DNA of 64,000 nucleotides from an uncultured Phycisphaerales bacterium (GTDB taxonomy: Bacteria > Planctomycetota > Phycisphaerae > Tepidisphaerales > Tepidisphaeraceae): the NCBI GenBank assembly GCA_963755915.1, contig CAVWLP010000002.1, positions 3,520,001 to 3,584,000 of the forward strand, read 5' to 3'. This document shows positions 1-64,000 of this stretch, piece by piece (positions within the stretch are counted from its first letter, which is position 1; every line of letters starts with the position of its first letter). The notes beneath the pieces are model-generated. The model ran no database searches. It was not told where the DNA came from and was given only the letters and a program-made list of their open reading frames with translations. The position numbers and the translations under genes are program-made.

Positions 1-24
1 TCGTTTGCCACGAAGCATCTGGAC

Positions 25-1575
25 GTGATGCAGCACATTTTTCACCTGTGGGACGACCGGTTCGACTTTTCGAAGAATCTGTACTTCATCGAGCCGATTT
101 TGGACGCGACGGAATATTCGATCGCTTCAATCGACGCGACCGGCGGGCGGGACGGATTTCTCGGGGGCAACGCGTTTCGGCCGACGATCAACAGCTTCAT
201 GTTTGCCAATGCGGTGGCGATCAGCAAGCTCGCGCAGCTCGCGGGGGATCGCGAGACGGCGCGGACGTTTGCCCGCACGGCGGCATCGATCAGGGAAAAC
301 GTGCAGAAGAGTTTGTGGAATGGCGAGATGAACCATTTTGTGGATAGGTTCCAGGTAAACAATGAGTTTGTGCAATACTGGAACTTTGTGAGAGGGCGCG
401 AGCTGGAGGGATACGTTCCGTGGTATTTCAATCTGCCGGATAACGACGAACGATTTGCGGCGTCGTGGCGACATCTGCTTTCGACCCAGGAGTTCGCGGG
501 GCCGTACGGGCTTCGAACGGTGGAGCCGTCGTATGAGTATTACATGAGGCAGTACCGCTATGACGGGCCGACGGGGCGGCCGGAGTGTCAGTGGAACGGG
601 CCCACCTGGCCGTTTGATACGACGCTGGTGCTGGGGGCGATGGCGAATCTGTTGAACAATTATTCGCAGGATGTGATTCACGCTGAGGATTATGTGAGGC
701 TGCTTCGGCAATATGCGCATCAGCATTACCTCAATGGCCAACTTGACCTTCAGGAGGATTACAATCCTGATACGGGGCAGGTGATGGTGGGCTTGGCGCG
801 CAGCCACCATTACAACCATTCCGACTTCGTCGATCTGGTGATATCGGGGCTGGTGGGTTTGCGGCCGCGGGCGGACGAGGTTCTTGAAGTCAATCCGCTG
901 ATTCCGGTTGATGCGACCGGCGCAAATTCGATCAGTTATTTCTGCCTGGAAAATGTTCTATATCACGGGCAATTGGTGACGATTTTGTACGACCGCGATG
1001 GCACGCATTATGGATTGGGGGCGGGGCTGAGCGTGTATGTGGATGGGGCGCAGGTGATTGCGCCGTCGGAGGTGGGGAAGAAGACGGTGAAGATCGCCGA
1101 GGCGCCGGCGCCGAAATATGAGCCGCTGCCGGTGAATCTGGCGGTCAATTTTCGAAGGAGCGGGTTCCCAGTGCCATCGGCATCGATTAACGATGGGCCT
1201 GACGATTTTTACCGGGCGATTGACGGGCGGGTGTGGTTTTACCCGAACGTGAAAAACTACTGGTCGACGGTGGGCTCGGGGGGGACGCAGGATTGGTATG
1301 GTCTGGATTTCGGGCGCGACGTGTCGATGCGTTCGGTCAAGCTGTACTTTTATAGTGACGGGCAAGTTTTCAAGTCGCCCGACAGCTTTAAGCTGGAGTA
1401 CTGGAACGGCGGAGATTGGGCTGAGGTGCCGGGCCAAGTGAGGAAGCCGGATGGGCCGCTGGGTAATGGGGAGAACAGGGTCAGTTTTCCTGTCGTGCAG
1501 ACGTCGCGGTTGCGGGTGGTGTTCGACCATCAGAAAGACGCGGCGGTTGCGCTGGTGGAAATCCAAGTCTATTGA
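25..1575 (+). CDS. MGH1-like/GH63-type glycoside hydrolase with C-terminal discoidin (F5/8)-like domain; probably 5'-partial
   Basis: Long ORF with 'FRPTINSFMFANA', 'CQWNGPTWPF' and 'RSHHYNHS' motifs; C-terminal 'DWYGLDFG...LEYWNG...TSRLRV' discoidin-like beta-sandwich. Confidence 0.7.
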   Translation: MMQHIFHLWDDRFDFSKNLYFIEPILDATEYSIASIDATGGRDGFLGGNAFRPTINSFMFANAVAISKLAQLAGDRETARTFARTAASIRENVQKSLWNGEMNHFVDRFQVNNEFVQYWNFVRGRELEGYVPWYFNLPDNDERFAASWRHLLSTQEFAGPYGLRTVEPSYEYYMRQYRYDGPTGRPECQWNGPTWPFDTTLVLGAMANLLNNYSQDVIHAEDYVRLLRQYAHQHYLNGQLDLQEDYNPDTGQVMVGLARSHHYNHSDFVDLVISGLVGLRPRADEVLEVNPLIPVDATGANSISYFCLENVLYHGQLVTILYDRDGTHYGLGAGLSVYVDGAQVIAPSEVGKKTVKIAEAPAPKYEPLPVNLAVNFRRSGFPVPSASINDGPDDFYRAIDGRVWFYPNVKNYWSTVGSGGTQDWYGLDFGRDVSMRSVKLYFYSDGQVFKSPDSFKLEYWNGGDWAEVPGQVRKPDGPLGNGENRVSFPVVQTSRLRVVFDHQKDAAVALVEIQVY

Positions 1576-1802
1576 TCCGGTCGGAATTTCTTTGACTTCG
1601 CGATGGTTTCCCACGAAAATGGTCCTCGCGGAGAAGTTCATTTCAGCGCAGAATCTGGCGTTCATTTCGGGAGAATTCTTAGTGCTCCCTGCCAATCGGG
1701 CTGAAATTCGACATTCGTTTCTCGCTTAGTGCAATTAACACAGATCAAAGCCAAGGCTGCGGGCCTGCGGCCGCGCGGGCCCAATGACCGCGTGAATTAA
1801 TC

Positions 1803-3329
1803 ATGATTCAAAATATCCTTGTGCTGGGCGGAGGGAGTGCAGGTTTGCTGGCGGCGATTTCGCTCAAGCGGAAAATCCCAAAGCTGGCGGTTCGGGTGGT
1901 TCGCAGCGCGGATATCGGGGTGATTGGCGTGGGGGAAAGCACCACGCCGGTTATTCCAAGACATCTTTTTGAATATCTGGGAATCAGCCGGAAGTACTTC
2001 TATGCGGCGGCAGAGCCAACCTGGAAAGTGGGAATTCATTTTATCTGGGGTCCGAGATCGAGCTTCAATTATCCATTCGATTTGCAACTGGATGCACAAT
2101 TTGCTGATCTGCCCAAGCCCAATGGGTTTTATTGCGACGAAGAATTTGAGGGGGCGAGCGCGTGCTCGGCATTGATGGCGTGCGGGAAGGCGTTTGCGCG
2201 GCGGGCCGGGAATAGTGGAGGGCACGGTCGAGGCAATGGGGGGCCGGAGATACCGGAATTCCAGGCGTTTCACCTTGAGAACGTGAAACTGGTGGCGTGC
2301 CTGGAGACGCTGGCGCGGCAGATCGGCGTGGAGTTCATCGATGCGAAAATCGCCGGCGCCCAGCGCGGGCCGGCGGGAATCGCGGCGGTGGTTCTGGAAG
2401 ACGGGAGAAAGCTGGAGGCGGATTTTTTTATCGATGCCAGCGGCTTCCGCAGCGAACTTCTTGGGCGAACGCTGGAAGAACCTTTCATTTCATTTGATCG
2501 GTCACTGTTCTGCGATCGGGCAATTGTCGGAAGCTGGAAGCGCGGGGAGGAGCCGATATTGCCGTATACGACCGCGGAAACGATGGACGCCGGGTGGTGT
2601 TGGCAGATCGAACATGAGCAATCGGTGAATCGAGGTTACGTCTATTGCTCGGCGGCGATTTCTGATGATGAGGCGCATGCGGAATTCATGCGGAAGAATC
2701 CCAAGGCTAAAACCTGGGATAGGACAGTGAAATTCCGGTCGGGGAGATACCGGCGGGGATGGGTTGAGAACGTGGTGGGTATGGGGAATGCGTGCGGTTT
2801 CGTGGAGCCGCTGGAGTCGAGCTCACTGATGGTGATCTGTTACCAATGTCAGGCGCTGGTGGAGTTTCTGATTCATAGCGAGCTCTGTCCGACGCCGACG
2901 ATGCGGGATCTTTACAATCGTTTCGCGGAGTCGACCTGGGATGAAATCCGGGAATTTCTGGCATTTCATTACCGGTTCAACACGCGGCTGGCGACGCCGT
3001 TCTGGACGCGATGCCAGAATGAGGTTGATGTGTCGGGCAGCGCGGCGCTTCTGGAGTTTTACGCGCAGAATGGACCGACGGGGCTGTGCCGGCATTTCCT
3101 GCGGAATCTGCCGGGAGCCGGATTTCAATATGGGGTGGAAGGGTTCCTGACATTGCTGGTGGGAAATCAGGTGCCGTATCGGAATCGGCATGTGGCCAGC
3201 GAGGCGGAGCGCGCGACCTGGAAACGTCATCTGGCCAGCTACCGGGCGATTGCACAAAATGGGATGGACGTGAAAGAGGCGCTGGGATTCGTCAAACATC
3301 CGGGGTGGTGCTGGAAAGCGGGGAATTGA
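1803..3329 (+). CDS. Tryptophan 7-halogenase family flavin-dependent halogenase
   Basis: GGGSAG FAD-binding motif, IGVGESTTP, WCWQI (WxWxI) and FVEPLESS motifs; 508 aa. Confidence 0.9.
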   Translation: MIQNILVLGGGSAGLLAAISLKRKIPKLAVRVVRSADIGVIGVGESTTPVIPRHLFEYLGISRKYFYAAAEPTWKVGIHFIWGPRSSFNYPFDLQLDAQFADLPKPNGFYCDEEFEGASACSALMACGKAFARRAGNSGGHGRGNGGPEIPEFQAFHLENVKLVACLETLARQIGVEFIDAKIAGAQRGPAGIAAVVLEDGRKLEADFFIDASGFRSELLGRTLEEPFISFDRSLFCDRAIVGSWKRGEEPILPYTTAETMDAGWCWQIEHEQSVNRGYVYCSAAISDDEAHAEFMRKNPKAKTWDRTVKFRSGRYRRGWVENVVGMGNACGFVEPLESSSLMVICYQCQALVEFLIHSELCPTPTMRDLYNRFAESTWDEIREFLAFHYRFNTRLATPFWTRCQNEVDVSGSAALLEFYAQNGPTGLCRHFLRNLPGAGFQYGVEGFLTLLVGNQVPYRNRHVASEAERATWKRHLASYRAIAQNGMDVKEALGFVKHPGWCWKAGN

Positions 3330-5527
3330 GGGTCGGAGGTGCGCCGGCGCCGGCAGGAAAGAACGGCGATGCTGCCAATTGTTATCAATCCAAACGACGC
3401 GGGCTCGGGGACATCGACGATCGCGGGCAGGGGCAATCCATTCGCAGCGGCGAAGGCATCCAGCGCGGCAATGTCGGCTGGGGAGACGGTCGCATCAGCG
3501 CCGCTGTTGCCCTGGCCGAAGTTGGCGGCGAGGGCGGAGAAATCGGAGCCGTTGATGGAGGGGCCGTAGAGGAAATTTCCCTGGTCCCAGTTGGTGAGGC
3601 CTTTGCCGAAGTTGGCGGCGAGGATGCTGAAATCGGTTCCGTTGACGACGCCGTCGAGATTGGCGTCGCCGAGAAGGGTGTATTTGATTTCAATTTGGCC
3701 GGAGGAGAGGCCGGAGACGACGCCGTCTTTTCCGTCGGCCCAGCCGAGGCCGTAGTCACGGTTGGTTGCGGCGGCGGAGGAGATGATTCCGGGGCCGTTC
3801 CAGTGGCCGTTGTTGTAGCCGGATTTTATGTACGCGGCGATGGAGGCGATGGGATCGGATGAGGTGTAGGTGAGTAGGAGGTGGTTGTTGTTTACGTCGA
3901 GCGTGCCGCCGGGGATGGAGAGGGAGTTGAGGGTGATATTCGTTGTGTTGGCGGCGAGTTTGAAAGTGCCCGCGGAGATGGTGAGGTTGGCGGCGGTGAG
4001 GGCGGTGCCGAGGGTTAGTGCGCCTGAGCCGCATTTGGTGAAACTGCCGGTGTCGATGATTTGGCCTGTGCCGGCAATGGAATAGTTTCCGGCGCTGTTG
4101 TTGACGGAAATGGAGGCGGCATTGACGGTAGTGCTCAGGGAGACGGTGTAATTGCCGTTGTTGGAATCGTTGAAGGTGACGGAATCGCCGGCGGAGAAGA
4201 CGGTGGTTGTATTGCCGCTAGTCCAGTTAGAGCTGGCGCCGTTGTCCCAGAGCTGGTTCCCGGAGGCGTTGGCCCAGGTGAGGGAGGAGGAACCGAGGAT
4301 GGAATTGGGGATAACGCCGGGCTGGAAGAGATCGGCGAGGCTGGTGGCGTTGGCGGCGTCGCCAAGGGCGCCGGTGGAGGTATTGCCGGCGACGCCGAAG
4401 ATCTCCTGCATGGTGAGCAGGTCCGACGAATGGGTGTACTCGGCAATTGTGCTGTCGTAGGGCGATCCGTTGACGTTCGGATGTGCCAGCGGCGAAATGA
4501 CGATGCAGGGAAGCGTGTAATCCAAACTATCCGGATTATTCGATGTTGAATCGGGCTCCGATTCGTCAAACCAGATGACGATCGCGCCGTTATTCTGGTA
4601 GGCGGAGGAACTCATGATTTCGGGGATAATCTTTGAAAGGAAATTGTCGCCCTGCGCGATATTGGCTGCGTCGCCGGTGTACGTGGTGCCGTTGTAGGTG
4701 AAACCGTTCGGCAGCTCGGTGTGCATATTGTTGTAGGCGTCGGGGGTGATCCAGTTGTAGCGGGCCACCGTGTTGTTTGCGAGGTCGGTTTGCAATTGTT
4801 GAAGGGGTGCGTAATGGGAGACTTCGGGGTTGGAGGCCGTGGTGTTGCCGTTGCCGTTGGTGTCCGTGAAATAGGCGAAAGGATCGTGGTGGACCATGTA
4901 ATAGTATTGGTTCGTGCCGTTGTAGGGATTCGTGCCGGAGTAGTTGCCGCTGGAATCGTTCAGCGGCACGGTCCACTGGCTCTGCGGAAGCACGGCGCCG
5001 GTGGTCGTGTTTATGTCGGTGTCTTCAGCATATTCCTTCCAGGAGATGCCGGCAGATTGTAGGAGTCCGGCAAAGTTTTGATTGCTGGTTTGGACGTCGT
5101 CAGGCGCGCCGCTTGACGTGTAGGGAGGATCGTCATTGTTGACGCCGAAGTTGGTGCCGGCCTGGGTCCAGATATAGTTCGGCAAAGAAGGATGGATGTC
5201 CTGAACATTGGATTCGTTGACGGTGGCATTGTAATAGGTGGAGGTAAATGCGGTCTGGGCGCTGACGTTCTCGGGGATGCCATTGATGGTAATCGTGCCG
5301 TTGCCGTTCACAAGGCTGTTGATGAATGGCGCGGCGGGGTTGCCATAGATCTGCTCGTTGTCGTTGGGATTGGAAATATTGCCGTCGGGCTGAGTCCAGT
5401 TGTGGTTTTCGAATGAAAGTACGAAGACATCGCCAATGGAAGAGGCGGCATAGGCGCGCGCCGCGGCAGCCGTGATGATGGCGGAAAAAACGGGGACTCT
5501 ACGCACCCTAGACGCCATAGCGTACAA
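3239..5527 (-). CDS. Secreted phosphoesterase (acid phosphatase/phospholipase C family) with dockerin-like module and PEP-CTERM sorting signal
   Basis: Signal peptide; 'VFVLSFENH', 'HPSLPNY', 'HHDPFAYF', 'WITPDAYNNMH' and 'IWFDESE' motifs; GDANLDG repeat; VPEPA + TM + RRRR. Confidence 0.8.
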   Translation of the reverse strand: MYAMASRVRRVPVFSAIITAAAARAYAASSIGDVFVLSFENHNWTQPDGNISNPNDNEQIYGNPAAPFINSLVNGNGTITINGIPENVSAQTAFTSTYYNATVNESNVQDIHPSLPNYIWTQAGTNFGVNNDDPPYTSSGAPDDVQTSNQNFAGLLQSAGISWKEYAEDTDINTTTGAVLPQSQWTVPLNDSSGNYSGTNPYNGTNQYYYMVHHDPFAYFTDTNGNGNTTASNPEVSHYAPLQQLQTDLANNTVARYNWITPDAYNNMHTELPNGFTYNGTTYTGDAANIAQGDNFLSKIIPEIMSSSAYQNNGAIVIWFDESEPDSTSNNPDSLDYTLPCIVISPLAHPNVNGSPYDSTIAEYTHSSDLLTMQEIFGVAGNTSTGALGDAANATSLADLFQPGVIPNSILGSSSLTWANASGNQLWDNGASSNWTSGNTTTVFSAGDSVTFNDSNNGNYTVSLSTTVNAASISVNNSAGNYSIAGTGQIIDTGSFTKCGSGALTLGTALTAANLTISAGTFKLAANTTNITLNSLSIPGGTLDVNNNHLLLTYTSSDPIASIAAYIKSGYNNGHWNGPGIISSAAATNRDYGLGWADGKDGVVSGLSSGQIEIKYTLLGDANLDGVVNGTDFSILAANFGKGLTNWDQGNFLYGPSINGSDFSALAANFGQGNSGADATVSPADIAALDAFAAANGLPLPAIVDVPEPASFGLITIGSIAVLSCRRRRTSDPQFPAFQHHPGCLTNPSASFTSIPFCAIAR

Positions 5528-5539
5528 TTGTACTCAAAT

Positions 5540-6546
5540 ATGTTGCAGATTCTATTTCGAATTCATTTGTTCGGGCGGGAAATTCCAATTTATGGATATG
5601 GACTCATGCTCGTCGTGGCATTCCTGGCCTGCGTGCAGACGTCGCGGTGGCTGGCGGCTCGGAAGGGGATGAACCCCGATCATTTTGTGGATGCGACGTT
5701 GATTGCGCTGGTTACCGGGCTGATTGGGGCGCGGCTTTGCCATGTGGTGGAGAATATTCCTGAATATACGCGGTCCGATCTGACCGTGGCGCAGAACATT
5801 TACAATATCGCCAATACGCGCGAAGGGGGGCTGACTTTTTATGGCGGGTTTATCTTTGCGACGCCATGCGTGATCGCCTACGGCATTTACCGCAAGGCGA
5901 ACATTTTGCTGGGGATGGATATTGTGGCGCCGGTGGTGATGGTGGGGCTGGGGTTTGGGCGGATTGGATGTTTTTTGAATGGGTGTTGCTATGGGGCGCA
6001 GTGTTCGCTGCCGTGGGCGGTGAGTTTTCCTTATTATTCGAATGCGTATATCGAACAGAGTGAGGCGGGGAAGATCACGATTCCGGATGAGTTGCGCGGG
6101 AGCAGCGGGGGGCCGATGAATCCGCAGTTGCCGCCGGTTTCGGATACGCCGCGGCTTCATGCGCTGGCGGCGAGCAGTCCGGCGCTGCCGGTGCATCCGG
6201 CGGAGTTGTATAGCTCTTTCACGGCCTTTCTGCTGGCGGCGCTGCTGATTGCTTACCTGGGGTTGCCGCATGAGAACGGGAAAGTTTTTGCCCTGATGAT
6301 GATGCTGGAAGGGGTGGCGCGGTATATCCTGGAGCTGATTCGCGTGGAGCCGGCCGTTTGCACGGTGAAGATTTTGGGCAGGAATATGGGATGAGCATCA
6401 GCATGATTATGGGGGCAGGGGTCGCGGTGGCGGGGGTGGTGATGTGGATTTTGCTATCGCGGCGAGGGAGAGCTGGGGGTAGGGCGGAGGGCGTTGGGGT
6501 CGCCGGTGGGGGGCGGGGCGTGGTCGGTCGAGCTGCGCGGGCCTAG
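5540..6546 (+). CDS. lgt: Prolipoprotein diacylglyceryl transferase (frameshift near 6390)
   Basis: YGYGLM, GARL, GGLTFYGG, GRIGCFLNGCCYG and HPAELY motifs; the last TM helix is in ORF 6358-6546. Confidence 0.85.
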
Positions 6547-7293
6547 CAGTTGCGTGAGAAGGGGGCGGAGGGCGTCGGCCCAGATTTGATATCCGTTGAC
6601 CGTGGGATGGAGCTTATCAACGGTCATGCCGGGGAAGAGTTTGCCCTCGGGGTCGGCGAGCTTGTCGTTGACGTTGATATAGAAGATCGTTTTGCCGTCG
6701 GCGAATTTTTCGAGCTGATCGTTGATGCGCACAATTTCGGGGACGACGGCGGGATTGTCGTTGCGGGGGAAGATGGCGGTGACAATGATTTTTGCGTCCG
6801 GGGCCTTTGCGCGGCAGGCGGCGAGGAGGGTTTGGTAGCCATTGACGATGTCGTCGATTTTTTCGTGGTTGCCAACATCGTTGGTGCCGGCGAGGAGGAC
6901 GATGACCTTGGGATTCACGTTATCTAATTCGCCGTTGTCGATGCGCCAGAGAATGTTCTGGATGCGGTCGCCGCCCCAGCCGAAGTCGGCGGCGTTCCAG
7001 CCGAAGAAGTTCTGGTTCCAATTCTGGAGCATTGCGGACCACTGGGGGTCGGTGCATCCCCAGCGGCGGGTGATGGAGTCGCCGAGGAAGTAGAGGTCGA
7101 TGCCGCCGGCGCGGGCTTTGGCGAGGAGCTGCTGGTGGGCGAGGATGGAGTTCGCGTCGGTGCGCGGGGCGGGGATGGAGGCGGAGTCGGGTGGGGGGGA
7201 GGGCATGGTGGTCGTTGGCTGGGCGCGGACGGGGGAGAATGTTTGGAGGAGAATCAGGGCGATTGCCCCGAAAAGAACCTTCTGACTAAACAT
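6454..7293 (-). CDS. GDSL/SGNH esterase-lipase, secreted
   Basis: FLGDSIT, GWGGD, GTND and DKLHP blocks; signal peptide. Confidence 0.9.
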   Translation of the reverse strand: MFSQKVLFGAIALILLQTFSPVRAQPTTTMPSPPPDSASIPAPRTDANSILAHQQLLAKARAGGIDLYFLGDSITRRWGCTDPQWSAMLQNWNQNFFGWNAADFGWGGDRIQNILWRIDNGELDNVNPKVIVLLAGTNDVGNHEKIDDIVNGYQTLLAACRAKAPDAKIIVTAIFPRNDNPAVVPEIVRINDQLEKFADGKTIFYINVNDKLADPEGKLFPGMTVDKLHPTVNGYQIWADALRPLLTQLLGPRSSTDHAPPPTGDPNALRPTPSSPSPR

Positions 7294-7360
7294 GAGTCCT
7301 CCTGCCGGGAGCTGCCGGTGAAATGGCAGTTCGTGCGATCAGACATTATCCTGTTTCGCA

Positions 7361-9072
7361 GTGATTCGCACACGATTTGGCCATTTCTCGAACTTGGTCT
7401 TCGTAGCCATTATCATGATATGTTTGCAAGCGGCTGTTTCTCAGGAAGTGAACTTGCAGACGATTTCCATTCCGCATCTGCGCACGACGGGGCAGGTTAC
7501 ACAACTCTACGTTAACGATAAGCCGTTTTTGGCCCTTGGGGGCGAGCTGGGGAATTCGGATGCGTCTGATTTAAACGTTTTGGAGAGCGCGTTTGCCAAG
7601 TGCCAGCGGATGAATTTGAACACGGTGATGCTGCCGGTCTATTGGGATTTGATTGAGCCCCAGGAGGGGAAGTTTGATTTTTCGCTGGTACAGGGGGCGA
7701 TCGATGGGGCCCGCAGTCACGGCTTGCACCTGGTCTACCTGTGGTTTGGCACCTGGAAGAACAGCATGTCGTGTTACGCGCCAAGCTGGGTGAAGCGCGA
7801 TACGGCTCGCTTTGCGCGGGCGAAACAAAGCTCGGGCGAATCGATGGAGATCATCAGTCCATCGAGCAGCGAGGCAAATGACGCGGATGCGCGGGCATTT
7901 TTTGAGCTGATGCGCTGGACGCGGAATTATGATGCGAAGCAGCAGACGGTGTTCATGGTGCAGGTCGAGAATGAGATCGGCATGATCCCGGAGCCGAGGG
8001 ACCATAGCGAAAAATCGGAGGCGGCATATCGCGGGCCCGTGCCAGGGCAGTTGCTCTCGATGGCGCAGAAGGGGGAGCTTGGGCCGGAGGTGGGGGGGCT
8101 GTGGGAGAGGGCGGGGAAGAGGACTTCGGGGACGTGGGGTGATGTGTTTGGCGGGAGGCGCAGGGCCAGGAAGTTTTTTCGGCGTGGCAGTTTGCCAGTT
8201 ATGTGGAGAACGTTGCGGCAGCGGGGAAGAAAGAATATCCGCTGCCGATGTATGCGAACGCGGTGCTCGTTCGACCTGGGTATCAGCCGGGGCAATATCC
8301 CAGTGCGGGGCCGCTGCCGCATCTGCTGGAGGTTTGGCGCAGCGGAGCCCCGTCGCTGGATATGATCTGTCCGGATATTTATTTTCCGAATTTCATGGAG
8401 TGGTGCGGGAAATATGTGCGGAATGGGAATCCGCTGTTTATTCCCGAGATGGCGGCGTCGGCGCGGGCGGCGGGAAATGCGGTTTGTGCGGCGGCGAAGT
8501 TTGGGGCGATTGGGTTTGGGCCGTTTTCGATTGAGAATGTGAGCGCGGAGAGGGAGCGGGAGATTGGGAATTGCTATGGCGTTTTGGCGGGATTGTCGGG
8601 GATGATTTTGAATTGCCAGGCGGAGGAGAAGATTTTGGGTCTTTCGCCGCAGATTGGGTTTGACTGGTCGGTGGCGGATCAGACGCCGCTGGGGACATTG
8701 GGGGGAGTTGAGTTTGAGGCGACCTTTGACAAGCCGGTGATTGGCGGGAGCGGGGTGACGACGGCGTTGCCGACGCTGGGAATGGGGCGGTGGGACGCGC
8801 CGCCGGCGACGCCGGATGGGGCGGCGATGGTTTTGCAGGTGGCGGATGAGGAGTTTGTGATCGTGGGGATGGGGACGACGATTACGTTTGCGCCGGCGGA
8901 TGGCAAGGGGAAGATTGGGATTGATCGCGTGCAGGAAGGGCGGTACGAAAAGGACGGAACGTGGGTTGGGGGGCGGTGGCTGAATGGGGATGAGACGCAC
9001 CAGGGACGACATGTTCGATTTAACGATGAGGAGTGGTCGGTGCAGCGGGTGATGCTTTATCGATATCAATAA
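7361..9072 (+). CDS. GH35-like beta-galactosidase with DUF5597-type C-terminus (frameshift near 8160-8200)
   Basis: GGELGNS, WFGTWKNSMSCYAP and QVENEIG in ORF 7361-8365; continues with YPSAGP, PDIY, FIPE and LNGDETHQG in ORF 8203-9072. Confidence 0.8.
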
Positions 9073-9124
9073 ACATTTTTTCGCCGGACTGTGCTGAAGC
9101 CAGGCGCCGTCGCCAGACGCCGTC

Positions 9125-9153
9125 TTGCCGATTCGGAATGAGGCGGATACCAT
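9125..9153 (+). promoter_or_regulatory. Putative native sigma70-type promoter of tRNA-Val
   Basis: TTGCCG(9125-9130)-17 bp-TACCAT(9148-9153), 11 nt upstream of the tRNA 5'-end copy at 9165. Confidence 0.6.
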
Positions 9154-9164
9154 CCTTAGTGATA

Positions 9165-9186
9165 GGGCGATTGGCGCAGTTGGCTA
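9165..9186 (+). repeat. attL: 22-bp copy of the tRNA-Val 5' end
   Basis: GGGCGATTGGCGCAGTTGGCTA is identical to 46764-46785. Confidence 0.9.
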
Positions 9187-9370
9187 CGATACCACGTCTA
9201 TAAACCCTGGCGATTCCAGTCAGTTACAAAAACCCGCAGACCCCCCGACAGCATGTTTGTCAGCAGTCAGTGCAGAATTGCAGGCCGTGATTGAGTCTTG
9301 GCCGTTACTTCCGCAAGCCGCACGGCAAGCGATTCTGGCCACGATCCGAGCGGCAAAGGGGAAATGATCC

Positions 9371-9826
9371 ATGCCCTACACCGGACGCGAACGTGGCTCA
9401 CTGACAGGCCAAGAGCTTGAGGTTAAAGAGGCCCTGCACTTCTATTACCCGGACATCAACTCCGATTCCCGAATCTGGACTCCACTGACCGTGCTGTATG
9501 CCGCATACCTACGGCATTGGCAAGCCTGCAAGAAACGCGGATGGCGACGTGAGTCGATGAATGGCGTGCTGCTGTCCCCGCCAGTTGATCCGAAGCCGTT
9601 ACGGTTGAATCAATTTGGCCGGGTGATCCGCAGAGTGTTCCCGAATGCGAGCAAGGTCCGGCGAGTTGTGCGAGAGGCGGTCCGCACCCTGATTGCTGAC
9701 GATCCACAACGGGTAACGCTTCGCACCCGATGGCGTGTCCGATGGGGTTACACACTGGCCGGGCCGATGGCACTCCATTCCCACACACCACGCGGCGGGA
9801 AACGGAAGAACACCACGCCCATTTGA
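9371..9826 (+). CDS. Hypothetical basic protein
   Basis: ATG-started 151-aa ORF inside island 1; no family recognised. Confidence 0.4.
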   Translation: MPYTGRERGSLTGQELEVKEALHFYYPDINSDSRIWTPLTVLYAAYLRHWQACKKRGWRRESMNGVLLSPPVDPKPLRLNQFGRVIRRVFPNASKVRRVVREAVRTLIADDPQRVTLRTRWRVRWGYTLAGPMALHSHTPRGGKRKNTTPI

Positions 9827-10114
9827 TACGCGGATGAACCGCCCTCTCACGATGCTGTACTGATCCGTTGCGTTGAGTGAATGATTGATGCTGCGATGAT
9901 GCACACAGTTGAGACGGGGGGTGATACCTTTTGATCGTCAAATGGGTCCCATCCACTACCTTCTATAGCCATCAGTCGCGTATATAAAATTTAGCCTTGA
10001 CGATCTCGCCGGATACAAGATTGGTGAGCACTACCTCAACCCATCTTTTTTCCCAGTGTGCCGGCAGACTGGCGCGGAATGAAGTAGTCGTATCGACGTG
10101 GGGACGGCGTTGGC

Positions 10115-11014
10115 CTACCCATTCCAGAACTCCTCAAGTTCCTTGTTGTCTATTGGCGACGACAATTCGCCGAGGAGATGTTGACAAGTTCCTGCCTGCT
10201 GTTTGATTAGACCAATGTCCGAGTTGTATGTTTGCAAATCGGTATCGTTTTCAAACAGGATTATGCCGTTCTGGATTTCAAAATGTCCAAGCCGTGACTC
10301 CAAAAAGTTCAACTCATCGAGCACAGTTGCATGGAATTGCCGATTGGTATCGAATATCGCATGTGCCGTCGCCAGCGTAGCAGCCGCTTTGACCCGACAC
10401 GCGCCAACAAGCGATGATTTTGATGAGTTGTCTATTGGTATCGCTTGCAAGCGGTCAGGACACGACTCTATCAGTGAGCATATTTGTTTCTCAAATTCTT
10501 CACCGAGTTTTTCGCTTTGTTCAACCTTGGATCGTGCGGCAACAATCTTTTCCTTTGTGTCCAAATTCTCCGGTTTAAGGATTCCGTTACCCCAAATCGC
10601 ATTCATCTGGGCATTGTATTGATTCGCCAACTGCATCGTCTCCGCCTCGTATGCTTTTGCCTCATGCCGCAGTTGTTCGGTATCGCTTGCACTGACGGAT
10701 TGTGGTGTTGGTTTAGTAATTTCTGCACCGATCATTAGTGCTGCGATTATCACAACGGTGCCGTCAAAGGCACCCTTCGCGTTTTTGATTCGATTGCCCG
10801 GAAAACACACCGCCAGTCCCGCCACGACCATGCCGAAGAGTGCTGCGTCAAAAATTGATGCGGTTACAGTTTGCCACCAGCCATTGTCGCCAATCACTGA
10901 TATCGAGTAAAAAATAGCGGCAAGCAACACGCAGATTGTTCGCACTCGCCACCGCTTTTCCGGTCGTTTCGGTTGACTTTCTGCATCGGGCTGAGCAAGA
11001 AGTTCGTCACTCAT
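10115..11014 (-). CDS. Hypothetical membrane protein (about 3 TM helices + helical soluble domain)
   Basis: Hydrophobic N-terminal segments followed by a long helical region. Confidence 0.6.
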   Translation of the reverse strand: MSDELLAQPDAESQPKRPEKRWRVRTICVLLAAIFYSISVIGDNGWWQTVTASIFDAALFGMVVAGLAVCFPGNRIKNAKGAFDGTVVIIAALMIGAEITKPTPQSVSASDTEQLRHEAKAYEAETMQLANQYNAQMNAIWGNGILKPENLDTKEKIVAARSKVEQSEKLGEEFEKQICSLIESCPDRLQAIPIDNSSKSSLVGACRVKAAATLATAHAIFDTNRQFHATVLDELNFLESRLGHFEIQNGIILFENDTDLQTYNSDIGLIKQQAGTCQHLLGELSSPIDNKELEEFWNG

Positions 11015-11039
11015 TGGTATTCCTAATCCTGCCCAAAGT

Positions 11040-11447
11040 TCACTGACCAATCGCAATTGATGCAGTCGCGGATAATCCATTGCATGTAACGGTCACACTC
11101 CCCACGCCGGGTTCAGTCTTACTTCCGATCTTCCACGTCCACGAAACCCTGCCATCGGAATCGGCTATTTGGCTCACCAGCCCGGCCGCCCGGCTGATCG
11201 TGCCGTGGGGTGTGACGTATCGGATCGCACATTCGGCCCCCGGAATCGTTTGAGCAGTAACGCTCGCGTACCCGTCTGGACTCGCGCCACGCACCGAAAC
11301 GAATGTTACGCCGTTGGTGCTGGGCGATGCAGCGGATAATCGCGCCGGTGGTTGAGTTGTCGGCTGACTGCCCCGCGAAAACGCCGTGATAGTCACAGCA
11401 CCTATGCAGATGCACAGGGCGCTCCACCCGATAGATTTCAATAACAT
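11040..11447 (-). CDS. Small secreted beta-sandwich protein
   Basis: RBS GGAGG before MLLKSIG; signal peptide; 'ADSDGRVSWTWKIG..T.PG...VTVTC'. Confidence 0.6.
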   Translation of the reverse strand: MLLKSIGWSALCICIGAVTITAFSRGSQPTTQPPARLSAASPSTNGVTFVSVRGASPDGYASVTAQTIPGAECAIRYVTPHGTISRAAGLVSQIADSDGRVSWTWKIGSKTEPGVGSVTVTCNGLSATASIAIGQ

Positions 11448-11523
11448 TGTTGACCCTCCCGTGCGGACCCATTGGGCGCTATCGACTATCGGAGGGAACA
11501 GGTTGAGGATTATTTGCCGCGTC

Positions 11524-12597
11524 CTATGCTGGCCGGGCAGTGTTCGATTTAGCCACGGATCGGCGAAGTGACAACGCAAATCCAGCAAAGGCGAGAAGTG
11601 AAAAACTGGCAGGCTCCGGCACGGGGGTTAGTAAAAAAGCGTCGGGCTGGCCGTCAGGATTTATGCCGTTGCCGACAATCTGGCCTTCATCGTTGATCGC
11701 AACGGCGGTGTTAAGTGTCCAGCCGGAATTGGCAGGGACTAGATCGCTAAGATTGTCCGTATCCCCATCGCTATAGATGAAGGGAAATTCTCCGACGCCA
11801 ACAACCTGACCGTTTGAATTGATGCTGTTAGCGATGCTGTTCGATGGATCGGAAGCGTCGATGTCGATCATTTCCCCGTTGCTGTAAAGAAATGCGTGAG
11901 CAACTGTATCACCATTCAGTGCGGCCTGGCCCACGATCTCTCCGGTTGAGTTGATCGCGGTTGCAGCACTCCACGTTCCACCTAATGATCCTAAATATCC
12001 CACGGTCGATGAGTAAGCGTAGCCGTTAACGACTCCAACAATCTCCCCGGCATCGTTGATGGCAGTTGGAGCAAGTGGGCCGAGGTAAATCAATTTGTTG
12101 TTTTCCCAAAGGAATTCGCCACTGTTGCCATAGTCGAAATATTGGAGCCATGCTGAGTAGCCGACAATCGCACCGCTGTCATTGATCCCTGTGGCATAAC
12201 CCCCTGTCCAATCTGGATCGTAATCTGAGACGATACTGCCAAGATCATCGACTGACCCTCCGCCTTCAAACAATGCGGCATGAATGACTGAGACCGTTTC
12301 GGATTCGTAGTAAGGCTCGGCAAACGTCGCCCAACCAACGGCTTCTCCGCTGTTATTGATGGCCAGAGCTTCGCTTCCTGGTCCGCTCAAAGTGGTGAGA
12401 ATCCCACTGTCGTAAAGAACCGCCTCCATCCCCACGTTAGTTTCAGCCCACCCAACAATCTGCCCATTGTTGTTCATGGCTGTCGCGTTGAAATTCCCCA
12501 AGTCGGTAATCGAATATTCCACGCTCGCGGACACTGCACCGGCAAACGCGCAGAGAACAGCGCCCACGGCAACAGACGTAAGCCGAATGATGCCCAT
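11524..12597 (-). CDS. PEP-CTERM protein with HAF extracellular repeats
   Basis: Repeated 'A.AIN..G.IVG' units, 'HAFLYSNG', C-terminal VPEPA + TM + RR. Confidence 0.9.
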   Translation of the reverse strand: MGIIRLTSVAVGAVLCAFAGAVSASVEYSITDLGNFNATAMNNNGQIVGWAETNVGMEAVLYDSGILTTLSGPGSEALAINNSGEAVGWATFAEPYYESETVSVIHAALFEGGGSVDDLGSIVSDYDPDWTGGYATGINDSGAIVGYSAWLQYFDYGNSGEFLWENNKLIYLGPLAPTAINDAGEIVGVVNGYAYSSTVGYLGSLGGTWSAATAINSTGEIVGQAALNGDTVAHAFLYSNGEMIDIDASDPSNSIANSINSNGQVVGVGEFPFIYSDGDTDNLSDLVPANSGWTLNTAVAINDEGQIVGNGINPDGQPDAFLLTPVPEPASFSLLAFAGFALSLRRSVAKSNTARPA

Positions 12598-12914
12598 GTG
12601 AACCCCTACTGGCGAGAGGATGGGGGAATTATCGGACATCCGATCAAAATCCTGCACTCTTTCGCTTACGGGATTGGAAATGACGGCTGGATCGTGGGAA
12701 TGAGGGTGGGCGGGATTAGCGGGGTGTGCGTATGACCATCGGGACTTGATGCGGCGGCGACAGCAGACCTTTGACGACCATCAACGGCCGTTGCCTTGAC
12801 AATCCCCCCAGCCCTTACAGATTGACCCCGCAATCTGCTGATTCCGCAGCAATGATGCTTTGTACCACCTGACACAACATCAATCGTGGTGAATATTTTC
12901 TGTAGTGATCGTGT

Positions 12915-13808
12915 TTGTGGACGTGGATCGTTCCGCCATTGCCGGAGTTTCGGGATATGCAGACAGTGCAAAAGTCAGGATTTTGTCAGCAAAGTAGGTT
13001 TGCCGTTCGCGTGGATCATCTGCTAGGGCAATACCAGCACGGTCACTCATTTGCCGGTGCGATGGTGGCGGATTGGATTGGCCGGAAAACGGAATGGGAG
13101 ATCGCCGAAGTGCAATTTATGCGGGACACAGACATTTCGACCCCGGATGCTCGTGAGTATTGGGAGTCAAAACTATCGCGTGTACAACGGGGCGACGAGT
13201 ATAGCCGTTCATTTCGGATCGTGGATGACTTGGATTATGCCGTTTACGCCCTGGCACTGCGGGATTCCGTTCCCGGTTTTGAAAAAGTCTACGGCAACGA
13301 TCCACACAGATTCTACGGCGACGAGCTTATTCAGAATGGATACCGCTACGCTGGGTCCGCCGTGACCCTATCCGATGGAAGCATCCAGCCCGGCATCTAT
13401 GGGTTCATCCATCGCCCCCAAATTTGGGACGAATCCCTTGCAGCTTTGAAACGCCAGTTGGAATCTCTCGTAACGCATTCGCGTCGGCAGCAAGCCGAAC
13501 CCGCTCGCCAACGAAAGCGGTCAAGTATCCGGGGCGTGAGTAGCACAGTTCTTGTGGCCAAAATAGCGGACCTACGGAGAGAGAAGCCGGACATTACCAC
13601 GCCGCAAATCGCGGAAGAATTAGACTGTGACAAGAGCGCGTTGTACCGTCGTGCGGAGGAAAATACGACCCTCGACAAAATTCTCAACTCCACCGCAACT
13701 GCAACCAGCCAATCCATTTCGACGGTGGAGGATCGTGGCGGAGCACACAGCAAAAAAGACCGCATCAACTCCGATCATTCCCGCCGTGATACTGACGACG
13801 ATGAATAA
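12915..13808 (+). CDS. Hypothetical protein with C-terminal HTH (island regulator candidate); start uncertain
   Basis: 'ITTPQIAEELDCDKSALYRR' HTH-like segment. Confidence 0.55.
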   Translation: MWTWIVPPLPEFRDMQTVQKSGFCQQSRFAVRVDHLLGQYQHGHSFAGAMVADWIGRKTEWEIAEVQFMRDTDISTPDAREYWESKLSRVQRGDEYSRSFRIVDDLDYAVYALALRDSVPGFEKVYGNDPHRFYGDELIQNGYRYAGSAVTLSDGSIQPGIYGFIHRPQIWDESLAALKRQLESLVTHSRRQQAEPARQRKRSSIRGVSSTVLVAKIADLRREKPDITTPQIAEELDCDKSALYRRAEENTTLDKILNSTATATSQSISTVEDRGGAHSKKDRINSDHSRRDTDDDE

Positions 13809-13812
13809 GGCA

Positions 13813-13899
13813 TAGCAACTGCCTTAGCAACTGGATAGCAACTACTCCCACCTGAAAACACCGGGGAATCCATCATTTTAGCAACTCTGGCCAGCAACT
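13813..13899 (+). repeat. Five (T/C)AGCAACT direct repeats (operator- or iteron-like)
   Basis: Copies at 13813, 13825, 13836, 13879 and 13892. Confidence 0.75.
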
Positions 13900-13967
13900 C
13901 CGGCCCAAGGGTACAGCAGCCGCGGCGTTGTCGGCCAGAATCAGCGTTCAATGGTTTTTACCGGAGA

Positions 13968-14177
13968 TTGTCCATGCCTCTTACCGTATCTGACGTGGCC
14001 AAACGATTAGGCGTCCGGCCACAGGATATTTCAAGTTTGTTTTACAGGCAAAAGTTGCGGGATGATGAATGCCCCGTTGTCGCCGGGCGTCGATTGATCC
14101 CTGAGCATTACATTGACTTCATCGCAATGGCCTTGCGCCGGGAAGGCAAGTTGCTGCTGAAAGGGGAACAACGATGA
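13968..14177 (+). CDS. Small MerR/excisionase-like HTH protein
   Basis: 'LTVSDVAKRLGVRPQDISSLFY...CPVVAGRRLI'; paralog of 37961-38170. Confidence 0.7.
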   Translation: MSMPLTVSDVAKRLGVRPQDISSLFYRQKLRDDECPVVAGRRLIPEHYIDFIAMALRREGKLLLKGEQR

Positions 14178-14380
14178 ACGATTCAAACCTGAGTGTGCCC
14201 ACTCTTGTCAGTCCGAAAACAACCGCCGCAATTTTGGACATTTCGATTCGTTCCCTTTGGAGAATCGTCTCGACGGGGGAGTTGAAGCCCGTGCGGTTGA
14301 CGGGACGCATCGTGAGGTTCAAAGCAATGGATATCCAATCTTTTATTGATGCGAAAGCTGGTATCACCCATGCTTCCTGA
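14174..14380 (+). CDS. AlpA/excisionase-like HTH protein
   Basis: 'LVSPKTTAAILDISIRSLWRIVSTGELKPVRL..RIVRF'. Confidence 0.8.
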   Translation: MNDSNLSVPTLVSPKTTAAILDISIRSLWRIVSTGELKPVRLTGRIVRFKAMDIQSFIDAKAGITHAS

Positions 14381-16403
14381 ACAACTATCGCCAGAGCGGA
14401 TGCGAGAATTGAGCATAAAGTTTAAGAAGCATTTCACTCCGCCGGTCCCAACTGCGCGACGATTTAATCTTGAGAATCTGCGCAACAACGTCCCTGCCTA
14501 CATGCAGGACTTGTGCATTTGGGTGGCGTGGAAGTTTGGGCCACCCGAACGCAACGGGAAAAAACGAGCAAAGATTCCGTACACCATCAACGGCGATCTT
14601 GCCAGCAGCACCGATCCTGAGACTTGGAGCAGACAGGCCGATGTATTAAATGCGTTGGCGGGTGGTCGCTATGACGGGGTAAACTTTGCGACCGGCTTGC
14701 ATGAGGATGGATACTACTATTTGTCCATCGACATTGATGATGCTTTCGATGTTAACAGCAATCTCACACCGGATGCGAAGAAGATCATAGAATTGGCGCG
14801 CTCTTATGCCGAGCGTTCTCCCAGCGGCAAAGGTGTTCGGATCATCCTTCGCAGTCGGACCCCGTGCATACTCACTCGCCATCGCATCGCGGGTTGGAAC
14901 GTGGAAGTGGAATGGGGCGGAAAATTCCAAAGCGTAACCGGCAACCACATTGGCGGCACGCCGGATGAGTTGTCCGATGGCCAGGATGCCATTGCCTACA
15001 TCCAACGGCGTTTCGCTGAATTGGCAAACCCGAATGATGTCTGTGTGGGCGAGCCGGGCCAGTCACGTTTCTCTGACGATAATTTGATCCGCCGTGCGAG
15101 CCGAGCCAAGAACGGAAAACGGTTCGATGATCTTATGTCCGCCAAACCGTTCACGAACGAATCGGAAGCAGATTTTGAGTTGGCCTGCATCGTTTCCTTT
15201 TGGAGTAATAGGGATCACAACCAAATTGAGCGGATAATTTCCAACTGCCCTCGTGGCCAGCGTGCTAAGTGGAAGAATCGCCCCGATTATCGACGCAGCA
15301 CGATTGAGGCTGCAATACGTGCCACGGCCAATACATTCGGTTCGGGTGAAACGTCAAAGGAAAAGCATCCGGTTTCTCAGCCGATCATTGTTTGTTTGTG
15401 CGACGTGGAAGCCCGGCCCGTGAATTGGCTTTGGCCGAACCGAATCCCCTTCGGCAAAATCACACTGCTTGCTGGATACCCAGGCTACGGAAAAAGTTTT
15501 GCCACACTGGATATGGCGATGCGAGTTTCTACCGGCACGGCTTGGCCCGATGGCCCGGCTTGCCCAATTGGTGACGTGCTGATTATCAGCGCCGAAGATG
15601 ATCCGGCAGATACCTTGCGGCCCCGGCTCGATGGGATGGGTGCGGATGTAACCCGCATCCAAATCCTCTCAATGGTTCAAAATCCGAACGATGCCGGAGA
15701 GCGGATGTTTTCATTGTTGGACCTACTAGCCCTTGAATCGGCGATTCAACAAATACCCGCGTGTAAGCTCATCATCATTGATCCAATCGGGTCATTCGTC
15801 GGCGGAGAAACCAATACCGACAAAGACAATCAAGTGAGATCGGTGCTGGCCCCGGTCGCAAAGCTGGCCGAACAGTACGGCGTTGCGGTTTTGATTGTGG
15901 CTCATCGTCGTAAGGCATCCGGCGAACGGGCCGACGATTCGATTCTCGGATCGGTCGGCTTCGTCGGCATTGCCCGCGCCACAATGCACCTTGTCCGCGA
16001 CCGTGACGACAAAGAACGGAGGTTGCTATTGCCCGGCAAAAATAACCTCGCACCAGAAGGCACGGGATTGGCTTTCAAGATCATTGGCAGGCCGGGAATC
16101 GTGCAGTGGGAACCGGAACCCGTCACTGTGCGAGCGGATGATTTCTTCTCCGCCCAACAGGACAGCAAGCCCGGCCCCGATCCCACGGCCCGCAATGAAG
16201 CCGGGCAATGGCTGGTGAGTCTTTTGGCTGACGGAAAGGAAGTTGCGGTGAAGGACATCAAAGCCGGGGCGACGGCGATGGGGCACGCATGGGCAACGGT
16301 CAAGCGAGCGGCTGATGGTTTGCCCATAGTCAAGCGTTGGGGTGGTCCGGGGGAGCCGGGTTACTGGCGGATTCCAACGCCGGGTGCTTCCGATGCAGTC
16401 TGA
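14370..16403 (+). CDS. Primase-polymerase (NrS-1-like AEP) fused to AAA_25/RepA-type helicase
   Basis: 'WVAWK..KIPY..ASSTDPETW', 'DIDD', 'YAERSPSGKGVRI'; Walker A GYPGYGKS, AEDD, IIIDP. Confidence 0.85.
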   Translation: MLPEQLSPERMRELSIKFKKHFTPPVPTARRFNLENLRNNVPAYMQDLCIWVAWKFGPPERNGKKRAKIPYTINGDLASSTDPETWSRQADVLNALAGGRYDGVNFATGLHEDGYYYLSIDIDDAFDVNSNLTPDAKKIIELARSYAERSPSGKGVRIILRSRTPCILTRHRIAGWNVEVEWGGKFQSVTGNHIGGTPDELSDGQDAIAYIQRRFAELANPNDVCVGEPGQSRFSDDNLIRRASRAKNGKRFDDLMSAKPFTNESEADFELACIVSFWSNRDHNQIERIISNCPRGQRAKWKNRPDYRRSTIEAAIRATANTFGSGETSKEKHPVSQPIIVCLCDVEARPVNWLWPNRIPFGKITLLAGYPGYGKSFATLDMAMRVSTGTAWPDGPACPIGDVLIISAEDDPADTLRPRLDGMGADVTRIQILSMVQNPNDAGERMFSLLDLLALESAIQQIPACKLIIIDPIGSFVGGETNTDKDNQVRSVLAPVAKLAEQYGVAVLIVAHRRKASGERADDSILGSVGFVGIARATMHLVRDRDDKERRLLLPGKNNLAPEGTGLAFKIIGRPGIVQWEPEPVTVRADDFFSAQQDSKPGPDPTARNEAGQWLVSLLADGKEVAVKDIKAGATAMGHAWATVKRAADGLPIVKRWGGPGEPGYWRIPTPGASDAV

Positions 16404-16643
16404 GAGTGTGATATTGAGCCAAGGGAGATTGAGCTATGGGAAATTTCGCTAAAATCAGGGGTGTACCCTCATTATTTCGCAAATAGCGCTTAGCTCAAAG
16501 TCGCTTGGCTCACATTCGCTCTCACGGTGCTGTCCTAAGCAACGCCCGTCCGAGCAGTGAAGATTGGAGGCCGAATGTCGCAATAAGCTGTATTTAATAT
16601 GGTCATCATATACGTTACAGATAAACCTTTTTGATCGCATCAA

Positions 16644-17078
16644 TTGAGGAGTTTAACCATGAGTGAGTATCTTTCCCGAAAGCAATTCGGACCCGTGCTT
16701 GTGACCATCGACAGTATGTCCCTAACCGGCGTGAATCTCCGATTTGAGTCCGTAGAAGGCGAAGTCCGCGTCACCGACAATTCTAAGGAAAGCGTCGCCC
16801 TGTGCTCGGACGTTGGTGTGTTTTCTTCGGCAGAAATGTTCCGCTGGCTTGGTGATGAAATCATGCGACTTCAAACAATCAAAAACACTGTTGACGCTGT
16901 GGAGGCCGATATGCGGCCCCGCGTCCAGCGGATGATTGATGATGCGTTCGCAGCCAAGGCATATTCATTGCGGGATATGGACCACATGAGTTTTCAGGTT
17001 GGATATCAGGAAAACAAAGATCGTGATCGGGCAGAGCGCCAGTCAAACGGCGATACAGAGAATGGCGGTGCTGCATGA
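16644..17078 (+). CDS. Hypothetical protein (likely start 16659)
   Basis: RBS GAGGAG before MSEYL; its stop overlaps the next start. Confidence 0.5.
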   Translation: MRSLTMSEYLSRKQFGPVLVTIDSMSLTGVNLRFESVEGEVRVTDNSKESVALCSDVGVFSSAEMFRWLGDEIMRLQTIKNTVDAVEADMRPRVQRMIDDAFAAKAYSLRDMDHMSFQVGYQENKDRDRAERQSNGDTENGGAA

Positions 17079-17356
17079 GCGGATACCCCGATGAAGCCAG
17101 ACTCCCTAATGTCATTCGCGCGAGTCGTCTTCATTTGATCTTGGCCGAATGGATCGGGCTGAAAATTAGTCGGCAGCGCGTGAATCAATGGATTCATCAG
17201 GGTGTGCGCGGTTATGTGTTGGCTGCTGAGAAACGCCCCGATCCCGCCCGGCCCTCAGCCGAAATTCTTGTTGTGCGCCGGGAAGACTTGTGTCAATTCC
17301 TGCGCGATGCGTTGGGTATCTCGATTGTGCGCACTCAGATAATCCAAAAAGCATGA
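17075..17356 (+). CDS. Small DNA-binding/excisionase-like protein
   Basis: 'ISRQRVNQWIHQGVRG..L' HTH-like segment, immediately upstream of the integrase. Confidence 0.5.
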   Translation: MSGYPDEARLPNVIRASRLHLILAEWIGLKISRQRVNQWIHQGVRGYVLAAEKRPDPARPSAEILVVRREDLCQFLRDALGISIVRTQIIQKA

Positions 17357-17399
17357 TGCGGATTTTCATGTTATATTGATCGCAACGGGAGTAAATGCA

Positions 17400-18821
17400 A
17401 TGGCAAGTGTATTCAAACGTGGTGGGAAAGCTAACCGGCTTGGCCACTACACTGCATCGTGGTTCGATGAACATGGCAAGCGCGTGAGCCGATCCACAGG
17501 TACAGCAGACTTTGACGTGGCAAATCAAATCGCGGCCAAGTGGGAAACAGACACGGCCCTTCGCAAATCTGGCATCATCAATTCATCGCAAGCCCGTGTT
17601 GCCGATCATAATCAGACACCAATTGCTCAGCACGTTGCCGAATACATCGCCCACTGCAAGCATTTGGGACAGGACCATGTACACGTTTCCAACAAAGAGA
17701 CACAGTTGGACAAGTTGATTGAGAAAACGGGCGCTTCGCGGCTATCAGATATTGATCCGCACAAGGTTGAACGATACTTGGCGGGGCTGATTAAAGCTGG
17801 CAAGTCGCATCGAACGCACAATCAGCACCGTGCAACCGCTGTTTCGTTTTGCGAATGGCTTGTTGAGCAAACCCGCATTGCATCGAATCCGTTGACGATT
17901 GTTCCAACGCTCAATGAGGCGAAGGATCGGCGACGTGTTCGCCGGGCGATGAGCGAAAATGAACTATCGAAATTGCTGGCCGTATCGGATGGACGCAAGC
18001 CTTATTATGAATTTGCCTACTACACGGGCTTGCGAGTGAAGGCGGTTAAGGCGGCTGTCTGGGGCGACGTGGATTTTGACGCGGCAATGATCCGCGTGAA
18101 AGTCGGCAATGCCAAAGGCAAAAAGGACGATATCTACTTGCCGCTGCATCCGGCCCTGGCGGCTACGCTTCAAGCCATCAAACCCGCCTTCACCCTGGCA
18201 ACCACGCGAATCTTCAAGGCCGTGCCGACTGTCCGCACGTTCCACCGTGATTGCGAGCGGGCTGGCATCGCCCGGTACGACGCGGAAGGGCGGCAGTTGG
18301 ATCGCCACGCGCTGCGGACTACCCTTGGCACTCACCTTGCCCGTGCTGGTGTATTGCCTCAATCGGCGATGCGAGTGCTGGGGCATTCGGACGTGCGTAT
18401 CACGATGAAGCATTACACGGCGTTGAGGATTGAGGATACGGCCAAGGCGGTTCAAGCACTGCCGACTATTGAGCCGAGCAAGGCGGTTGCCAGCAACGTG
18501 GAAGCGATGAAGGCCACGGGTACGGATGGCAAGTCATCAGAAAAACCATCGCCCTCGAAAGTAGCAGGTGCTGGACGACAGCAGAATCGACAGCAGTTGT
18601 GCGGCTCCATGACGCATGACCCGGCATTGCCTGTCGCTAATGGCGACAAAGAAAATCCCGATGGTATGAAAATGCCGGCGCTCCATTTCGCTCGGAAAAA
18701 CAAGGGTTTTGACACTGCCGAGCATTGCGTGTCACTACCTGACTTGAACCAAACGAGCGAAAGCGATAGCATCGAAAAAGTACGGGCGATTGGCGCAGTT
18801 GTCCAACTGACCATTTCATAA
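17400..18821 (+). CDS. Tyrosine recombinase/integrase (island 1)
   Basis: TGLR, HALR, LGHSD and HY catalytic motifs; N-terminal arm-binding region; reads through the att site. Confidence 0.95.
   Translation: MASVFKRGGKANRLGHYTASWFDEHGKRVSRSTGTADFDVANQIAAKWETDTALRKSGIINSSQARVADHNQTPIAQHVAEYIAHCKHLGQDHVHVSNKETQLDKLIEKTGASRLSDIDPHKVERYLAGLIKAGKSHRTHNQHRATAVSFCEWLVEQTRIASNPLTIVPTLNEAKDRRRVRRAMSENELSKLLAVSDGRKPYYEFAYYTGLRVKAVKAAVWGDVDFDAAMIRVKVGNAKGKKDDIYLPLHPALAATLQAIKPAFTLATTRIFKAVPTVRTFHRDCERAGIARYDAEGRQLDRHALRTTLGTHLARAGVLPQSAMRVLGHSDVRITMKHYTALRIEDTAKAVQALPTIEPSKAVASNVEAMKATGTDGKSSEKPSPSKVAGAGRQQNRQQLCGSMTHDPALPVANGDKENPDGMKMPALHFARKNKGFDTAEHCVSLPDLNQTSESDSIEKVRAIGAVVQLTIS
18784..18801 (+). 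repeat. att junction between islands 1 and 2 (18-bp tRNA-Val 5' copy)
   Basis: GGGCGATTGGCGCAGTTG is identical to the starts at 9165 and 46764. Confidence 0.9.
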
Positions 18822-19404
18822 CCACGATTTATATAGAGAGTTACAGGGGGGCGCTCTGACCGTGTGCCTTTAGTGTGCCAAAATCTGCACGGGATGGATT
18901 GTCGGCACACTCAGTCGCGTAATCTTTGCACAGACATTGTAGGCAGGAAATCGCCCATGGATGGAGCGCAGGTGCGGTTACTTCGCGTGGGCTGAATCGT
19001 GGGCACCAAAGGGCAGGAATGGGGTATGCCGGGCATCGTACTGGCGGGCGATCCGGCGCTCGTCTGCCGTTACAGGCAGTGGTTCAAATTGCGGCTTACG
19101 TCCGCCGAAGCGCCGCTTCAATTCTCGCTCGCTACGATTTGCTTCCCGCGTGTACCTAGATTTGAGCCGGGCATAGTAGCGATACGCTGGTGTGCCGGGA
19201 ATAAGAGCACGACGCATATACCGTTCAGTCTGTGTGACAGCGTTGTATTCGATGCCCATTACGGACATTTCAACGGACCCGGCCAATAGCTTGTATTGGC
19301 GGATCGTCGATACCAAATCTCCGTAGTCGCTCATGTTCAGTCCCCCATTTGTTCCACGACATTGCGGCACTCGCACCGAATGACCGATGCGAGAGCCGGA
19401 AAGT

Positions 19405-20277
19405 CTAGGCATCCGCTGCAATGCTTTGGCCGCGAATCAGGTCCGATGCCCGCTGGGCAGCACCAGCCGCGACGATAACCAATCGTTTGTCGCTGCGGAT
19501 CGTCTTTAACCATCCCGCAATGTAACTCGCCTGATTGTCGATGACCGATGGGTTAATACCCGCGTGGCCACACAGGAAAGCGGACGCCATTTCGGCAACC
19601 AATTCCTCGCGGCCGTAGTCGGATGAGCCAAAGGGTTTGGGTGCAGTATCTAGCTTGCGATCCAGCCGCTTACTATGGCCAGTGCTATGAGCCAATTCGT
19701 GAAACAGGACCGAATAATATTCCTCACCGGACGTGTAGCGCGTAGGTTCGGGCACGCGAACTAAATCGACAGCCGGGCGATAGAATGCCTGATTACCCCC
19801 ATGCTCGATTGTGGGCGGATCGGCGTAGGTTTTGACGATTGCTTCCGCCGCTTCCAACGGTTTGAAGTCAATGGGCTGGAATAACTTTGCATCGGGCGGA
19901 TTGATCCCCTCGCATTGTGCCACGTTGAATACGTTGAAGTATCGCAAGACGGGGATTGTTTTCGGCTTGCCGGTTTTCTCATCCGTGATTGCGTGTTGCT
20001 TCCAGAATACAACCATTGTCGATTTCTCACCCTTGCGAACCGATCCGCCGCGATTCTTAGCCTGATTGAATGTGAGCCAATACGACGATTCATAGCCGTG
20101 AGCGAATGCTTTGACGGCCAGTAGGAACACGTTGACGCCGCGATAGGCTTTGCCGCTTTCCAGATTCATTGGGTGTCCGGCAGTGCCCCGCCCCAGAATC
20201 GGATTGCGCCAAGGGACAACGCCATTATCCAGCATCCGGACAATTTGATCGGTGATTTCCTGATAAAGATCGAACAT
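19405..20277 (-). CDS. ardC: ArdC-family ssDNA-binding antirestriction protein
   Basis: 'LYQEITDQIV..L..GVVPW', 'YRGVN', 'WLTFNQA...GGSVRKGEK', 'HELAHSTGH', 'YGREELVAEM', 'ASYIAGWL'. Confidence 0.9.
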   Translation of the reverse strand: MFDLYQEITDQIVRMLDNGVVPWRNPILGRGTAGHPMNLESGKAYRGVNVFLLAVKAFAHGYESSYWLTFNQAKNRGGSVRKGEKSTMVVFWKQHAITDEKTGKPKTIPVLRYFNVFNVAQCEGINPPDAKLFQPIDFKPLEAAEAIVKTYADPPTIEHGGNQAFYRPAVDLVRVPEPTRYTSGEEYYSVLFHELAHSTGHSKRLDRKLDTAPKPFGSSDYGREELVAEMASAFLCGHAGINPSVIDNQASYIAGWLKTIRSDKRLVIVAAGAAQRASDLIRGQSIAADA

Positions 20278-20966
20278 TGCATTTCCTCCAGTTAGGACAA
20301 CTTGACTCCAATTTGTTCCTGTACCCATTCGACAATGCACGAATCACAGGCTTGGACGTGACAACCACCGATGGTGCTTCCCGCCGTAATCTGGTCGCAT
20401 ATTCGGCAGTGTGTTGAATCGTGCTGATTGACGATCCGCATTTGTTCCGCGAATTCAGTGTTTTGCCTCGCGATCAATTCCGCCTCGATTGCGGCTGCGT
20501 CGGCTAGAAATCCCGCGTGTGCTGTTTCGTGTTGCATTTGACCCTCCGTTGTTTGTGGTAATTGCAAGACAGATATGCAACACAATTCGTCCGTAGTCAA
20601 ACATGTATTGCGATTATTTAGTTAACAATCATTCGTGCGCGGTGTGTCAGCGGGGCGATTGTTTGGGTGGGGTCCAACCTTGCCCATGACCATGCCGGGT
20701 GGGGCTGGAATCCGATAGTCGAAAAACGGATACGCAAATTCCAAAAATGACTTTCAGTCGGACATTCGGCAGACACAAACGTAGCCTACTCATCCCGGTA
20801 GGCATCGAATCCATTTTTAGACCCCCACCCCGTCGGAATCTGACTCGCAAAATAAATATGCGAAATTTTGGGGCTGTTATCTCACATTGCCGTCAGACGT
20901 GACATTCAATTCACGCAAGCTCGATTACGGGAGATTGAGGATTTGCTGAAGTTGATTGACTGAGGC

Positions 20967-21470
20967 GTGGTAGGATACGGAGCCATTAAACGCCACCACC
21001 CAATGTTGATGTTGCTTATGTCATTTGCGATGGCATTCATCTTCGCAATCGCATGGGTCATCGTCATGACGTTGACATTGCCCGCGACGGATGAAATGCA
21101 TGGACAGATGCCCTTTGCAGACCCGCTTGTCTTTCCGATCATGTCAATTGGGGCATCAATAAGCGCTGTTCTCACCTTTCCATTCTTTTACTTTTCCCTG
21201 CGCGACCGTCCGCTAAATACATCCGTTTGGATAGTCGTTGGGACTGTGCTGGGAGAAATCGTAATCGTTGTTCCAGTAAACGCGGCAATGGGGCTTCTAG
21301 GATCATTTTTGGCGTTCGGCATCGGAATATATCTAGCCAGGAAATTCACCAAATCCATGATATCCGCAGGCCATTGCGTTAAATGTGGCTACGACCTCCG
21401 GGCCACGCCCGACCGTTGCCCGGAATGCGGGACAATCCCGCCGCCGAAAAAAGAAATCACCGCAACATGA
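20967..21470 (+). CDS. Cassette 1: membrane protein with C-terminal Zn ribbon ([19 protein letters not shown])
   Basis: About 4 TM segments, then [33 protein letters not shown]. Confidence 0.8.
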
Positions 21471-21596
21471 AGTATTCCCACAACGTCGCGTTGCGTTTCA
21501 CGCACCTCAACTATCGCCGGATTCACCAGACGCTTCGCGTCACGCCAGCCATGCAAGCCGGGCTGGCCGATCATGTTTGGGAGCTTGAGGAATTGG
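21384..21596 (+). repeat. 213-bp cassette repeat, copy 1 (Zn-ribbon 3' end + IS1 transposase 3' fragment)
   Basis: Near-identical to 22092-22304 and 22750-22962. Confidence 0.95.
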
Positions 21597-21634
21597 TGAA
21601 TCTGATCGGCTAAAGTGCGTTATGATTACAGGCA

Positions 21635-22178
21635 ATGAAACGCTTGCACAAATTGCCACTCAAGGCTGCTGTGGCGATATCGCTGGCTTTGAATATAGCA
21701 TGTGTTGCGGCATACGTTTTCGGCGGAGCAAACCGACATATAACATTCGGTGACGCAACGCGCGGCTCTAAAAGTCAATATGACTTTGAGGTTGACCACA
21801 AAGCGTTCACCGTTAGCAAAAAAATTGGAATTGACCACATCCCGGCGGGCGCACGGTTTCGGACAAAAGAACCGGTTCTCCGTACAATTAGACGATTGGT
21901 ATATCTTTACGAATTGGCACGTCGGAAGTGAAATTGCCGGAGAGTATCCGGATGAAGATAGAGGCATCCACCTAATTTCCGCCCGCGTGCCCTTGTGGTG
22001 GCCTCTAATTCTAACAACGATACTACCCTTTGGTTGGATGACCTCATCGGTTCTCCGGCGACGCCGCGCCAGACCGGGCCATTGCACTTCTTGCGGCTAC
22101 GATCTCCGCGCCACGCCCGACCGATGCCCGGAATGCGGGACAATCCCGCCGCCGAAAAAAGAAATCACCGCAACATGA
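21635..22178 (+). CDS. Cassette 2: membrane protein with C-terminal Zn ribbon (one frameshift near 21850)
   Basis: N-terminal TM in ORF 21635-21931; C-terminal TM + [21 protein letters not shown] in ORF 21750-22178. Confidence 0.75.
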
Positions 22179-22304
22179 AGTATTCCCACAACGTCGCGTT
22201 GCGTTTCACGCACCTCAACTATCGCCGGATTCACCGGACGCTTCGCGTCACGCCAGCCATGCAAGCCGGGCTGGCCGATCATGTTTGGGAGCTTGAGGAA
22301 TTGG
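22092..22304 (+). repeat. 213-bp cassette repeat, copy 2
   Basis: Offset 708 bp from copy 1, with a few SNPs. Confidence 0.95.
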
Positions 22305-22339
22305 CGGGGCTGATCGGCTGAGCGCGGTACAATTCCGCA

Positions 22340-22836
22340 GTGAATCGGTTCTGCCGATGGCTACTCAACGGGCTCGCCGTAGCATCATCGCTCTTGTGCT
22401 TGGCGTCCGTCTTTGCTTGGGTTAGCAGCTATCACGCCGAAAAGAGCTTTGCGCTGCCTTTCGGCGCTGGTCCGTATTGACATTTGCAAATGGCGATATG
22501 GAAGGCTTCTGGACTGGTCCTGATTCTCGATTCGACAGCTTCAGCGGCGGCTTCAGGATAAGTCATTATGAATCTTTTGTTGGCAGTCTGGATGGACGGA
22601 CAAGAGGTCCCGAATATCCCGGCGTCGCGTATTGGTCTTGGGTAATACATGACTGGTTCATCGTGACCGTACTCATAGCGCCAGCAGTGGGCTTATTTAT
22701 CCATCGTTTCCTTGCAAAGAGAATCACATCAGATGGTTTTTGTTTTCAGTGCGGCTACGACCTTCGGGCCACGCCCGATCGATGCCCGGAATGCGGGACA
22801 ATCCCGCCGCCGAAAAAAGAAATCACCGCAACATGA
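22340..22836 (+). CDS. Cassette 3: membrane protein with C-terminal Zn ribbon (one frameshift near 22475)
   Basis: GTG at 22340 gives MNRFCRWLLNGLAVASSLLCLASVFAWVSSY; continues in ORF 22477-22836 ending [21 protein letters not shown]. Confidence 0.75.
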
Positions 22837-22962
22837 AGTATTCCCACAACGTCGCGTTGCGTTTCACGCACCTCAACTATCGCCGGATTCACCAGACGCT
22901 TCGCGTCACGCCAGCCATGCAAGCCGGGCTGGCCGATCATGTTTGGGAGCTTGAGGAATTGG
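22750..22962 (+). repeat. 213-bp cassette repeat, copy 3
   Basis: Offset 658 bp from copy 2. Confidence 0.95.
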
Positions 22963-22967
22963 TGGGG

Positions 22968-23327
22968 CTAATGAACTGAGGAAGCAGACATTGTTTCAAT
23001 GAACCGCGCGACAAACTTTCTTTCATCGCTAAGTGTTGCTCCCCTCACTTTCGCTCGCAGTTGATTTATTTCCCAAACGACCGATTGTTCAATCGGAGAA
23101 TCCAGTTTAAGCCGCAATGCAAGGATTTCCTTCTCCAACCATTCAAGACGCGCCGCCTCTTTATCTCGCCAATGTTTGCCAGCGAAAGCTCCCCTGGGAC
23201 GGAGCGCCCGTATAGCGGCTCTGGAAAACTGGCCGTCAAGGCAAGCCCGGAAGGCGGCGATGGCCGTGTCTCGGTATTCACCCTCCATTTGTTCAAGCCG
23301 TTTTAATAGCCGGTCGGCCTTGGCCAT
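22968..23327 (-). CDS. Hypothetical helical protein (terminal cargo of element A)
   Basis: 119-aa ATG ORF between the last repeat and the right TIR. Confidence 0.6.
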   Translation of the reverse strand: MAKADRLLKRLEQMEGEYRDTAIAAFRACLDGQFSRAAIRALRPRGAFAGKHWRDKEAARLEWLEKEILALRLKLDSPIEQSVVWEINQLRAKVRGATLSDERKFVARFIETMSASSVH

Positions 23328-23462
23328 GATATGCCCCTGTTGTCCACCACCGGCATTCTAACTGATTCTGTGATTATTTTTCAAACTGACCCACTACCCG
23401 AAATCGGGTATTGGTATATTCTGGAGCCATCGAAAAATAAATCTTTGCGGTAGAATCCCGGC

Positions 23463-23675
23463 ATGAAAAAGCCGAAGCGCTATGACGTTGCCCAAACCGC
23501 CAAACGGATCGTTGACCAGACCATAGCTGAGCATGAGAAGCCCCTCCCGCCCGGCATAGAGGCGGCATGGGAAGAGTGGTCGCGAGGCATAGGGAAAGTC
23601 GATGCGAGGGGCATGTTGCTGCTCAGGGCAGCGTTTGATGTGGGGGTGAAGGCGGCAACGCGAGAAAGCAAATAA
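23463..23675 (+). CDS. Small left-end protein of element B
   Basis: 'RYDVAQTAKRIVD' resembles 'PRDPNQLAKMIVD' of the element C left-end protein; TAGAAT -10 just upstream. Confidence 0.6.
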   Translation: MKKPKRYDVAQTAKRIVDQTIAEHEKPLPPGIEAAWEEWSRGIGKVDARGMLLLRAAFDVGVKAATRESK

Positions 23676-23681
23676 GCGGCA

Positions 23682-24811
23682 TTATTTTTCTGCGTGCCGA
23701 TATTTGTTTACTTCCGGTTCGATGGAATTCCAGGTAGCGATTATCTTGTTGAAGTGATTTGCCAATATGCCGTCTTTGTCTAGGGCGGCAAATGCTTTCA
23801 TCTTTCCATCTACACCGCCGTTCGTAATTTCCATCAGGGCATTTCTTCCGTGAACGATTGCGTATCCGATAACGTCCCTAATTGCTCGCGAGTGTGCCTC
23901 GCCGTCCGTGTACCGAGCAAATTGGCAGACAGTGTCGAAAGCCCGTGTCGCCCGACGTTCTGGTGGAGGGTGCGTGGAACCATCTAGGTCGTTCGGATCA
24001 ATCCCCTCAGCGAACATCCAAAACATGATGAGTACGGCAAAGGCCCAATCGAACACTATTAGGACAGTCGGGCTGACAATATGATCGCCCCTTTGGAGTA
24101 AAGGACGAACATTTTGTTCGTAATGTGTAGGATGCTGAAGGCCGCGCATAAAACTGGTGATGGCGGCATACCCGTCGGTGCTCGTTTCGATGCTTGCATC
24201 TTGAGGTTATCAGCGGCCTTCGATCCCTTCGCGTAAAGCTCCATGAGGAATGGTAGATTGTTTTTGGCCGCATATTCGGCGTGACCAAACGTGATGTGTG
24301 CCAGTTCATGGTAGACCAAAAATTCAACCGCGTGTTCCGCAAGCAATTCGGCGTAGCGTTTTCGACCGGGGTCTATGGGAGCCATTTCGGCCAATGATTC
24401 GCCCGTGCGCCGTCCGCTTAATAACAAGGTTTCATAGTTACTCCAAAGTCCGGGGAGGCTTCGCGCTGTCTCCACCGTAGCGTCACCTGTGGTGCCCATC
24501 GCTTTCGGATGTGCCATTATTCTGTAAAACGTGTCGTATAGCAGCGGCACGGTAGCAGTGAAAATGCCAATGATTCCCGTATGTGATGGGCGGTCGTATC
24601 CGGCATTGAGGTTGAAATCCGGGTTCTCAACATAGCCAAATTCGATCTGCGGCATTTGCGTATTACGGGCATTAATATGCCCCTGAATGAGCCTCTCTGC
24701 TTCCTTCAGGTTTAACGTGCGCAGGTCGTTCGCGGCTGTGTCGTGTGTGCTTGGATCGGGCTTTTGCAGTGGAGCAAACGCCTGATCGAAGATTTCTTTT
24801 GGGGTTGGCAT
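23682..24811 (-). CDS. HExxH metallopeptidase-like cargo (Lit/peptidase U49-like?), frameshifted near 24150-24200
   Basis: 'FLVYHELAHITFGH' in ORF 24059-24811; 'THPPPERR' in ORF 23682-24149. Confidence 0.5.
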
Positions 24812-25129
24812 TTCGCCACTTCGTTATTTACAAGGAGTCTAATGACCACTGCTGAGTTTTCTGATTTGGAATTACGAATTGCCATTGCAAAATCGCTGCC
24901 GTTTGCTTGGAAGAATATTCACATGCAGGACGGCAACGTGGTTGGCTGGGTTCAGGGAGGAATCTCAGAGCGCCCGATCTCCATTCCGCACTGGACCCGC
25001 AGTTTGGCGGACGCGAGGTTTTTGGAAGAAATGATGCTGTCTCGCTTCCCAAAACAGTATTCATTGGGCCTCCATTCCTTGGGCGTTCGTGTTGGCGCGG
25101 CTTCCCGCGCCAAATTTGCGAAGCCGCAC

Positions 25130-25339
25130 TTATGACTTTGCAGTCGTCCGCTTCCCCGGCTTAGCCTTTTTGTTCAGCTTGTCTTCAGCAAACCCCAACA
25201 GAAGCGGCCTAGCCCAAGTTGCAACGTCCGCCCCGTCCGCAGCAGCGGCCTCAGAAACAATTTTCTTCTGCTCCTCTGTAAGCGGAATCCGCAACTCTTC
25301 GCTTTTCCGCTCCGACGGGTCTTTGTGTGGTCTTGCCAT
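25130..25339 (-). CDS. Ribbon-helix-helix-like small regulator, divergent from the transposase
   Basis: 'MARPHKDPSERKSEELRIPLTEEQKKIVSEAAAADGADVATWARPLLL'. Confidence 0.7.
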   Translation of the reverse strand: MARPHKDPSERKSEELRIPLTEEQKKIVSEAAAADGADVATWARPLLLGFAEDKLNKKAKPGKRTTAKS

Positions 25340-25422
25340 GCTGATTATTATAGCAATAAAAATCTGAGTCGTCAAGGATTTTCCTTTACTCATTGATTAC
25401 TATTGCTATAATAATCAGCATG
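25337..25422. promoter_or_regulatory. 22-bp perfect inverted repeat forming twin divergent leaderless promoters/operators
   Basis: CATGCTGATTATTATAGCAATA (25337-25358) and TATTGCTATAATAATCAGCATG (25401-25422); each arm has TATAAT and a start codon. Confidence 0.8.
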
Positions 25423-26638
25423 TACAAACTGACCACGAATGAGCGGGCGCAAATCCTTGCGGCTCTGGTTGAAGGCGTCAGCATCGCCTCTATCTGCCGC
25501 ATGTACGGCGTGAACAAAATCACTGTGCTCCGGCTACTGGCCGACGCCGGAACGCTCGCCGCTCAATATCACGATTTGACCGTTTGCGACATTAAATCGC
25601 GACGAATTCAATGTGACGAAATTTGGGCATTCGTGGGAGCGAAACAGCGCAATGTTCCCGAAGAAAGTCGCGGTCAATTTGGTCGTGGCGATTGTTGGAC
25701 TTGGGTTGGCATTGACGCGGACAGCAAGCTTGTCGTCTCCTATATGCTCGGCCTGCGTGACGGCGGATACGCCAAGGACTTCATGTGCGATCTGGCCAGC
25801 CGACTTGCCAACAAGGTTCAGTTGACCACCGATGGCCTCAGCGTCTATCTGGACGCGGTTGACGATGCCTTTGGCGGCGACATTGACTATGCCCAGCTTG
25901 TGAAGATTTACGGCCCCACAAAGGCCGATCCGGGCCGCTACAGCCCGCCGCAAGTCATCGGCGCTGTAAAAGAGACGGTATGTGGTTCACCACAACCGCG
26001 CCACGTTTCCACCAGCTATATCGAACGCCAGAACTTGACGGTTCGAATGGGCAATCGGCGCTTTACCCGTCTGACAAACGCGTATTCAAAAAAAGTCGAG
26101 AACCATGGCCACATGGTTGCGCTGCAATACTTCCATTACAACTTCTGCCGCATTCACATGACTATTGAATGGCGATTTGCCATATGGAGCCGCGGCGACA
26201 TACGGATTCACTGTAACGGACTCGGCGGGCACTTGCAGAGGTAGTACCAACTCAACTTGCACTGGAAATAAAGCCACAGGTAATGGTAATGGCCAGATTG
26301 AAGGTAACTTTAATGGTGGAATCGATCTATCGCGCATTTCCAATATGGGAACGGCCAGCAACCTCTGGCACGCAGGTGGGAGAAAGGCGAGGGAGGCAGG
26401 TGCGGTCACAGATAGCAACCGCGTGCTGTGACTCAGTCGTCGTCAGCCATTCAGATGATAGGCGCCTGGGAGCGAAAAGAAATCAAAAACTCCCCGGGCG
26501 ACCGATGTTTCACTGGCGTGTCAGTACGGACGTTACTGCCATCGGATGATTCGGGCGTTGCTGAGGAAAGAAAGATTCGTTGTGTGGGCGATATGTGGAG
26601 TGCACTCCAGACACCGCGCACCTAAGCTTTGCATCCAT

Positions 26639-28867
26639 TCATCTTCTCCTCCGCCGCGCCAGCGCTCCGAGACCGGCCATTGCGAACAGTCCCAGGCAGG
26701 CCGGCTCGGGTACCGCGCCAATCATGGGCAAAGGCAAGCCGTTGGCGATGGCAAACGCGTCCAACGCCGTGATATCTGCCGTGGATACGCTTGTATCTGC
26801 ACTGCTGTCGCCCTGCCCGAAGTTGGTGGCGAGGGCGGAGAAGTCGGAGCCGTTCACGGATGAGCTGAAGAGGAAATTCCCCTGGTCCCAGTTGGTGACG
26901 CCTTTGCCGAAATTGGCGGCGAGGATGCTGAAATCGCTTCCGTTGACAGTGCCGTCGAGATTGGCGTCGCCGAGAAGCGTGTACTTCAATTCGATCTCAC
27001 CCGACGGCAGTCCGGAGACGATTTTGTCCGCGCCGTCGGCGAAGCCGACGCCGTAGTGGAGGCCGTTGGTGAGAGACTGGGCGTTGGAGGAGATGATGCC
27101 TGGGCCGTTCCAGTTTCCCCCGTTGTAGCCGCTCTTGATGTAGCCGGCGATTGAGGAGATTGGATCGCTTCCCGAGCCGTAATCGATGAATAGATGGGTG
27201 TTAGTCAGGTCCAGCGTCGCGCTGATGCTCAACGACGCAAGAGTCTGAACCGAGTGAATCTGCACTGTTCCCCCGGTAATTGCAACGGGGCCGGTTGGAT
27301 CAAGGGTAGCGCCCATATTAAAGACCGATGTTCCACCGGTGAAGTTCACCGCGCCCGCGCCGCCGAGCGTGCTGGTAGCGGTAAAGGTATGTCCGCCGGA
27401 CAAGTTTAATGCCGCTCCGCCGCTGACGGTGAAACCGCCCGATTGACTGCCTCCTCCTGTCAGTGAAAGTGTCCCGGTCTGGACGTTTACCTGGCCACTG
27501 TTGTTGAATTCCGTTTCCATGGTCGTCGTGCCGGTGCCGACCGATTTTGTGAAGGTGCCAGCATTATTGAATACGTCAGGGACAGTGGAGGTTGAGCCGC
27601 GTCCATCGTAAGTATTGTTCCCTTGTAGGTTGAAATTCGCGCCCGATAAATTGTTGAAGGTGGTGTTCTGGCCAGATTTATTATTGCCTTGCGCCTCAAT
27701 GTTGCCGCTGGTCCAATTGGCCGTAGCGGAATTATTGATTGTGGCCTCGGGGCTCAAAACCGGTGACCCGCTAAAGGAGATGCCGCCGTTGGCGGTGAGG
27801 GTCTGGGTGTTGGTGCCACTGCCGAAGGTTCCGCCGGTCCAGGTGAAAGTCCCACTGGTAGTGATTGTGTCCGAGCCGGCGAGGGTGCCACCGCTGAGCG
27901 CGAGGGCTACGAGGCTATCGGTTTGGCCCGTGTTGAAGTTAACCACCGCAGCGATGCCAATTGCAGTGTTCCCGGCGCTGTCGCCGGAGCCGGTGTTAAA
28001 GTTGTTGGTTCCACCAATGAACTGAACAGTACCGGACCCGCCAATGCTGCTGCCCGTAAAGCTAAAGGTTCCCTGCTCGTATAGCTCGAGAACTGCTCCG
28101 CCACTGATCGTAAAATCGCCCGTTGCGCTACCTCCTCCATCAAGGTACAACGTCCCATTTTGCACGTTCACCTGACCGGTATTGTTAAATTCGGAGGTGA
28201 TGATCGTCGTCCCGGTTTCGGGGGACTCGGTAAATGTTCCGGCATTGTTGAAAACGTCGGGATTTCCGGCGGTCGAACCGTTTCCGCCGTAGGTGCCATT
28301 GCCCGGTATTGTTACATTGAAGTTGGCGCCGGCTAGATTGTTGAAAATGGCGGCACCCTCGCCGCCGCTGTTGCCGGTGCTAATGCTGCCGCTCTTCCAA
28401 GTGCTTGTGCCGGAACTGTTGAGTGTTGCGCCGTCAAATAAGAATTCGTTCATGCCATTGAAGTTAACCCCGCCGACATTCACCGTAATTTGGTCGTTCA
28501 ACCCATCTCCAACCTCGCCACCAGACCAGTTAAAGACACCATTAACCGCCAACGTACCCGGCGTCGATGCACTCTCGGGCACAATGGCGCCGCCGGCCAT
28601 GCTAAGCCCATCAATGGTTGGATTTACGCCTAGCGTGATCGACGGAGCCCCATCGGGAATGGAGACCGTGTAGAGTGAGCCGGGTGGATTACTGTTGTCG
28701 GGATAATATGGATAACTGGACCAATCGTTGGCGTCAGACCAACTGCCCGAGATGCCGCTGATCCATTCTGCGGACTGGCCGCGTGCGGAATTTTGAAATC
28801 CGCTAACCAGCCCAAATCCAATAACCGCCAGTACCAGAGCGCACGTGCGATTGACGGGCTTAAACAT
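26639..28867 (-). CDS. Large secreted beta-helix/autotransporter-repeat-like protein with dockerin-like module and PEP-CTERM
   Basis: Signal peptide, Gly/Asn/Thr-rich 'FNNAGTFT' repeats, GDANLDG, VPEPA + TM + RRRR. Confidence 0.85.
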   Translation of the reverse strand: MFKPVNRTCALVLAVIGFGLVSGFQNSARGQSAEWISGISGSWSDANDWSSYPYYPDNSNPPGSLYTVSIPDGAPSITLGVNPTIDGLSMAGGAIVPESASTPGTLAVNGVFNWSGGEVGDGLNDQITVNVGGVNFNGMNEFLFDGATLNSSGTSTWKSGSISTGNSGGEGAAIFNNLAGANFNVTIPGNGTYGGNGSTAGNPDVFNNAGTFTESPETGTTIITSEFNNTGQVNVQNGTLYLDGGGSATGDFTISGGAVLELYEQGTFSFTGSSIGGSGTVQFIGGTNNFNTGSGDSAGNTAIGIAAVVNFNTGQTDSLVALALSGGTLAGSDTITTSGTFTWTGGTFGSGTNTQTLTANGGISFSGSPVLSPEATINNSATANWTSGNIEAQGNNKSGQNTTFNNLSGANFNLQGNNTYDGRGSTSTVPDVFNNAGTFTKSVGTGTTTMETEFNNSGQVNVQTGTLSLTGGGSQSGGFTVSGGAALNLSGGHTFTATSTLGGAGAVNFTGGTSVFNMGATLDPTGPVAITGGTVQIHSVQTLASLSISATLDLTNTHLFIDYGSGSDPISSIAGYIKSGYNGGNWNGPGIISSNAQSLTNGLHYGVGFADGADKIVSGLPSGEIELKYTLLGDANLDGTVNGSDFSILAANFGKGVTNWDQGNFLFSSSVNGSDFSALATNFGQGDSSADTSVSTADITALDAFAIANGLPLPMIGAVPEPACLGLFAMAGLGALARRRRR

Positions 28868-28945
28868 CTCCCCTCCCTTTTTGAAGACGTGGTGGCTCCT
28901 TCGATTGCTAATGTTTTTCTATAAGGTCCGGAAAAACTCGCTTAT

Positions 28946-30627
28946 CCGGGATTTCCCATATGACACTCCGCCCACGAACGTCGCCGGCAATTTTGCGTAG
29001 CATACCCAAGTCAGGAGCGAGGATCAAGTGTTTTCTTGGCTCCCCACCGTCGCAATCCCGAAGATTTGTACGGCCTTCCCCTTCATTTTGTCACTTCCGG
29101 CAGGCTTTTCGATGCCCTGCGAACAGACTGCCACCGTTGCCCCAAACATTTCGCAAGCTTTTCACGCTGTCCGTTGTCATCCCGATGCCGCCATCGGCGA
29201 GTCGAAGTCGCCGGATTCTTGCCAGGATCAGCCGGAACAACTCGCGGGGAACCGCCACCTCCGCCATCTGGAACACCACCGACCGGGCGTGATGCACCAC
29301 TTTCGCCCCGATCTTGATCAGTTTCTCCCGCAGCGTGGTCAGCGACCAGTGCTTTACGCCAACGGGCAACGCCAATCGCCGCAGGAAGTTCCCCAGGTTG
29401 TAGGCCAGGGCGAACAGTTGCAGCCGCACCTGATTGTCGGCGAAGTCGTGGCAACTCAGCCGCGTCCAGTTCACCGCATTCTTGCCTTCCTTGATCCACT
29501 GCTCCGCCGTTCCGCGACCGTTGTAAAACCACACCACGCTGGCGGCTCCGCCGCCCAGGTTGGTGACGATGAAGCCGACGCGGGGAAACAATTCGCCCTG
29601 ATGCCACTCGACCTTGGCCACGACACGACGGGCCTTGTCCCAACTGGCGGCCTGATACATGAAGTCGTGATACCAGCACGATGGGCTTCTTCGGCGGGCG
29701 ACCCGACCGGGCGCTTCAGCAGGTGCTCGATTTCCCGCTCCAGCAGGCTGTTGGACTTCAGGCGGATCGCATAGCCGTAATCTTCGGCTTCCAGAAACAG
29801 ATACAACTCGGGAATGGCGAATGCCGCATCACCGCGAAAGAACTTCTTCACCGTCGTTGTTCGATAGCGGGCGACCACCGGCTCCAGCACCGATCGCCAG
29901 TCATCGGCACTATGGACATTGCCGTTGCGAAGCAGGGCGCGTTCCAGGTCTCCATCCTGATTGAAACAGAACAACGGATGGTAGCAGGTGCATTCAAAGT
30001 GGCCGTTGTACGCCGAGCCTTCCTGATGGCCGTGCGTCTCGCTCACCGAGCTATCCATATCGAGGATGATCCGGTCGCCGGGCTTGCGCTGCCGCAACCC
30101 GTCGATCCATTGCCCGGACAGGTCGGTCAGGACTTTCAGATTGCCTGGCTGCGTCAGCACGTCGGTCTCAAACCGGCCCATCTGGCTGGTGGAGGCGGCG
30201 GTGCGTTCCCTGGCTCTCCCGCCCACGACCTGCCGCATCGTCGGATCAACCGCCAATCGTTCGGCATCATTGGTATCCTCGTAACCGGCCAGGCGGCTGT
30301 AGATCGACTGACGCAAAAGCCCCACCAAAGTGTGCTGGATGTTCTTTCCGGTGCGCCAATCCTGGAGCAGCGTGCCGGCCATTGTCGTCAAGCCCAGCGC
30401 CTCATCCAGTTCCCGGTAGACCAGCAATCCCGCGTCGCTGGTCACTCTTCGAGCCGTGGAATTCGAGCTTCAAACTGCCGTCAAAACCCACCCGAAGAGC
30501 GTCCTTGCTGCTTTCACCCATTGGATTCTCCGGACTTCATGTCCTGAATGTCGAAAAAGAGCCTGATTTGTGCGGCCAAACGACAAACCACTATACGTGA
30601 AGTCCACTGCCATCTGGCAAATCCGGG
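28946..30627 (-). mobile_element. IS1380-family insertion sequence
   Basis: Imperfect IRs CCGGGATTTCCCATATG (28946) and revcomp CCCGGATTTGCCAGATG (ending 30627). Confidence 0.9.
29091..30521 (-). CDS. IS1380-family transposase (frameshifts near 30447 and 29680)
   Basis: 'TSDAGLL.YRELD', 'GYEDTNDA', 'LDMDSS', 'YHPLFCF', 'RGDAAFA', '[15 protein letters not shown]'. Confidence 0.9.
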
Positions 30628-30864
30628 TTGAAACAACGCCAGCGGTAAAGGCAGGCATCGCCGACAAGGTTTGGACGATGGTTGATTTTGTGAAGATGCT
30701 GGAGCGTGAAGAGGGCTTGCTTGGCGGTCGGTTGACGAACTACAAGCCGAATGTTCCGAAAAAACGGGCATATTGAGAATATACCAATACCCGAAATCGG
30801 GTAGTGGGTCAGTTTGATTCCTCGAAAGTTTGACGCCAAACGCAACTTGTGGCAAGGTTCATCC

Positions 30865-31101
30865 ATGCTTAAACGATCAAGAATGCCCCGCGATCCTAAC
30901 CAGCTTGCCAAGATGATCGTCGATATGGCCACGGGGAACGCCCCAGCCGAACCCGCTGGCCCGGCGAAGAATCCGGCGGCGGTCGCGCTGGGAAAGCTGG
31001 GGGGACCAAAGGGCGGCACTGCAAGGGCAAAGGCGCTATCGCCTAAGCGGCGGAAAGAGATTGCCAAAAAGGCGGCGGCGAAGCGGTGGGGAAAGGCTTA
31101 A
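30865..31101 (+). CDS. Small basic left-end protein (KNPAAVALG..GG.KGG.ARA motif)
   Basis: 'PRDPNQLAKMIVD...KNPAAVALGKLGGPKGGTARAKALSPKRRKEIAKKAAAKRW'. Confidence 0.8.
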   Translation: MLKRSRMPRDPNQLAKMIVDMATGNAPAEPAGPAKNPAAVALGKLGGPKGGTARAKALSPKRRKEIAKKAAAKRWGKA

Positions 31102-32242
31102 TCGCGAACAATCCTCATTCGCACCCCATCACTGCTCCAAGCCGGGGCATCCGCATCTGCAAGCATCTGAGCAACATCTCGCTCTGTTACGAACAATAGG
31201 TCTGCCAAATCCTGACGAGAATACCCGGCTTCAATATGTTTGCGTAATAGATCACTAAAAACCCTGGGGGTCTCCCCCTCGATCGCCACCGGTTCGGTTT
31301 TCCGCCAACCCTTTCGCGACAATTGAACAAATATTGATTCGTAACGCCGGTCATCAATGGCACCGATCGCTTTTGCGCGAAATGCGATCGCCTGCATTGA
31401 CACCCGCCATTTCCGTTTCAAGGTTGCCAAATCCGCCAAGGCGATTCCCGGACGAACATCACGCCGAAAGTCCTTTTCGGGCATCAAAAAAGCCGACGCA
31501 AACGCGTTGGCTTCGCGCTCTGCATCCTCCGGCCTCCGATCCTTTCCAAAGTGCATTACTGTATGCCCCAATTCGTGCGCGAGACTGAATCGTGTTCTAT
31601 CTGCGGGCTTTGCTCCGTTTAAAAAGAACAGCTTGGGCAATTCGGGCACCCATCGACAAAGCGCATCAATTTCCTCAACTTCGAGATGGCGGTCGATAAC
31701 GATTCCACCATGCGCCTCTATCCGTTCAACTAAATTCGGCAACGGGCCAGGCGGTATGTTCATTGCCACGCGGGCCATCGCAGCGACTTTCTCGACATCA
31801 CCCGCTTGGTTTTCGGGATCAATTTCCGGAATTCTGTCCGGTGCGATTTCGGTTAATCGTAGAAGGCGATCAATCTGGATATCAACGATGCTGCATCGGG
31901 CATGCACCGCCTTCACATGAGAACGCTTCGCGCAGAGAGGGCCCGATGGTAGAAATCGGACATGCTGGCCAGCCTTCGCGGTCGATCAACGAAGAAGAGA
32001 TCAACTTGTACGCCAAGGGTATCGGCAAGCAAAAGAAGCTGCTCATTGTTCGGACTTGAAAGCCCGGCCTCCCATTTGCCGATCAGCGGCTGACTCACCT
32101 TGATTGTTTCTGCTAGATTGGATTGGGACAGCGCCCGAGCCTCGCGAGCGGTCACGAGCATATCCGGATTGAATCTATCGCCTACGAAAGTGTCCTTTCT
32201 GGCGCGCACTATTCCTAATGAGCGGCGTTGCCTATCTTCCAT
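31098..32242 (-). CDS. XRE HTH + ImmA/IrrE-family metallopeptidase (frameshift near 31920)
   Basis: HTH 'AREARALSQSNLA..IKVSQPLIGKWEAG'; 'RFSLAHELGH', 'EREANAFASAFLMP'. Confidence 0.85.
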
Positions 32243-32254
32243 GATTCCTCTGCC

Positions 32255-32899
32255 TTACGCGGATCGCGCTATCCTCATCTCATTGATCCGATCGGCCAAG
32301 AGGGTCGGCAAACTTGCAATTATCTGGCCATCCGCTGGCATCAGCGGATATCTCCAAAGCCATCGCCTACGGGTTGTAACTCCGATTACTGATTTTGTCA
32401 CCTGCTCTTCAACGTCGTCAAGGTCGAACCCAACCGTAACCCAAAGGCGATCCTCCATCTCTATCGCTGGCATTTCCGGGAAGGGCATACGAAGCTGACC
32501 AATCGACCAGGTTGGCGCGTTGATGTGCTTCTGTCTGTCGGTCCCGTAACTCGAAGGCATGCCACGTCGGTTTGCCCTCGTCCGTTTGATACGAAAAGCA
32601 AGGTAGGGGTCAAGGGTGATTTCTGTGGACTTCGTATTTGAGTGAATCGTGTACCGCAGCGTCGGCAATGCCGGCGAGATTGCGCTGATCAAATCGCGGG
32701 CGGCACTGGCGATTCGATCATAGAGCATATTCGATTTTGTGATCGGGCCGTAGTCGGGGAAACCAGAAGGGTCGAGAGATCGACTGATCTTGTATCGGTG
32801 AAACCCTTCGTCAACGGATTCGCGAAGCAGGCTCGGGACAACTGCCCCAATCGCCTCCATGATCGCCGCGTCTTCATCCTTTCCAAACGGTATTTTCAT
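32255..32899 (-). CDS. Hypothetical protein upstream of XRE-ImmA (possible partner toxin)
   Basis: About 214-aa ORF co-oriented with and adjacent to the ImmA gene. Confidence 0.6.
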   Translation of the reverse strand: MKIPFGKDEDAAIMEAIGAVVPSLLRESVDEGFHRYKISRSLDPSGFPDYGPITKSNMLYDRIASAARDLISAISPALPTLRYTIHSNTKSTEITLDPYLAFRIKRTRANRRGMPSSYGTDRQKHINAPTWSIGQLRMPFPEMPAIEMEDRLWVTVGFDLDDVEEQVTKSVIGVTTRRRWLWRYPLMPADGQIIASLPTLLADRINEMRIARSA

Positions 32900-33013
32900 G
32901 GACACCCACTATAGACAAATGGAGGGGGCCGAGTCAATAATCTGCGAAATTTTATTACGAATTCTATTACAAAAGGCTTGCAAATGCCTATACGTTCAAG
33001 TATAAGGGTCAGT

Positions 33014-33838
33014 ATGAACAAGCTAAGCACTGCTGACCGGGTTCGCGTGATTTCGGCTCTGGTGGAAGGATGCTCAATCCGTTCGACCGTGCGGATGACA
33101 GGCGTTGCGAAGAACACCGTCATTAAACTGCTGTTGGAAATCGGCGAGGCGTGCAAGGCTTACCACGAAGAACACGTCTGCCACTTGCTGACCAAGCGCG
33201 TTCAGTGCGACGAAATTTGGGCATTCGTGTACGCGAAGCAAAAGAACGTGCCGGAGCCGATGAAGGGCGAATTCGGCGTTGGCGATGTCTGGACGTGGAC
33301 GGCGCTCGATTCAGAATCCAAACTCATCATCAGCTACATGGTCGGTCTACGCGATGCCGGGTATGCCCACGAATTCATGCGTGACGTTGCGAGCCGATTG
33401 GCTCGCAAGGTGCAATTAACCACCGATGGATTGAGCGTGTACCTTGACGCAGTGGACGATGCTTTTGGCGGGGATATTGACTACGCCCAACTCATCAAGA
33501 TTTACGGCGCTGATAAGTCTGGCCCAGGCCGATACAGCCCTCCCGAAGTTACTGGCATTCGGCAAGAAGAGGTCTGTGGATCGCCCGAACCCCGCCATAT
33601 CTGCACCAGCCACGTCGAACGGCAGAATCTGACGATGCGGATGTCGATGCGGCGATTTACGCGGCTGACGAACGCTTTCAGCAAAAAGGTTGAGAACCAC
33701 GCGGCGCAAATTGCCCTGCACTTCATGCACTACAACTACTGCCGGATTCACCAGACGCTTCGCGTTACGCCGGCGATGCAAGCTGGGCTGGCCGATCATG
33801 TTTGGGAGATTGAGGAATTGGTGGCGCTGATCGACTGA
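33014..33838 (+). CDS. IS1-family DDE transposase (274 aa, single ORF)
   Basis: N-terminal [39 protein letters not shown]. Confidence 0.95.
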
Positions 33839-33859
33839 GGCCAGGTATAATCCTGGTGG

Positions 33860-34393
33860 ATGAAACAGGCTTGGCGATGGCTGTTCAGCGCACTGGCCGC
33901 ACTTTCGCTCGCGATGTTACTGATCACGGCGTTTTTGTGGAGCGTCCAGTCGCACCACCGGATCAACTTCGGATTGTTCGGCCATCCGATTGAGGTCTGG
34001 ATCGGTCCTCGGACCTACGGCGTGGTGGTGCGCATCTACGCGACGGGAACAGTGATGATGCCGTGGCATTACGTTGGGCCCTCGGTTACAGGAGTTGACA
34101 CTGGTTCCTCCAGTCAGCTTCACTTCGGAATGTGCTGGGGCGCGGGGTACCAAATTAGCAACTTAACCGCGAATAGTCCGAACCCAGCGGCGGCCCAAAC
34201 CTGGCGCCAACTTCAACTATCCTTTCTTTATCCCTTCACCCTGCTCGCGTTGGCGGCCGGTCTCTTCGGGTATCTAAGCATCAAGATGCGCCGAGCAGCG
34301 CCTCTGGGACATTGCGTCAGATGCGGCTACGACCTCCGCGCCACGCCTGGCCGTTGCCCGGAATGCGGAAAAATCGTCGAAAAAACTATTTAA
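33860..34393 (+). CDS. Membrane protein with C-terminal Zn ribbon (same family as cassettes 1-3)
   Basis: 2 TM segments + [29 protein letters not shown] upstream; stop abuts the right TIR. Confidence 0.85.
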   Translation: MKQAWRWLFSALAALSLAMLLITAFLWSVQSHHRINFGLFGHPIEVWIGPRTYGVVVRIYATGTVMMPWHYVGPSVTGVDTGSSSQLHFGMCWGAGYQISNLTANSPNPAAAQTWRQLQLSFLYPFTLLALAAGLFGYLSIKMRRAAPLGHCVRCGYDLRATPGRCPECGKIVEKTI

Positions 34394-34465
34394 TTTCAAA
34401 CTGACCCACTACCCGAAATCGAGCAAACTTGACAACGGAAATGGCGTTTTCACGCGGTGCCCCGT

Positions 34466-34783
34466 TCAATTCGTTGACCATTCCGCTCTGTCATTCGTCC
34501 ATCGCACATCCGGGTACTTGAAGGTTAATTTCTTGCGGAGTTCGCTTAACGGCGGGAATCGATGGCCGTTACCCGACGCACTTCGCCATGTTTTGCAGCC
34601 GTGATCGGCACACAGGCGGGCAAGAGCTTTGTCAGTGTATAAGTCTAATCCGCCGAAACTGCGGAGATAGAAATACAGCCCATGCGAGTAACAACGGTCC
34701 GGGTGCTTTGCCGATTCCAATGCAGGTAAAACGCCACGGTCGGCAAGCTGTACAAACGCCTCACGTGTGGGATTTGTTTCCAT
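34466..34783 (-). CDS. Hypothetical protein
   Basis: 105-aa ATG ORF downstream of the primase. Confidence 0.4.
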   Translation of the reverse strand: METNPTREAFVQLADRGVLPALESAKHPDRCYSHGLYFYLRSFGGLDLYTDKALARLCADHGCKTWRSASGNGHRFPPLSELRKKLTFKYPDVRWTNDRAEWSTN

Positions 34784-35413
34784 CGCCGGGCGTAGTTCGC
34801 GAGCGTCATACGGAATTTCGCCACTGAAAATTATTTCGTTGGGCGCGGGAGAAATGACCAGTGACCATCACCTTCAGGCGTTACTTCCAATTCAAGAGCC
34901 AAGCCGCGTCGTATATGTTGGTATTCGTCCGGTGAGCAAACGGCCAAACTTGGCGCATCTGCGTTCTTAGACATTTGCGTATCGTGATAAATTGCGAAGT
35001 GCCAATACGGTTCAAGCCAGCGGCCGCGCTTCACGATGTAAGTTGGGACGGCTCGGAAGTTTTTCAAGGTTTCCGGCACATCAGGCGTGTACGGGATTCT
35101 CAGCGCCAGCCCGAACCAAGCCGTGATGATCAACGCGCATATCTTGCCGCCACGAATCCTATCAGGGAGCAACGTGTAGCACGTGGCGATCTCCAACGTC
35201 GTAGCTTCATGCGTCGCGCAGAATTTGCGGATTGCGTTCGCGTTTTCACGCCCTTGTGTTTCGTAGCAGGAAGGCCGGTACACAATAAAATCTTTGTCAG
35301 CTTTGATAATCACGCCACGGGAAGGCCCAAAACCCAGAACAAGATCGGCTTGATAATCCGAGCTGTTTGCGGCGGGGCCGGTAGATGTTGCGTTCACAGT
35401 TCTATCCAAAGAG

Positions 35414-37918
35414 TTACTCGGCGGGTGGCATGAGGGTATCCCTGAAAATGAATTTCCGACCCTCATTCGTGCGGTCGCTCGTGACTTCAATTCCCACCGA
35501 CTTTAATGCTGGAATTACGCGATTGATTGCATTTGCTAACGCACTGGCCGAGCCAGGGCATTGTTGTCGCGGTACGTCGGCAATTAATGGCGGCAAGTGT
35601 GTCAGAAGTTTTGCGCACAGTCCTTGCCACTCTCGAAGCGGTTCTTTGCCGCCCCTCAAGAGTTTGATGAGAGCTTGAGCGACGGGCGATGCTTCCAAGG
35701 CCAACGATGCGGCTTCGTTTAGGTTGTCTTTGTACGCTTGCATGAAACCGCCCGCTTTCCACGGCAGCGCCGGTTCGGCGGCTACAACCCACTTTGCAAA
35801 GTCGGCCATACGCGGCAGGTCTCTAATTGTCACAGTTGGTAAATTCTTCAAGGCGCACGATACGGCATCTAGCAACGCACCAAGAATACGAGGGCGGGCC
35901 TTTTCAAACTCACCCTCAATCTCTTCTTTGGTTTTGCGCGCACCATTTGGAACAGGGGCGACTTTCAAGATCAAACAACGATCCAAGAAATCTGCTCGTG
36001 TGCTGGCGTCGGAAATACCGTTGAGAACAATCATCCGCGAAGCCCGCATTATTTTTTCGTCATCATCGGCGTAAAGCTCTCGTTCGGCCTGTCCAGCGCC
36101 GGTGGAAATTCGGCACATGCCGTCTGCCATTTCAGCCGAAATGCTCGACACATTATCGAAGCCCAACATCCAATTATTCTGCGCCGAAATCATCAGCCCG
36201 CGTAACTCTTTAGGTATTGATCGCAGTAATGCTTCATTCGGATCGATACACGCCCGGAAGAATTCGCAGCTACTACTCTTGAACGCTCCGTGCAATCCGG
36301 TGACACAGACGATCGGATAGGGGCCCGTCGGGCTGAACGCCATTACGAGCGCGGAGACAAGTAGGCGAAATGTTCCATCGTTCTTGATGTCTTTTGGTGG
36401 AATCGGTGTGTTGATAAACGGACGCAACTCCTCGACGCTCCCGCCGCGCACCGGCAAAGGCAGGGCTTTGTATCCCGATTTTCGCACAAATCGGACGGGC
36501 GGATCACCTTCAAGAATTTTCCACCCATCAGCAGATATTTCAATTACCCGGTGATGTTCATCCCCCAGGTCCAGATATATTTTCCTCTCATACGGTCCGA
36601 TTCGCACAAAGACTTTGTGTGATTCGCCCTCATACTTCGCCGCGCCCTTCAGGACGTTGAGCGCATCGGCTAAGGCTTGTGCGCCGGGGACTATTTGGAA
36701 ATGGCGGTGATAGCGACGTGATAACCATTCACGAAAAGTTTTGCTCTTGAGTTGACACGTTTCCGAACCCCGTTCTGTTTTAAATTTCGCATACTCGCTG
36801 TCCCCACTGTGGAAAAGTTCAACCCCTTCTTTCGCTGCGAGTTCAACTAGGAATTCGGCTTGGGACCGTTTTTCCGGCGACGGAGTATAGACTTTTGTCG
36901 TCGCGGCGATGGCGTTCGCGATTGTGTTTTGACCATAGGTCTTCTCGCCGTGCTGTTCATCCCACTTGGCGCGCATTCGTTTTGTTCCGCGAAATATCCA
37001 ATCCATTTGCCCGGCATTTTTGCCGGTCCAGAATGCGAGCATTTTGCCGAACTCAAAATCACCGCCGGACTTTGATTTGTCTTTTTTCAATACGCTGTCA
37101 TCGCCGTTCATCAGAGCAATGAACTTTGGGCCGTTGCGCGCATTGCTCGCCAACTCAATGAGTCGTTCATCTTCGATTAACTGTGTACGCGGTGCCGCCG
37201 TTTCATGGGGTGTGGGTGGAGGTTCAAAGAACTTAGGGAAGGTCACCGCGACATCCGACGTGCCAATCTCCTCAATGGGTGGACCATACGCATTGCCTGT
37301 CACCGTGAAGAAGCGACCCGTCGTATAAACCTCAATCGCGCCGTCCGCATCACCATCTACTGATAATTTCTTTCGCGTCGGGTGCCGACTACAAACATCA
37401 TGCACCCAAAATTTAAGCCCGTCTCCGGATGGCGAGATTTCCATGTAGGCACCAGCGTTTTGTGTCGCACTGACGATGGGCTTGGCCCAAGCTTTCAAGG
37501 TCCGGTCGGGGTTGAAGCAATGGTCAAGGTCAATCCCCGTGAATTGCCTGCCGTCAAAGACAAAACCAATTCCAACGTAACTCCCACCTGAGAATGCCTC
37601 AATCGCGCCGTCAAAAGTTCCCCACGTTGCGGGATCTGTGCTATCCGCACACTCACCGTTGAATTGAAACAAGAGTTTCCGATGCGAGGGACCGACGTAC
37701 TTCCACACAACCCAATTGTTGAGCGCTCGCATTTCGGCGGGAACACGGGCGAGCCATCTTTTCACCATTGCGGGTTTGGGGTCGGGAAATCGTGGTCCGT
37801 TCGCGAACCGAAGCTTTGGATTCAAAAGCACGTCGATTAACAACGTAGGGGTCGGTTTGATTTCAACCAACTCACTTTCGTCAGTCTCATTCGCGGCCTC
37901 GGCAGAAACGGGGGGCAT
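35414..37918 (-). CDS. Primase-polymerase (NrS-1-like AEP) fused to P-loop helicase-like domain
   Basis: 'NWVVWK', 'ADSTDPATW', 'GIDLDHC', 'YMEISPSGDGL', 'RFFTVTG'; Walker-like GLHGAFKSS, 'FDNVS', 'RELY.DD.E'. Confidence 0.85.
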   Translation of the reverse strand: MPPVSAEAANETDESELVEIKPTPTLLIDVLLNPKLRFANGPRFPDPKPAMVKRWLARVPAEMRALNNWVVWKYVGPSHRKLLFQFNGECADSTDPATWGTFDGAIEAFSGGSYVGIGFVFDGRQFTGIDLDHCFNPDRTLKAWAKPIVSATQNAGAYMEISPSGDGLKFWVHDVCSRHPTRKKLSVDGDADGAIEVYTTGRFFTVTGNAYGPPIEEIGTSDVAVTFPKFFEPPPTPHETAAPRTQLIEDERLIELASNARNGPKFIALMNGDDSVLKKDKSKSGGDFEFGKMLAFWTGKNAGQMDWIFRGTKRMRAKWDEQHGEKTYGQNTIANAIAATTKVYTPSPEKRSQAEFLVELAAKEGVELFHSGDSEYAKFKTERGSETCQLKSKTFREWLSRRYHRHFQIVPGAQALADALNVLKGAAKYEGESHKVFVRIGPYERKIYLDLGDEHHRVIEISADGWKILEGDPPVRFVRKSGYKALPLPVRGGSVEELRPFINTPIPPKDIKNDGTFRLLVSALVMAFSPTGPYPIVCVTGLHGAFKSSSCEFFRACIDPNEALLRSIPKELRGLMISAQNNWMLGFDNVSSISAEMADGMCRISTGAGQAERELYADDDEKIMRASRMIVLNGISDASTRADFLDRCLILKVAPVPNGARKTKEEIEGEFEKARPRILGALLDAVSCALKNLPTVTIRDLPRMADFAKWVVAAEPALPWKAGGFMQAYKDNLNEAASLALEASPVAQALIKLLRGGKEPLREWQGLCAKLLTHLPPLIADVPRQQCPGSASALANAINRVIPALKSVGIEVTSDRTNEGRKFIFRDTLMPPAE

Positions 37919-37960
37919 TGGCTATCTCACATTCTGCGGAACAAAGGTTTCGGCAATGAA

Positions 37961-38170
37961 TTATTTCGCAATCACCGACTGAGGGAATTTGCCAGCGTCA
38001 CGCAAGGCTTGCTCAATCGTTGGCAAGTAATCGAGCGATATGATGCGGCTGCGTCCGTGCAGTGGGCATTTGGCGTTATCGAGAACGCCTGTGTAGAACA
38101 GGTTGACGATTACGCCGGGCTTGACCCCAAAACGATCAGCAACTTGTCGGATCGTGAATATGTCACGCAT
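37961..38170 (-). CDS. Small MerR/excisionase-like HTH protein
   Basis: 'FTIRQVADRFGVKPGVIVNLFY...CPLHGRSRII'; paralog of 13968-14177. Confidence 0.7.
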   Translation of the reverse strand: MRDIFTIRQVADRFGVKPGVIVNLFYTGVLDNAKCPLHGRSRIISLDYLPTIEQALRDAGKFPQSVIAK

Positions 38171-38381
38171 ACGAAAACCTCTCTGATTAGTCACATTTGG
38201 CGACCCTCAAAAAGCCCCGCTTTGCCGGGGCGGGGCGAATGTGGATCGGGAAGGACCACAAACACAGTCCTTTCCTTTCAAATCATGGAGAAACACGAAT
38301 CTTGTTGCAGAAAAGTCTTGCGGCGGTCGCGGCAGAGCTATGCTGAAACGTAGATTTGTCGGCGCAATTGTCGTGATGGCA

Positions 38382-38715
38382 GTGACGGCGTGAGTGACGG
38401 CGATCTTTTTCGGGGGAACATCGTGGAGATAAGGACTTACACGCAAATGATGGCAGTGACGGCGTTTTTCGCCGACTTTTTACCAAAGCCGCCGGTACGC
38501 ACCTTCAATCGCTTCGCGCTGACGATCATCCGTCATCCCCCCGACCCATCATTTTCTGGTTCAACCGCCCCCTGGCTCTCTCCCCCTCTTTCTTCTGTAT
38601 CTACTAATTAAATAAGTTGGAAATCGCCGTCACGCCGTCACTTCGGTTGTAACCCCTGTGATTTACGTTACTACGGGGTGACGATGCCGTCGTCATTCGC
38701 CGTCACCGCCGTCAC
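38382..38715. repeat. Converging GTGACGGCG/CGCCGTCAC iterons around an AT-rich core (putative origin)
   Basis: Forward copies at 38382, 38394 and 38456; reverse copies at 38625, 38633, 38698 and 38707; AT-rich CTAATTAAATAAG near 38604. Confidence 0.7.
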
Positions 38716-39075
38716 TAAGTTAGGAAGGATGTAGGGGTGAGCGTGATTGTGATTGCTCAAAATTCTTCGTCTTAGGGGGACGAGCGGGGTAGGGGGGTCT
38801 AAATCCAAATCTGCCTCCACATCCCTCACATCCATCATTTTCAACCTAGTCACCGATCAAAAATCGACTCGCTTTTGCGCTCCGCAACCACCAACTGTGC
38901 CAAGGTCGTTTGCCGTCACTTCATTATGGGCAAATCGGCCTCAATTGAAGCCATTTGTGATAATGCGGTGACTCTGCCGTTTGGTTGAGGCGCGACGATT
39001 GGTATCCGCTCGGCCAAACCCATCTCCGCGCCGCTGAACTGATCTGGCAACATGGGACGCAACCGGGAGGTTCCC

Positions 39076-39429
39076 ATGGAAGCCATGCTCAATGGCAAGG
39101 CAGAAGCCTGGCGCCGGCGCATCGACAATCAGCGGGCCAGCGGACAATCCGTTCGAGCTTGGTGCGAAGCGAACGATGCCCAAGAAGGTTCATTTTACTG
39201 GTGGCGGGCCAGACTCGGTCTGTCCCCCGGCAAGCGGCGACTTCGGCGCCTGTTGAGGCCGGCGGAGGCCAAGCCCACGCCGCTGGCCTTCGCCCAGGTT
39301 CTTGTTCATCCGTCCACCGCCGAGCCGCTTCGCCTTCGGCTTGCCGGCGAACGCGAACTGATTTTGCCGGCGTCGATGCCGCTTGAGCAGGTGGCGAAGT
39401 TGGTTCACGCTATCGAGGCGACGGCATGA
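39076..39429 (+). CDS. tnpA: IS66 accessory protein TnpA
   Basis: 'WRRRIDNQRASGQSVRAWC......SFYWWRARL'. Confidence 0.85.
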   Translation: MEAMLNGKAEAWRRRIDNQRASGQSVRAWCEANDAQEGSFYWWRARLGLSPGKRRLRRLLRPAEAKPTPLAFAQVLVHPSTAEPLRLRLAGERELILPASMPLEQVAKLVHAIEATA

Positions 39430-39749
39430 TCGGCGCTGCCGGCGTGCGAATCTGGTTGGCGACGGCGGCGGTGGATGGTCGCAAGGGATTCGACACGTTG
39501 TGCGCGATCGTGCGTCAGGCGCTTGGGCATGATCCGTTGTGCGGGGACTTGTTTGTCTTCCGCAACCGCTCGATGGCGCGGGTGAAAATACTTTTTTGGG
39601 ATGGCAACGGCCTGGTTCTTTACGCGAAGCGTTTGGAGAAGGGAACCTTCCGCTGGCCGCAAGCTGGCGAGTCCTCCATCGCGCTCAGCGGCTCGCAACT
39701 CATTGAACTTCTGGCCGGACGGGAAGTGAAATCGTTGGCACAAAAATAA
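39426..39749 (+). CDS. tnpB: IS66 accessory protein TnpB
   Basis: 'VDGRKGFDTL...LFVFRNR...KILFWDGNG..LYAKRLEKGTFRWP'. Confidence 0.92.
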   Translation: MIGAAGVRIWLATAAVDGRKGFDTLCAIVRQALGHDPLCGDLFVFRNRSMARVKILFWDGNGLVLYAKRLEKGTFRWPQAGESSIALSGSQLIELLAGREVKSLAQK

Positions 39750-39791
39750 TTGCAACATTCCGATGGACAGCGCGTATGATGCGGCAGAGTC

Positions 39792-41402
39792 ATGGACGAC
39801 GCGGCCCTCCTGGAACTTCCTGACGACCCAATCCTGCTCAAGCGTCTGATTGTCGAGCGCGATCGAGCCATCGCGCAACGTGACGAATCGATCCAGTTCC
39901 TGAGCCAGGACAACCAGCTCCTGCGTCATCGCCTGGCGGCGTTGCTGCGAAGCAGCTACGGCCCGCGTGCTGAGCGGTTTGATCCCCGGCAACTGCTGCT
40001 CTTCGGCCTGCTGGTGCCGAGGATTGAATTCCCAGCGACGGGTTCCACCCTGAAGTCCAAGTCGCCCAACCGATCCAAGCATGGCCGCCAAAAACTTCCC
40101 GAACATTTGCCGCGTCTGCCCATTGAACACGACCTGAGTGAATCGGAGAAGGCCTGTCCCTGCTGCGGCGAGACGCGCCAGCGCATCGGCCAGGAGAAAA
40201 GCGAGCAACTGGAGCACCTTCCCTCCAACTTCGTGGTCCTGGAGCACATCCGCCACAAGTACGCCTGCGAGCATTGCAATTCGGGCCGTTGCCAGAAGTG
40301 CGATGGCCAGGCTCACATCGATCTGGCCGCCAAGCCCCAGCAGCCGATTGAAAAGGGCTTGGCCGGTCCGGGACTCCTGGCGTATGTGGTGACCTCAAAA
40401 CTCGCGGATCATTTGCCGCTGCACCGGCTGGAGCAGATTTTCGCCCGCCAGCAGGTCCACATCAGCCGCTCAACGCTGTGTGGCTGGATGGCGGCGGCGG
40501 CCCAGGTGGTCGAACCGTTGTACAAGTTCATGTGCGACCGCGTCCGCCAAAGCGATATCCTGCACACGGACGACACGATTGTTCCGATCCAGCACGAAGG
40601 TCACTGCCGGCAGGGACGGTTGTGGACGTACGTTGGGGATGAACGCCATCCTTATATTGTGTACGACTTCACGCCGACGCGCTCGGGCCAGGGGCCGTTG
40701 GCCTGGCTGGGAACATGGAAGGGCTTTTTGCAGGCCGACGCCTACGCCGGCTACGACAAGTTGTACGCGCGCGGCGACGTGACGGAGGTCGCCTGCTGGG
40801 CTCACGCGCGACGAAAATACTTTGACGCTCAGGAATCCGATCCCGCGCGGGCGTTGTGGATGTTGGAGATGATCCGCCGGTTGTACGCGGTGGAGAGTGA
40901 AGCCGCCGGCCGTGATGCGCCAACGCGCCTGCATCTACGGCAATCGCAGTCCGCGCCGATCCTGGAGCAAATCCACTTGTGGCTAATCGAGCAGCAGGCA
41001 CAAGTGCTGCCCAGGAGTCCGATCGCCCAGGCCATGGGTTACGCGCTGAACCAATGGCCGGCGCTGGTGGTCTACACGACCGATTCGCGACTGAGCATAG
41101 ATAATAACGTGGCGGAACGCGCCTTGCGCCGTGTCGCGATCGGACGAAAAAATTGGTTGTTTTCGGGGCACGACGAGTCCGCCCAGGGCTACGCAATCCT
41201 GTGGTCGCTGATCGCCAGCGCCCAGCGTCACGAGATCGACGTGCAGTTATACCTGCGCAGCGTGCTGGCCCACTTGCCGGGCCTGCCGGCGGAAGAATTG
41301 CAAAACTATCTGCCCGACGCGTGGAAGCGCGACCTGATGGACGTACAGTGGGCGACGCTGAATGCTCATCACGCCAGCCTGGCGCGAGGCACTGTCAAAT
41401 GA
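39792..41402 (+). CDS. tnpC: IS66 DDE transposase TnpC
   Basis: Zn finger CPCCG, 'HLPLHR', 'HTDDT', 'LQADAYAGY', 'CWAHARRK', 'IDNNVAERALR...GRKNWLF'. Confidence 0.95.
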   Translation: MDDAALLELPDDPILLKRLIVERDRAIAQRDESIQFLSQDNQLLRHRLAALLRSSYGPRAERFDPRQLLLFGLLVPRIEFPATGSTLKSKSPNRSKHGRQKLPEHLPRLPIEHDLSESEKACPCCGETRQRIGQEKSEQLEHLPSNFVVLEHIRHKYACEHCNSGRCQKCDGQAHIDLAAKPQQPIEKGLAGPGLLAYVVTSKLADHLPLHRLEQIFARQQVHISRSTLCGWMAAAAQVVEPLYKFMCDRVRQSDILHTDDTIVPIQHEGHCRQGRLWTYVGDERHPYIVYDFTPTRSGQGPLAWLGTWKGFLQADAYAGYDKLYARGDVTEVACWAHARRKYFDAQESDPARALWMLEMIRRLYAVESEAAGRDAPTRLHLRQSQSAPILEQIHLWLIEQQAQVLPRSPIAQAMGYALNQWPALVVYTTDSRLSIDNNVAERALRRVAIGRKNWLFSGHDESAQGYAILWSLIASAQRHEIDVQLYLRSVLAHLPGLPAEELQNYLPDAWKRDLMDVQWATLNAHHASLARGTVK

Positions 41403-41446
41403 GCATTGTGGCCGGTTGATTCGTTAGGTATCGTTTGTGAGCGACG

Positions 41447-42055
41447 ATGGACCGCGGCGATTGGCAAAACCTGGTGGACCAACTTCGCGGCGCCGAGTAC
41501 CGGTTTGGCCTGCTTACACGCGATACGCCGGTCCATCGGTTACAGTTCGACGCTGGCCTCACTGACGCGGAAATCGCGGCCGCACAGACTCGATTTGGCT
41601 TTCGGTTTCCTCCCGACCTTCGTGCTTTTCTCCAAACCGCCCTCCCGCGTGGCCCAAGGTTCCCTGACTGGCGGTGTGGCGAGGAGCCTGGAATTCAAGA
41701 GTTGCTGGACCTTCCGCGACAGGGGATTCTGTTCGACATCGAGCACAACCAGTTCTGGCTGGAGGAGTGGGGACCACGGCCTCCCTCACTCGATGAGGCG
41801 TGCCGGATCGCCAGCGAATTGGTTGCCGCAGCTCCAAAGTTAATTCCGATATACGGTCATCGGATGATGCCGGATGAGCCGCACCTACCTGGCAACCCGG
41901 TATTTTCGGTCCACCAGACGGACATCATCTACTACGGGTTTGACTTGGCGGACTACTTCCGGCATGAGTTCGACCTGCCGGGCAGGGAGCCGTGGCCGGA
42001 CACGATACGGCCGATCCGGTTCTGGGACATCGGCCGGTTTCAGGAAGTGCGATAG
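41447..42055 (+). CDS. SMI1/KNR4 (SUKH) family protein
   Basis: 'GLTDAEIAAAQTRFGFRFPPDLRAFL', 'APKLIPIYGHR', 'NPVFSVHQTDIIYYG'. Confidence 0.8.
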   Translation: MDRGDWQNLVDQLRGAEYRFGLLTRDTPVHRLQFDAGLTDAEIAAAQTRFGFRFPPDLRAFLQTALPRGPRFPDWRCGEEPGIQELLDLPRQGILFDIEHNQFWLEEWGPRPPSLDEACRIASELVAAAPKLIPIYGHRMMPDEPHLPGNPVFSVHQTDIIYYGFDLADYFRHEFDLPGREPWPDTIRPIRFWDIGRFQEVR

Positions 42056-42723
42056 CCAGGGGGTTCGTAAGCGACAGGTCTACGCTGGCACGCCGCAACA
42101 CTGCTGCTTCTGCCGGTCCGGAAGCAATCCCTCAACCCGGCTGATCGGCGTCGCCGGCAAGTTCGTCAGCAATTGAGTCGGCGCTGGGGGTCCTGAAATC
42201 AGCTCCTCGCCAGTCTCTCACAAAGGGATGCGGATGGCGGAACGGATACCGACGATTGTGTCGATGAAACTCACTCCCACGATTTTCCCTCCGTCATTCT
42301 CAATGTCCACGAGTGGGTGAGGGTTGGACGACCAACTTCCGCCTATAATTGGGTGTTCAAGGAGCATTAGCCGCCGCGTTTTGCCAGGATGCTCCAAATG
42401 GCTCGTGCGTCTCTGAAGATAACCCGCCGGTCGATGGTGACGATTGCATTGCCTGAAGGCGGGTACGCCCAATTCAAACTTAACGGCAGGTTGCCCGTGT
42501 ATTGCTCCCGTCCGGACACGCCTTGGCTCGATTCATTTGAGGTTAAGTTTGCGACGGTGCGTGGAGCTTACATTGACCATAACGCGCGGCGATTCCTCAC
42601 CGAGAAACTTCCCATCCTGAGCGAATCATTGCTGTTGCAGCGTTACCGCGAGGGGCGAGGCATAGACTTGAAAGAGCTTCAGCGTGCGCCGGTTATTACT
42701 GCTCGCGAAGCGCGGGAACATTC

Positions 42724-43182
42724 TCATTGATTCGGCCTAGTCGAATAGACTTGAGGAAAAGGCTCGGAACGGCCTGTGATGGGGGCCGGGGGCGACGAAT
42801 CCGCCGTCAGGCTGCGCTGGCTTGTCGAGTGGATGCAATAGAGCATTACTGCTGCTCCGGCGGTCACACAAAATGTGCTGAGAATGAGTGCCGCCGACTT
42901 TAATGATGCCCGGCAGGACAATCCACGCAGCGCAAACATCGTGCCCGTGGTCACGATTGCGAGGATCGCATACTCAACCGTGAGTCGCCCGCAATCCAAC
43001 AACAGGCTGTCCGACACATCTTCGAGTCTGTCAGTTGGAGGGGCGGCAATGAAGGCATAGCTCACAGGATATTCGGCTGGCCCGTTCGTGAAATGAGCGA
43101 TTACAATCCACGGCGGAAAAAGCCCAATCAGGACCGCCAGCATCAACGCCAGGATAAGAATTGTGCGCTGCCAAATGTTCAC
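42724..43182 (-). CDS. Hypothetical membrane protein
   Basis: 'QRTILIL...GLFPPW' and about 3 hydrophobic segments. Confidence 0.55.
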   Translation of the reverse strand: MNIWQRTILILALMLAVLIGLFPPWIVIAHFTNGPAEYPVSYAFIAAPPTDRLEDVSDSLLLDCGRLTVEYAILAIVTTGTMFALRGLSCRASLKSAALILSTFCVTAGAAVMLYCIHSTSQRSLTADSSPPAPITGRSEPFPQVYSTRPNQ

Positions 43183-43443
43183 GGCTGGTCCCTTACCGGC
43201 CTATCGGCTGAATCGCGTGGCGAGTGTAATAAATTACACTGACCGACACCCCTGCCGCCGTTACCGTTTTCGGCGGTGCTCAAGGACGAACTGCGAATGG
43301 CACGGATTAGCGTCCAATCTCACATTTGAGGGTATCGAAAATCCCAAAACCGGCGCGGCGGAACAGTGGCGCACGTTGCTTGCTCAGATTAGGGCTGTTC
43401 CGACAACTCAATTGACCACCCAATTGCCGGCATACAATCAACC

Positions 43444-43662
43444 ATGTTGTTGTCAATTTCTGAAGCCGCAAACCGTTTGAGTATTCCCTCAAGAGCCGTT
43501 GCTTATGCACTCCGCAAAAACCTTGTGCCGAGTGTGCGGGTAGAAGGATATCGCAAAGTCCACACCGATGATTTGCCAAAGTTAAAGAGGGTCGTGCAAC
43601 CTAAACCGCAGCCTGCCCGTGGCTCCCGACGTTCTTTTATCAATCGAAAGATGCCCCAGTAG
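43444..43662 (+). CDS. Small HTH DNA-binding protein
   Basis: 'LLSISEAANRLSIPSRAVAYALRKNLVPS'. Confidence 0.6.
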   Translation: MLLSISEAANRLSIPSRAVAYALRKNLVPSVRVEGYRKVHTDDLPKLKRVVQPKPQPARGSRRSFINRKMPQ

Positions 43663-43677
43663 GCATAGGAGAGAACA

Positions 43678-43953
43678 ATGCACGATGACGATATCACCAG
43701 CCAATTTGAATTATGTAGCCCAAAACAAATTGCAGAAACACCCATTCAATTTCTCACTCTGTCCGACATAATCACGCACTTGTGGGGACGATATGACGCA
43801 ATCGCCGTCTCTGCAATGAATGAAGGGGATGAGCTACCGATCTTGTCGGCTTGTTTGGGATCAATTAAATTGCGGCAAGTGGTGCTCGACCACCTACATG
43901 AGATTGAGGAAATCACCCCTGCCGAAACCGACGGCGATGACTCCGGGGGATAA
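43678..43953 (+). CDS. Hypothetical acidic protein
   Basis: RBS AGGAG before ATG; co-oriented with the HTH gene. Confidence 0.4.
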   Translation: MHDDDITSQFELCSPKQIAETPIQFLTLSDIITHLWGRYDAIAVSAMNEGDELPILSACLGSIKLRQVVLDHLHEIEEITPAETDGDDSGG

Positions 43954-44363
43954 TTGGCTGGCCGGTCCTTGCACTCTCCACCAATACATACTTGTCGAAA
44001 CCCGCACGTTGATTCCATTCTTCAGCAAGCTTTTTGGCGTCCTCAATCAACTTCACTACGATATTGTGATTGGCTACAATTCCATGCCGTGGCTTGGCAT
44101 ACTCCCGTATCACAACATTCTCATAGCCGTCCTCTGGCGGATCATTTTTGAGGAGTTGTATATATTCAATGCCGCCGGGGCTGGTCTGCCATCGCTTCAT
44201 CGTTCCCCTTTCGTGGTGATGTAGAATCATCGGCACAAACAGCGCAACGATTGGGGATTCAGAATTGCAATAGCCGGTCCAATAACGCCCTTAACACACT
44301 CCGAATGTAGCCGCTCGTGCCTATATCCCGATGATCCCCGACCATCGCCAAAGGGGATTCATC

Positions 44364-44963
44364 ATGGGCAGCAAGCTATTTCCGCTCGTTTGTGTGGTCG
44401 TATCCATCATGTCGATGGCAGTCGCGTCCAGCGGACAGATAATTGCGGGACCAGTCACAAATCCATCGAACAACTTCCAGTACTATCTGCTCGCGGTAAA
44501 CACTTGGACAAATTCGGAAGCTGAGGCGATTTCGATGGGCGGGAACCTCGCAACAATCACCGACGCATCGGAGAACGCATGGATACTAAATACCTTCAGC
44601 CCATTCGTAGATTCCGGCTTGTGGATTGGCTTCTATGACCCGGACATCGGTGATACTGCGGGTGCTCAACACGCTGCTGATTTTATTTGGGCGAGCGGCG
44701 CACCAATAACCTATACAAATTGGGCACCGGGAGAACCGAATGATGGTGCGGGAGGGTTTGGCGGGGAGTATTATACGGCCATGTATCCCTCGCTTTATGG
44801 CACAAATGGCCCGGCGGGAACTTGGAACGATGAGAATAACACCGGATCGGGAACTATTGACTTTGGTGTGGTGGAGGTAGTGCCTGAGCCATCGTCGATT
44901 GGGTTGCTGGCGTTACCGCCGCTCATCCTGCATCGTCGTCGCGTTAATCTGCATAACCAATAA
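44364..44963 (+). CDS. C-type lectin domain PEP-CTERM protein
   Basis: 'W..SEAEA...GGNLATI', 'WIG', 'YTNWAPGEPND', 'WND'; VPEPS + TM + RRR. Confidence 0.9.
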   Translation: MGSKLFPLVCVVVSIMSMAVASSGQIIAGPVTNPSNNFQYYLLAVNTWTNSEAEAISMGGNLATITDASENAWILNTFSPFVDSGLWIGFYDPDIGDTAGAQHAADFIWASGAPITYTNWAPGEPNDGAGGFGGEYYTAMYPSLYGTNGPAGTWNDENNTGSGTIDFGVVEVVPEPSSIGLLALPPLILHRRRVNLHNQ

Positions 44964-45005
44964 TGGCGGCTTTGCCGCGCTCCCGAACGTGGTGTACGTT
45001 GACGC

Positions 45006-45266
45006 ATGGCGCACGAGCCTGAAGTCATCTATGATATCTCACACCTGACGGGAATCGGCGAAGCTCCCGCGATGCCTGTCCCTCCACCTGGACAACCCAC
45101 CACGATGACCGCTCACCAGCTTGCCGCTTACTGGCAAGTCTCACTGCGGACGATCCGCACGCTCTACGCCACGGGCAAGCTCCCAAAACCTGAACGTGTG
45201 GGCCGATCCTTGCGCTGGCGGACTGAGGATATTCAGCGTACTCCACCGCCCCGCAAAGGCTCATAG
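45006..45266 (+). CDS. Excisionase/AlpA-like HTH protein
   Basis: 'MTAHQLAAYWQVSLRTIRTLYATGKLPKPERVGRSLRW'. Confidence 0.8.
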   Translation: MAHEPEVIYDISHLTGIGEAPAMPVPPPGQPTTMTAHQLAAYWQVSLRTIRTLYATGKLPKPERVGRSLRWRTEDIQRTPPPRKGS

Positions 45267-45482
45267 CAGCCACGTTTTCAAGCTCACGCGGCTCGCATCC
45301 CGATTTCTTCGCCCTCGCCGCATTTTGCTTCCCACGAGCAATCTCACCACCGACGCCCGATTTTGTCGATTTTAGGGTTTAATCGGACCATTACGCTTAT
45401 CTCGACATCAACCCGTGTTGGCGCGTGATTCCATCCCCAGAATGTGCCGTCGCCCGCTAAAAGACCATGGTATATCCGTGGC

Positions 45483-46586
45483 ATGGCGATCATTTACCAG
45501 CGGAAGCGGAATGGCCCGTGGTACGCGGATTACGTCGATGCCGATGGCATCCGCACCCGCAAGACCACAGGCACGGGGGACAAGACAGCGGCCCAATTGA
45601 TCGCAGACCAATGGGAGCGTGATAAGGCTTTAATCAAGGGCGGGTTTGTCACCACGTCCGCAGTAAAGACGCGAGATTCAGGCAGTCAATCTGTATCCAA
45701 ATTCATTGGCTCGTACATCGCTGAATGCAAAAGTAATGGGCAATCAGCTATTCACGTCAGCATCAAGGAATCCCAATTGAATCGGCTGGTGAAGTTCACT
45801 GGTGCGAAAATTCTTGCGGACATTACGGCGGATGAAATCGCACGGTATCTAGACGACTTGAAAATAAAGAAGCTGTCGAATCGAACAAGAAATCAGCACC
45901 GGACCACGTTCGCATCGCTCTATGAATATCTCTGTGAGAAGCACTACGCAGCGTCCAACATCGTCAAGGGTATTAAGACTCTGAACGATGACAAGGATCG
46001 GCGACGTGTCCGCAGGGCTTTGATGAAAGAAGAAATCGCCCTGCTTTTTCAAGTCAATTCTCAACGCGCCCTGTACTACAAATTCGCGATTTACACTGGC
46101 CTGAGAGTTCGGACGGCCAAAGCGATCCGCTGGTGTGACATCGACATCGACGCGGCAATCATTACCGTGCCAGCACCCATCATCAAATCAGCCCACGATT
46201 TTGAGCTACCAATTCACCCGGATTTGTTAGGCGCGTTGCGTGAGGCAAAAGCACAGGCGAAATTGCCGACAGACCGGGTATTCAATCACATCCCTTCAAT
46301 ACGCACCTTCCATCGTGATTGCGAGCGGGCGGGCATTCCCCGATACGATGCGGCGGGACGCCAGCTTGATCGCCACGCCTTACGCACATCGTTCGGGACG
46401 AATCTGGCAAGGTCTGGTGTGTTGCCTCAACACGCGATGAAGCTGCTTGGCCATACCGATCTGCGGACCACAATGAAGCACTACACGGCCCTCACGCTTG
46501 ATGACCGTGCCTTAGCACTGGCGAAATTCACTGTGCCTCCCCCGGCTTCCAACGCTCAGCAGACTCCCACAACTAAGGCGGGCTGA
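45483..46586 (+). CDS. Tyrosine recombinase/integrase (island 2)
   Basis: TGLR, HALR, LGH and HY motifs; shares 'RTFHRDCERAGI.RYDA.GRQLDRHALRT' with 17400-18821. Confidence 0.95.
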   Translation: MAIIYQRKRNGPWYADYVDADGIRTRKTTGTGDKTAAQLIADQWERDKALIKGGFVTTSAVKTRDSGSQSVSKFIGSYIAECKSNGQSAIHVSIKESQLNRLVKFTGAKILADITADEIARYLDDLKIKKLSNRTRNQHRTTFASLYEYLCEKHYAASNIVKGIKTLNDDKDRRRVRRALMKEEIALLFQVNSQRALYYKFAIYTGLRVRTAKAIRWCDIDIDAAIITVPAPIIKSAHDFELPIHPDLLGALREAKAQAKLPTDRVFNHIPSIRTFHRDCERAGIPRYDAAGRQLDRHALRTSFGTNLARSGVLPQHAMKLLGHTDLRTTMKHYTALTLDDRALALAKFTVPPPASNAQQTPTTKAG

Positions 46587-46723
46587 AATTTCTAAATAGT
46601 TGTTGCTCACCCCTTGTGCCGTATATGTGTCAGATTCGCTGCACCTGATTGCATCGCGTTGCATCTATGGATCGCGTTCAAGCGTCCGATAAACAATGGG
46701 TTAGCTCAGAAAAACCGTGTTGG

Positions 46724-46752
46724 TTGCGTAATTTCAAAATCCGCATTACCAT
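46724..46752 (+). promoter_or_regulatory. Island-supplied promoter for tRNA-Val
   Basis: TTGCGT-17 bp-TACCAT, 11 nt before the tRNA start. Confidence 0.65.
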
Positions 46753-48107
46753 GCGAATAACACGGGCGATTGGCGCAGTTGGCTAGCGCACCAGCATGAC
46801 ACGCTGGGGGTCACAGGTTCGAGCCCTGTATCGCCCATTTCCACTTCTTCGCATTGCGTCGCATCATTTCGCACAGTATCGCAAGCTCCGGCAGATGGAG
46901 CATTTGCGGAATCTGAGCCGGAACATGGTGCGACATGCTGCGACGCCTTGCGAGCAGATGCTGCACTGGATTCTGCACCGCCTGTCTCAGACGCTGCTTC
47001 CGCCGCCTTTGCAAAATGCTCATCGGTGATCTGAAGGTAGTGATCGCGCGCTACCACCTCGCTGTTGCCAATCCAGGCACAGACCACATGAGCAGGCCAG
47101 CTTTCCGTCAGTTCCGTCTGCCGTGACGACCGAAGATTCTGAAAGAGCTTTGGCCACGGCTCGATCCCGGCTTTGGCAAGAATCCGGAGGAATTGCGTGC
47201 GAATGTTGACGGCCGGATTGCGGTATCGGGTGATGACATACGTGGCGCCCTCTTCCGCCTGGGCGAACGCTTTCAAAAGGTGTGATTTGAGTTCAGGAAA
47301 CAGCGGAATGAGCCTCGACTCTTTCCCGACGTGGTGCTCCGTCTTGCTCGCCCGGATGAGAATTTTCGATTGATCCCACAGCACGTCGCCCCAGCGAAGC
47401 GCCAGGACTTCACTCGGCACCCTCACGCCCCCGTACCGTGCCAGTGCAATGATTAGTTTCCACTCGACATCAGGAGCCGCGGCAATCGCCTTCTCGATTA
47501 CCGCCCGACTGATAAAACGCTGCCGCTGCGGGTTCTTCTGCGACCCCGCCTTAACCTTTGAAAAGGGACTTTTCGCAATCCGCTCACCATCGACAGCATC
47601 TTTGAAGAATTGACGTGCACGGAGCACGATTTTTGCCACATAGGCCGAGGAATGCTTCGCCGAGAGGTCCCGTTTGAAATCCAATGCGTCGGCAACGGTG
47701 ATCGTATGGACCGACTTATCCTTCCCAAAAAACTTAACCAGCTTATCCCGTGATTGCTTGAGGGTCGTGATTGACCACGGCTTCATATCGGCCCGTCGGC
47801 GGTCGATGTAATCATCCACCATTTTTGCCAGGGTGAGAGGACCGTCGCTCGAATGTTTTCGGGCGGACGTTAGACGGGTACGCGCCAAACGGTCGTGCAA
47901 TTCGTCGCTGATAGAAGCCAGCCAGTTGACCGTATCGACGTGCAATGGCATTCCCGTCTTGATTGCCCCGATCAGGCGTTCGACATGCAGCTTGACCCCT
48001 TCGGCTGTCCGCTGGTCGCACTTGCCGAGTCGAACGCTCCGGCGTTTCTCATCAAGTCCCACAAACTGAATCGCTCTTCGCCCGCTTTCATTGGTGATGC
48101 TCGCCAT
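46746..48107 (-). CDS. Tyrosine recombinase/integrase (island 3); its tail reads antisense through the tRNA
   Basis: 'ARYGGVRVPSE', 'KTEHH', 'FQNLRSSRQTEL', 'WIGNS..VA..HYLQ'. Confidence 0.9.
   Translation of the reverse strand: MASITNESGRRAIQFVGLDEKRRSVRLGKCDQRTAEGVKLHVERLIGAIKTGMPLHVDTVNWLASISDELHDRLARTRLTSARKHSSDGPLTLAKMVDDYIDRRRADMKPWSITTLKQSRDKLVKFFGKDKSVHTITVADALDFKRDLSAKHSSAYVAKIVLRARQFFKDAVDGERIAKSPFSKVKAGSQKNPQRQRFISRAVIEKAIAAAPDVEWKLIIALARYGGVRVPSEVLALRWGDVLWDQSKILIRASKTEHHVGKESRLIPLFPELKSHLLKAFAQAEEGATYVITRYRNPAVNIRTQFLRILAKAGIEPWPKLFQNLRSSRQTELTESWPAHVVCAWIGNSEVVARDHYLQITDEHFAKAAEAASETGGAESSAASARKASQHVAPCSGSDSANAPSAGACDTVRNDATQCEEVEMGDTGLEPVTPSVSCWCASQLRQSPVLFAW
46764..46837 (+). 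tRNA. tRNA-Val(GAC)
   Basis: Acceptor GGGCGAT/ATCGCCC, anticodon stem CCAGC/GCTGG with loop ATGACAC, T-arm ACAGG-TTCGAGC-CCTGT; CCA not encoded. Confidence 0.95.
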
Positions 48108-48110
48108 GAC

Positions 48111-48320
48111 TCATGCTCCAGATTCAACCTGCTGCCGCGTCCAATTTTCCAAATCGACCACGCGATACCGAACGCTTTTACCGATACGCACCGCCGGGAT
48201 TATTCGATCCCGCGTCAGTTGCCAGAGTGTCCTCGGGCTGACGCAAAGCCGTCGAGCGGCTTCGCGGCAATCCACCAAAATGACGGATGCGGGACTGCTG
48301 TTCGGCTTTCTCATCATCAT
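48111..48320 (-). CDS. Excisionase-like HTH protein
   Basis: 'LVDCREAARRLCVSPRTLWQLT....IPAVRIGKSVRY'. Confidence 0.85.
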   Translation of the reverse strand: MMMRKPNSSPASVILVDCREAARRLCVSPRTLWQLTRDRIIPAVRIGKSVRYRVVDLENWTRQQVESGA

Positions 48321-48422
48321 ACGATCTCTGCGAACGGACGGATCAAATGACTTGACGGATTCCTTCCGCAATCCCCGCGCGGCTTCGCGCGGTGCGGTGT
48401 CCTTCAAACAATATCTGTATAG

Positions 48423-48459
48423 AAAAAAAGGGCGGGATGGCCTTGGCCACATCCCGCCC
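48423..48459 (-). terminator. Rho-independent terminator
   Basis: 10-bp stem GGGCGGGATG/CATCCCGCCC followed by 7 T on the minus strand. Confidence 0.7.
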
Positions 48460-48634
48460 GCCGGATTCGACCCGACTACGCTTCAGGTAGATTGGTCCCG
48501 TCGGGCTTATCCTTGGCCTTCACAGGCTCTTCGCTCATTTTGTTCGACAGGCCCTTCATCAAAATGAGAAAGGCCAGCAGGATCAATAACAGCGTCGTCA
48601 TTGGTGTTTCCTTTCTTAAAATGTTGCTGCCGGC

Positions 48635-48910
48635 TTACAGGTCCATTCCCCCATCATCCCGCCCACGCTCATCCCGGTCGGCGCCGGCACGGGCGAGAAT
48701 CGAGTCATCTTCGAGCTCTGGCGATTCTTCCCGCCGCGCTTCGGTCACTTCGCCGGGTGTGGCCATGCCCGGCATCGCGTAGTTCGTCGGCTGAGCGATT
48801 GGCGAATCGGCCAACGGCAACGCGGCCCTCAGTTCAGCAAGCCCCTGACGGAAGTACCCCGACAAGGCCGTTGCCCCTAACTTGGGCGCACGTTCACTTT
48901 CGTCTGCCAT
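48635..48910 (-). CDS. Hypothetical protein
   Basis: RBS AAGGAGAA; acidic C-terminus 'RERGRDDGGMDL'. Confidence 0.55.
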   Translation of the reverse strand: MADESERAPKLGATALSGYFRQGLAELRAALPLADSPIAQPTNYAMPGMATPGEVTEARREESPELEDDSILARAGADRDERGRDDGGMDL

Positions 48911-49186
48911 GATATTCTCCTTTCAATAGGCTTAATCCTCTTGCATCTGCCGAAAGTTTTCTGCGATTTCGCGCTGCTCGATGACGGCATCATTCAGCTC
49001 CACGGCACGCTCGCGTAGGGCCGAAGCGACGCAGTAACCACGCACCAGGACGAACACACCGGCCAGCATCAGGTAGTCACCGAGCGGACGATTCAGAAGA
49101 TGAATTGCGAACCCGATGCACAGCACCAGCACTGCTTCCACCAGCTTTACGTGGATTTCCTGCCACCCCGGTAGAAGTCGGCACAG

Positions 49187-49380
49187 ATGCGGCCGGCCGG
49201 AATAGCGCGAATGGCGGAGTTGGCGCAAGCCGTCACGGATCGAAATCCCATGGATGGGCACCTGTTCCTGTTCCGCGGACGCGGCGGGGACCGGCTCAAG
49301 ATTCTTTACTGGGACAAGGACGGATGGGCGCTGTGGTACAAGCGACTTGAAGAAGGAACGTTCAAGCTGCCGCGGATCTC
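49187..49380 (+). pseudogene. IS66 TnpB fragment, truncating a minus-strand membrane-protein gene (48932-about 49200)
   Basis: 'GHLFLFRGRGGDRLKILYWDKDGWALWYKRLEEGTF' without flanking tnpA or tnpC. Confidence 0.75.
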
Positions 49381-49753
49381 CCCATTCGCCATCAGACATA
49401 AGCCGATTCGACTCGCCAAATACCCCATGTCCTCAATATGATAATAACGACCCACGAGCGCTGCCTCTCAGAATCACCAGTCTGTCGGGCCGAAGCAGAA
49501 CGGGATGTCTGGAGCCTTGCCGCGTCGAAAGGGTATGTTCGGCCAGGCATGTCGCATTCTTCAACTTGCAAGTCGCATTTCACTTCGTGAAATTTCCGCA
49601 AAAAACCTAAAATTCTAGACCAATTTTTCTTGCTGGCCTCATGACAGCGCCGTATCAGGGAGATCGCGAATTGTGTCGGCGAAGCGGTGGCGTGCAGGTG
49701 CTGATACCCGCAACTCCGCTCAACTTGGGGGTTCTTTCTGGAAGGAGGAAGGG

Positions 49754-50422
49754 ATGCCAAGCTGCCACACCAAGCTGGGGGTCATGCGGGCCAAGGGCAA
49801 AGCGATCGCTTCAGTTTCTGCTTTGATCTGCCTCGCCACGGGCGTTCTTGGGGCCCCTGCTTGCGCCGCCATCATTACGCCCAGCACCTATTCCAGTATA
49901 GGCGCCGCCGGTAACGGCACCGCGACGGTCCTCAGTAACCCGCCGAGCTTCGATATCACCAGCGCTGCCAAGTCCTTCACCTCTATTGGCCCGCTGGATT
50001 TTGTCTTCCCGGTGACGTATACCGACAACAACTCCACCGTCACCTATTTCGTGTCGGAAGGCATCACCAATAATACCACCAGCACCTGGAGCGATTACCA
50101 CGAACAGATCGGCACCGGAAGCGACGGGCAGTTTACGCTCGGCAGCAATCCCGTCACGTTCGTCGATCCCCCGGACTCGACCTTCACCAACCCACCATTC
50201 CCCAGCATTACCGACTCGCCCGACGAGATTGACTACTCCGGTGGCGCGATAGCCCCCGGCCAGGCCATTTCGCTGACTTTTTCCATCACCGTCCCCGACA
50301 ATGGCACGAGCCCTTACGACTTCACGTTGCGTCAGTTCCCGACGGTAGTGCCGGAACCGGCGAGTCTCGGCGTGCTACTGGTGGGGGCAATCGGCCTGCT
50401 CGGCCGCCGAAAAAGAAGCTGA
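49754..50422 (+). CDS. PEP-CTERM protein
   Basis: Signal peptide, 'ITNNTTSTWSDYH', VPEPA + TM + RRKR. Confidence 0.85.
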   Translation: MPSCHTKLGVMRAKGKAIASVSALICLATGVLGAPACAAIITPSTYSSIGAAGNGTATVLSNPPSFDITSAAKSFTSIGPLDFVFPVTYTDNNSTVTYFVSEGITNNTTSTWSDYHEQIGTGSDGQFTLGSNPVTFVDPPDSTFTNPPFPSITDSPDEIDYSGGAIAPGQAISLTFSITVPDNGTSPYDFTLRQFPTVVPEPASLGVLLVGAIGLLGRRKRS

Positions 50423-50582
50423 ACTACCGACAGCGTTTTTAGCTGCCTGTCTGAAATTCTCGCGGTTCCCGTTCGAGGCGTCCCACACATCTTTTCCCGG
50501 AACGCCAGGGCGGGGTAATTTCAGGAGCTGCGAGGCGATTTCGGCTGGGCAAAGTCAATTCACCATAAACGGAGGAACTGCT

Positions 50583-51566
50583 ATGCGGAGCGGAATCATA
50601 ACTTGTATTCTGGTTGTGGCGGGCGTTGCGGCAGTGGGTGGAAAGGCAACCGCTGATTCGATTGTCGCATGGGGTCTCGATACTTATGGTGAAGTTTCCG
50701 ATGTCCCAACGGGAGATAATTTCACCTCGATCGCCGCAGGCGCCTACGAGGCGTTTGCGCTGACTTCCGACGGCTCCATCGTCACCTGGGGCTATGATGG
50801 CCACGGCGAGATAAGCGGCGCGCCGATGGGGACCGGCTTCAAGCAAGTCGCCGCCGGCGACAATATGGCTTATGCCCTGACGGCCGACGGCTCGATCGTC
50901 GCCTGGGGTGATAACACCTACGACCAGGTCTCGGGCGCTCCGACGGGAACAGGCTACATCGCGATCTCAGCAGGATATTACTCCGGCTACGCGTTGAAGG
51001 CCGACGGCTCCATCGTCGCTTGGGGCCGCGACCAATATGGCGAAGTCTCTGACAAACCCACGGGAACCGGCTTTACCGCCATCGCGGGAGGCGATTTCTT
51101 CGCCTATGCCCTGACAGCCAACGGGTCCATCGACGCGTGGGGTAACGACTATTACTACGATCCAGTCTCCGGCACTCCCACGGGCACCGGCTTCACCGCC
51201 ATTGCCGCGGGCAACTTCAATGGGTTTGCCCTGACGTCCGACGGCGCCGTCGATGCGTGGAAATATGACTACTATGGCGACGTGTCCGATGCGCCGACGG
51301 GAACAGGCTTCACGGCCATCGCTGCGGGATACAACGGTGGGTACGCGCTGGGCACCGACGGCTCCATCACCGCTTGGGGTTATGACGGCGACGGAGCCAT
51401 CTCCGACACGCCCACGGGAACCGGGTTCCTCGCAATCGCAGCCGGCAGTTTTACCGGCTATGCGCTTACGCCCGTCCCCGAGCCGGCGCAAGTGGCAGTA
51501 CTGGCGCTAGGGGCATGGACGTTGACCAAACGCCCTGGCCGCCGGAACCCGATGACATTTACCTGA
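50583..51566 (+). CDS. PEP-CTERM protein with about 7 RCC1/BLIP-II-like repeats
   Basis: Tandem ~39-aa units 'GSIVAWG.D.YG.VS..PTGTGFTAIAAG....AL..D'; VPEPA. Confidence 0.85.
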   Translation: MRSGIITCILVVAGVAAVGGKATADSIVAWGLDTYGEVSDVPTGDNFTSIAAGAYEAFALTSDGSIVTWGYDGHGEISGAPMGTGFKQVAAGDNMAYALTADGSIVAWGDNTYDQVSGAPTGTGYIAISAGYYSGYALKADGSIVAWGRDQYGEVSDKPTGTGFTAIAGGDFFAYALTANGSIDAWGNDYYYDPVSGTPTGTGFTAIAAGNFNGFALTSDGAVDAWKYDYYGDVSDAPTGTGFTAIAAGYNGGYALGTDGSITAWGYDGDGAISDTPTGTGFLAIAAGSFTGYALTPVPEPAQVAVLALGAWTLTKRPGRRNPMTFT

Positions 51567-51937
51567 TCTTCGTGCCGTGGAGAGTCAATCGATCCGCGAT
51601 TCGCATTCGTCAGCGGCGTCAAATACTGGTCGAGAGAATATTCCCCACGGCAGAAGCGCGCACGCTATTCGTCAATCGCTGGCTTGCGTTACAGTACATG
51701 GGCGGGAGAAAAATGCAGAAGATGCGAGCTGAGAATCTTCGCGGCATCGGCCAAACCTTGATGGGGCTAGGCAAGGGGCTGGGCAAGGCGTGGTCTACGC
51801 TCGGCCACCGCCGGAAACGCCGCCGCAAAGTGAACATACTTCCGTGGGATGTTTGATTTTGATCGGGATTGGAAGATGAGAGAATTACTCACACTTCAAC
51901 GTGAGCGATATGTGAAGTGCAGTCCTGACACGTTTGC

Positions 51938-52790
51938 TCAGCGTATGGAATATGCGGAGCGGCTTATCGACCGCGGCTGAGAGATTCTCACGCACGGAAA
52001 ATGCTGCCGCCTGCGACGGCGAGCGAGCAGGGCCAGCGAGCCGATGGCCAGCAGGCTGGCCGATGCGGGCTCGGGCACGGCGCCGATCGCAGGCAGCGGC
52101 AATCCGTTCGCGAGGGCAAAGGAATCGAGGGCGGCGATGTCGGCTGAGGAGAAGGTTTCGTCCGCGCCGCTGTCGCCCTGGCCGAAGTTGGCGGCGAGGG
52201 CGGAGAAATCGGAGCCGTTGACTGAGCTGCCGTAGAGGAAGTTTCCCTGGTCCCAGTTGGTAACGCCGAGGCCGAAGTTGGCCGCGAGAATGCTGAAGTC
52301 GGAGCCATTGACAGTTCCGTCGAGGTTGGCGTCGCCGAGCAACGTGTACTTCAATTCGATTTGGCGCGAAGAAAGACCTGGGGCGACGCCATCCGCGCCG
52401 TCGGCGAAGCCGACGCCGTAGCGGAGGCCGTTGGTGGGGTTTTGGGCGGTGGACGAAATGATGCCGGGTCCATTCCAAGCTCCGCCGGCATAACCCGAAG
52501 TCAGCCATTGCGTCACCGACGATATGGGATCGGTCCCGGATCCATAATTGATGATGAAATGGTAATTTCTAATATCAGGGTTGAACCCGGCGCGACGGTG
52601 AGATTTCCCTGCGAACCGTCGCCAGAAAGCTGCACCAGCGTAGGACCTGTCCCGTTTCCTATCGTCAGTGAACCTTGCCCGGAGATCGCGCCAAGGATTG
52701 CCTCGCTACCGGTAACCGTTGCTTGTCCGCTGTTGGTGTTTCCCGAACCGATGGTGACGGTCGCACTTCCATGTGGAGTCGAGTTCACGT
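51938..52790 (-). pseudogene. C-terminal fragment of a dockerin-like/PEP-CTERM protein
   Basis: Same GDANLDG...VPEPA module as in genes 3239-5527 and 26639-28867; no signal peptide; frameshift near 52515-52560. Confidence 0.7.
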
Positions 52791-52943
52791 AAGCGGACCA
52801 TTTCCGGCGGGCCGCTGGCAACACCGATCAAGTGGCGCAAATTGCGGCGCACCAACCGCGTCCAACGGTGTCAAAGAGGAAAACGCCGAAGCGCAGAATC
52901 ACTGGGAAAACCGAGCGATTCGCAAAATTCGCAGAATGGGGGA

Positions 52944-53025
52944 TGGCCTCTTCGGAGTCGAACCGATACACCCTTGCGGGCATTGGATTTTGAGTCCAAC
53001 GCGTCTGCCAATTCCGCCAAGAGGC
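52944..53025 (-). tRNA. tRNA-Leu(CAA), with atypical acceptor and T stems
   Basis: D-arm GGCGGAATTGGCAGACGC, anticodon stem TTGGA-CTCAAAA-TCCAA, long variable arm, GGTTCGACTCC; acceptor GCCTCT/AGAGGC only 6 bp. Confidence 0.65.
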
Positions 53026-53494
53026 TGTTAGTTGAATTTGAAACGGAAAAACCGGCGTTTTGCACGGTATTCCCGAGCGATTCGCGGGATGTTACACGAT
53101 CGGATTTCACGCCGCCAGTGTTCGCCGTTGTTCGCTGAAATTCGCGGTTTGGTGGCAAGCTGGGTGACAAGGGAATCTTTTCTTCGTCCGTCACCCTATA
53201 GGACAGGTATGAATCAAGGCGCGATTTTGAGTTGTCTACGCAGGCAGATACAATCTTTTTTGCCTGTCGTTTTCGGAGGAATATTTGGGCTGGAAAGGGT
53301 CGCTATACATCTTTGGAGTGCCCTCGGATCATTTCTGCTCGAGATAATGATGAGGCGGCTTATAAAAAAGGCAAAGCACTCGAATTCGTCGAGTGGTGTT
53401 ATGGTCCCGACCTTGGCCTTGCGGCCCTCACAACCGGCGTAGTTCGCCTGCCCGTACTACCGCGTTCGATCGCCTCGAACATAGGAGATGCGAG

Positions 53495-55290
53495 ATGATT
53501 CAGGCGAATGCGACACAACGAGTCAGCGATTGGCTATCGAATCTGGCCTACGCGCTTGACCGGACAGATTATGCCGGGGCGGTCGGTCTGTTTGACACGG
53601 ATTGCTATTGGCGCGATCTGGTCTCGTTCACATGGAATATCAAGACGCTAGAGGGCAGGGACAGCATCAAGGCGATGCTGCAAGCCACAGTGCCGCTCGT
53701 CAAACCCGGTCATTGGCGCGTTGACGGCGAAGCCACCGAAGTCGGCGGAAACATCGAGGCGTGGTTCACTTTCGAGACGGCCGTCGCCAGGGGGAGGGGA
53801 TACGTCCGACTGAAGGCCGACAAGTGCTGGACATTGCTGACCACGATGACCGAGCTTAAGGGGTTCGAAGAGCGAAAAGGCGCGACGCGGCCCAAGGGCA
53901 CTGAGCATGGCGTACAGCGAGACCGAAAGAGCTGGCTGGAGCGCAAGAATCAGGAAGAAGCCGACCTGGGCTACACCCGGCAGCCTTATTGCGTGATCAT
54001 CGGCGGCGGCCAAGGCGGCATCGCAATGGGCGCACGACTGAAACGCCTGGGCGTGCCCACCATCATTATCGACAAGCATCCGCGTGCCGGCGATTCCTGG
54101 CGCAACCGGTATCGCTCCCTCTGCCTGCATGATCCGGTCTGGTACGACCATCTCCCTTATTTACCGTTCCCGGACGATTGGCCAGTTTTCGCTCCGAAGG
54201 ACAAGATCGGCGACTGGCTGGAAATGTACACCAGAATCATGGAGCTGAATTATTGGCATTCGACTGAATGTCAGGCGCAACCTACGACGAATCCCAAAAG
54301 GAATGGAAAGTCACCGTTAACCGCGCCGGCCAGACCGTCGTTTTGCGCCCCAGGCAGTTGATCCTGGCAACCGGCATGTCGGGCATTCCCAATATCCCGA
54401 AAATTCCCGGGACCGAAAGCTTCAAAGGAGATATCCACCACTCCAGCAAGCACCCAGGCGGGGAAAAATATCGCGGCAAGAAGTGCGTGGTGATCGGCTC
54501 GAACAATTCGGCCCATGACATCTGCGCCGACCTCTGGGAGCATGGCGCCGACGTGACCATGCTGCAGCGGTCTTCAACGCACATCGCTAAATCTGATTCG
54601 CTGATGGAGCTTGTGCTGGACGGCCTTTACTCGGAGTCGGCCGTGAAGAAGGGCATCACCACCGACATGGCCGACCTGATTTTTGCGTCGATTCCTTACA
54701 AGATCATGCACACGTTCCATATCCCGGCATTCAGGGAGATGGCCAAGCGCGACGCCGATTTCTATGCGCAGCTCACCAAGGCCGGCTTCATGCTCGACTT
54801 CGGCGAAGACGGCTCCGGCCTCTTTATGAAATATCTTCGGCGCGGTTCGGGCTATTACATCAACGTGGGCGCATCCGAATTGGTGGCTGACGGACGAATC
54901 AAACTCAAAAGCAAGGTTGGGATCGAGAAGATCACTGAACATTCGGTGGTTCTCAGCGACGGCGTTGAATTGCCTGCCGATTTGATTGTCTACGCCACCG
55001 GCTACGGATCGATGAACGGCTGGGCCGTCCGGATCATCTCTCAACAGGTCGCCGACAAGGTGGGCAAGTGCTGGGGTCTGGGTTCCGCGACAGCCAAAGA
55101 TCCAGGTCCGTGGGAAGGCGAACTGCGAAATATGTGGAAGCCAACTCATCAGCCGGCGCTTTGGTTCCACGGCGGTAATCTGCACCAGTCGCGACACTAC
55201 TCGCAGTTTCTGTCATTACAGATCAAGGCGCGGATGGAAGGCATCGCAACTCCGGTCTATGGCATGGGTGAAGTGCATCATTTGAGTTGA
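53495..55290 (+). CDS. Flavin-containing monooxygenase (TrkA/FMO-like; frameshift near 54270)
   Basis: GGGQGG, 'WRNRYRSLCLHDP', 'FKGDIHHSSKH', GSNNSAHD, ATGY. Confidence 0.9.
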
Positions 55291-56764
55291 CGGGCTGACG
55301 CAAGTTCCGATCCCAGCCGATGCCCCAGTCCTCACCCTCCTCTCCTGGTACTCGCACCTGTCCACTTTTACGCTCGCTCGGCGCCCGACTCCACCGTTGC
55401 CTTGACGACGCCCTCGATCATCTTCCGCACATCGGTGGGAAGTGTCGGCCAGGCGTCGACAACCGCTTGAAGTTCGGGGGCAATTGCGGGCTCTTTTTTT
55501 GGGCTTAGTGAGAAGCCAGCAGGCAAGGATTTTTTGAGTTTGTCCGTAACCTGTGCGTCTGTTTGTGATTGCGAGACGTTTTCGGCGCCAGTGGAAGCAT
55601 CGTCTGCGCGCCCATCCGTTTGGATGAAAGCCAGGACGGCAACGATGATCGACCACCAAATGCCGGCCAGCAGTGGTTGGGCGACACGTGGATTGTTTGG
55701 CATGCCGGCATGCTACCGATGATTGGGGGCAAGCGGGAGCTTCGCGGCGAGGCGATCACCCAAGGAGTTGGTTGGGCAATTTGGTCACCTGCGAAATGAG
55801 GGTATTCGCGTCCGGAACTCCAGGATGACTTTGCCGCGACGAATTCGGGCTCGATATTTGTCGAAACCCGATTGCCTTGGGACGGCTCTGGCCGTTGGGA
55901 AACCATCGGGGCCGACCGCGGTAGAAGTGCCCACAGCGTCAGCAACGGTCGACGATTACTTTGAAATAGAGGTGCCGACGAAGCTACCCACGCCATAGAC
56001 GATCACTTTTTGCCACCCAGGGCCCTTGCGGGGGGATCCGCCAAACCGTCCCTCCCGGGCCTCCATCCTTGGGCTTGGACCAAAGCAATGTCAAATCCGA
56101 TCATAAGTGTTGTCCAAAGGAGGTATTAGATGCGGCACAGACATTGAGAAGTCTTAAATAACGTTTTTTAATAAATGCTGGTTTAACAGATGGTAAAACC
56201 GCATTTTTAGTCGGTCAGCCGGGAATTACGACTTGCATTCAGCGCGGCGCCAATGGCGTTTGCAAGCGCCTAATTATGCCTCGGTAAGCGATCGCGGGAC
56301 ACGACTCTGAATCGTGGTTCGGCACATGTATAAATAACGTTTTTTAAGAAATAAGCCGATCTTTTTACGATTGATGCAACGAATCCGACCCCTAAAGGCA
56401 TTGGAAGGGCTGCCAGACCTCCCACAAGCGTCGTGGAGACCGGCAGTAACCTAGGCCAAATTGATCGCCCTCCGTGCTTATCGAGCGTCCTGGGTCGTTC
56501 TACAGGGCATCTGGGGGTTGTCTGTTGGGTTATGACTCCAGCGGCGACTTCCATCGCTCGTTTTAGTACGCTTTTTATCCGGCTCAGTCCGGTACACCCC
56601 CCGGAGTAGAAAGGAAAGCCAATGGCGGATCGGCGATACGGTAGACGAGTGGCCCTGGCGGTCAAGGAGATTCGCGACTTTCATTCGGTGGGTGCGAGAG
56701 CCTGGACGAGTTTCCCGATCGGTTTCCCCAGGGCGGTGCCGAGAAGGCGGCGGCGAAAGCCCGA

Positions 56765-57226
56765 ATGAACTCAGAGCGCCTCCGCAAAGCCCGTAACTTC
56801 GCCGCAGAATTCTCGAAGGGGGAGTTAAATCGGCTGTGCCGGGAGATCGAAGCGGGCGGGTTTCCGGTTCGCGTTCAACACGTCGTTCGGTTGCTGCGGC
56901 TGCCGGCAAGCCGGCGGCGGAAGTTCCTGCGTCAAACCATCGATCAAAAGTGGAGCTGCCGGCAACTGGCGACCGCCATCAAGCAGGCAACCGGAAGGCG
57001 GTCCCCCGCGGGAAGGCGACCTGGAGTGCACGATGCGGTGGCCGCCGTTCAAAAATTACGCGAAATCTGCGAGCAATGGCGACGGCTGCATCGGGTGATT
57101 TCCGGCCGCTGGATGAGTAAGAAAAACGGGCGGGCGATCGAGCTGCGCCCGAGCCTCGACAATGCGATTCAAAAGTGTGATGGAGCAATGCAAAAGCTGT
57201 ATGCGGCGCTGGGGCGGTTTCGGTAG
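56765..57226 (+). CDS. Hypothetical basic helical protein (start uncertain)
   Basis: 'KARNFAAEFS..EL..LC', 'KWSCRQLATAI'. Confidence 0.4.
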   Translation: MNSERLRKARNFAAEFSKGELNRLCREIEAGGFPVRVQHVVRLLRLPASRRRKFLRQTIDQKWSCRQLATAIKQATGRRSPAGRRPGVHDAVAAVQKLREICEQWRRLHRVISGRWMSKKNGRAIELRPSLDNAIQKCDGAMQKLYAALGRFR

Positions 57227-57769
57227 TTTTGGGCGGCGGGTTTGAGGTCGGGGGTTCGAAGCGGGGGGCCGTTATGTTACTCGTCGTATCGTAAAACTCG
57301 CGTTTTGGACGTGTTTTCGACGGGCGGCGTGAGCAAGGGTCGCATTTCTGGGTCGGGCGTTTGCCAGACTCAGCCCCGCTACCCCATCTTGCTTGTTGGT
57401 ACGGGTGCCGGAATTCCACTTCCGAAACCCGTCCCTCGAGGCGCAGTCGAGACCAAAAAGCCTTTGGCCGGCCCTCCGGGAACCGAATAAATGCTGTCGA
57501 GAAGTTGAAGTCGCCATATGGACAGAATTGGCTGATCGGGTAGTTGAACGCCAATGCCTTCATATCTGGCCGTGCCGTTGCCCAAGTTTTGTCGAGCATG
57601 GAGAGCGATCCCGACATATCGACCGAGTAGTCCGTCAAACACGGCGCGGGTAAGCCCGTCTCCCTCCACGCGTGCCGTTAAAATGCCAATGTCTGTTTCC
57701 GCACGCTTCACATAGACACCCCAATGATGCCAAATTAGTCCCTGCACGATGTACCGCATTAACTCGGCA

Positions 57770-58431
57770 AGGCGGTCCTTAATGGTGAGTCCTGGCGCCA
57801 CGATCAGAAAACCGCGACTGAATCTCTGGCTTTGGGGCCGGCGGACAGAATTGATGGTCTGCCATGCGATCAGCATGGCCATGACGGTGGTTTTGCCTGC
57901 GCCGGTTGCCAGCTTCAACGCGAGTCGGCTCAGTTCCGGGTTGTAATCGTTGTTCGCATCCTTCAGGTGTTCGGTGAAAAGCTTTCCGGCCTTGCCGGCA
58001 GCGGGAGCGACCTCGGTAAGCCAGATCGCCGTCTCAACAGCTTCGACCTGGCAGAAGAATGGCCTGACGCCATTGAATTCGTAAGTGCGCCAGTGCTGAA
58101 TGAGGCGGGCCGTTTCGGGCGTCACCTGCCAGTCACCTGGATTCGGAATTGAGCGCCAGCGATCGACCTGTTGCCGGCACTGGTTAATGATGGAGGTCGG
58201 ATCGTATTGCTGTTTTTCGTTCGAGAGGCCTTTGCCCTCGTCAAAGATGAGCGTTTGCTGCTTGGTGGGCTTCCGTTTACGCGGCTTTGGTATCGGCGTG
58301 ATGAAATCGGCGCGGCGGCGATTCTCAATGATTTTCTGCGTGGGCTGTCCGGACGGATCAAGTTCCCAATGCCGCGCTGGGCAGGCATAAGGTGAATTGA
58401 GGATCGGTTTTTCGAAGAAGGGGTTAGACAT
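57770..58431 (-). pseudogene. Type III restriction enzyme (Res) N-terminal fragment, fused in frame to unrelated sequence
   Basis: 'FFEKPILNSPY..P.RHWELD', 'RPFFCQVEAVET', 'KLATGAGKTTVMAM', 'APGLTIKDRL'; helicase motifs then stop abruptly. Confidence 0.8.
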
Positions 58432-58577
58432 TTATTCCATTCCTGGTCTTCTTCGCGGGAACCCGCTGCATGTCGGAGTATGGCTGCCGCATATGAACTG
58501 CGATTCGGCATATGCTATACATCCAAAAACGGCTAAAAGATATGTTACTGCCGCGGTGCCCACCTCGCTCATACCAT

Positions 58578-61188
58578 CTAACCTTCAACCTCGATCTCGG
58601 CTTCCGCTCCGACCTCAACTTCGCTCTGCAATTCAAGAACCGCCGCGCGCAGTGGCTCATAGATCGGTATCTCTTTCCCGACGATCTCGATGCTGACCGC
58701 CAAGGCATACGTTGCTGCCGATTCTGGGTCGCGACTCCAGCCGCGATGGCCGCGAACGGCAATACAAAAATCCGTGGGCAACTGGTTCGATTTGACAATT
58801 GTCCAGTCTTTTTGAACTGTGCCCACGCCACGGCGCACACCGGGAAGTCGGCCATTCGCCCCGGTTGTGCCGATCGTCCAGTGGAAGCTGGAACCTTGCT
58901 GGACGGCGTCTTCGTCGGTCTTGAGCGCTCGATTGAGAAAGGTCGTGAGTAGCTCACCCTTGCGACTGGTCACCCAGTCAAGCCACGTGGAGAGATAGCC
59001 GCGTGTGCGCCGGCGAGTGCGTCGGGGTTCGGCGACGTAGGAGAGTGTTACTTCAATTCGGATGTCGTAGTCATCGCCGGGACGGCGAAGTTCCTCTGGG
59101 ATGGGAACCTGATAGACATGACAATCGCCGGCCGTGATTTCGCACTCTGAGCTGGTGATGAAGGTGGTGCGGTGATCGGTATTGGTCGTCGCGCGTTCAA
59201 CATTGGGAATGCCATAGCCGATGCGGCGAAGCAAGTGCGCTTGTTGTTCAACCGTTAGCGCGTCGGCCCATTCCGGCCATTGGGCGGACTGGACGATCAA
59301 TGCCCGGTAAAGCAGGCACGAAGCATCCGGCAGCGTCGATTGCAACTTTGCTGCCACGCGCGTCACCTTGGGCGCGGCAAAGGAGGTTCCGACCTCATCG
59401 CGAGAGAATGCAGGACCGCCGTTGCGCGTTGATCGTGCCAGTTCTGGATAACATTCGCGCCCGATGTCGGGCGTGCCAACAGTCGGGGGCATACCTGCCG
59501 ATACAAGGCAATCACCGCCAAATTCTACAACTTCGGGTTTGATCGAGTCCCAGATGCCAAGGCCACTACGACTGAACGCGGAAGAATCGCCCGCTTCGGT
59601 GGCGATGCTGCGCCAGCCGGTCCCTTCAAAGGAGCCGTAGGCGACTGACCCGACTGTGAGGGCCTGAAGGCTCTGGCCGGGATTGGCAACCCGGCAGGCC
59701 GGTTCCGTAAGGTAAGTCGGGTGTCGTCGGCCATTGGCCAGCATTTCCGCGATGCCGAGCAACGGCGCTTGCCGCGACGTTTTGAGATTGCCCGCGCTCT
59801 GGATAACGAGAATATCGTAGTCGTGACAGAGCGAATCGATCTCCGCCGCCCAGGCTGACATATGCCTCTGCCGTGCCGGCGAATTCGCATTGATCGAGTG
59901 ATTGAAGATGCGAGTCTTGCGTTTCCCCTTATGGTAATGCACCACTACGTCACGGATAACGGCGGGCGGAAACATTGATTCAGACAACATGCAGTTTTCG
60001 TCTAAGACCCGCGCATTCTGCACCCACGCATCCAGTTCGATGCGGCCGTCTTTCGCCAACTCTTCGCCATGCAGGACGGCTCCTGCGACGCGCGTACCGT
60101 GACCGCCGTTGGCAACGTAATCCGCAATATCCGTGGTGGCCTTTTCAGGATCGAAACAATGGGAACTGGATTTATCGATGCCAGGTTCAAGCCAAAGGTG
60201 TTCTTCCTGGATACCGCTATCTACAACGCACACCACTGGCGCGCCGGGAGCGGGTGCAATGATTTCGAGCTGAGCGGCGATTTGCGCTTCTTCTCGGCGA
60301 ATCTGCTGCGGTGTCTCGATGTCGTCGGGTTCTGCGACTTCAAAGATGTAGGCGAAATTTAGCACAAGGTCCTTGAGTGCTTTTCCGTGAAGCTTAAGTC
60401 TTAGTGTGAAACTGTCAGGCAGGGTCGGCGCTTCCGCCTTGTAATCATCGAAATTCCCCAAGATTTCAGCGTCGTAGTGATTGATGATGTCACCAACGGC
60501 AGTCAAACGCTCATCGCGCAACGCGTCCCATTTGTCATAAGCGTCCTGACGCAAGCGCGACCATTCGGCGTGTTTCCGTGCCCATGTCTGTTGCTTGAGC
60601 CTGCCGCGTTTCGGTTTCTTTGGGATCTGCCAGGTCCCGACACATGCCACGCCGACTTCGACGATGTAATCGGCGACGTCGGCAATCGTCGGCCAGTCGT
60701 TGAAAAGTGTATCGCTGAGAATGCGACGGAGACGCTCTTCTTGATTCGGGTCATCACGCAACTCATGGATGCGTGCGACATTCGATGAGCCTTCGATACT
60801 GGCGATGAAGTCAGTGAGTTTCGCCTGGAAGCTGGTGAGCGAAACGTCGCCGGACGCCACGATGACGAAGCCATCCTCCTGCTCTGAGACAATTTCAAAC
60901 TCAAAGAAATGGCGAAGATCATCCAGATCGAGCGATGGATCAATCTTCAGCAGTAAGGGAATACCATCGAGTTTCGGAAGTCCTGCCTGCTCGCGCACGG
61001 TCTGGCGCGTCTTCCAGCCGGTAGTTACCGTCCCGACACTGGCCCCAAGGGCTGCACTATGGCCCGCTCGGTTGTTCCGATTGGCTGCGGTCGCAGGGTC
61101 TTGCGCCACAGCGCCGGGAGGAAAACGCAGCTGGAGCGCGATCGCGCAATACGAGCGTAAGATGCTCAAAATTGTGACCTGCCGGCAT
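58578..61188 (-). CDS. S8 subtilisin-like serine peptidase (IetS type); likely start at 61188 with an early frameshift
   Basis: Catalytic VDSG, HGTRVAG, SAGN and GTSFAAP motifs; directly downstream of an AAA ATPase. Confidence 0.9.
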
Positions 61189-61191
61189 ATA

Positions 61192-62199
61192 TTAACCCCC
61201 GTGAGATTTGCCGTCGGCACGCTTCAACTCCGAAATTGCATGTTGCAGGTTGGCGAGCGTGATCGCTTTTCTTCCGCCAAGGACAGCGGCCTTTGCCGCG
61301 TCCTGCGCCGCTTTGACCACCATCGCGGCGGATGCACCTTCAAGTGATGCAACCAACTTGCTCCAGTCCACTGGCTCGGCGACTTGTACTGCCGATAGCG
61401 TGGTCCGCAGAAGTTTTTCGATTTCCTCGCATCCGGGAAGCGGCACTTGAAACACATCATCGAATCGGCGAAAGAGCGCCTCGTCTAATGAGGATTCGAT
61501 GTTCGTCGTTGCGACCAGCAGACCGGGAGCGTCGTATTCTTCCATGAGTTGGAGCAGCGAGTTTACAATGCGGGACACTTCGCCAATGTCCTTAGAGTGC
61601 GTGCGCGATCGGGCAATAAAATCACACTCGTCGAGAAGCAGGACGCAAGGACGTTCTTTCGCTGCGATGAATATGGAGCGAAGGTTCGACGCGGACTCAC
61701 CAAAGTACGAAGAGATGAGCGCATCAAAGCGTACCTTCATCAGCGGCAGTCCGGTGTTCCACGCGAGGCGCTTGGCCCCAAGTGATTTTCCGCAGCCGGG
61801 CGCACCGTAAAGCAGGATTGTCTTGCGTGGGCGCAGGCCGTAAGCGCCCAGCCGTTCCCGCGCAGCGAATTCACACTCGATGCGGGCGAAGCGTTCCTCT
61901 GTGGCCGGCGGCAACACCATGTGGTGTTCGAGCGACTCGCGAGGGATGACGGTCATCAACGACTCGCCATGCCTGCGGCTTAGCGGGAGTTCGCGGAATG
62001 AGCGATCTGTTTCGGGAGGTCGTTCATTTCCATTCTTACGTTCTGACGGCTGTTTTAGAATAGATTCTAGTTGATCGGCAAGTTTGTTGTGACCCGTGCG
62101 CCGCTCGTCCTCGACGATTTTATGCGCCAGTCGGTTCAGATCGGGCTGTGATCCGCTGGCGATGGCTCGGACAACTCTCTTTAAGATTTCAGCGTTCAT
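61192..62199 (-). CDS. AAA+ ATPase (IetA type)
   Basis: GAPGCGKS, 'SSYFGESASNLR', LLDE, 'TTN...LDEALFRRFD'. Confidence 0.92.
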   Translation of the reverse strand: MNAEILKRVVRAIASGSQPDLNRLAHKIVEDERRTGHNKLADQLESILKQPSERKNGNERPPETDRSFRELPLSRRHGESLMTVIPRESLEHHMVLPPATEERFARIECEFAARERLGAYGLRPRKTILLYGAPGCGKSLGAKRLAWNTGLPLMKVRFDALISSYFGESASNLRSIFIAAKERPCVLLLDECDFIARSRTHSKDIGEVSRIVNSLLQLMEEYDAPGLLVATTNIESSLDEALFRRFDDVFQVPLPGCEEIEKLLRTTLSAVQVAEPVDWSKLVASLEGASAAMVVKAAQDAAKAAVLGGRKAITLANLQHAISELKRADGKSHGG

Positions 62200-62245
62200 G
62201 ATGTCCTTGCCTTTCTGCATTCGGGGCGTCTTGGAAAAGCTGCGG

Positions 62246-62506
62246 TCATGGACGAGCCTCCACAAGCGCACGCCGGCGAGGCGCCGACGTTGCTGTGCGG
62301 GAAAGCACATAGTGCCATGAATCGTTCTTCCGCACGGACTGGATGTCGTGCCCCCGTTCCCTCAGTGCGGTGACATCGCGAGAAACCGTGGGAATCGATA
62401 CGCCAACTTGTTCGGCAATCCTCGGCGTGGAGTATTCGCCGGAACGAATCAGGTGTAAGACCGTGTCGAGCCGGCGTTCGATGTCCAATGATCGCTGATA
62501 CAGCAT
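62246..62506 (-). CDS. Winged-HTH (HTH_11) regulator
   Basis: 'YSTPRIAEQVGVSIPTVSRDVTALRERG'. Confidence 0.75.
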   Translation of the reverse strand: MLYQRSLDIERRLDTVLHLIRSGEYSTPRIAEQVGVSIPTVSRDVTALRERGHDIQSVRKNDSWHYVLSRTATSAPRRRALVEARP

Positions 62507-62945
62507 CGCAAGACCTCCTTGAGTCCGCATCGTGTCTATCGGCGTATGATAGACTTGTCAATGAATCTTCGCCAGCCGCGCGAACTTGAGAATTTGGGAA
62601 TGGTGATTCCTCCCGGACAGGCACACGGCGCTGTCAACGCCGACGGCATTTTTAGAAGGCCGTCTATCCGGGATGAGGGAAAACCTCTTGGGTAGCGCTT
62701 TCGCCTCTCCTAGGGGCCTCTGAATTCGATTTTGGCGATGTTTGGATTCGATCAGGCGCAGGCTTCGATCTTGTATGGATATTTTCTTCGGAAGGCCAAG
62801 ATGAATTTAATTGCGCGACTTCTTTCGATAATTCAACGCGTTGATGGTTTTGCTGGGGCTTAGGAGAATTACCCGCCCATGACAATGTTGGCGGCTTATC
62901 GCTTCGCAAGATAGGGTGTTTGACCAATCTGCACAGGAGAGATGG

Positions 62946-63689
62946 ATGGAATTGCATGAGCTTGAATTATTTCCGCCCGAAGTGGCCGAGAGGCTCAGGA
63001 CGTATGTCGACCGACTTATCGACCCACGCAACGGCGAGACGTTCTATGTGGGAAAGGGCAAGGGAAATCGCGTGTTCCACCATGTTCGAGCGGAGGACAC
63101 CCTAGACGGTGATAGTGCTGACAACAAGATGAAGCGCATCAGGGAGATACGCCTGGCCGGGTTCAAGGTCGCTCACGTGATTCATCGGCATGGGCTGGAG
63201 GACGTCACGGCGCTGCAGGTGGAGGCGGCGCTCATCGATGCCTATCCGGGCTTGACCAATGTTGCCGGTGGGGCGGGCGGCGATGAATTTGGGGTGATGC
63301 ATGCCATGGAGATCATCCGCGCTTATAGCGCCGAGCCGGCGGTTTTCCGCCACAAAGCGTTGCTGATCAGCGTGAAACTGAGCGCCGCGGAACGATCGGT
63401 TTACGAAGCAACCCGCTACGCCTGGAAAATCAACAGGACCAAAGCCGAGGAAGCGGAAGTTGTGCTTGCGACGGTCAAGGGCATGATCGTTGGCGCTTTC
63501 ATTGCCGACAACTGGTTGCCAGCCACGCCCAAGAATTTCGCCGGCAGGGCGGACGGCGAGGGGGAGCCGGACCGGCTCGGCTTTGTGGGTCACGAGGCGC
63601 CGGATGTCATAAAAAGAGACTATGTCGGGAAACGGGTGCCGGAAGAATATCGCCGGCCCGGTGCTGCCAATCCGATCAGATACAGCTGA
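62946..63689 (+). CDS. LEM-3-like GIY-YIG nuclease domain protein
   Basis: 'YVDRLIDPRNGETFYVGKGKGNRVFHH', 'VEAALID', 'LTN..GG', 'NPIRY'. Confidence 0.85.
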   Translation: MELHELELFPPEVAERLRTYVDRLIDPRNGETFYVGKGKGNRVFHHVRAEDTLDGDSADNKMKRIREIRLAGFKVAHVIHRHGLEDVTALQVEAALIDAYPGLTNVAGGAGGDEFGVMHAMEIIRAYSAEPAVFRHKALLISVKLSAAERSVYEATRYAWKINRTKAEEAEVVLATVKGMIVGAFIADNWLPATPKNFAGRADGEGEPDRLGFVGHEAPDVIKRDYVGKRVPEEYRRPGAANPIRYS

Positions 63690-64000
63690 TAGGGGGGCCG
63701 TTTTCGAGCGAAGCGACCCGGCAACGTTTTCGTGAACCGCTATTCCGGCCGCATTAGATTCACCCGCGTCGAGCGGCAACGGGTTCACGGTGAAAGGGGA
63801 ATGCCGTTTGTAAAAACTTTATTTAGACTCTTGGGCTTGCAGCGCGATTCTAGGTGATGATGGACGTATTAGCAGGATTCGGTGGTACGGGTAAGTTGAT
63901 GTGCTTGTTAGGCTTGAGGACATTCAGAGGTAATCAGACGGACTGACGATATTTATAAAAACGTTTTTAATGAAAATGGGTTAAAACGAGAACGTTGGCG

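Follow-up and report, generated by a model that had tools for sequence, protein, structure and literature searches.

Tandem islands in the 5′ part of a Tepidisphaeraceae tRNA-Val(GAC) gene, each with a predicted replacement promoter

The question raised by this locus is why the 5′ end of one tRNA-Val(GAC) gene occurs three times in the window (the whole 64-kb stretch of DNA that was analysed), and from which promoter the intact gene is now expressed. The initial annotation had answered that two islands are integrated at the 5′ end of the gene, each bringing a replacement promoter. ARAGORN places the intact gene at 46764-46837 on the + strand, and its first 18 nt are found as exact copies starting at 9165, 18784 and 46764 (the gene itself), the identity block being 22 nt long at 9165 but 18 nt long at 18784; ARAGORN and sequence comparison thus reproduce the repeats originally described. 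With up to 3 mismatches allowed, the 18-mer gives 5 matches, compared with a mean of 0.12 in shuffled sequences, none of which (0/100) gets to 5, while a search of the 64-kb window for repeats of the 3′ part of the tRNA found none. The source assembly (3 contigs, 81% completeness) resembles a long-read MAG in which frame errors occur, which calls for caution over single truncated frames and gives some credit to the view that the 5′ repeats are an artefact of assembly, a product of chance or a duplicative repeat that arose without site-specific recombination. That view is nevertheless extremely improbable, given three exact copies where 0.12 would be expected, a clade integrase directly upstream of both tRNA copies that follow an island, an empty site in a relative (G001) and the same type of junction in other genomes and metagenomes.

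Table 1. Features mapped in the 64-kb window.
Feature	Position	Strand	Basis or detail
GH35/GH42-like glycosidase with DUF5597, chromosomal flank	7361..9072	+	Pfam
Putative native tRNA-Val promoter (chromosomal B arm), orphaned	9125..9153	+	TTGCCG (9125-9130)-17-TACCAT (9148-9153); homologous to G001 empty-site promoter
attL, displaced tRNA-Val nt 1-22	9165..9186	+	Exact repeat
Island 1, ~9.6 kb	9187..18783	.	Pfam, PHROGs
PEP-CTERM protein, island 1	11524-12657	-	Pfam/PHROGs
Primase-helicase, island 1	14346-16403	+	Pfam/PHROGs
Int1, tyrosine integrase, 481-aa frame, probable start ATG 17400	17376..18821	+	PF00589, 1.7e-17
Predicted island-1 P-arm promoter	18744..18772	+	TTGAAC (18744-18749)-17-TAGCAT (18767-18772), 11 nt ahead of core
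Middle att site, tRNA-Val nt 1-18; island-1 P arm meets island-2 left end	18784..18801	+	
Island 2, ~28 kb, includes Int2	18802..46763	.	
ArdC-like protein, island 2	19405-20340	-	
M78 peptidase, island 2	31098-31916	-	
Primase, island 2	35414-37918	-	
IS66, island 2	39792-41402	+	
Two IS1-like transposases and a C-type lectin-like protein, island 2	within 18802..46763		
Int2, tyrosine integrase, 380 aa, without long tail	45444..46586	+	PF00589, 2.2e-17
Predicted island-2 P-arm promoter, non-coding	46724..46752	+	TTGCGT (46724-46729)-17-TACCAT (46747-46752), 11 nt before tRNA
Reconstituted tRNA-Val(GAC)	46764..46837	+	Identical to G001 empty-site tRNA
Int3, distant tyrosine integrase, classical 3′-facing kind	46746..48107	-	PF00589, 7.3e-7

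The two tRNA fragments lie upstream of the gene, all three copies are on the + strand and Int1 and Int2 are found in between, which is the arrangement laid down in the Islander criteria. As the initial annotation had it, there are two islands, each bounded by a copy of the tRNA 5′ end and each encoding a tyrosine integrase at the end towards the tRNA. The identity blocks span the 5′ acceptor strand together with the D-stem and D-loop, where they end, as defined for the D-loop (5′) sublocation, and strand exchange at islands 1 and 2 may have taken place in the D-loop. The block comprises nt 1-22 in island 1, in the genome G008 and in a tRNA-Val(CAC) island of the same genome as the window, and nt 1-18 in island 2, from which the crossover can be bounded on its right-hand side alone (nt 22 or nt 18). 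The GH35-like gene of the chromosomal flank is split here into overlapping frames (7361-8365 and 8203-9072), and is broken in G001 too.

The chromosomal state before insertion is represented by G001, in which an orthologue of the GH35-like gene (88% identical) is followed by TTGCCG-17-TAGCAT-11 and an intact, identical tRNA-Val gene. The initial proposal would have had to be abandoned if relatives lacking the islands did not have tRNA-Val directly after the GH35-like gene, and in this relative it does stand there. Of 6 GH35 loci that were inspected, this one has the empty site; the remaining five are 71-73% identical and have no tRNA in the stretch covered. The now orphaned boxes upstream of attL are also homologous to tRNA-Val upstream regions in G008, G002 and G010. 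Furthermore, the 22-nt block recurs in an attL of G008, where the left end of the island is homologous to that of island 1 and the gene upstream is another one; the G008 integrase, 75% identical to Int1, adjoins a full tRNA. The source genome itself holds a third such island, with a 22-nt repeat of the tRNA-Val(CAC) 5′ end at C2:3019506, the gene at 3031041 and a clade integrase between them.

Both junctions are compatible with either order of insertion, and a search of viral and metagenome contigs for an excised attP form or circle junction found none, which would suit a single composite element, with islands 1 and 2 arriving as a pre-formed tandem or with the internal site being a non-recombining relic. 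This is very unlikely, since G008 and metagenome contigs carry an island-1-like element by itself beside a full tRNA, and since Int1 and Int2 are just 47% identical, the blocks differ in length (22 versus 18 nt) and the left arms differ. Islands 1 and 2 may both be mobile today.

All three integrases of the window pass the curated PF00589 cut-off of 27.1 bits (Int1 64.1, Int2 63.8 and Int3 29.6 bits). The identity of Int1 and Int2 extends over 375 aa, while Int3 and Int2 are 25% identical. An alignment of 9 sequences (A1) shows no variation at R220, K247, H311, R314, H337 and Y347 (numbered as in Int1), and we take these residues to be the catalytic R-K-H-R-H/W-Y set of tyrosine recombinases. 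In Int1 and Int2 the catalytic domain and its tyrosine lie wholly upstream of the att core and are left unsplit by integration, and a ‘suicidal’ integrase of the SSV/pTN3 type was therefore rejected. On the 3′ side of tRNA-Val are found Int3, whose frame runs antisense through the entire tRNA and stops in the island-2 -10 box, and further foreign DNA; region 46809-48879 has a 99.86% identical repeat 79 kb downstream.

The initial annotation had attributed 5′ targeting to an integrase clade and had proposed a survey of homologues. In agreement with this, the Val-type integrases of the Tepidisphaeraceae form a single clade whose members adjoin tRNA 5′ ends, always upstream of the tRNA and co-oriented with it, while a second small 5′-type clade targets Arg and Cys and the remaining members of the family (Planctomycetota, Verrucomicrobiota and allies) face tRNA 3′ ends. 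In the tree of 97 rows the Val clade comprises 10 rows (SH-aLRT 97), the Arg/Cys pair has a support of 100 and 60 rows face tRNA 3′ ends; Int1 and Int2 have their closest relatives among integrases of the 3′-end type. The ‘5-prime’ label requires 2 changes on this tree, and 5′ targeting may have had one origin in the family.

The hexamer pairs, the 17-bp spacing and the 11-nt offset from the first G of the tRNA are present at all three copies as first reported. Genome-wide, TTGNNN-N17-TANNNT occurs at a frequency of 5.7e-5 per position, so that three matches at one fixed offset are beyond chance. Each pair matches the sigma-70 consensus at 7-8 of 12 positions, and a generic scan, which needs 9/12, flags none of the three; host tRNA genes have TTGACx-16/17-TAnnnT ending 8-20 nt upstream, and the TTG/TAnnnT core is common to these and the island boxes. 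The suggestion that attP brings a promoter-like motif is borne out by the family: the strict TTGNNN-17-TANNNT-11 is found in 17 of 21 distinct 5′-type arms, compared with 0 of 59 3′-type arms. The four exceptions have TAACTC (L018), an offset of 10 (L221) or no such motif (L044 and L167), and a related arm, TTGCGA-17-TATCAT-11, is seen in L022/L052.

Also significant is the observation that the motif survives behind truncated integrase frames (Int2, L021) and in an arm that has just an integrase remnant about 1 kb off (L022). Over the last 24-44 aligned codons of the integrase frames, dS falls far under the value for the core (e.g. 0.19 versus 1.28, and 0.06 versus 0.49), with dN/dS of about 0.7-3.5. 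Synonymous sites here are thus as conserved as the others, which, together with the retention of the motif behind truncated frames, indicates that the constraint acts on the DNA. Among the arms the spacer sequence varies freely, the fixed positions being TTG, the 17-nt spacer and TAnnnT. At 11 of 28 tRNA-Val loci the same boxes precede a native gene that lacks an integrase within 1.5 kb. The shared geometry that had been remarked on is real at all three copies, but homology of the island arms to the native tRNA-Val upstream region explains it best, rather than convergence.

A different role for the boxes has to be weighed at this point, namely that the 5′-end insertion is real but that the boxes are recombination signals (for the integrase, IHF or arm-type sites), with the tRNA expressed by read-through from the integrase gene. 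Several observations would accommodate this: the integrase and the tRNA are co-oriented and no terminator-like site was seen in a search between them, such that transcripts reading through could provide the tRNA with no need of an internal promoter; the integrase frame enters the tRNA; the B and P arms are alike beyond the hexamers (at the Val(CAC) island, for example, some 19 of the 20 bases surrounding the -10 box agree); the sigma-70 matches are weak; and read-through has a parallel in a proposal for archaeal pTN3-like elements. However, the complete absence of the motif from the 3′-type arms would be unexpected for a protein-binding site used throughout the family, the conserved positions are those of host tRNA promoters while the spacer is free to vary, and the native tRNA-Val genes that share the boxes without a nearby integrase need some promoter. 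On balance this alternative is unlikely.

The integrase reading frame itself runs through the promoter region into the tRNA in 16 of the 21 5′-type arms, and this is a new detail. The initial annotation had noted that the island-1 promoter overlaps the coding tail of its integrase, which holds for Int1 and proves to be the rule across the clade. The C-terminal tail of Int1 (about 115 aa) crosses the island-1 boxes, which fall in its frame as codons D-L and D-S-I, and the att core, and terminates at 18821. In 12 of 21 arms the frame stops at a D-loop TAG/TAA whose end falls at tRNA nt 23-24 (offset +22/+23, counted from the first base of the tRNA). Counted by locus, the integrase frame reaches the tRNA at 7 of 10 5′-type and 51 of 59 3′-type loci, compared with 1/20 and 7/118, respectively, for the other two frames. 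Int2 is different, stopping 178 nt short of the tRNA with all three frames closed beyond, and hence does not cross the att core. The tail is near-neutral (dN/dS 0.45-0.9). Excision of island 1 in silico extends the Int1 frame by about 60 further codons, an extension whose frame is not conserved in G008.

Taken together, the locus is best explained, with a probability of roughly three in four, by tandem 5′-end insertions of two elements, each of whose P arms supplies a replacement promoter. Two distinct elements, each with its own primase-type replication gene and tyrosine integrase, would have entered the 5′ part of the tRNA gene one beside the other, with crossover by integrases of the Int1/Int2 clade inside tRNA nt 1 to 18-22. 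Because entry is on the upstream side of the crossover, an inserted element leaves the chromosomal promoter behind at attL, and the tRNA body becomes joined to the P arm of the element. This arm is a homologue of the tRNA-Val upstream region, consisting of a sigma-70-type -35 box, 17 nt, a -10 box, 11 nt and tRNA nt 1 to about 20, from which transcription would start some 4-5 nt ahead of the mature 5′ end, leaving a short leader to be trimmed by RNase P. The tRNA-Val(GAC) gene of this locus is accordingly predicted to be driven today from the island-2 boxes. In most members of the clade the P arm doubles as the last part of the integrase frame, which crosses the promoter into the tRNA as far as the D-loop stop and so specifies a tail of about 110 aa under weak constraint. 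The repeats, the empty site, the arrangement throughout the clade, the conservation of the motif at DNA level and the open frame are seen in the sequences themselves; activity of the promoters, the precise position of the crossover, mobility today and a function, if any, for the tail are what we infer from them.

Myxophage Mx8 reportedly targets the 3′ end of tRNA-Asp. In its integrase IntP, as in Int1, the frame extends over attP, attP lying inside the integrase gene and integration altering the C-terminal end, according to PMC4383910; likewise, because the frame crosses the att core here, the recombination state alters the integrase C-terminus. Compared with Mx8, the present frame reads in sense into the tRNA 5′ end and stops in the D-loop, and open frames are a family-wide trait (51/59 3′-type, 16/21 5′-type).

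Islands of Klebsiella pneumoniae that sit at the tRNA-Arg (arg2) 5′ end, in the ‘D-loop sublocation’ (bioRxiv 10.1101/2020.11.02.365908), resemble those described here in lying upstream of the tRNA and in being a trait of a particular integrase clade, but belong, by description, to another phylum and integrase lineage, and the excerpted account makes no mention of a replacement promoter or of an integrase frame reading into the tRNA. The pTN3-like (TKV4-type) elements of Thermococcales use the 5′ half of a tRNA gene as attB, and there too the rebuilt tRNA is parted from its own promoter and expressed from element DNA (PMC8371274). In that case, however, the gene for an archaeal SSV-type integrase is split on integration and the tRNA reportedly uses the integrase promoter (PMC8371274), whereas in the present islands integration leaves the catalytic domain whole, and a sigma-70-like promoter dedicated to the tRNA is predicted just ahead of it. 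Islands associated with dusA share 5′-end insertion, with the 5′ end of the target replaced and putative -35/-10 boxes before and after insertion (PMC4482086), but differ in having a protein-coding target and another integrase family. With classical tRNA 3′-end islands, to which kind Int3 of the same window belongs, the present ones share an integrase beside att, a direct repeat of a tRNA end and tandem arrays, yet they are the mirror image, in that the repeated end is the 5′ one, the island is on the upstream side, and what must be supplied is a promoter rather than a 3′ end or terminator. Integration at the 5′ end or D-loop, promoter replacement and integrase genes crossing attP have thus each been published already.

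It is further conceivable, though quite improbable, that the 3′ end of the integrase gene reads out the recombination state and so constitutes a directionality switch driven by host enzymes, and that the acceptor-stem palindrome allows a flip from 3′ to 5′ targeting. On this view translation in the family would always cross attP into the target tRNA gene, the stop codon of the 5′-type clade being at tRNA nt 21-23. In the integrated state, provided that the integrase mRNA extends into the full tRNA, RNase P cleavage at tRNA nt 1 would strip the stop codon from that mRNA, and the non-stop message would be tagged by tmRNA, giving low integrase levels and a stable island, whereas the excised circle, which has no complete tRNA, would yield a longer, intact integrase. 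Whichever end of the gene it approached, the integrase would encounter the same 7 acceptor-stem bases, enabling the flip. Directionality control would, if this is true, be built in through the 3′ end of the integrase gene.

Integration at tRNA 5′ ends is rare, with a 5′ fragment in 159 and a 3′ fragment in 3760 of 3919 islands (Islander Table 1; PMC4383910), and an element that uses it has to bring along a promoter for a host gene of the essential type. For annotation, this means that tools which check only downstream of tRNA genes miss such islands. The empty site, the single, tandem and decayed insertions, the 21 diverged arms sharing a single geometry and the motif-free sister integrases of the 3′ type form a natural series in which to study how such promoter supply works and how an integrase lineage changes its target from the 3′ half of a tRNA to the 5′ half, and which bears on why this integrase family keeps a frame open across attP. 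Within the Tepidisphaeraceae, some tRNA-Val promoters may themselves be island-derived or have been swapped with islands, 12 of 28 loci having the same geometry.

The window carries an intact tRNA-Val(GAC) gene (46764-46837, + strand; ARAGORN), and the first 18 nt of this gene occur as three exact copies, at 9165, at 18784 and in the gene itself at 46764, compared with 0.12 matches in shuffled controls in which 3 mismatches were permitted. As described in the initial annotation, the identity with the tRNA 5' end covers 22 nt at 9165 and 18 nt at 18784; no repeat of the 3' part of the gene was found anywhere within the window. Each of the three copies is preceded by TTGNNN, a 17-nt spacer, TANNNT and a further 11 nt (hereafter the 17/11 geometry), and the promoter-like pairs proposed at 9125/9148, 18744/18767 and 46724/46747 are indeed present. 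The islands at the tRNA-Val 5' end are real. The genome that carries them, in which the window occupies C2:3520001-3584000, comprises 6.6 Mb in 3 contigs, its nearest named relatives being Tepidisphaeraceae/Phycisphaerales MAGs (Planctomycetota). GC skew is +0.16 to +0.41 at 1-9000 and about 0 from 9000 on, with the drop falling exactly at attL, the left island junction; it stays low past the tRNA to the end of the window, a pattern that fits the presence of foreign DNA on either side of the tRNA.

Coordinates of the features discussed (window positions unless prefixed C2, the contig; L013, a locus from a relative)
Feature	Position	Remarks
Chromosomal flank	left of 9125	trehalase-like hydrolase, halogenase, GH35-like gene
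Island 1	9187-18783, 9.6 kb	primase-helicase, PEP-CTERM protein, Int1 at right end
Int1, tyrosine integrase	17376-18821	
Island 2	18802-46763, 28 kb	ArdC-like gene, M78 peptidase, second primase, IS1-like and IS66 transposases, Int2 at right end
Int2, tyrosine integrase	45444-46586	
IS66-family insertion in island 2	38900-42200	transposase 39792-41402; GC 0.61-0.62 versus ~0.52 for island 2
Two IS1-like transposase genes	25393-26244 and 32978-33838	
Int3, 3'-type integrase	46746-48107, - strand	third, distant integrase, abutting tRNA 3' end; antisense through whole tRNA, stop in island-2 -10 box
Third 5'-type island, own genome	C2:3019506-3031114	22-nt 5' repeat at 3019506, tRNA-Val(CAC) at 3031041, 11.5 kb apart
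CAGTTACAA-like motif sites	9229-9237; ~18839-18845; C2:3019566-3019574; L013	
Small left-end frame	9280-9364; L013 ~1690-1775	frame relative to core differs between the two genomes

An unoccupied site is found in G001, a genome of the same genus, in which an orthologue of the GH35-like gene (88% identical to that of the window) is followed by ~290 bp, by TTGCCG-17-TAGCAT-11 and by a tRNA-Val gene that is intact and matches the one in the window at every position. The empty site identifies 9125-9164 as the native promoter region, and the tRNA thus lies where the initial annotation had expected it in relatives lacking the islands, after the GH35-like gene. This arrangement was seen in one of six GH35 loci examined; in the remaining five (at 71-73% identity, and in some cases on short contigs), the sequence covered contains no tRNA. 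The G001 DNA downstream of the tRNA has no counterpart in the genome carrying the window. In a further relative, G008, the native-type promoter and the 22-nt block recur downstream of a different gene and lead into an element whose left end matches that of island 1 at 73% identity; on another contig of this genome, an integrase 75% identical to Int1 adjoins the full tRNA. In the third island of the window's own genome, a clade integrase likewise lies immediately upstream of the tRNA gene. The GH35-like gene itself (7361-9072) is read in two frames here and in several in G001 (locus L006, 1500-3130); since both genomes combine few contigs with low completeness (81% and 66%, respectively), these breaks suggest long-read indel errors rather than real pseudogenes.

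Several smaller features of the islands were also observed. In all three islands and in the G008 element, the left (P') arm carries a CAGTTACAA-like motif (with the variants AGTTACA in island 2 and CTTACAA in G008), which lies on the right-hand side of the core identity block, at a distance of 37-43 nt, and is a candidate binding site of the arm type. Elements of the island-1 type contain a small conserved frame of ~27-30 aa at their left end (...LQ.I...W..LP..AR.AILA.I..AK..*). Within island 2, a 21-nt match to the left junction of that island (core plus TCC, 2 mismatches) is found at 32836-32856 on the - strand, in an ORF (32255-32905; peptide EAIGAVVPS) beside an IS1-like transposase gene and downstream of a good predicted TTGACT-17-TATAGT promoter; it could be a chance match or an att-like relic. 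To the right of the tRNA, an ORF at 50583-51566 contains five tandem copies (50731-51429) of a 111-117-nt unit, with 62-71% identity to the reference copy.

The orientation of related integrases was surveyed across 141 family genomes, 80 genome_contigs loci, 3 viral loci and 80 metagenome loci. In every full-length relative at least 52% identical to Int1 and with enough flanking sequence, a tRNA-Val gene (GAC, CAC or TAC) lies downstream in the same orientation, and a small group of ~30% identity has the same upstream, co-oriented arrangement at tRNA-Arg(CCT) and tRNA-Cys(GCA). Other relatives (25-40% identity; Planctomycetota, Verrucomicrobiota, Lentisphaerae, Kiritimatiellae and others) show the classical arrangement, facing the tRNA 3' end. 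A quick maximum-likelihood tree was built from 97 rows after removal of duplicates, of hits under 220 aa and of hits with stops; 60 of these rows are 3'-type, 25 have no tRNA in the flank, and row L015 is Int2 itself. Here the Val group forms a single clade of 10 rows (SH-aLRT 97), and a separate clade unites the Arg/Cys pair (SH-aLRT 100). The survey of integrase homologs suggested in the initial annotation therefore returns a Val clade whose members are all upstream of and co-oriented with the tRNA. The 5' label needs 2 changes on this tree, and 1 change is compatible with the well-supported branches. Int1 and Int2 share 47% identity over 375 aa, and both contain the R-K-H-R-H-Y set that is invariant in a nine-sequence integrase alignment. 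Partial integrases at three loci with no tRNA nearby (L033, L051 and L169) look like remnants. No attP junction, the excised form, was found among the 3 viral-contig and 80 metagenome loci.

The strict motif stands at exactly 17/11 in 17 of the 21 distinct 5'-type P arms (the island-borne arms preceding the att core), the others being L018 (which has TAACTC there), L221 (offset 10), L044 and L167. Among the 3'-type arms of the same integrase family it is found in 0 of 59, with any such motif within 80 nt in one; this absence argues that the motif is not a family-wide recombination signal. On the sequence comparison, the motif is present only where a tRNA would need a promoter. It is also retained in arms that are not translated, namely those of Int2, where all frames are closed, of L021, where the frame is shifted, and of L022, whose integrase remnant lies 1 kb away. 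In translated arms, dS across the final 24-44 aligned codons of the integrase is far lower than in the integrase core (0.19 versus 1.28, 0.15 versus 0.41, 0.06 versus 0.49 and 0.25 versus 1.87) and dN/dS is raised (~0.7-3.5 versus 0.05-0.12), values which together indicate a constraint on the DNA rather than on the protein. The 17/11 composite motif has a genome frequency of 5.7e-5 per position. The tRNA genes of the host are preceded by TTGACx-16/17-TAnnnT ending 8-20 nt upstream, with exactly 17/11 at 3 of 83, two of these three being island-associated Val genes. Counting against a promoter, a generic promoter scan flagged none of the three window sites, and their sigma-70-like boxes are weak (7-8 of 12 consensus matches). 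From the comparative evidence, we infer that the upstream motif has promoter activity.

The overlap between promoter and integrase tail proposed for island 1 proved to be widespread, with the integrase frame crossing the promoter and entering the tRNA in 16 of 21 5'-type arms. The frame ends at a D-loop TAG or TAA in 12 of the 21, this stop ending at tRNA nt 23-24, and in tRNAs without such a triplet it is read further. Read from a common anchor just past the catalytic tyrosine, the frame of the integrase stays open into the tRNA at 7 of 10 5'-type and 51 of 59 3'-type loci, compared with 1 of 20 and 7 of 118 cases, respectively, for the two alternative frames. The resulting tail of ~110 aa contains a conserved ATGTDG-like motif ~32 residues past the tyrosine (strict pattern in 7/10 5'-type, 16/59 3'-type and 4/25 unplaced rows, looser in others), and its dN/dS is otherwise 0.45-0.9. 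Excision of an Int1-type element in silico converts the D-loop TAG to TAC and extends the frame by ~60 codons in the window and ~100 in G008; in the window, the tail and the left-end ORF of island 1 are in a common frame. A long fusion frame split by integration was nevertheless rejected, because a 28-bp indel in G008 shifts the frame of the conserved small left-end ORF, and the extension in the excised form is consequently not a conserved frame.

With regard to the origin of the common geometry, the P arm appears, from its sequence, to be homologous to the DNA upstream of native tRNA-Val. The native and island promoters of the Val(CAC) island are near-identical (TTGAAG-17-TACCAT-11), with TTGAAG and ~19 of 20 bases around TACCAT in common. 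Across the family, the 17/11 geometry is found at 12 of 28 tRNA-Val(GAC) loci, 11 of these 12 without an integrase within 1.5 kb, and the remaining loci have TATAAT-type boxes at other distances (locus L132 of genome G014 was left out of all counts, including these 28). The Arg and Cys islands keep 17/11 despite a spacing of 17/13 at the host's own tRNA-Arg(CCT), which indicates that the geometry travels with the island lineage. An arm situated within a frame that continues into the tRNA would tolerate only those changes that preserve both frame and spacing, by which the geometry would become frozen. An island-like upstream region (GACTTG...GATAnCAT, with tail-like peptides) was also observed at tRNA-Val(GAC) genes that have no integrase nearby (L128, L130, L131, L133, L140 and L147), with 155 open codons upstream in L140 and 109 in L147, although the promoter boxes themselves close both alternative frames, which makes these an unfair control. 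These regions hint at an origin of some 'native' promoters from decayed islands.

On the 3' side of the tRNA, a 2071-bp block (46809-48879), which spans the final 29 nt of the tRNA, Int3 and a further ~770 bp, is repeated with 99.86% identity at C2:3646120-3648190, 79 kb downstream, where it is preceded by Val(CAC)-like anticodon-stem sequence in an attP-like junction. The repeat and its junction indicate that the DNA downstream of the tRNA is also foreign, and it probably holds tandem Int3-type elements; no far boundary of the 3' insertion was found. The 29-nt 3' repeat at C2:3646120 might have marked the outer end of a third island; this reading was rejected, since the repeat belongs to the 2071-bp repeat with its second Int3 copy. 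With up to 18 nt of its 5' end supplied by island 2 and its last 29 nt in common with the Int3 element, the tRNA gene is a mosaic. A cluster of 27 tRNA genes of many specificities is located within 3 kb at C2:3699152-3702079, 53 kb past the second Int3 copy, and may be a mobile-element tRNA array.

Islands of this kind are already known and are rare. The Islander paper lists 159 islands with a 5' fragment versus 3760 with a 3' fragment and describes Mx8 and SSV integrases as extending across attP (PMC4383910), and in a survey of Klebsiella, islands lie upstream of tRNA-Arg at a site that takes in the 5' acceptor half, D-stem and D-loop and is termed a novel D-loop sublocation (bioRxiv 10.1101/2020.11.02.365908). 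At dusA, islands replace the 5' end of a protein-coding gene, and putative -35/-10 boxes are present both in the empty and in the occupied state (PMC4482086). In the main text of freely accessible papers, no report was found of tRNA 5'-end islands in Planctomycetota, of a promoter inside an integrase tail or of an integrase frame terminated by a stop codon in the D-loop. Taken as a whole, the interpretation put forward in the initial annotation is supported by the comparative evidence, and the locus represents a well-resolved variant rather than a new principle. Its additional features, namely the fixed geometry of the promoter, the location of that promoter within the frame of the integrase, the D-loop stop codon and a frame that is open across attP throughout the family, give the locus its experimental worth.

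Follow-up and report, generated by a model that had tools for sequence, protein, structure and literature searches.

Insertion sequences of the IS1 family have terminal inverted repeats that begin with GGnnnTG (ISfinder), the tip of IS1 being GGTnnTG, and work of the 1980s found IS1 target octamers to have G/C at the ends and to be A/T-rich inside. The InsA/InsAB' organization characterizes the classical group, in which a programmed -1 frameshift is combined with an N-terminal zinc finger, but it is not shared by all members. Mobile elements are also known to accumulate side by side. Tn7-like elements stack at attTn7, islands lie in tandem at tRNA attachment sites, and integration of IS26 beside a resident IS26 is not known to make a new duplication. 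The length of the IS1 target duplication is given as 8 or 9 bp in a section of PMC12428005. According to part of PMC9333248, IS30 inserts beside its own inverted repeats in a strict IRL-IRR orientation, and this behaviour is likened there to the 'targeted' transposition of IS911. Preferential integration of IS26 translocatable units beside a resident IS26 is reported in a passage of PMC4196232.

Here, we describe a train of IS1-like elements, named A, B and C from left to right, in a 64-kb stretch of DNA that was analyzed as a whole (the window). The features of the train are as follows.

20842-23380, plus strand: 'A', a decayed array without an intact transposase (repeat families D1-D4, tblastn stubs, unit alignment)
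23381-23398, plus strand: A right end, TCAAACTGACCCACTACC, same sequence as the C right end
23399-23406, plus strand: octamer copy 1, CGAAATCG, between the A right end and the B left repeat
23407-23422, plus strand: B left inverted repeat, GGTATTGGTATATTCT (exact 16-mer match)
23463-23675, plus strand: B small left-end ORF, 70 aa (tblastn homologues at other B-type loci)
23682-24811, minus strand: B cargo ORFs of 155 and 250 aa, called with overlap, no Pfam family
25393-26169, plus strand: B transposase gene, 5' part, reaching about aa 259 (Pfam DDE_Tnp_IS1)
26170-30627, minus strand: 4.46-kb insertion within the B transposase gene (boundaries and flanking repeats read from the sequence)
30628-30776, plus strand: 3' part of the B transposase gene (tblastn and by-eye alignment with an intact relative)
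30776-30791, minus strand: B right inverted repeat, reverse complement of GGTATTGGTATATTCT (exact 16-mer match)
30792-30799, plus strand: octamer copy 2, CGAAATCG, between the B right repeat and the C left repeat
30800-30817, plus strand: C left inverted repeat, GGTAGTGGGTCAGTTTGA (exact 18-mer match)
30814-31101, plus strand: C small left-end ORF, kept at the left ends of related elements
31098-32905, minus strand: C cargo block of three ORFs (Pfam and other profile matches)
31098-31916, minus strand: ImmA/IrrE metallopeptidase of this block (Peptidase_M78, 6e-20)
31913-32242, minus strand: XRE-type HTH protein of this block (HTH_3, 5e-11)
32255-32905, minus strand: 216-aa ORF of this block
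32978-33838, plus strand: C transposase gene, intact, ATG at 33014, 274-286 aa (Pfam DDE_Tnp_IS1)
33860-34393, plus strand: C zinc-ribbon membrane-protein gene (weak zinc-ribbon match; repeat family D3)
34396-34413, minus strand: C right inverted repeat, reverse complement of GGTAGTGGGTCAGTTTGA (exact 18-mer match)
34414-34421, plus strand: octamer copy 3, CGAAATCG, outside the C right repeat
34428-34434, plus strand: CTTGACA in the host flank, with TTGAC at +16 to +20 from the tip

The preliminary description had placed the octamer at three positions, each touching the tip of a repeat. A search of the window recovers these placements: all three plus-strand copies of CGAAATCG abut the tip of a terminal inverted repeat, with nothing between. 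Counted on both strands, the window has 8 matches where 6.3 are expected, and 27 of 100 shuffles gave as many or more, so CGAAATCG is not enriched window-wide. When up to 3 mismatches are allowed, the 18-mer end has three matches in the window, all of them exact, against 0.02 expected, and the 16-mer end has two exact matches against 0.09 expected; the perfect repeats of 16 bp in B and 18 bp in C that had been described are thus confirmed by exact matches. The common orientation of B and C also holds, their transposase genes both being on the plus strand, and the polarity of CGAAATCG is identical at all three joints and does not alternate. The repeat tips, GGTAGTG and GGTATTG, agree with the IS1-type tip.

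As an intact IS1-like transposon with cargo, C (30800-34413) stands alone in the train: B is defective, and of A only a decayed remnant is left. Five non-transposase ORFs are enclosed by its perfect 18-bp repeats, which is the layout of a cargo-carrying IS ('transporter IS'), a category we take to be the ISMhu11-type group of the IS1 family. Its left-end ORF has homologues with 53-83% identity (tblastn) at left ends in this genome (G000), at L036, L076 and L077, and in others. The HTH protein and the metallopeptidase jointly match RmrA (up to 7e-50) and the capP/capH models. The zinc-ribbon gene is the right-end cargo common to the units of A and has many C-terminal paralogues.

The transposases match Pfam PF03400 (DDE_Tnp_IS1) over part of the profile, with 29.5 bits for C and 31.5 bits for B against a cut-off of 24.1. 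The NCBIfam model for IS1 (NF033558) gives 58 bits (C) and 52 bits (B), which is under its cut-off of 100 and still makes IS1 the best family, the runner-up being IS1595 at 23 bits. Full-length homologues of the C transposase are named 'IS1 family transposase' by their sources, and the single ORF of 274-286 aa is covered to 100% in most of at least 120 homologues of similar length. Like those of classical IS1, the target octamers have G/C ends and an A/T-rich interior, and the duplication is 8 bp, compared with 8 or 9 bp; the DDE transposase resembles that of IS1 to the extent of the profile matches just given. Unlike classical IS1, they are 3.6-7.4 kb in length with several passenger genes. 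Their transposase is also a single ORF, and the InsA/InsAB' frameshift organization is not found in the B/C-type transposase. Pfam detects no zinc-finger family in the B or C transposase, only HTH matches under their cut-offs in the B protein (HTH_23 and HTH_29).

B (23407-30791) is a relative of C; the two transposases share 64% identity and the repeats differ. Its transposase gene is split by the 4.46-kb insertion with an IS1380-type element. The homology of the window DNA to B-type copies ends at 26169, and the 3' part of the gene shows 70-76% identity to the C-termini of B-type transposases (tblastn). The insertion is bounded by TTGAA repeats (26165-26169 and 30628-30632) and consists of an IS1380-family element (29223-30629) and about 3 kb of adjoining DNA. 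The transposase ORF of this element (29471-30445) scores 208 bits with NF033539 and 247 bits with PF13701. The insertion also holds a 742-aa gene (26639-28867) that matches PEP-CTERM weakly, scoring 17.9 bits with Pfam (cut-off 20.7) and 17.7 with NCBIfam (cut-off 16). It has 83% DNA identity with two other copies, and a contig of run X2 links 26166 to 30664 with 34 other letters in between. Homologues of the 70-aa ORF of B lie elsewhere in this genome (C2:1252131 and C2:137883, 57-67% identity, tblastn), one of them close to where a complete B-type element (C2:1251771-1255025) has its left end. The B cargo contains a weak Lit-like stretch (E 0.003-0.006) of only about 20 residues. An extra match to the 16-mer end, with 3 mismatches, occurs at 28178 and is probably due to chance.

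A had been counted as an element of the train by its right repeat. This has to be revised, as there is no left end in the window that matches its right end and only a decayed remnant is present. It is made up of 3-4 units, each with a transposase 3' stub and a variable zinc-ribbon membrane-protein gene, and nothing other than such stubs and genes lies upstream of the right end. Conserved 243-nt repeats are located at 21369-21611, 22077-22319 and 22735-22977, the stubs match aa 244-285, 197-285 and 241-286 of the C transposase (tblastn), and the last unit bears a minus-strand ORF (22968-23327). The interiors adjoining the repeat are unlike in A and C.

The octamer CGAAATCG is an 8-bp target duplication common to successive insertions and is not part of the ends. 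This is because a tabulation of the 8-mers flanking the 8 other C-type ends in the genome (up to 1 mismatch) finds it beside none of them (0/8), and relatives carry other duplications. Related elements in this genome have the 8-bp duplications CGGCGATT, CAATATTA and GTTTGGGG, and elements in relatives have GAGATGGC and GGACAGTC. Five complete relatives are flanked by exact 8-bp duplications, and a sixth (L128) agrees at 7 of 8 bases. A specificity for CGAAATCG as such, one of two alternatives in the preliminary description, is not supported, given the 8 different flanks of these other ends and the other trains, which use GAGATGGC, AGTTTCGT, AAAAACTC, CGAACTTG and CACTGCCT. Since trains such as those with GAGATGGC and AGTTTCGT have octamers of their own, the target is not the octamer sequence itself.

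Both checks named in the preliminary description come out in its favour: CGAAATCG is not tied to the repeat at other loci, and tandems also occur among other copies. A train in the genome G050 reads decayed right end, GCCATCTC, intact 2.6-kb element, GCCATCTC; its octamer is GAGATGGC, unlike that of the window. The same layout is found in this genome at C2:4182096-4184873, where the IS is a third species and the octamer is AGTTTCGT. In both, the intact element comes after the right end of a decayed one. All four junctions of the three closely studied trains, including the two of the window, are head-to-tail, and at all four the more decayed element lies to the left, in element orientation. In close relatives, a real junction of this end type occurs in only 2 of 141 family genomes; a match in G100 was considered as a third junction and rejected, as it has no IS-like arm.

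For a wider survey, one genome per species was scanned, a candidate arm being an IS1-like end that agrees at 12 or more of 18 bases after 8 nt. At least 70 end–8 bp–end junctions from many phyla were found among at least 117 candidates listed. The spacer is the exact outer 8-mer of a neighbour in at least 30 of the 70 listed junctions. Both partner ends were found in at least 14 listed junctions, with all three octamers within 1 mismatch in at least 8 and exact in three cases among the matches listed (L210, L231 and L247). The neighbours are unequal in length in 13 of the 14 listed pairs and are thus not tandem duplicates. Junctions between ends of unlike sequence are common among the matches listed, and the octamers at the junctions are very diverse, both in this listing and in metagenomes. 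The listed candidates without an IS-like arm, at least 47, form the chance class (GGTA probability 1/256). A count of 47 at 1/256 corresponds to roughly 12,000 ends sampled, so that about 0.6% of ends would abut another end. With spacers of 0-24 nt admitted, the metagenomes gave 84 abutted end pairs, of which 72 had exactly 8 nt and the others had 5 nt (3 pairs), 6 (1), 7 (1), 9 (6) or 10 (1). The surveys support the conclusion that this element group lies recurrently exactly one target length from another element's end, in many phyla, which agrees with the earlier suggestion that insertion is targeted beside an existing end.

The anatomy of the train, the habit of 8-bp duplication and the recurrent end–8 bp–end junctions, whose octamers vary, are directly observed. 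As to mechanism, we suggest, with slightly better than even confidence, that the train was built by successive same-orientation insertions beside a resident right end, similar to the IR-targeting of IS30. Related IS1-like elements would enter one 8-bp target directly outside the resident right end, and each insertion would make an 8-bp staggered cut and leave a fresh octamer at the newcomer's right end, so that the same site would be usable by the next arrival. Judged only by the degree of decay, A would have arrived before B and B before C. The resident end may position the incoming complex, probably via transposase bound there, and we assume that the B transposase recognizes the C-type end. 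Local help could come from an octamer with G/C ends and an A/T-rich centre and, in the genus, also from TTGAC 16 nt outward.

Sequence does contribute to targeting, since the octamers of the genus have the consensus S-R-A-W-W-T-Y-S, to which CGAAATCG conforms, and, of 57 right-end flanks of the genus, 15 have TTGAC at +16 and 24 have TTG there, whereas TTGAC occurs 0-1 times at each of 25 other offsets. It is therefore conceivable, though in our judgement rather unlikely, that the octamer and the bases to its right (CGAAATCG, 6 nt, CTTGACA) are recognized as a pure hotspot and the resident end plays no part; as the right-hand part outlives each insertion, the same site would be struck repeatedly. 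Such a hotspot would fit with the element adjoining the flank always being the youngest-looking. It would also fit with CTTGCAG at the corresponding place in the G050 flank, CTTGACA at the same flank position of a further copy in run X2, GTGAAAT at equal distance in the 5 flanks read from another genus (G015, G017), and the recurrence, among the matches listed for other-phylum sets, of spacers starting with CAAG or ending with CTTG. However, the flanks of the genus hold only about 4 bits summed over 21 positions, far less than it would take to find one site again in a genome of 6.6 Mb, so sequence preference alone is insufficient for the re-use of one site. The diversity of the junction octamers also speaks against a hotspot, TTGAC is absent from the flank of the AGTTTCGT train, and the flank motif is absent at L076 and L077 (two intact relatives in G001). 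That the left octamer copy is never re-used at the 4 junctions is explained equally well by an end-directed polar mechanism. Another origin would be that the A|C joint was at first a tandem dimer or an integrated-circle junction, and that B later entered its 8-bp spacer. Minus B, the A end and the C left end would indeed be the arms of a perfect palindrome, 18 bp each, with 8 bp between them; abutted-end circles and dimers are known for several IS families according to part of PMC9333248, and IS1 circles are cited in a section of PMC12428005. We consider this improbable because A and C differ up to their ends, A is without a transposase, neighbours in other genomes are mostly unequal in length and unlike-end junctions are common, while the third octamer, at the C right end, is what plain insertion predicts.

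CGAAATCG is nearly palindromic, and together with the repeats it can be read as 26 bp with 92% complementarity; there is also a tyrosine recombinase gene at 17376-18821, outside the train. The octamer could on these grounds be a site-specific recombination core, or part of longer inverted repeats, that serves cassette exchange. This very improbable reading is largely refuted by the same polarity of the octamer at all joints, its absence beside the 8 other ends, the other octamers in other trains, and units that carry a DDE transposase and their own end pair. Misjoining of repeats during assembly deserves mention, as the assembly is of metagenome type by appearance (81% completeness, 8% contamination) and the region is repeat-rich, but we give it still less credence. 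A contig of run X3 covers 23186-23472 at the A|B joint with 0 differences and a contig of run X2 covers 30354-30937 at the B|C joint with 13 differences, the two runs being from different studies; bridged in this way, the joints are not an assembly artefact. B and C are, moreover, unique sequences with perfect repeats. Weighing against successive insertion, no allele with fewer members of the train was found: none of the contigs of 4 runs omits exactly one train element, and the right flank of the train has no match in 12 same-genus genomes.

Insertion beside a resident right end, the reading we favor, resembles the IR-targeting of IS30 in that the newcomer lies directly beside the resident end and the spacer equals the duplication length of the family. 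IS30 and IS911 belong to other transposase families (IS30 and IS3) and use copy-out-paste-in. The IS30 junction is reactive and short-lived, without a shared duplication flanking a train, whereas the junctions here are stable enough to be found (70 of 117 loci among the matches listed), every side bears the octamer, just as after a normal insertion, and neighbours can be distinct elements with cargo. As with IS26, cargo arrays are built by integration next to a resident copy; in IS26 arrays, however, neighbours share one IS copy, while here no unit loses either of its ends and an 8-bp duplication arises anew each time. Stacking of Tn7-like elements and of islands at tRNA sites is similar because a determinant outside the insertion point survives and gives a one-orientation pile-up. 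Those systems have a dedicated selector or integrase and a fixed site, whereas the sites here vary by locus and no selector protein is evident. The train had also been called integron-like. It does resemble an integron array as a polar row of small units of cargo and, provided that the proposed order is right, in having its newest unit at one end, yet this can stand as an analogy only, since each unit is a transposon with two ends and often a transposase of its own, and no integrase, attI, attC-like site or common promoter is found in the train.

We also put forward a more general reading, which as a whole is possible but stays well below even confidence: IS1-like transposases of many phyla may have a dedicated end-directed mode that delivers them to the 8 bp beside a resident right end. 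Such attraction would be the opposite of the target immunity that Tn7, Mu and Tn3 show, and it may yield a polar, self-extending cargo array that keeps its newest unit at one fixed edge. The cargo may be regulators, membrane proteins and possibly defence genes, and the decay of older members may give rise to the modules of the type 'transposase stub + variable gene + right end' that are widespread. A -35-like TTGAC may mark the edge in the genus and also be read by the complex. If resident ends do attract insertions, no site-specific recombinase would be needed for IS1-like elements to assemble arrays of genes. This would be a simple route to accessory-gene clusters and would account for the stubs and solitary ends that accumulate at certain loci. 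End-targeting, so far known from the IS30 and IS3 families, would then gain a third and very widespread transposase family. For annotation, ends abutted 8 bp apart are to be read as trains and not as long palindromes. A transposase match on both sides is present at 2 of the 143 surveyed junctions, one head-to-tail and one apparently tail-to-tail. At the 67 one-sided junctions, the partner with the transposase presents its right end in 39 cases and its left end in 28.

The train in the window is real. Its three members, A, B and C, are joined through the octamer CGAAATCG, and all three of its plus-strand copies abut a terminal inverted repeat at the tip. The octamer occurs eight times in the window against 6.3 expected, so it is not over-represented, and what is not due to chance is its position at three repeat tips. 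For the 18-mer and the 16-mer at the ends of the members there are three matches each (two of them exact for the 16-mer), with 0.02 and 0.09 expected, respectively.

Features of the train, from left to right
23381-23398: right end of the decayed member A; 18-mer TCAAACTGACCCACTACC, last base 23398
23399, plus strand: octamer CGAAATCG
23407-30791: member B, 7.4 kb, perfect 16-bp repeats; 16-mer GGTATTGGTATATTCT, first base 23407, its complement with last base 30791
26165-30632: insert of 4.46 kb in the B transposase gene, together with the TTGAA repeats that flank it
30792, plus strand: octamer CGAAATCG
30800-34413: member C, 3.6 kb, intact, perfect 18-bp repeats; GGTAGTGGGTCAGTTTGA, the complement of TCAAACTGACCCACTACC, first base 30800; TCAAACTGACCCACTACC again, last base 34413
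within C: small left-end ORF, kept at the left ends of relatives
within C, minus strand: three passenger genes, for a 216-aa protein without assigned function, an XRE-type HTH protein and an ImmA/IrrE peptidase
within C: transposase, 274-286 aa
within C, right side: cargo gene for a zinc-ribbon membrane protein
34414, plus strand: octamer CGAAATCG

The preliminary description took CGAAATCG for a target duplication shared by the train members, and the comparison with other copies bears this out. The 18-bp end of C (the C-type end) occurs 11 times in the genome at no more than one mismatch. The three train copies adjoin CGAAATCG, and the other eight have eight distinct flanks, none of them CGAAATCG. 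Complete relatives have other 8-bp duplications at their tips: CGGCGATT, CAATATTA and GTTTGGGG in the same genome, GAGATGGC in the related genome G050 and GGACAGTC in the related genome G001. Because these other ends and relatives carry other octamers, CGAAATCG is a target duplication common to the train members. A duplication in the unpublished genome G014 (L002, L021) is left out of all claims. The alternative that CGAAATCG is a recombination core fails, since its polarity is the same at every joint and it is missing beside other ends. Misassembly is excluded as the origin of the joints: a public soil-run contig spans the A|B joint with no differences, and a contig from a soil run of another study spans the B|C joint with 13 differences. 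Thus, the structure is common to a slightly diverged strain. In G001 (C4:325755-340876), two near-identical elements lie in direct orientation 8.7 kb apart with CCATTTCA on the outer side of both, as if the pair and the intervening DNA had moved as one composite transposon.

The transposases of B and C, which are 64% identical, score best with IS1 profiles, above the Pfam cut-off and under the NCBIfam cut-off. All 8,000 candidates scored are homologues at E ≤ 0.001. Among the 120 matches listed, most named homologues are called 'IS1 family transposase', and the few named organisms with homologues are Planctomycetota, including Tepidisphaeraceae. The XRE-type HTH protein and ImmA/IrrE peptidase of C jointly resemble the RmrA and CapH/CapP regulators. 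In B, the transposase gene is interrupted after 26169 and picks up again at about 30628; the insert comprises an IS1380-family element and about 3 kb of adjoining DNA, which went in as one unit. ISEcp1-type members of the IS1380 family mobilize adjacent DNA by a one-ended process and make 5-bp duplications, and by analogy the insert looks like a product of this kind of mobilization. The 742-aa gene in the adjoining DNA belongs to a very large paralogue family and has a weak PEP-CTERM match (Pfam 17.9 bits, cut-off 20.7; NCBIfam 17.7, cut-off 16).

What is called A is no transposon: the DNA upstream of its right end holds just three to four units linked by 243-nt repeats, and every unit pairs a transposase 3' stub with a variable zinc-ribbon gene. 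Three of these repeats (21369-22977), which are 93-94% alike, enclose segments of about 450 nt that are unrelated to one another and code for the N-terminal portions of zinc-ribbon membrane proteins. In each repeat a zinc-ribbon C-terminus runs straight into the transposase 3' stub without an intervening inverted repeat. The repeats and variable segments form a cassette-like array within A.

Two further trains have the same layout. In G050, the series begins with a decayed right end that has two mismatches and a zinc-ribbon gene tail; GCCATCTC comes next, then an intact element of 2.6 kb, a second GCCATCTC and host flank. The other, at C2:4182096-4184873 in the genome of the window, uses the octamer AGTTTCGT and involves a third IS1-like species, whose repeat is GGTACTGGTATCATTTG and whose transposase is 54% identical. 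As these trains use other octamers, the proposed specificity for CGAAATCG itself is dropped. All four junctions, the two in the window included, are head-to-tail, with the more decayed element on the left and the intact one beside host flank. Trains are rare among near relatives, with two real ones for the C-type end in 141 family genomes. A shorter or empty allele was not found: a DNA comparison of the right flank (34414-36400) with the 12 other genomes of the genus gave no match, and no Logan contig of four soil runs skips exactly B or C. A joint of 22150 to 34389 is not a deletion allele but a paralogous zinc-ribbon gene with a right end. Another, of 26166 to 30664, shows a B-like transposase gene that lacks the 4.5-kb insert, and its 25 nt on one side cannot fix the locus.

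Junctions of this type, i.e., end, 8-bp spacer and end, extend far beyond the family. The 18-mer is found in 18 of 24 other family genomes and in none of the 16 genomes searched in other families of the class, and the reversed-pattern control gave no match. A species scan (one genome per species) for a right end, 8 nt and GGTA gave at least 117 stretches, from Acidobacteriota, Actinomycetota, Alphaproteobacteria, Planctomycetota, one Mycobacterium and others. Among the 117 listed, 70 have an IS1-like end after the spacer (at least 12 of 18 bases); the 47 without such an end measure the chance class, as GGTA has a probability of 1/256. As a rough estimate, about 0.6% of some 12,000 ends sampled are abutted. 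L193 and the G050 locus have the same junction and may be one record, and this junction was counted once. In the 70 listed junctions, a partner end was located in 50, and the spacer is exactly the outer 8-mer of a neighbour in 30. Both partners were located in 14, eight of which have all three octamers within one mismatch; they are exactly alike in three (L210, AAAAACTC; L231, CGAACTTG; L247, CACTGCCT). The neighbours are not tandem duplicates, since their lengths differ in 13 of the 14 listed pairs. Orientation could be scored from a transposase match in only 2 of 143 junctions.

The metagenome scan accepted two C-type ends with any spacer from 0 to 24 nt. The 84 stretches obtained have spacers of 8 nt (72), 9 nt (6), 5 nt (3) and 6, 7 and 10 nt (1 each), so the distance between abutted ends is the duplication length of the family. 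A varied-spacer control in the phylum gave none in 401 genomes, a sample that shares no family with the 141-genome search, so that this absence carries no information on spacing. At L136-L252, the 16-18-nt end sequence is identical letter for letter across many phyla, including one cultured Mycobacterium, which suggests either that it has spread widely by horizontal transfer or that the end is under very strong constraint. Spacers of the form CAAGNGGC or GCCNCTTG recur in other phyla (L253-L336, L144, L145, L159, L189, L203, L236, L238), a sign that some lineages may prefer certain octamers much more strongly.

A sequence preference does exist at the target. In 57 distinct right-end flanks from the genus, a set cleared beforehand of left ends, other IS species and MITE-type interiors, the octamer consensus is S-R-A-W-W-T-Y-S. 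Of these flanks, 15 have TTGAC at +16 to +20 (0-1 at any other offset from 0 to 25) and 24 have TTG at +16. The flank of C fits this pattern (CGAAATCG, AGCAAA, CTTGACA), as does another copy in the soil run X2. The motif is part of the target and not of the element, because at C2:1389281 it lies inside the transposase coding sequence of another copy. As a promoter -35 box it has no convincing -10 element in the flanks examined by eye. In two other genera (G015 and G017), the five right-end flanks read carry a different motif at that distance, GTGAAAT or a variant of it that differs by one base. In these (L038, L040, L042 and L020 of G015; L095 of G017), the motif starts 15 nt outside the tip and is followed by a part-palindromic CGTTCACG-like stretch. 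Left-end interiors carry GAATCYTC, 6 nt and TTGAC at positions 17-35, and by eye 11-13 of 20 bases match the flanks. Descent of the flanks from decayed left-end interiors of a lost neighbour was rejected: the two are out of register by one base, most flanks have C or G and not T at position 1, and no homologue of the left-end small ORF follows any such flank. The likeness hints that one protein may read both motifs.

Pure re-use of a hotspot would draw on this preference, and we consider it rather unlikely as the whole explanation. The summed information in the 57 genus flanks is only about 4 bits, and the motif is absent from the AGTTTCGT train and from two intact G001 copies. Thus, sequence preference alone is insufficient to bring two or three elements to one 8-bp site. 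That the A|C joint began as a dimer or circle junction is also unlikely, since A and C differ right up to their ends. The best-supported reading of these sequences is that the elements insert in the ordinary way, with an 8-bp stagger, and are steered to the 8 bp that adjoin a resident right end. A new element would insert by a staggered cut next to that end, perhaps with a role for transposase bound there, and each insertion would regenerate the octamer, so that the array could grow at one edge. The order of arrival would be A, then B, then C. Of the targeting earlier proposed, insertion next to an existing end keeps its place, with comparative evidence from many phyla, and octamer specificity does not.

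The nearest described behaviour is the IR-targeting of IS30. In IS30, integration beside an inverted repeat creates a new IR-IR junction, IRL-IRR only, and the authors liken it to the targeted transposition of IS911 (PMC9333248). The window train differs in its transposase family, in its stable junctions, in having a duplication on every side and in admitting unlike and non-autonomous elements. No description of IS1-family trains or end-targeting was found in the open-access literature.

Modules of a transposase stub, a variable gene and a right end, of which A is one, are abundant across the family, and insertion alone does not explain this abundance. Adjacent deletions are a property of IS1, and such modules would result if an upstream element gave rise to them at its right end. 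Stub, zinc-ribbon gene and right-end arrays also occur at C2:3505583-3509700 (14 kb upstream of the window), C3:1338962-1341984 and C2:1388574-1389954; in these arrays the units are separated by right ends, and four of the ends are followed by copies of one 125-nt segment. Elements of about 98 nt with the same repeats and a G+C-rich, hairpin-like interior (L057, L062, L081, L094, L096) appear to be MITE derivatives of this IS1-like group. The train itself is seated in an apparent integrated mobile island (14346-20340 and 35414-37918), with genes for a primase-helicase-like protein (AAA_25 and NrS-1 polymerase domain), a tyrosine recombinase, an ArdC-type antirestriction protein and a second NrS-1-domain protein.
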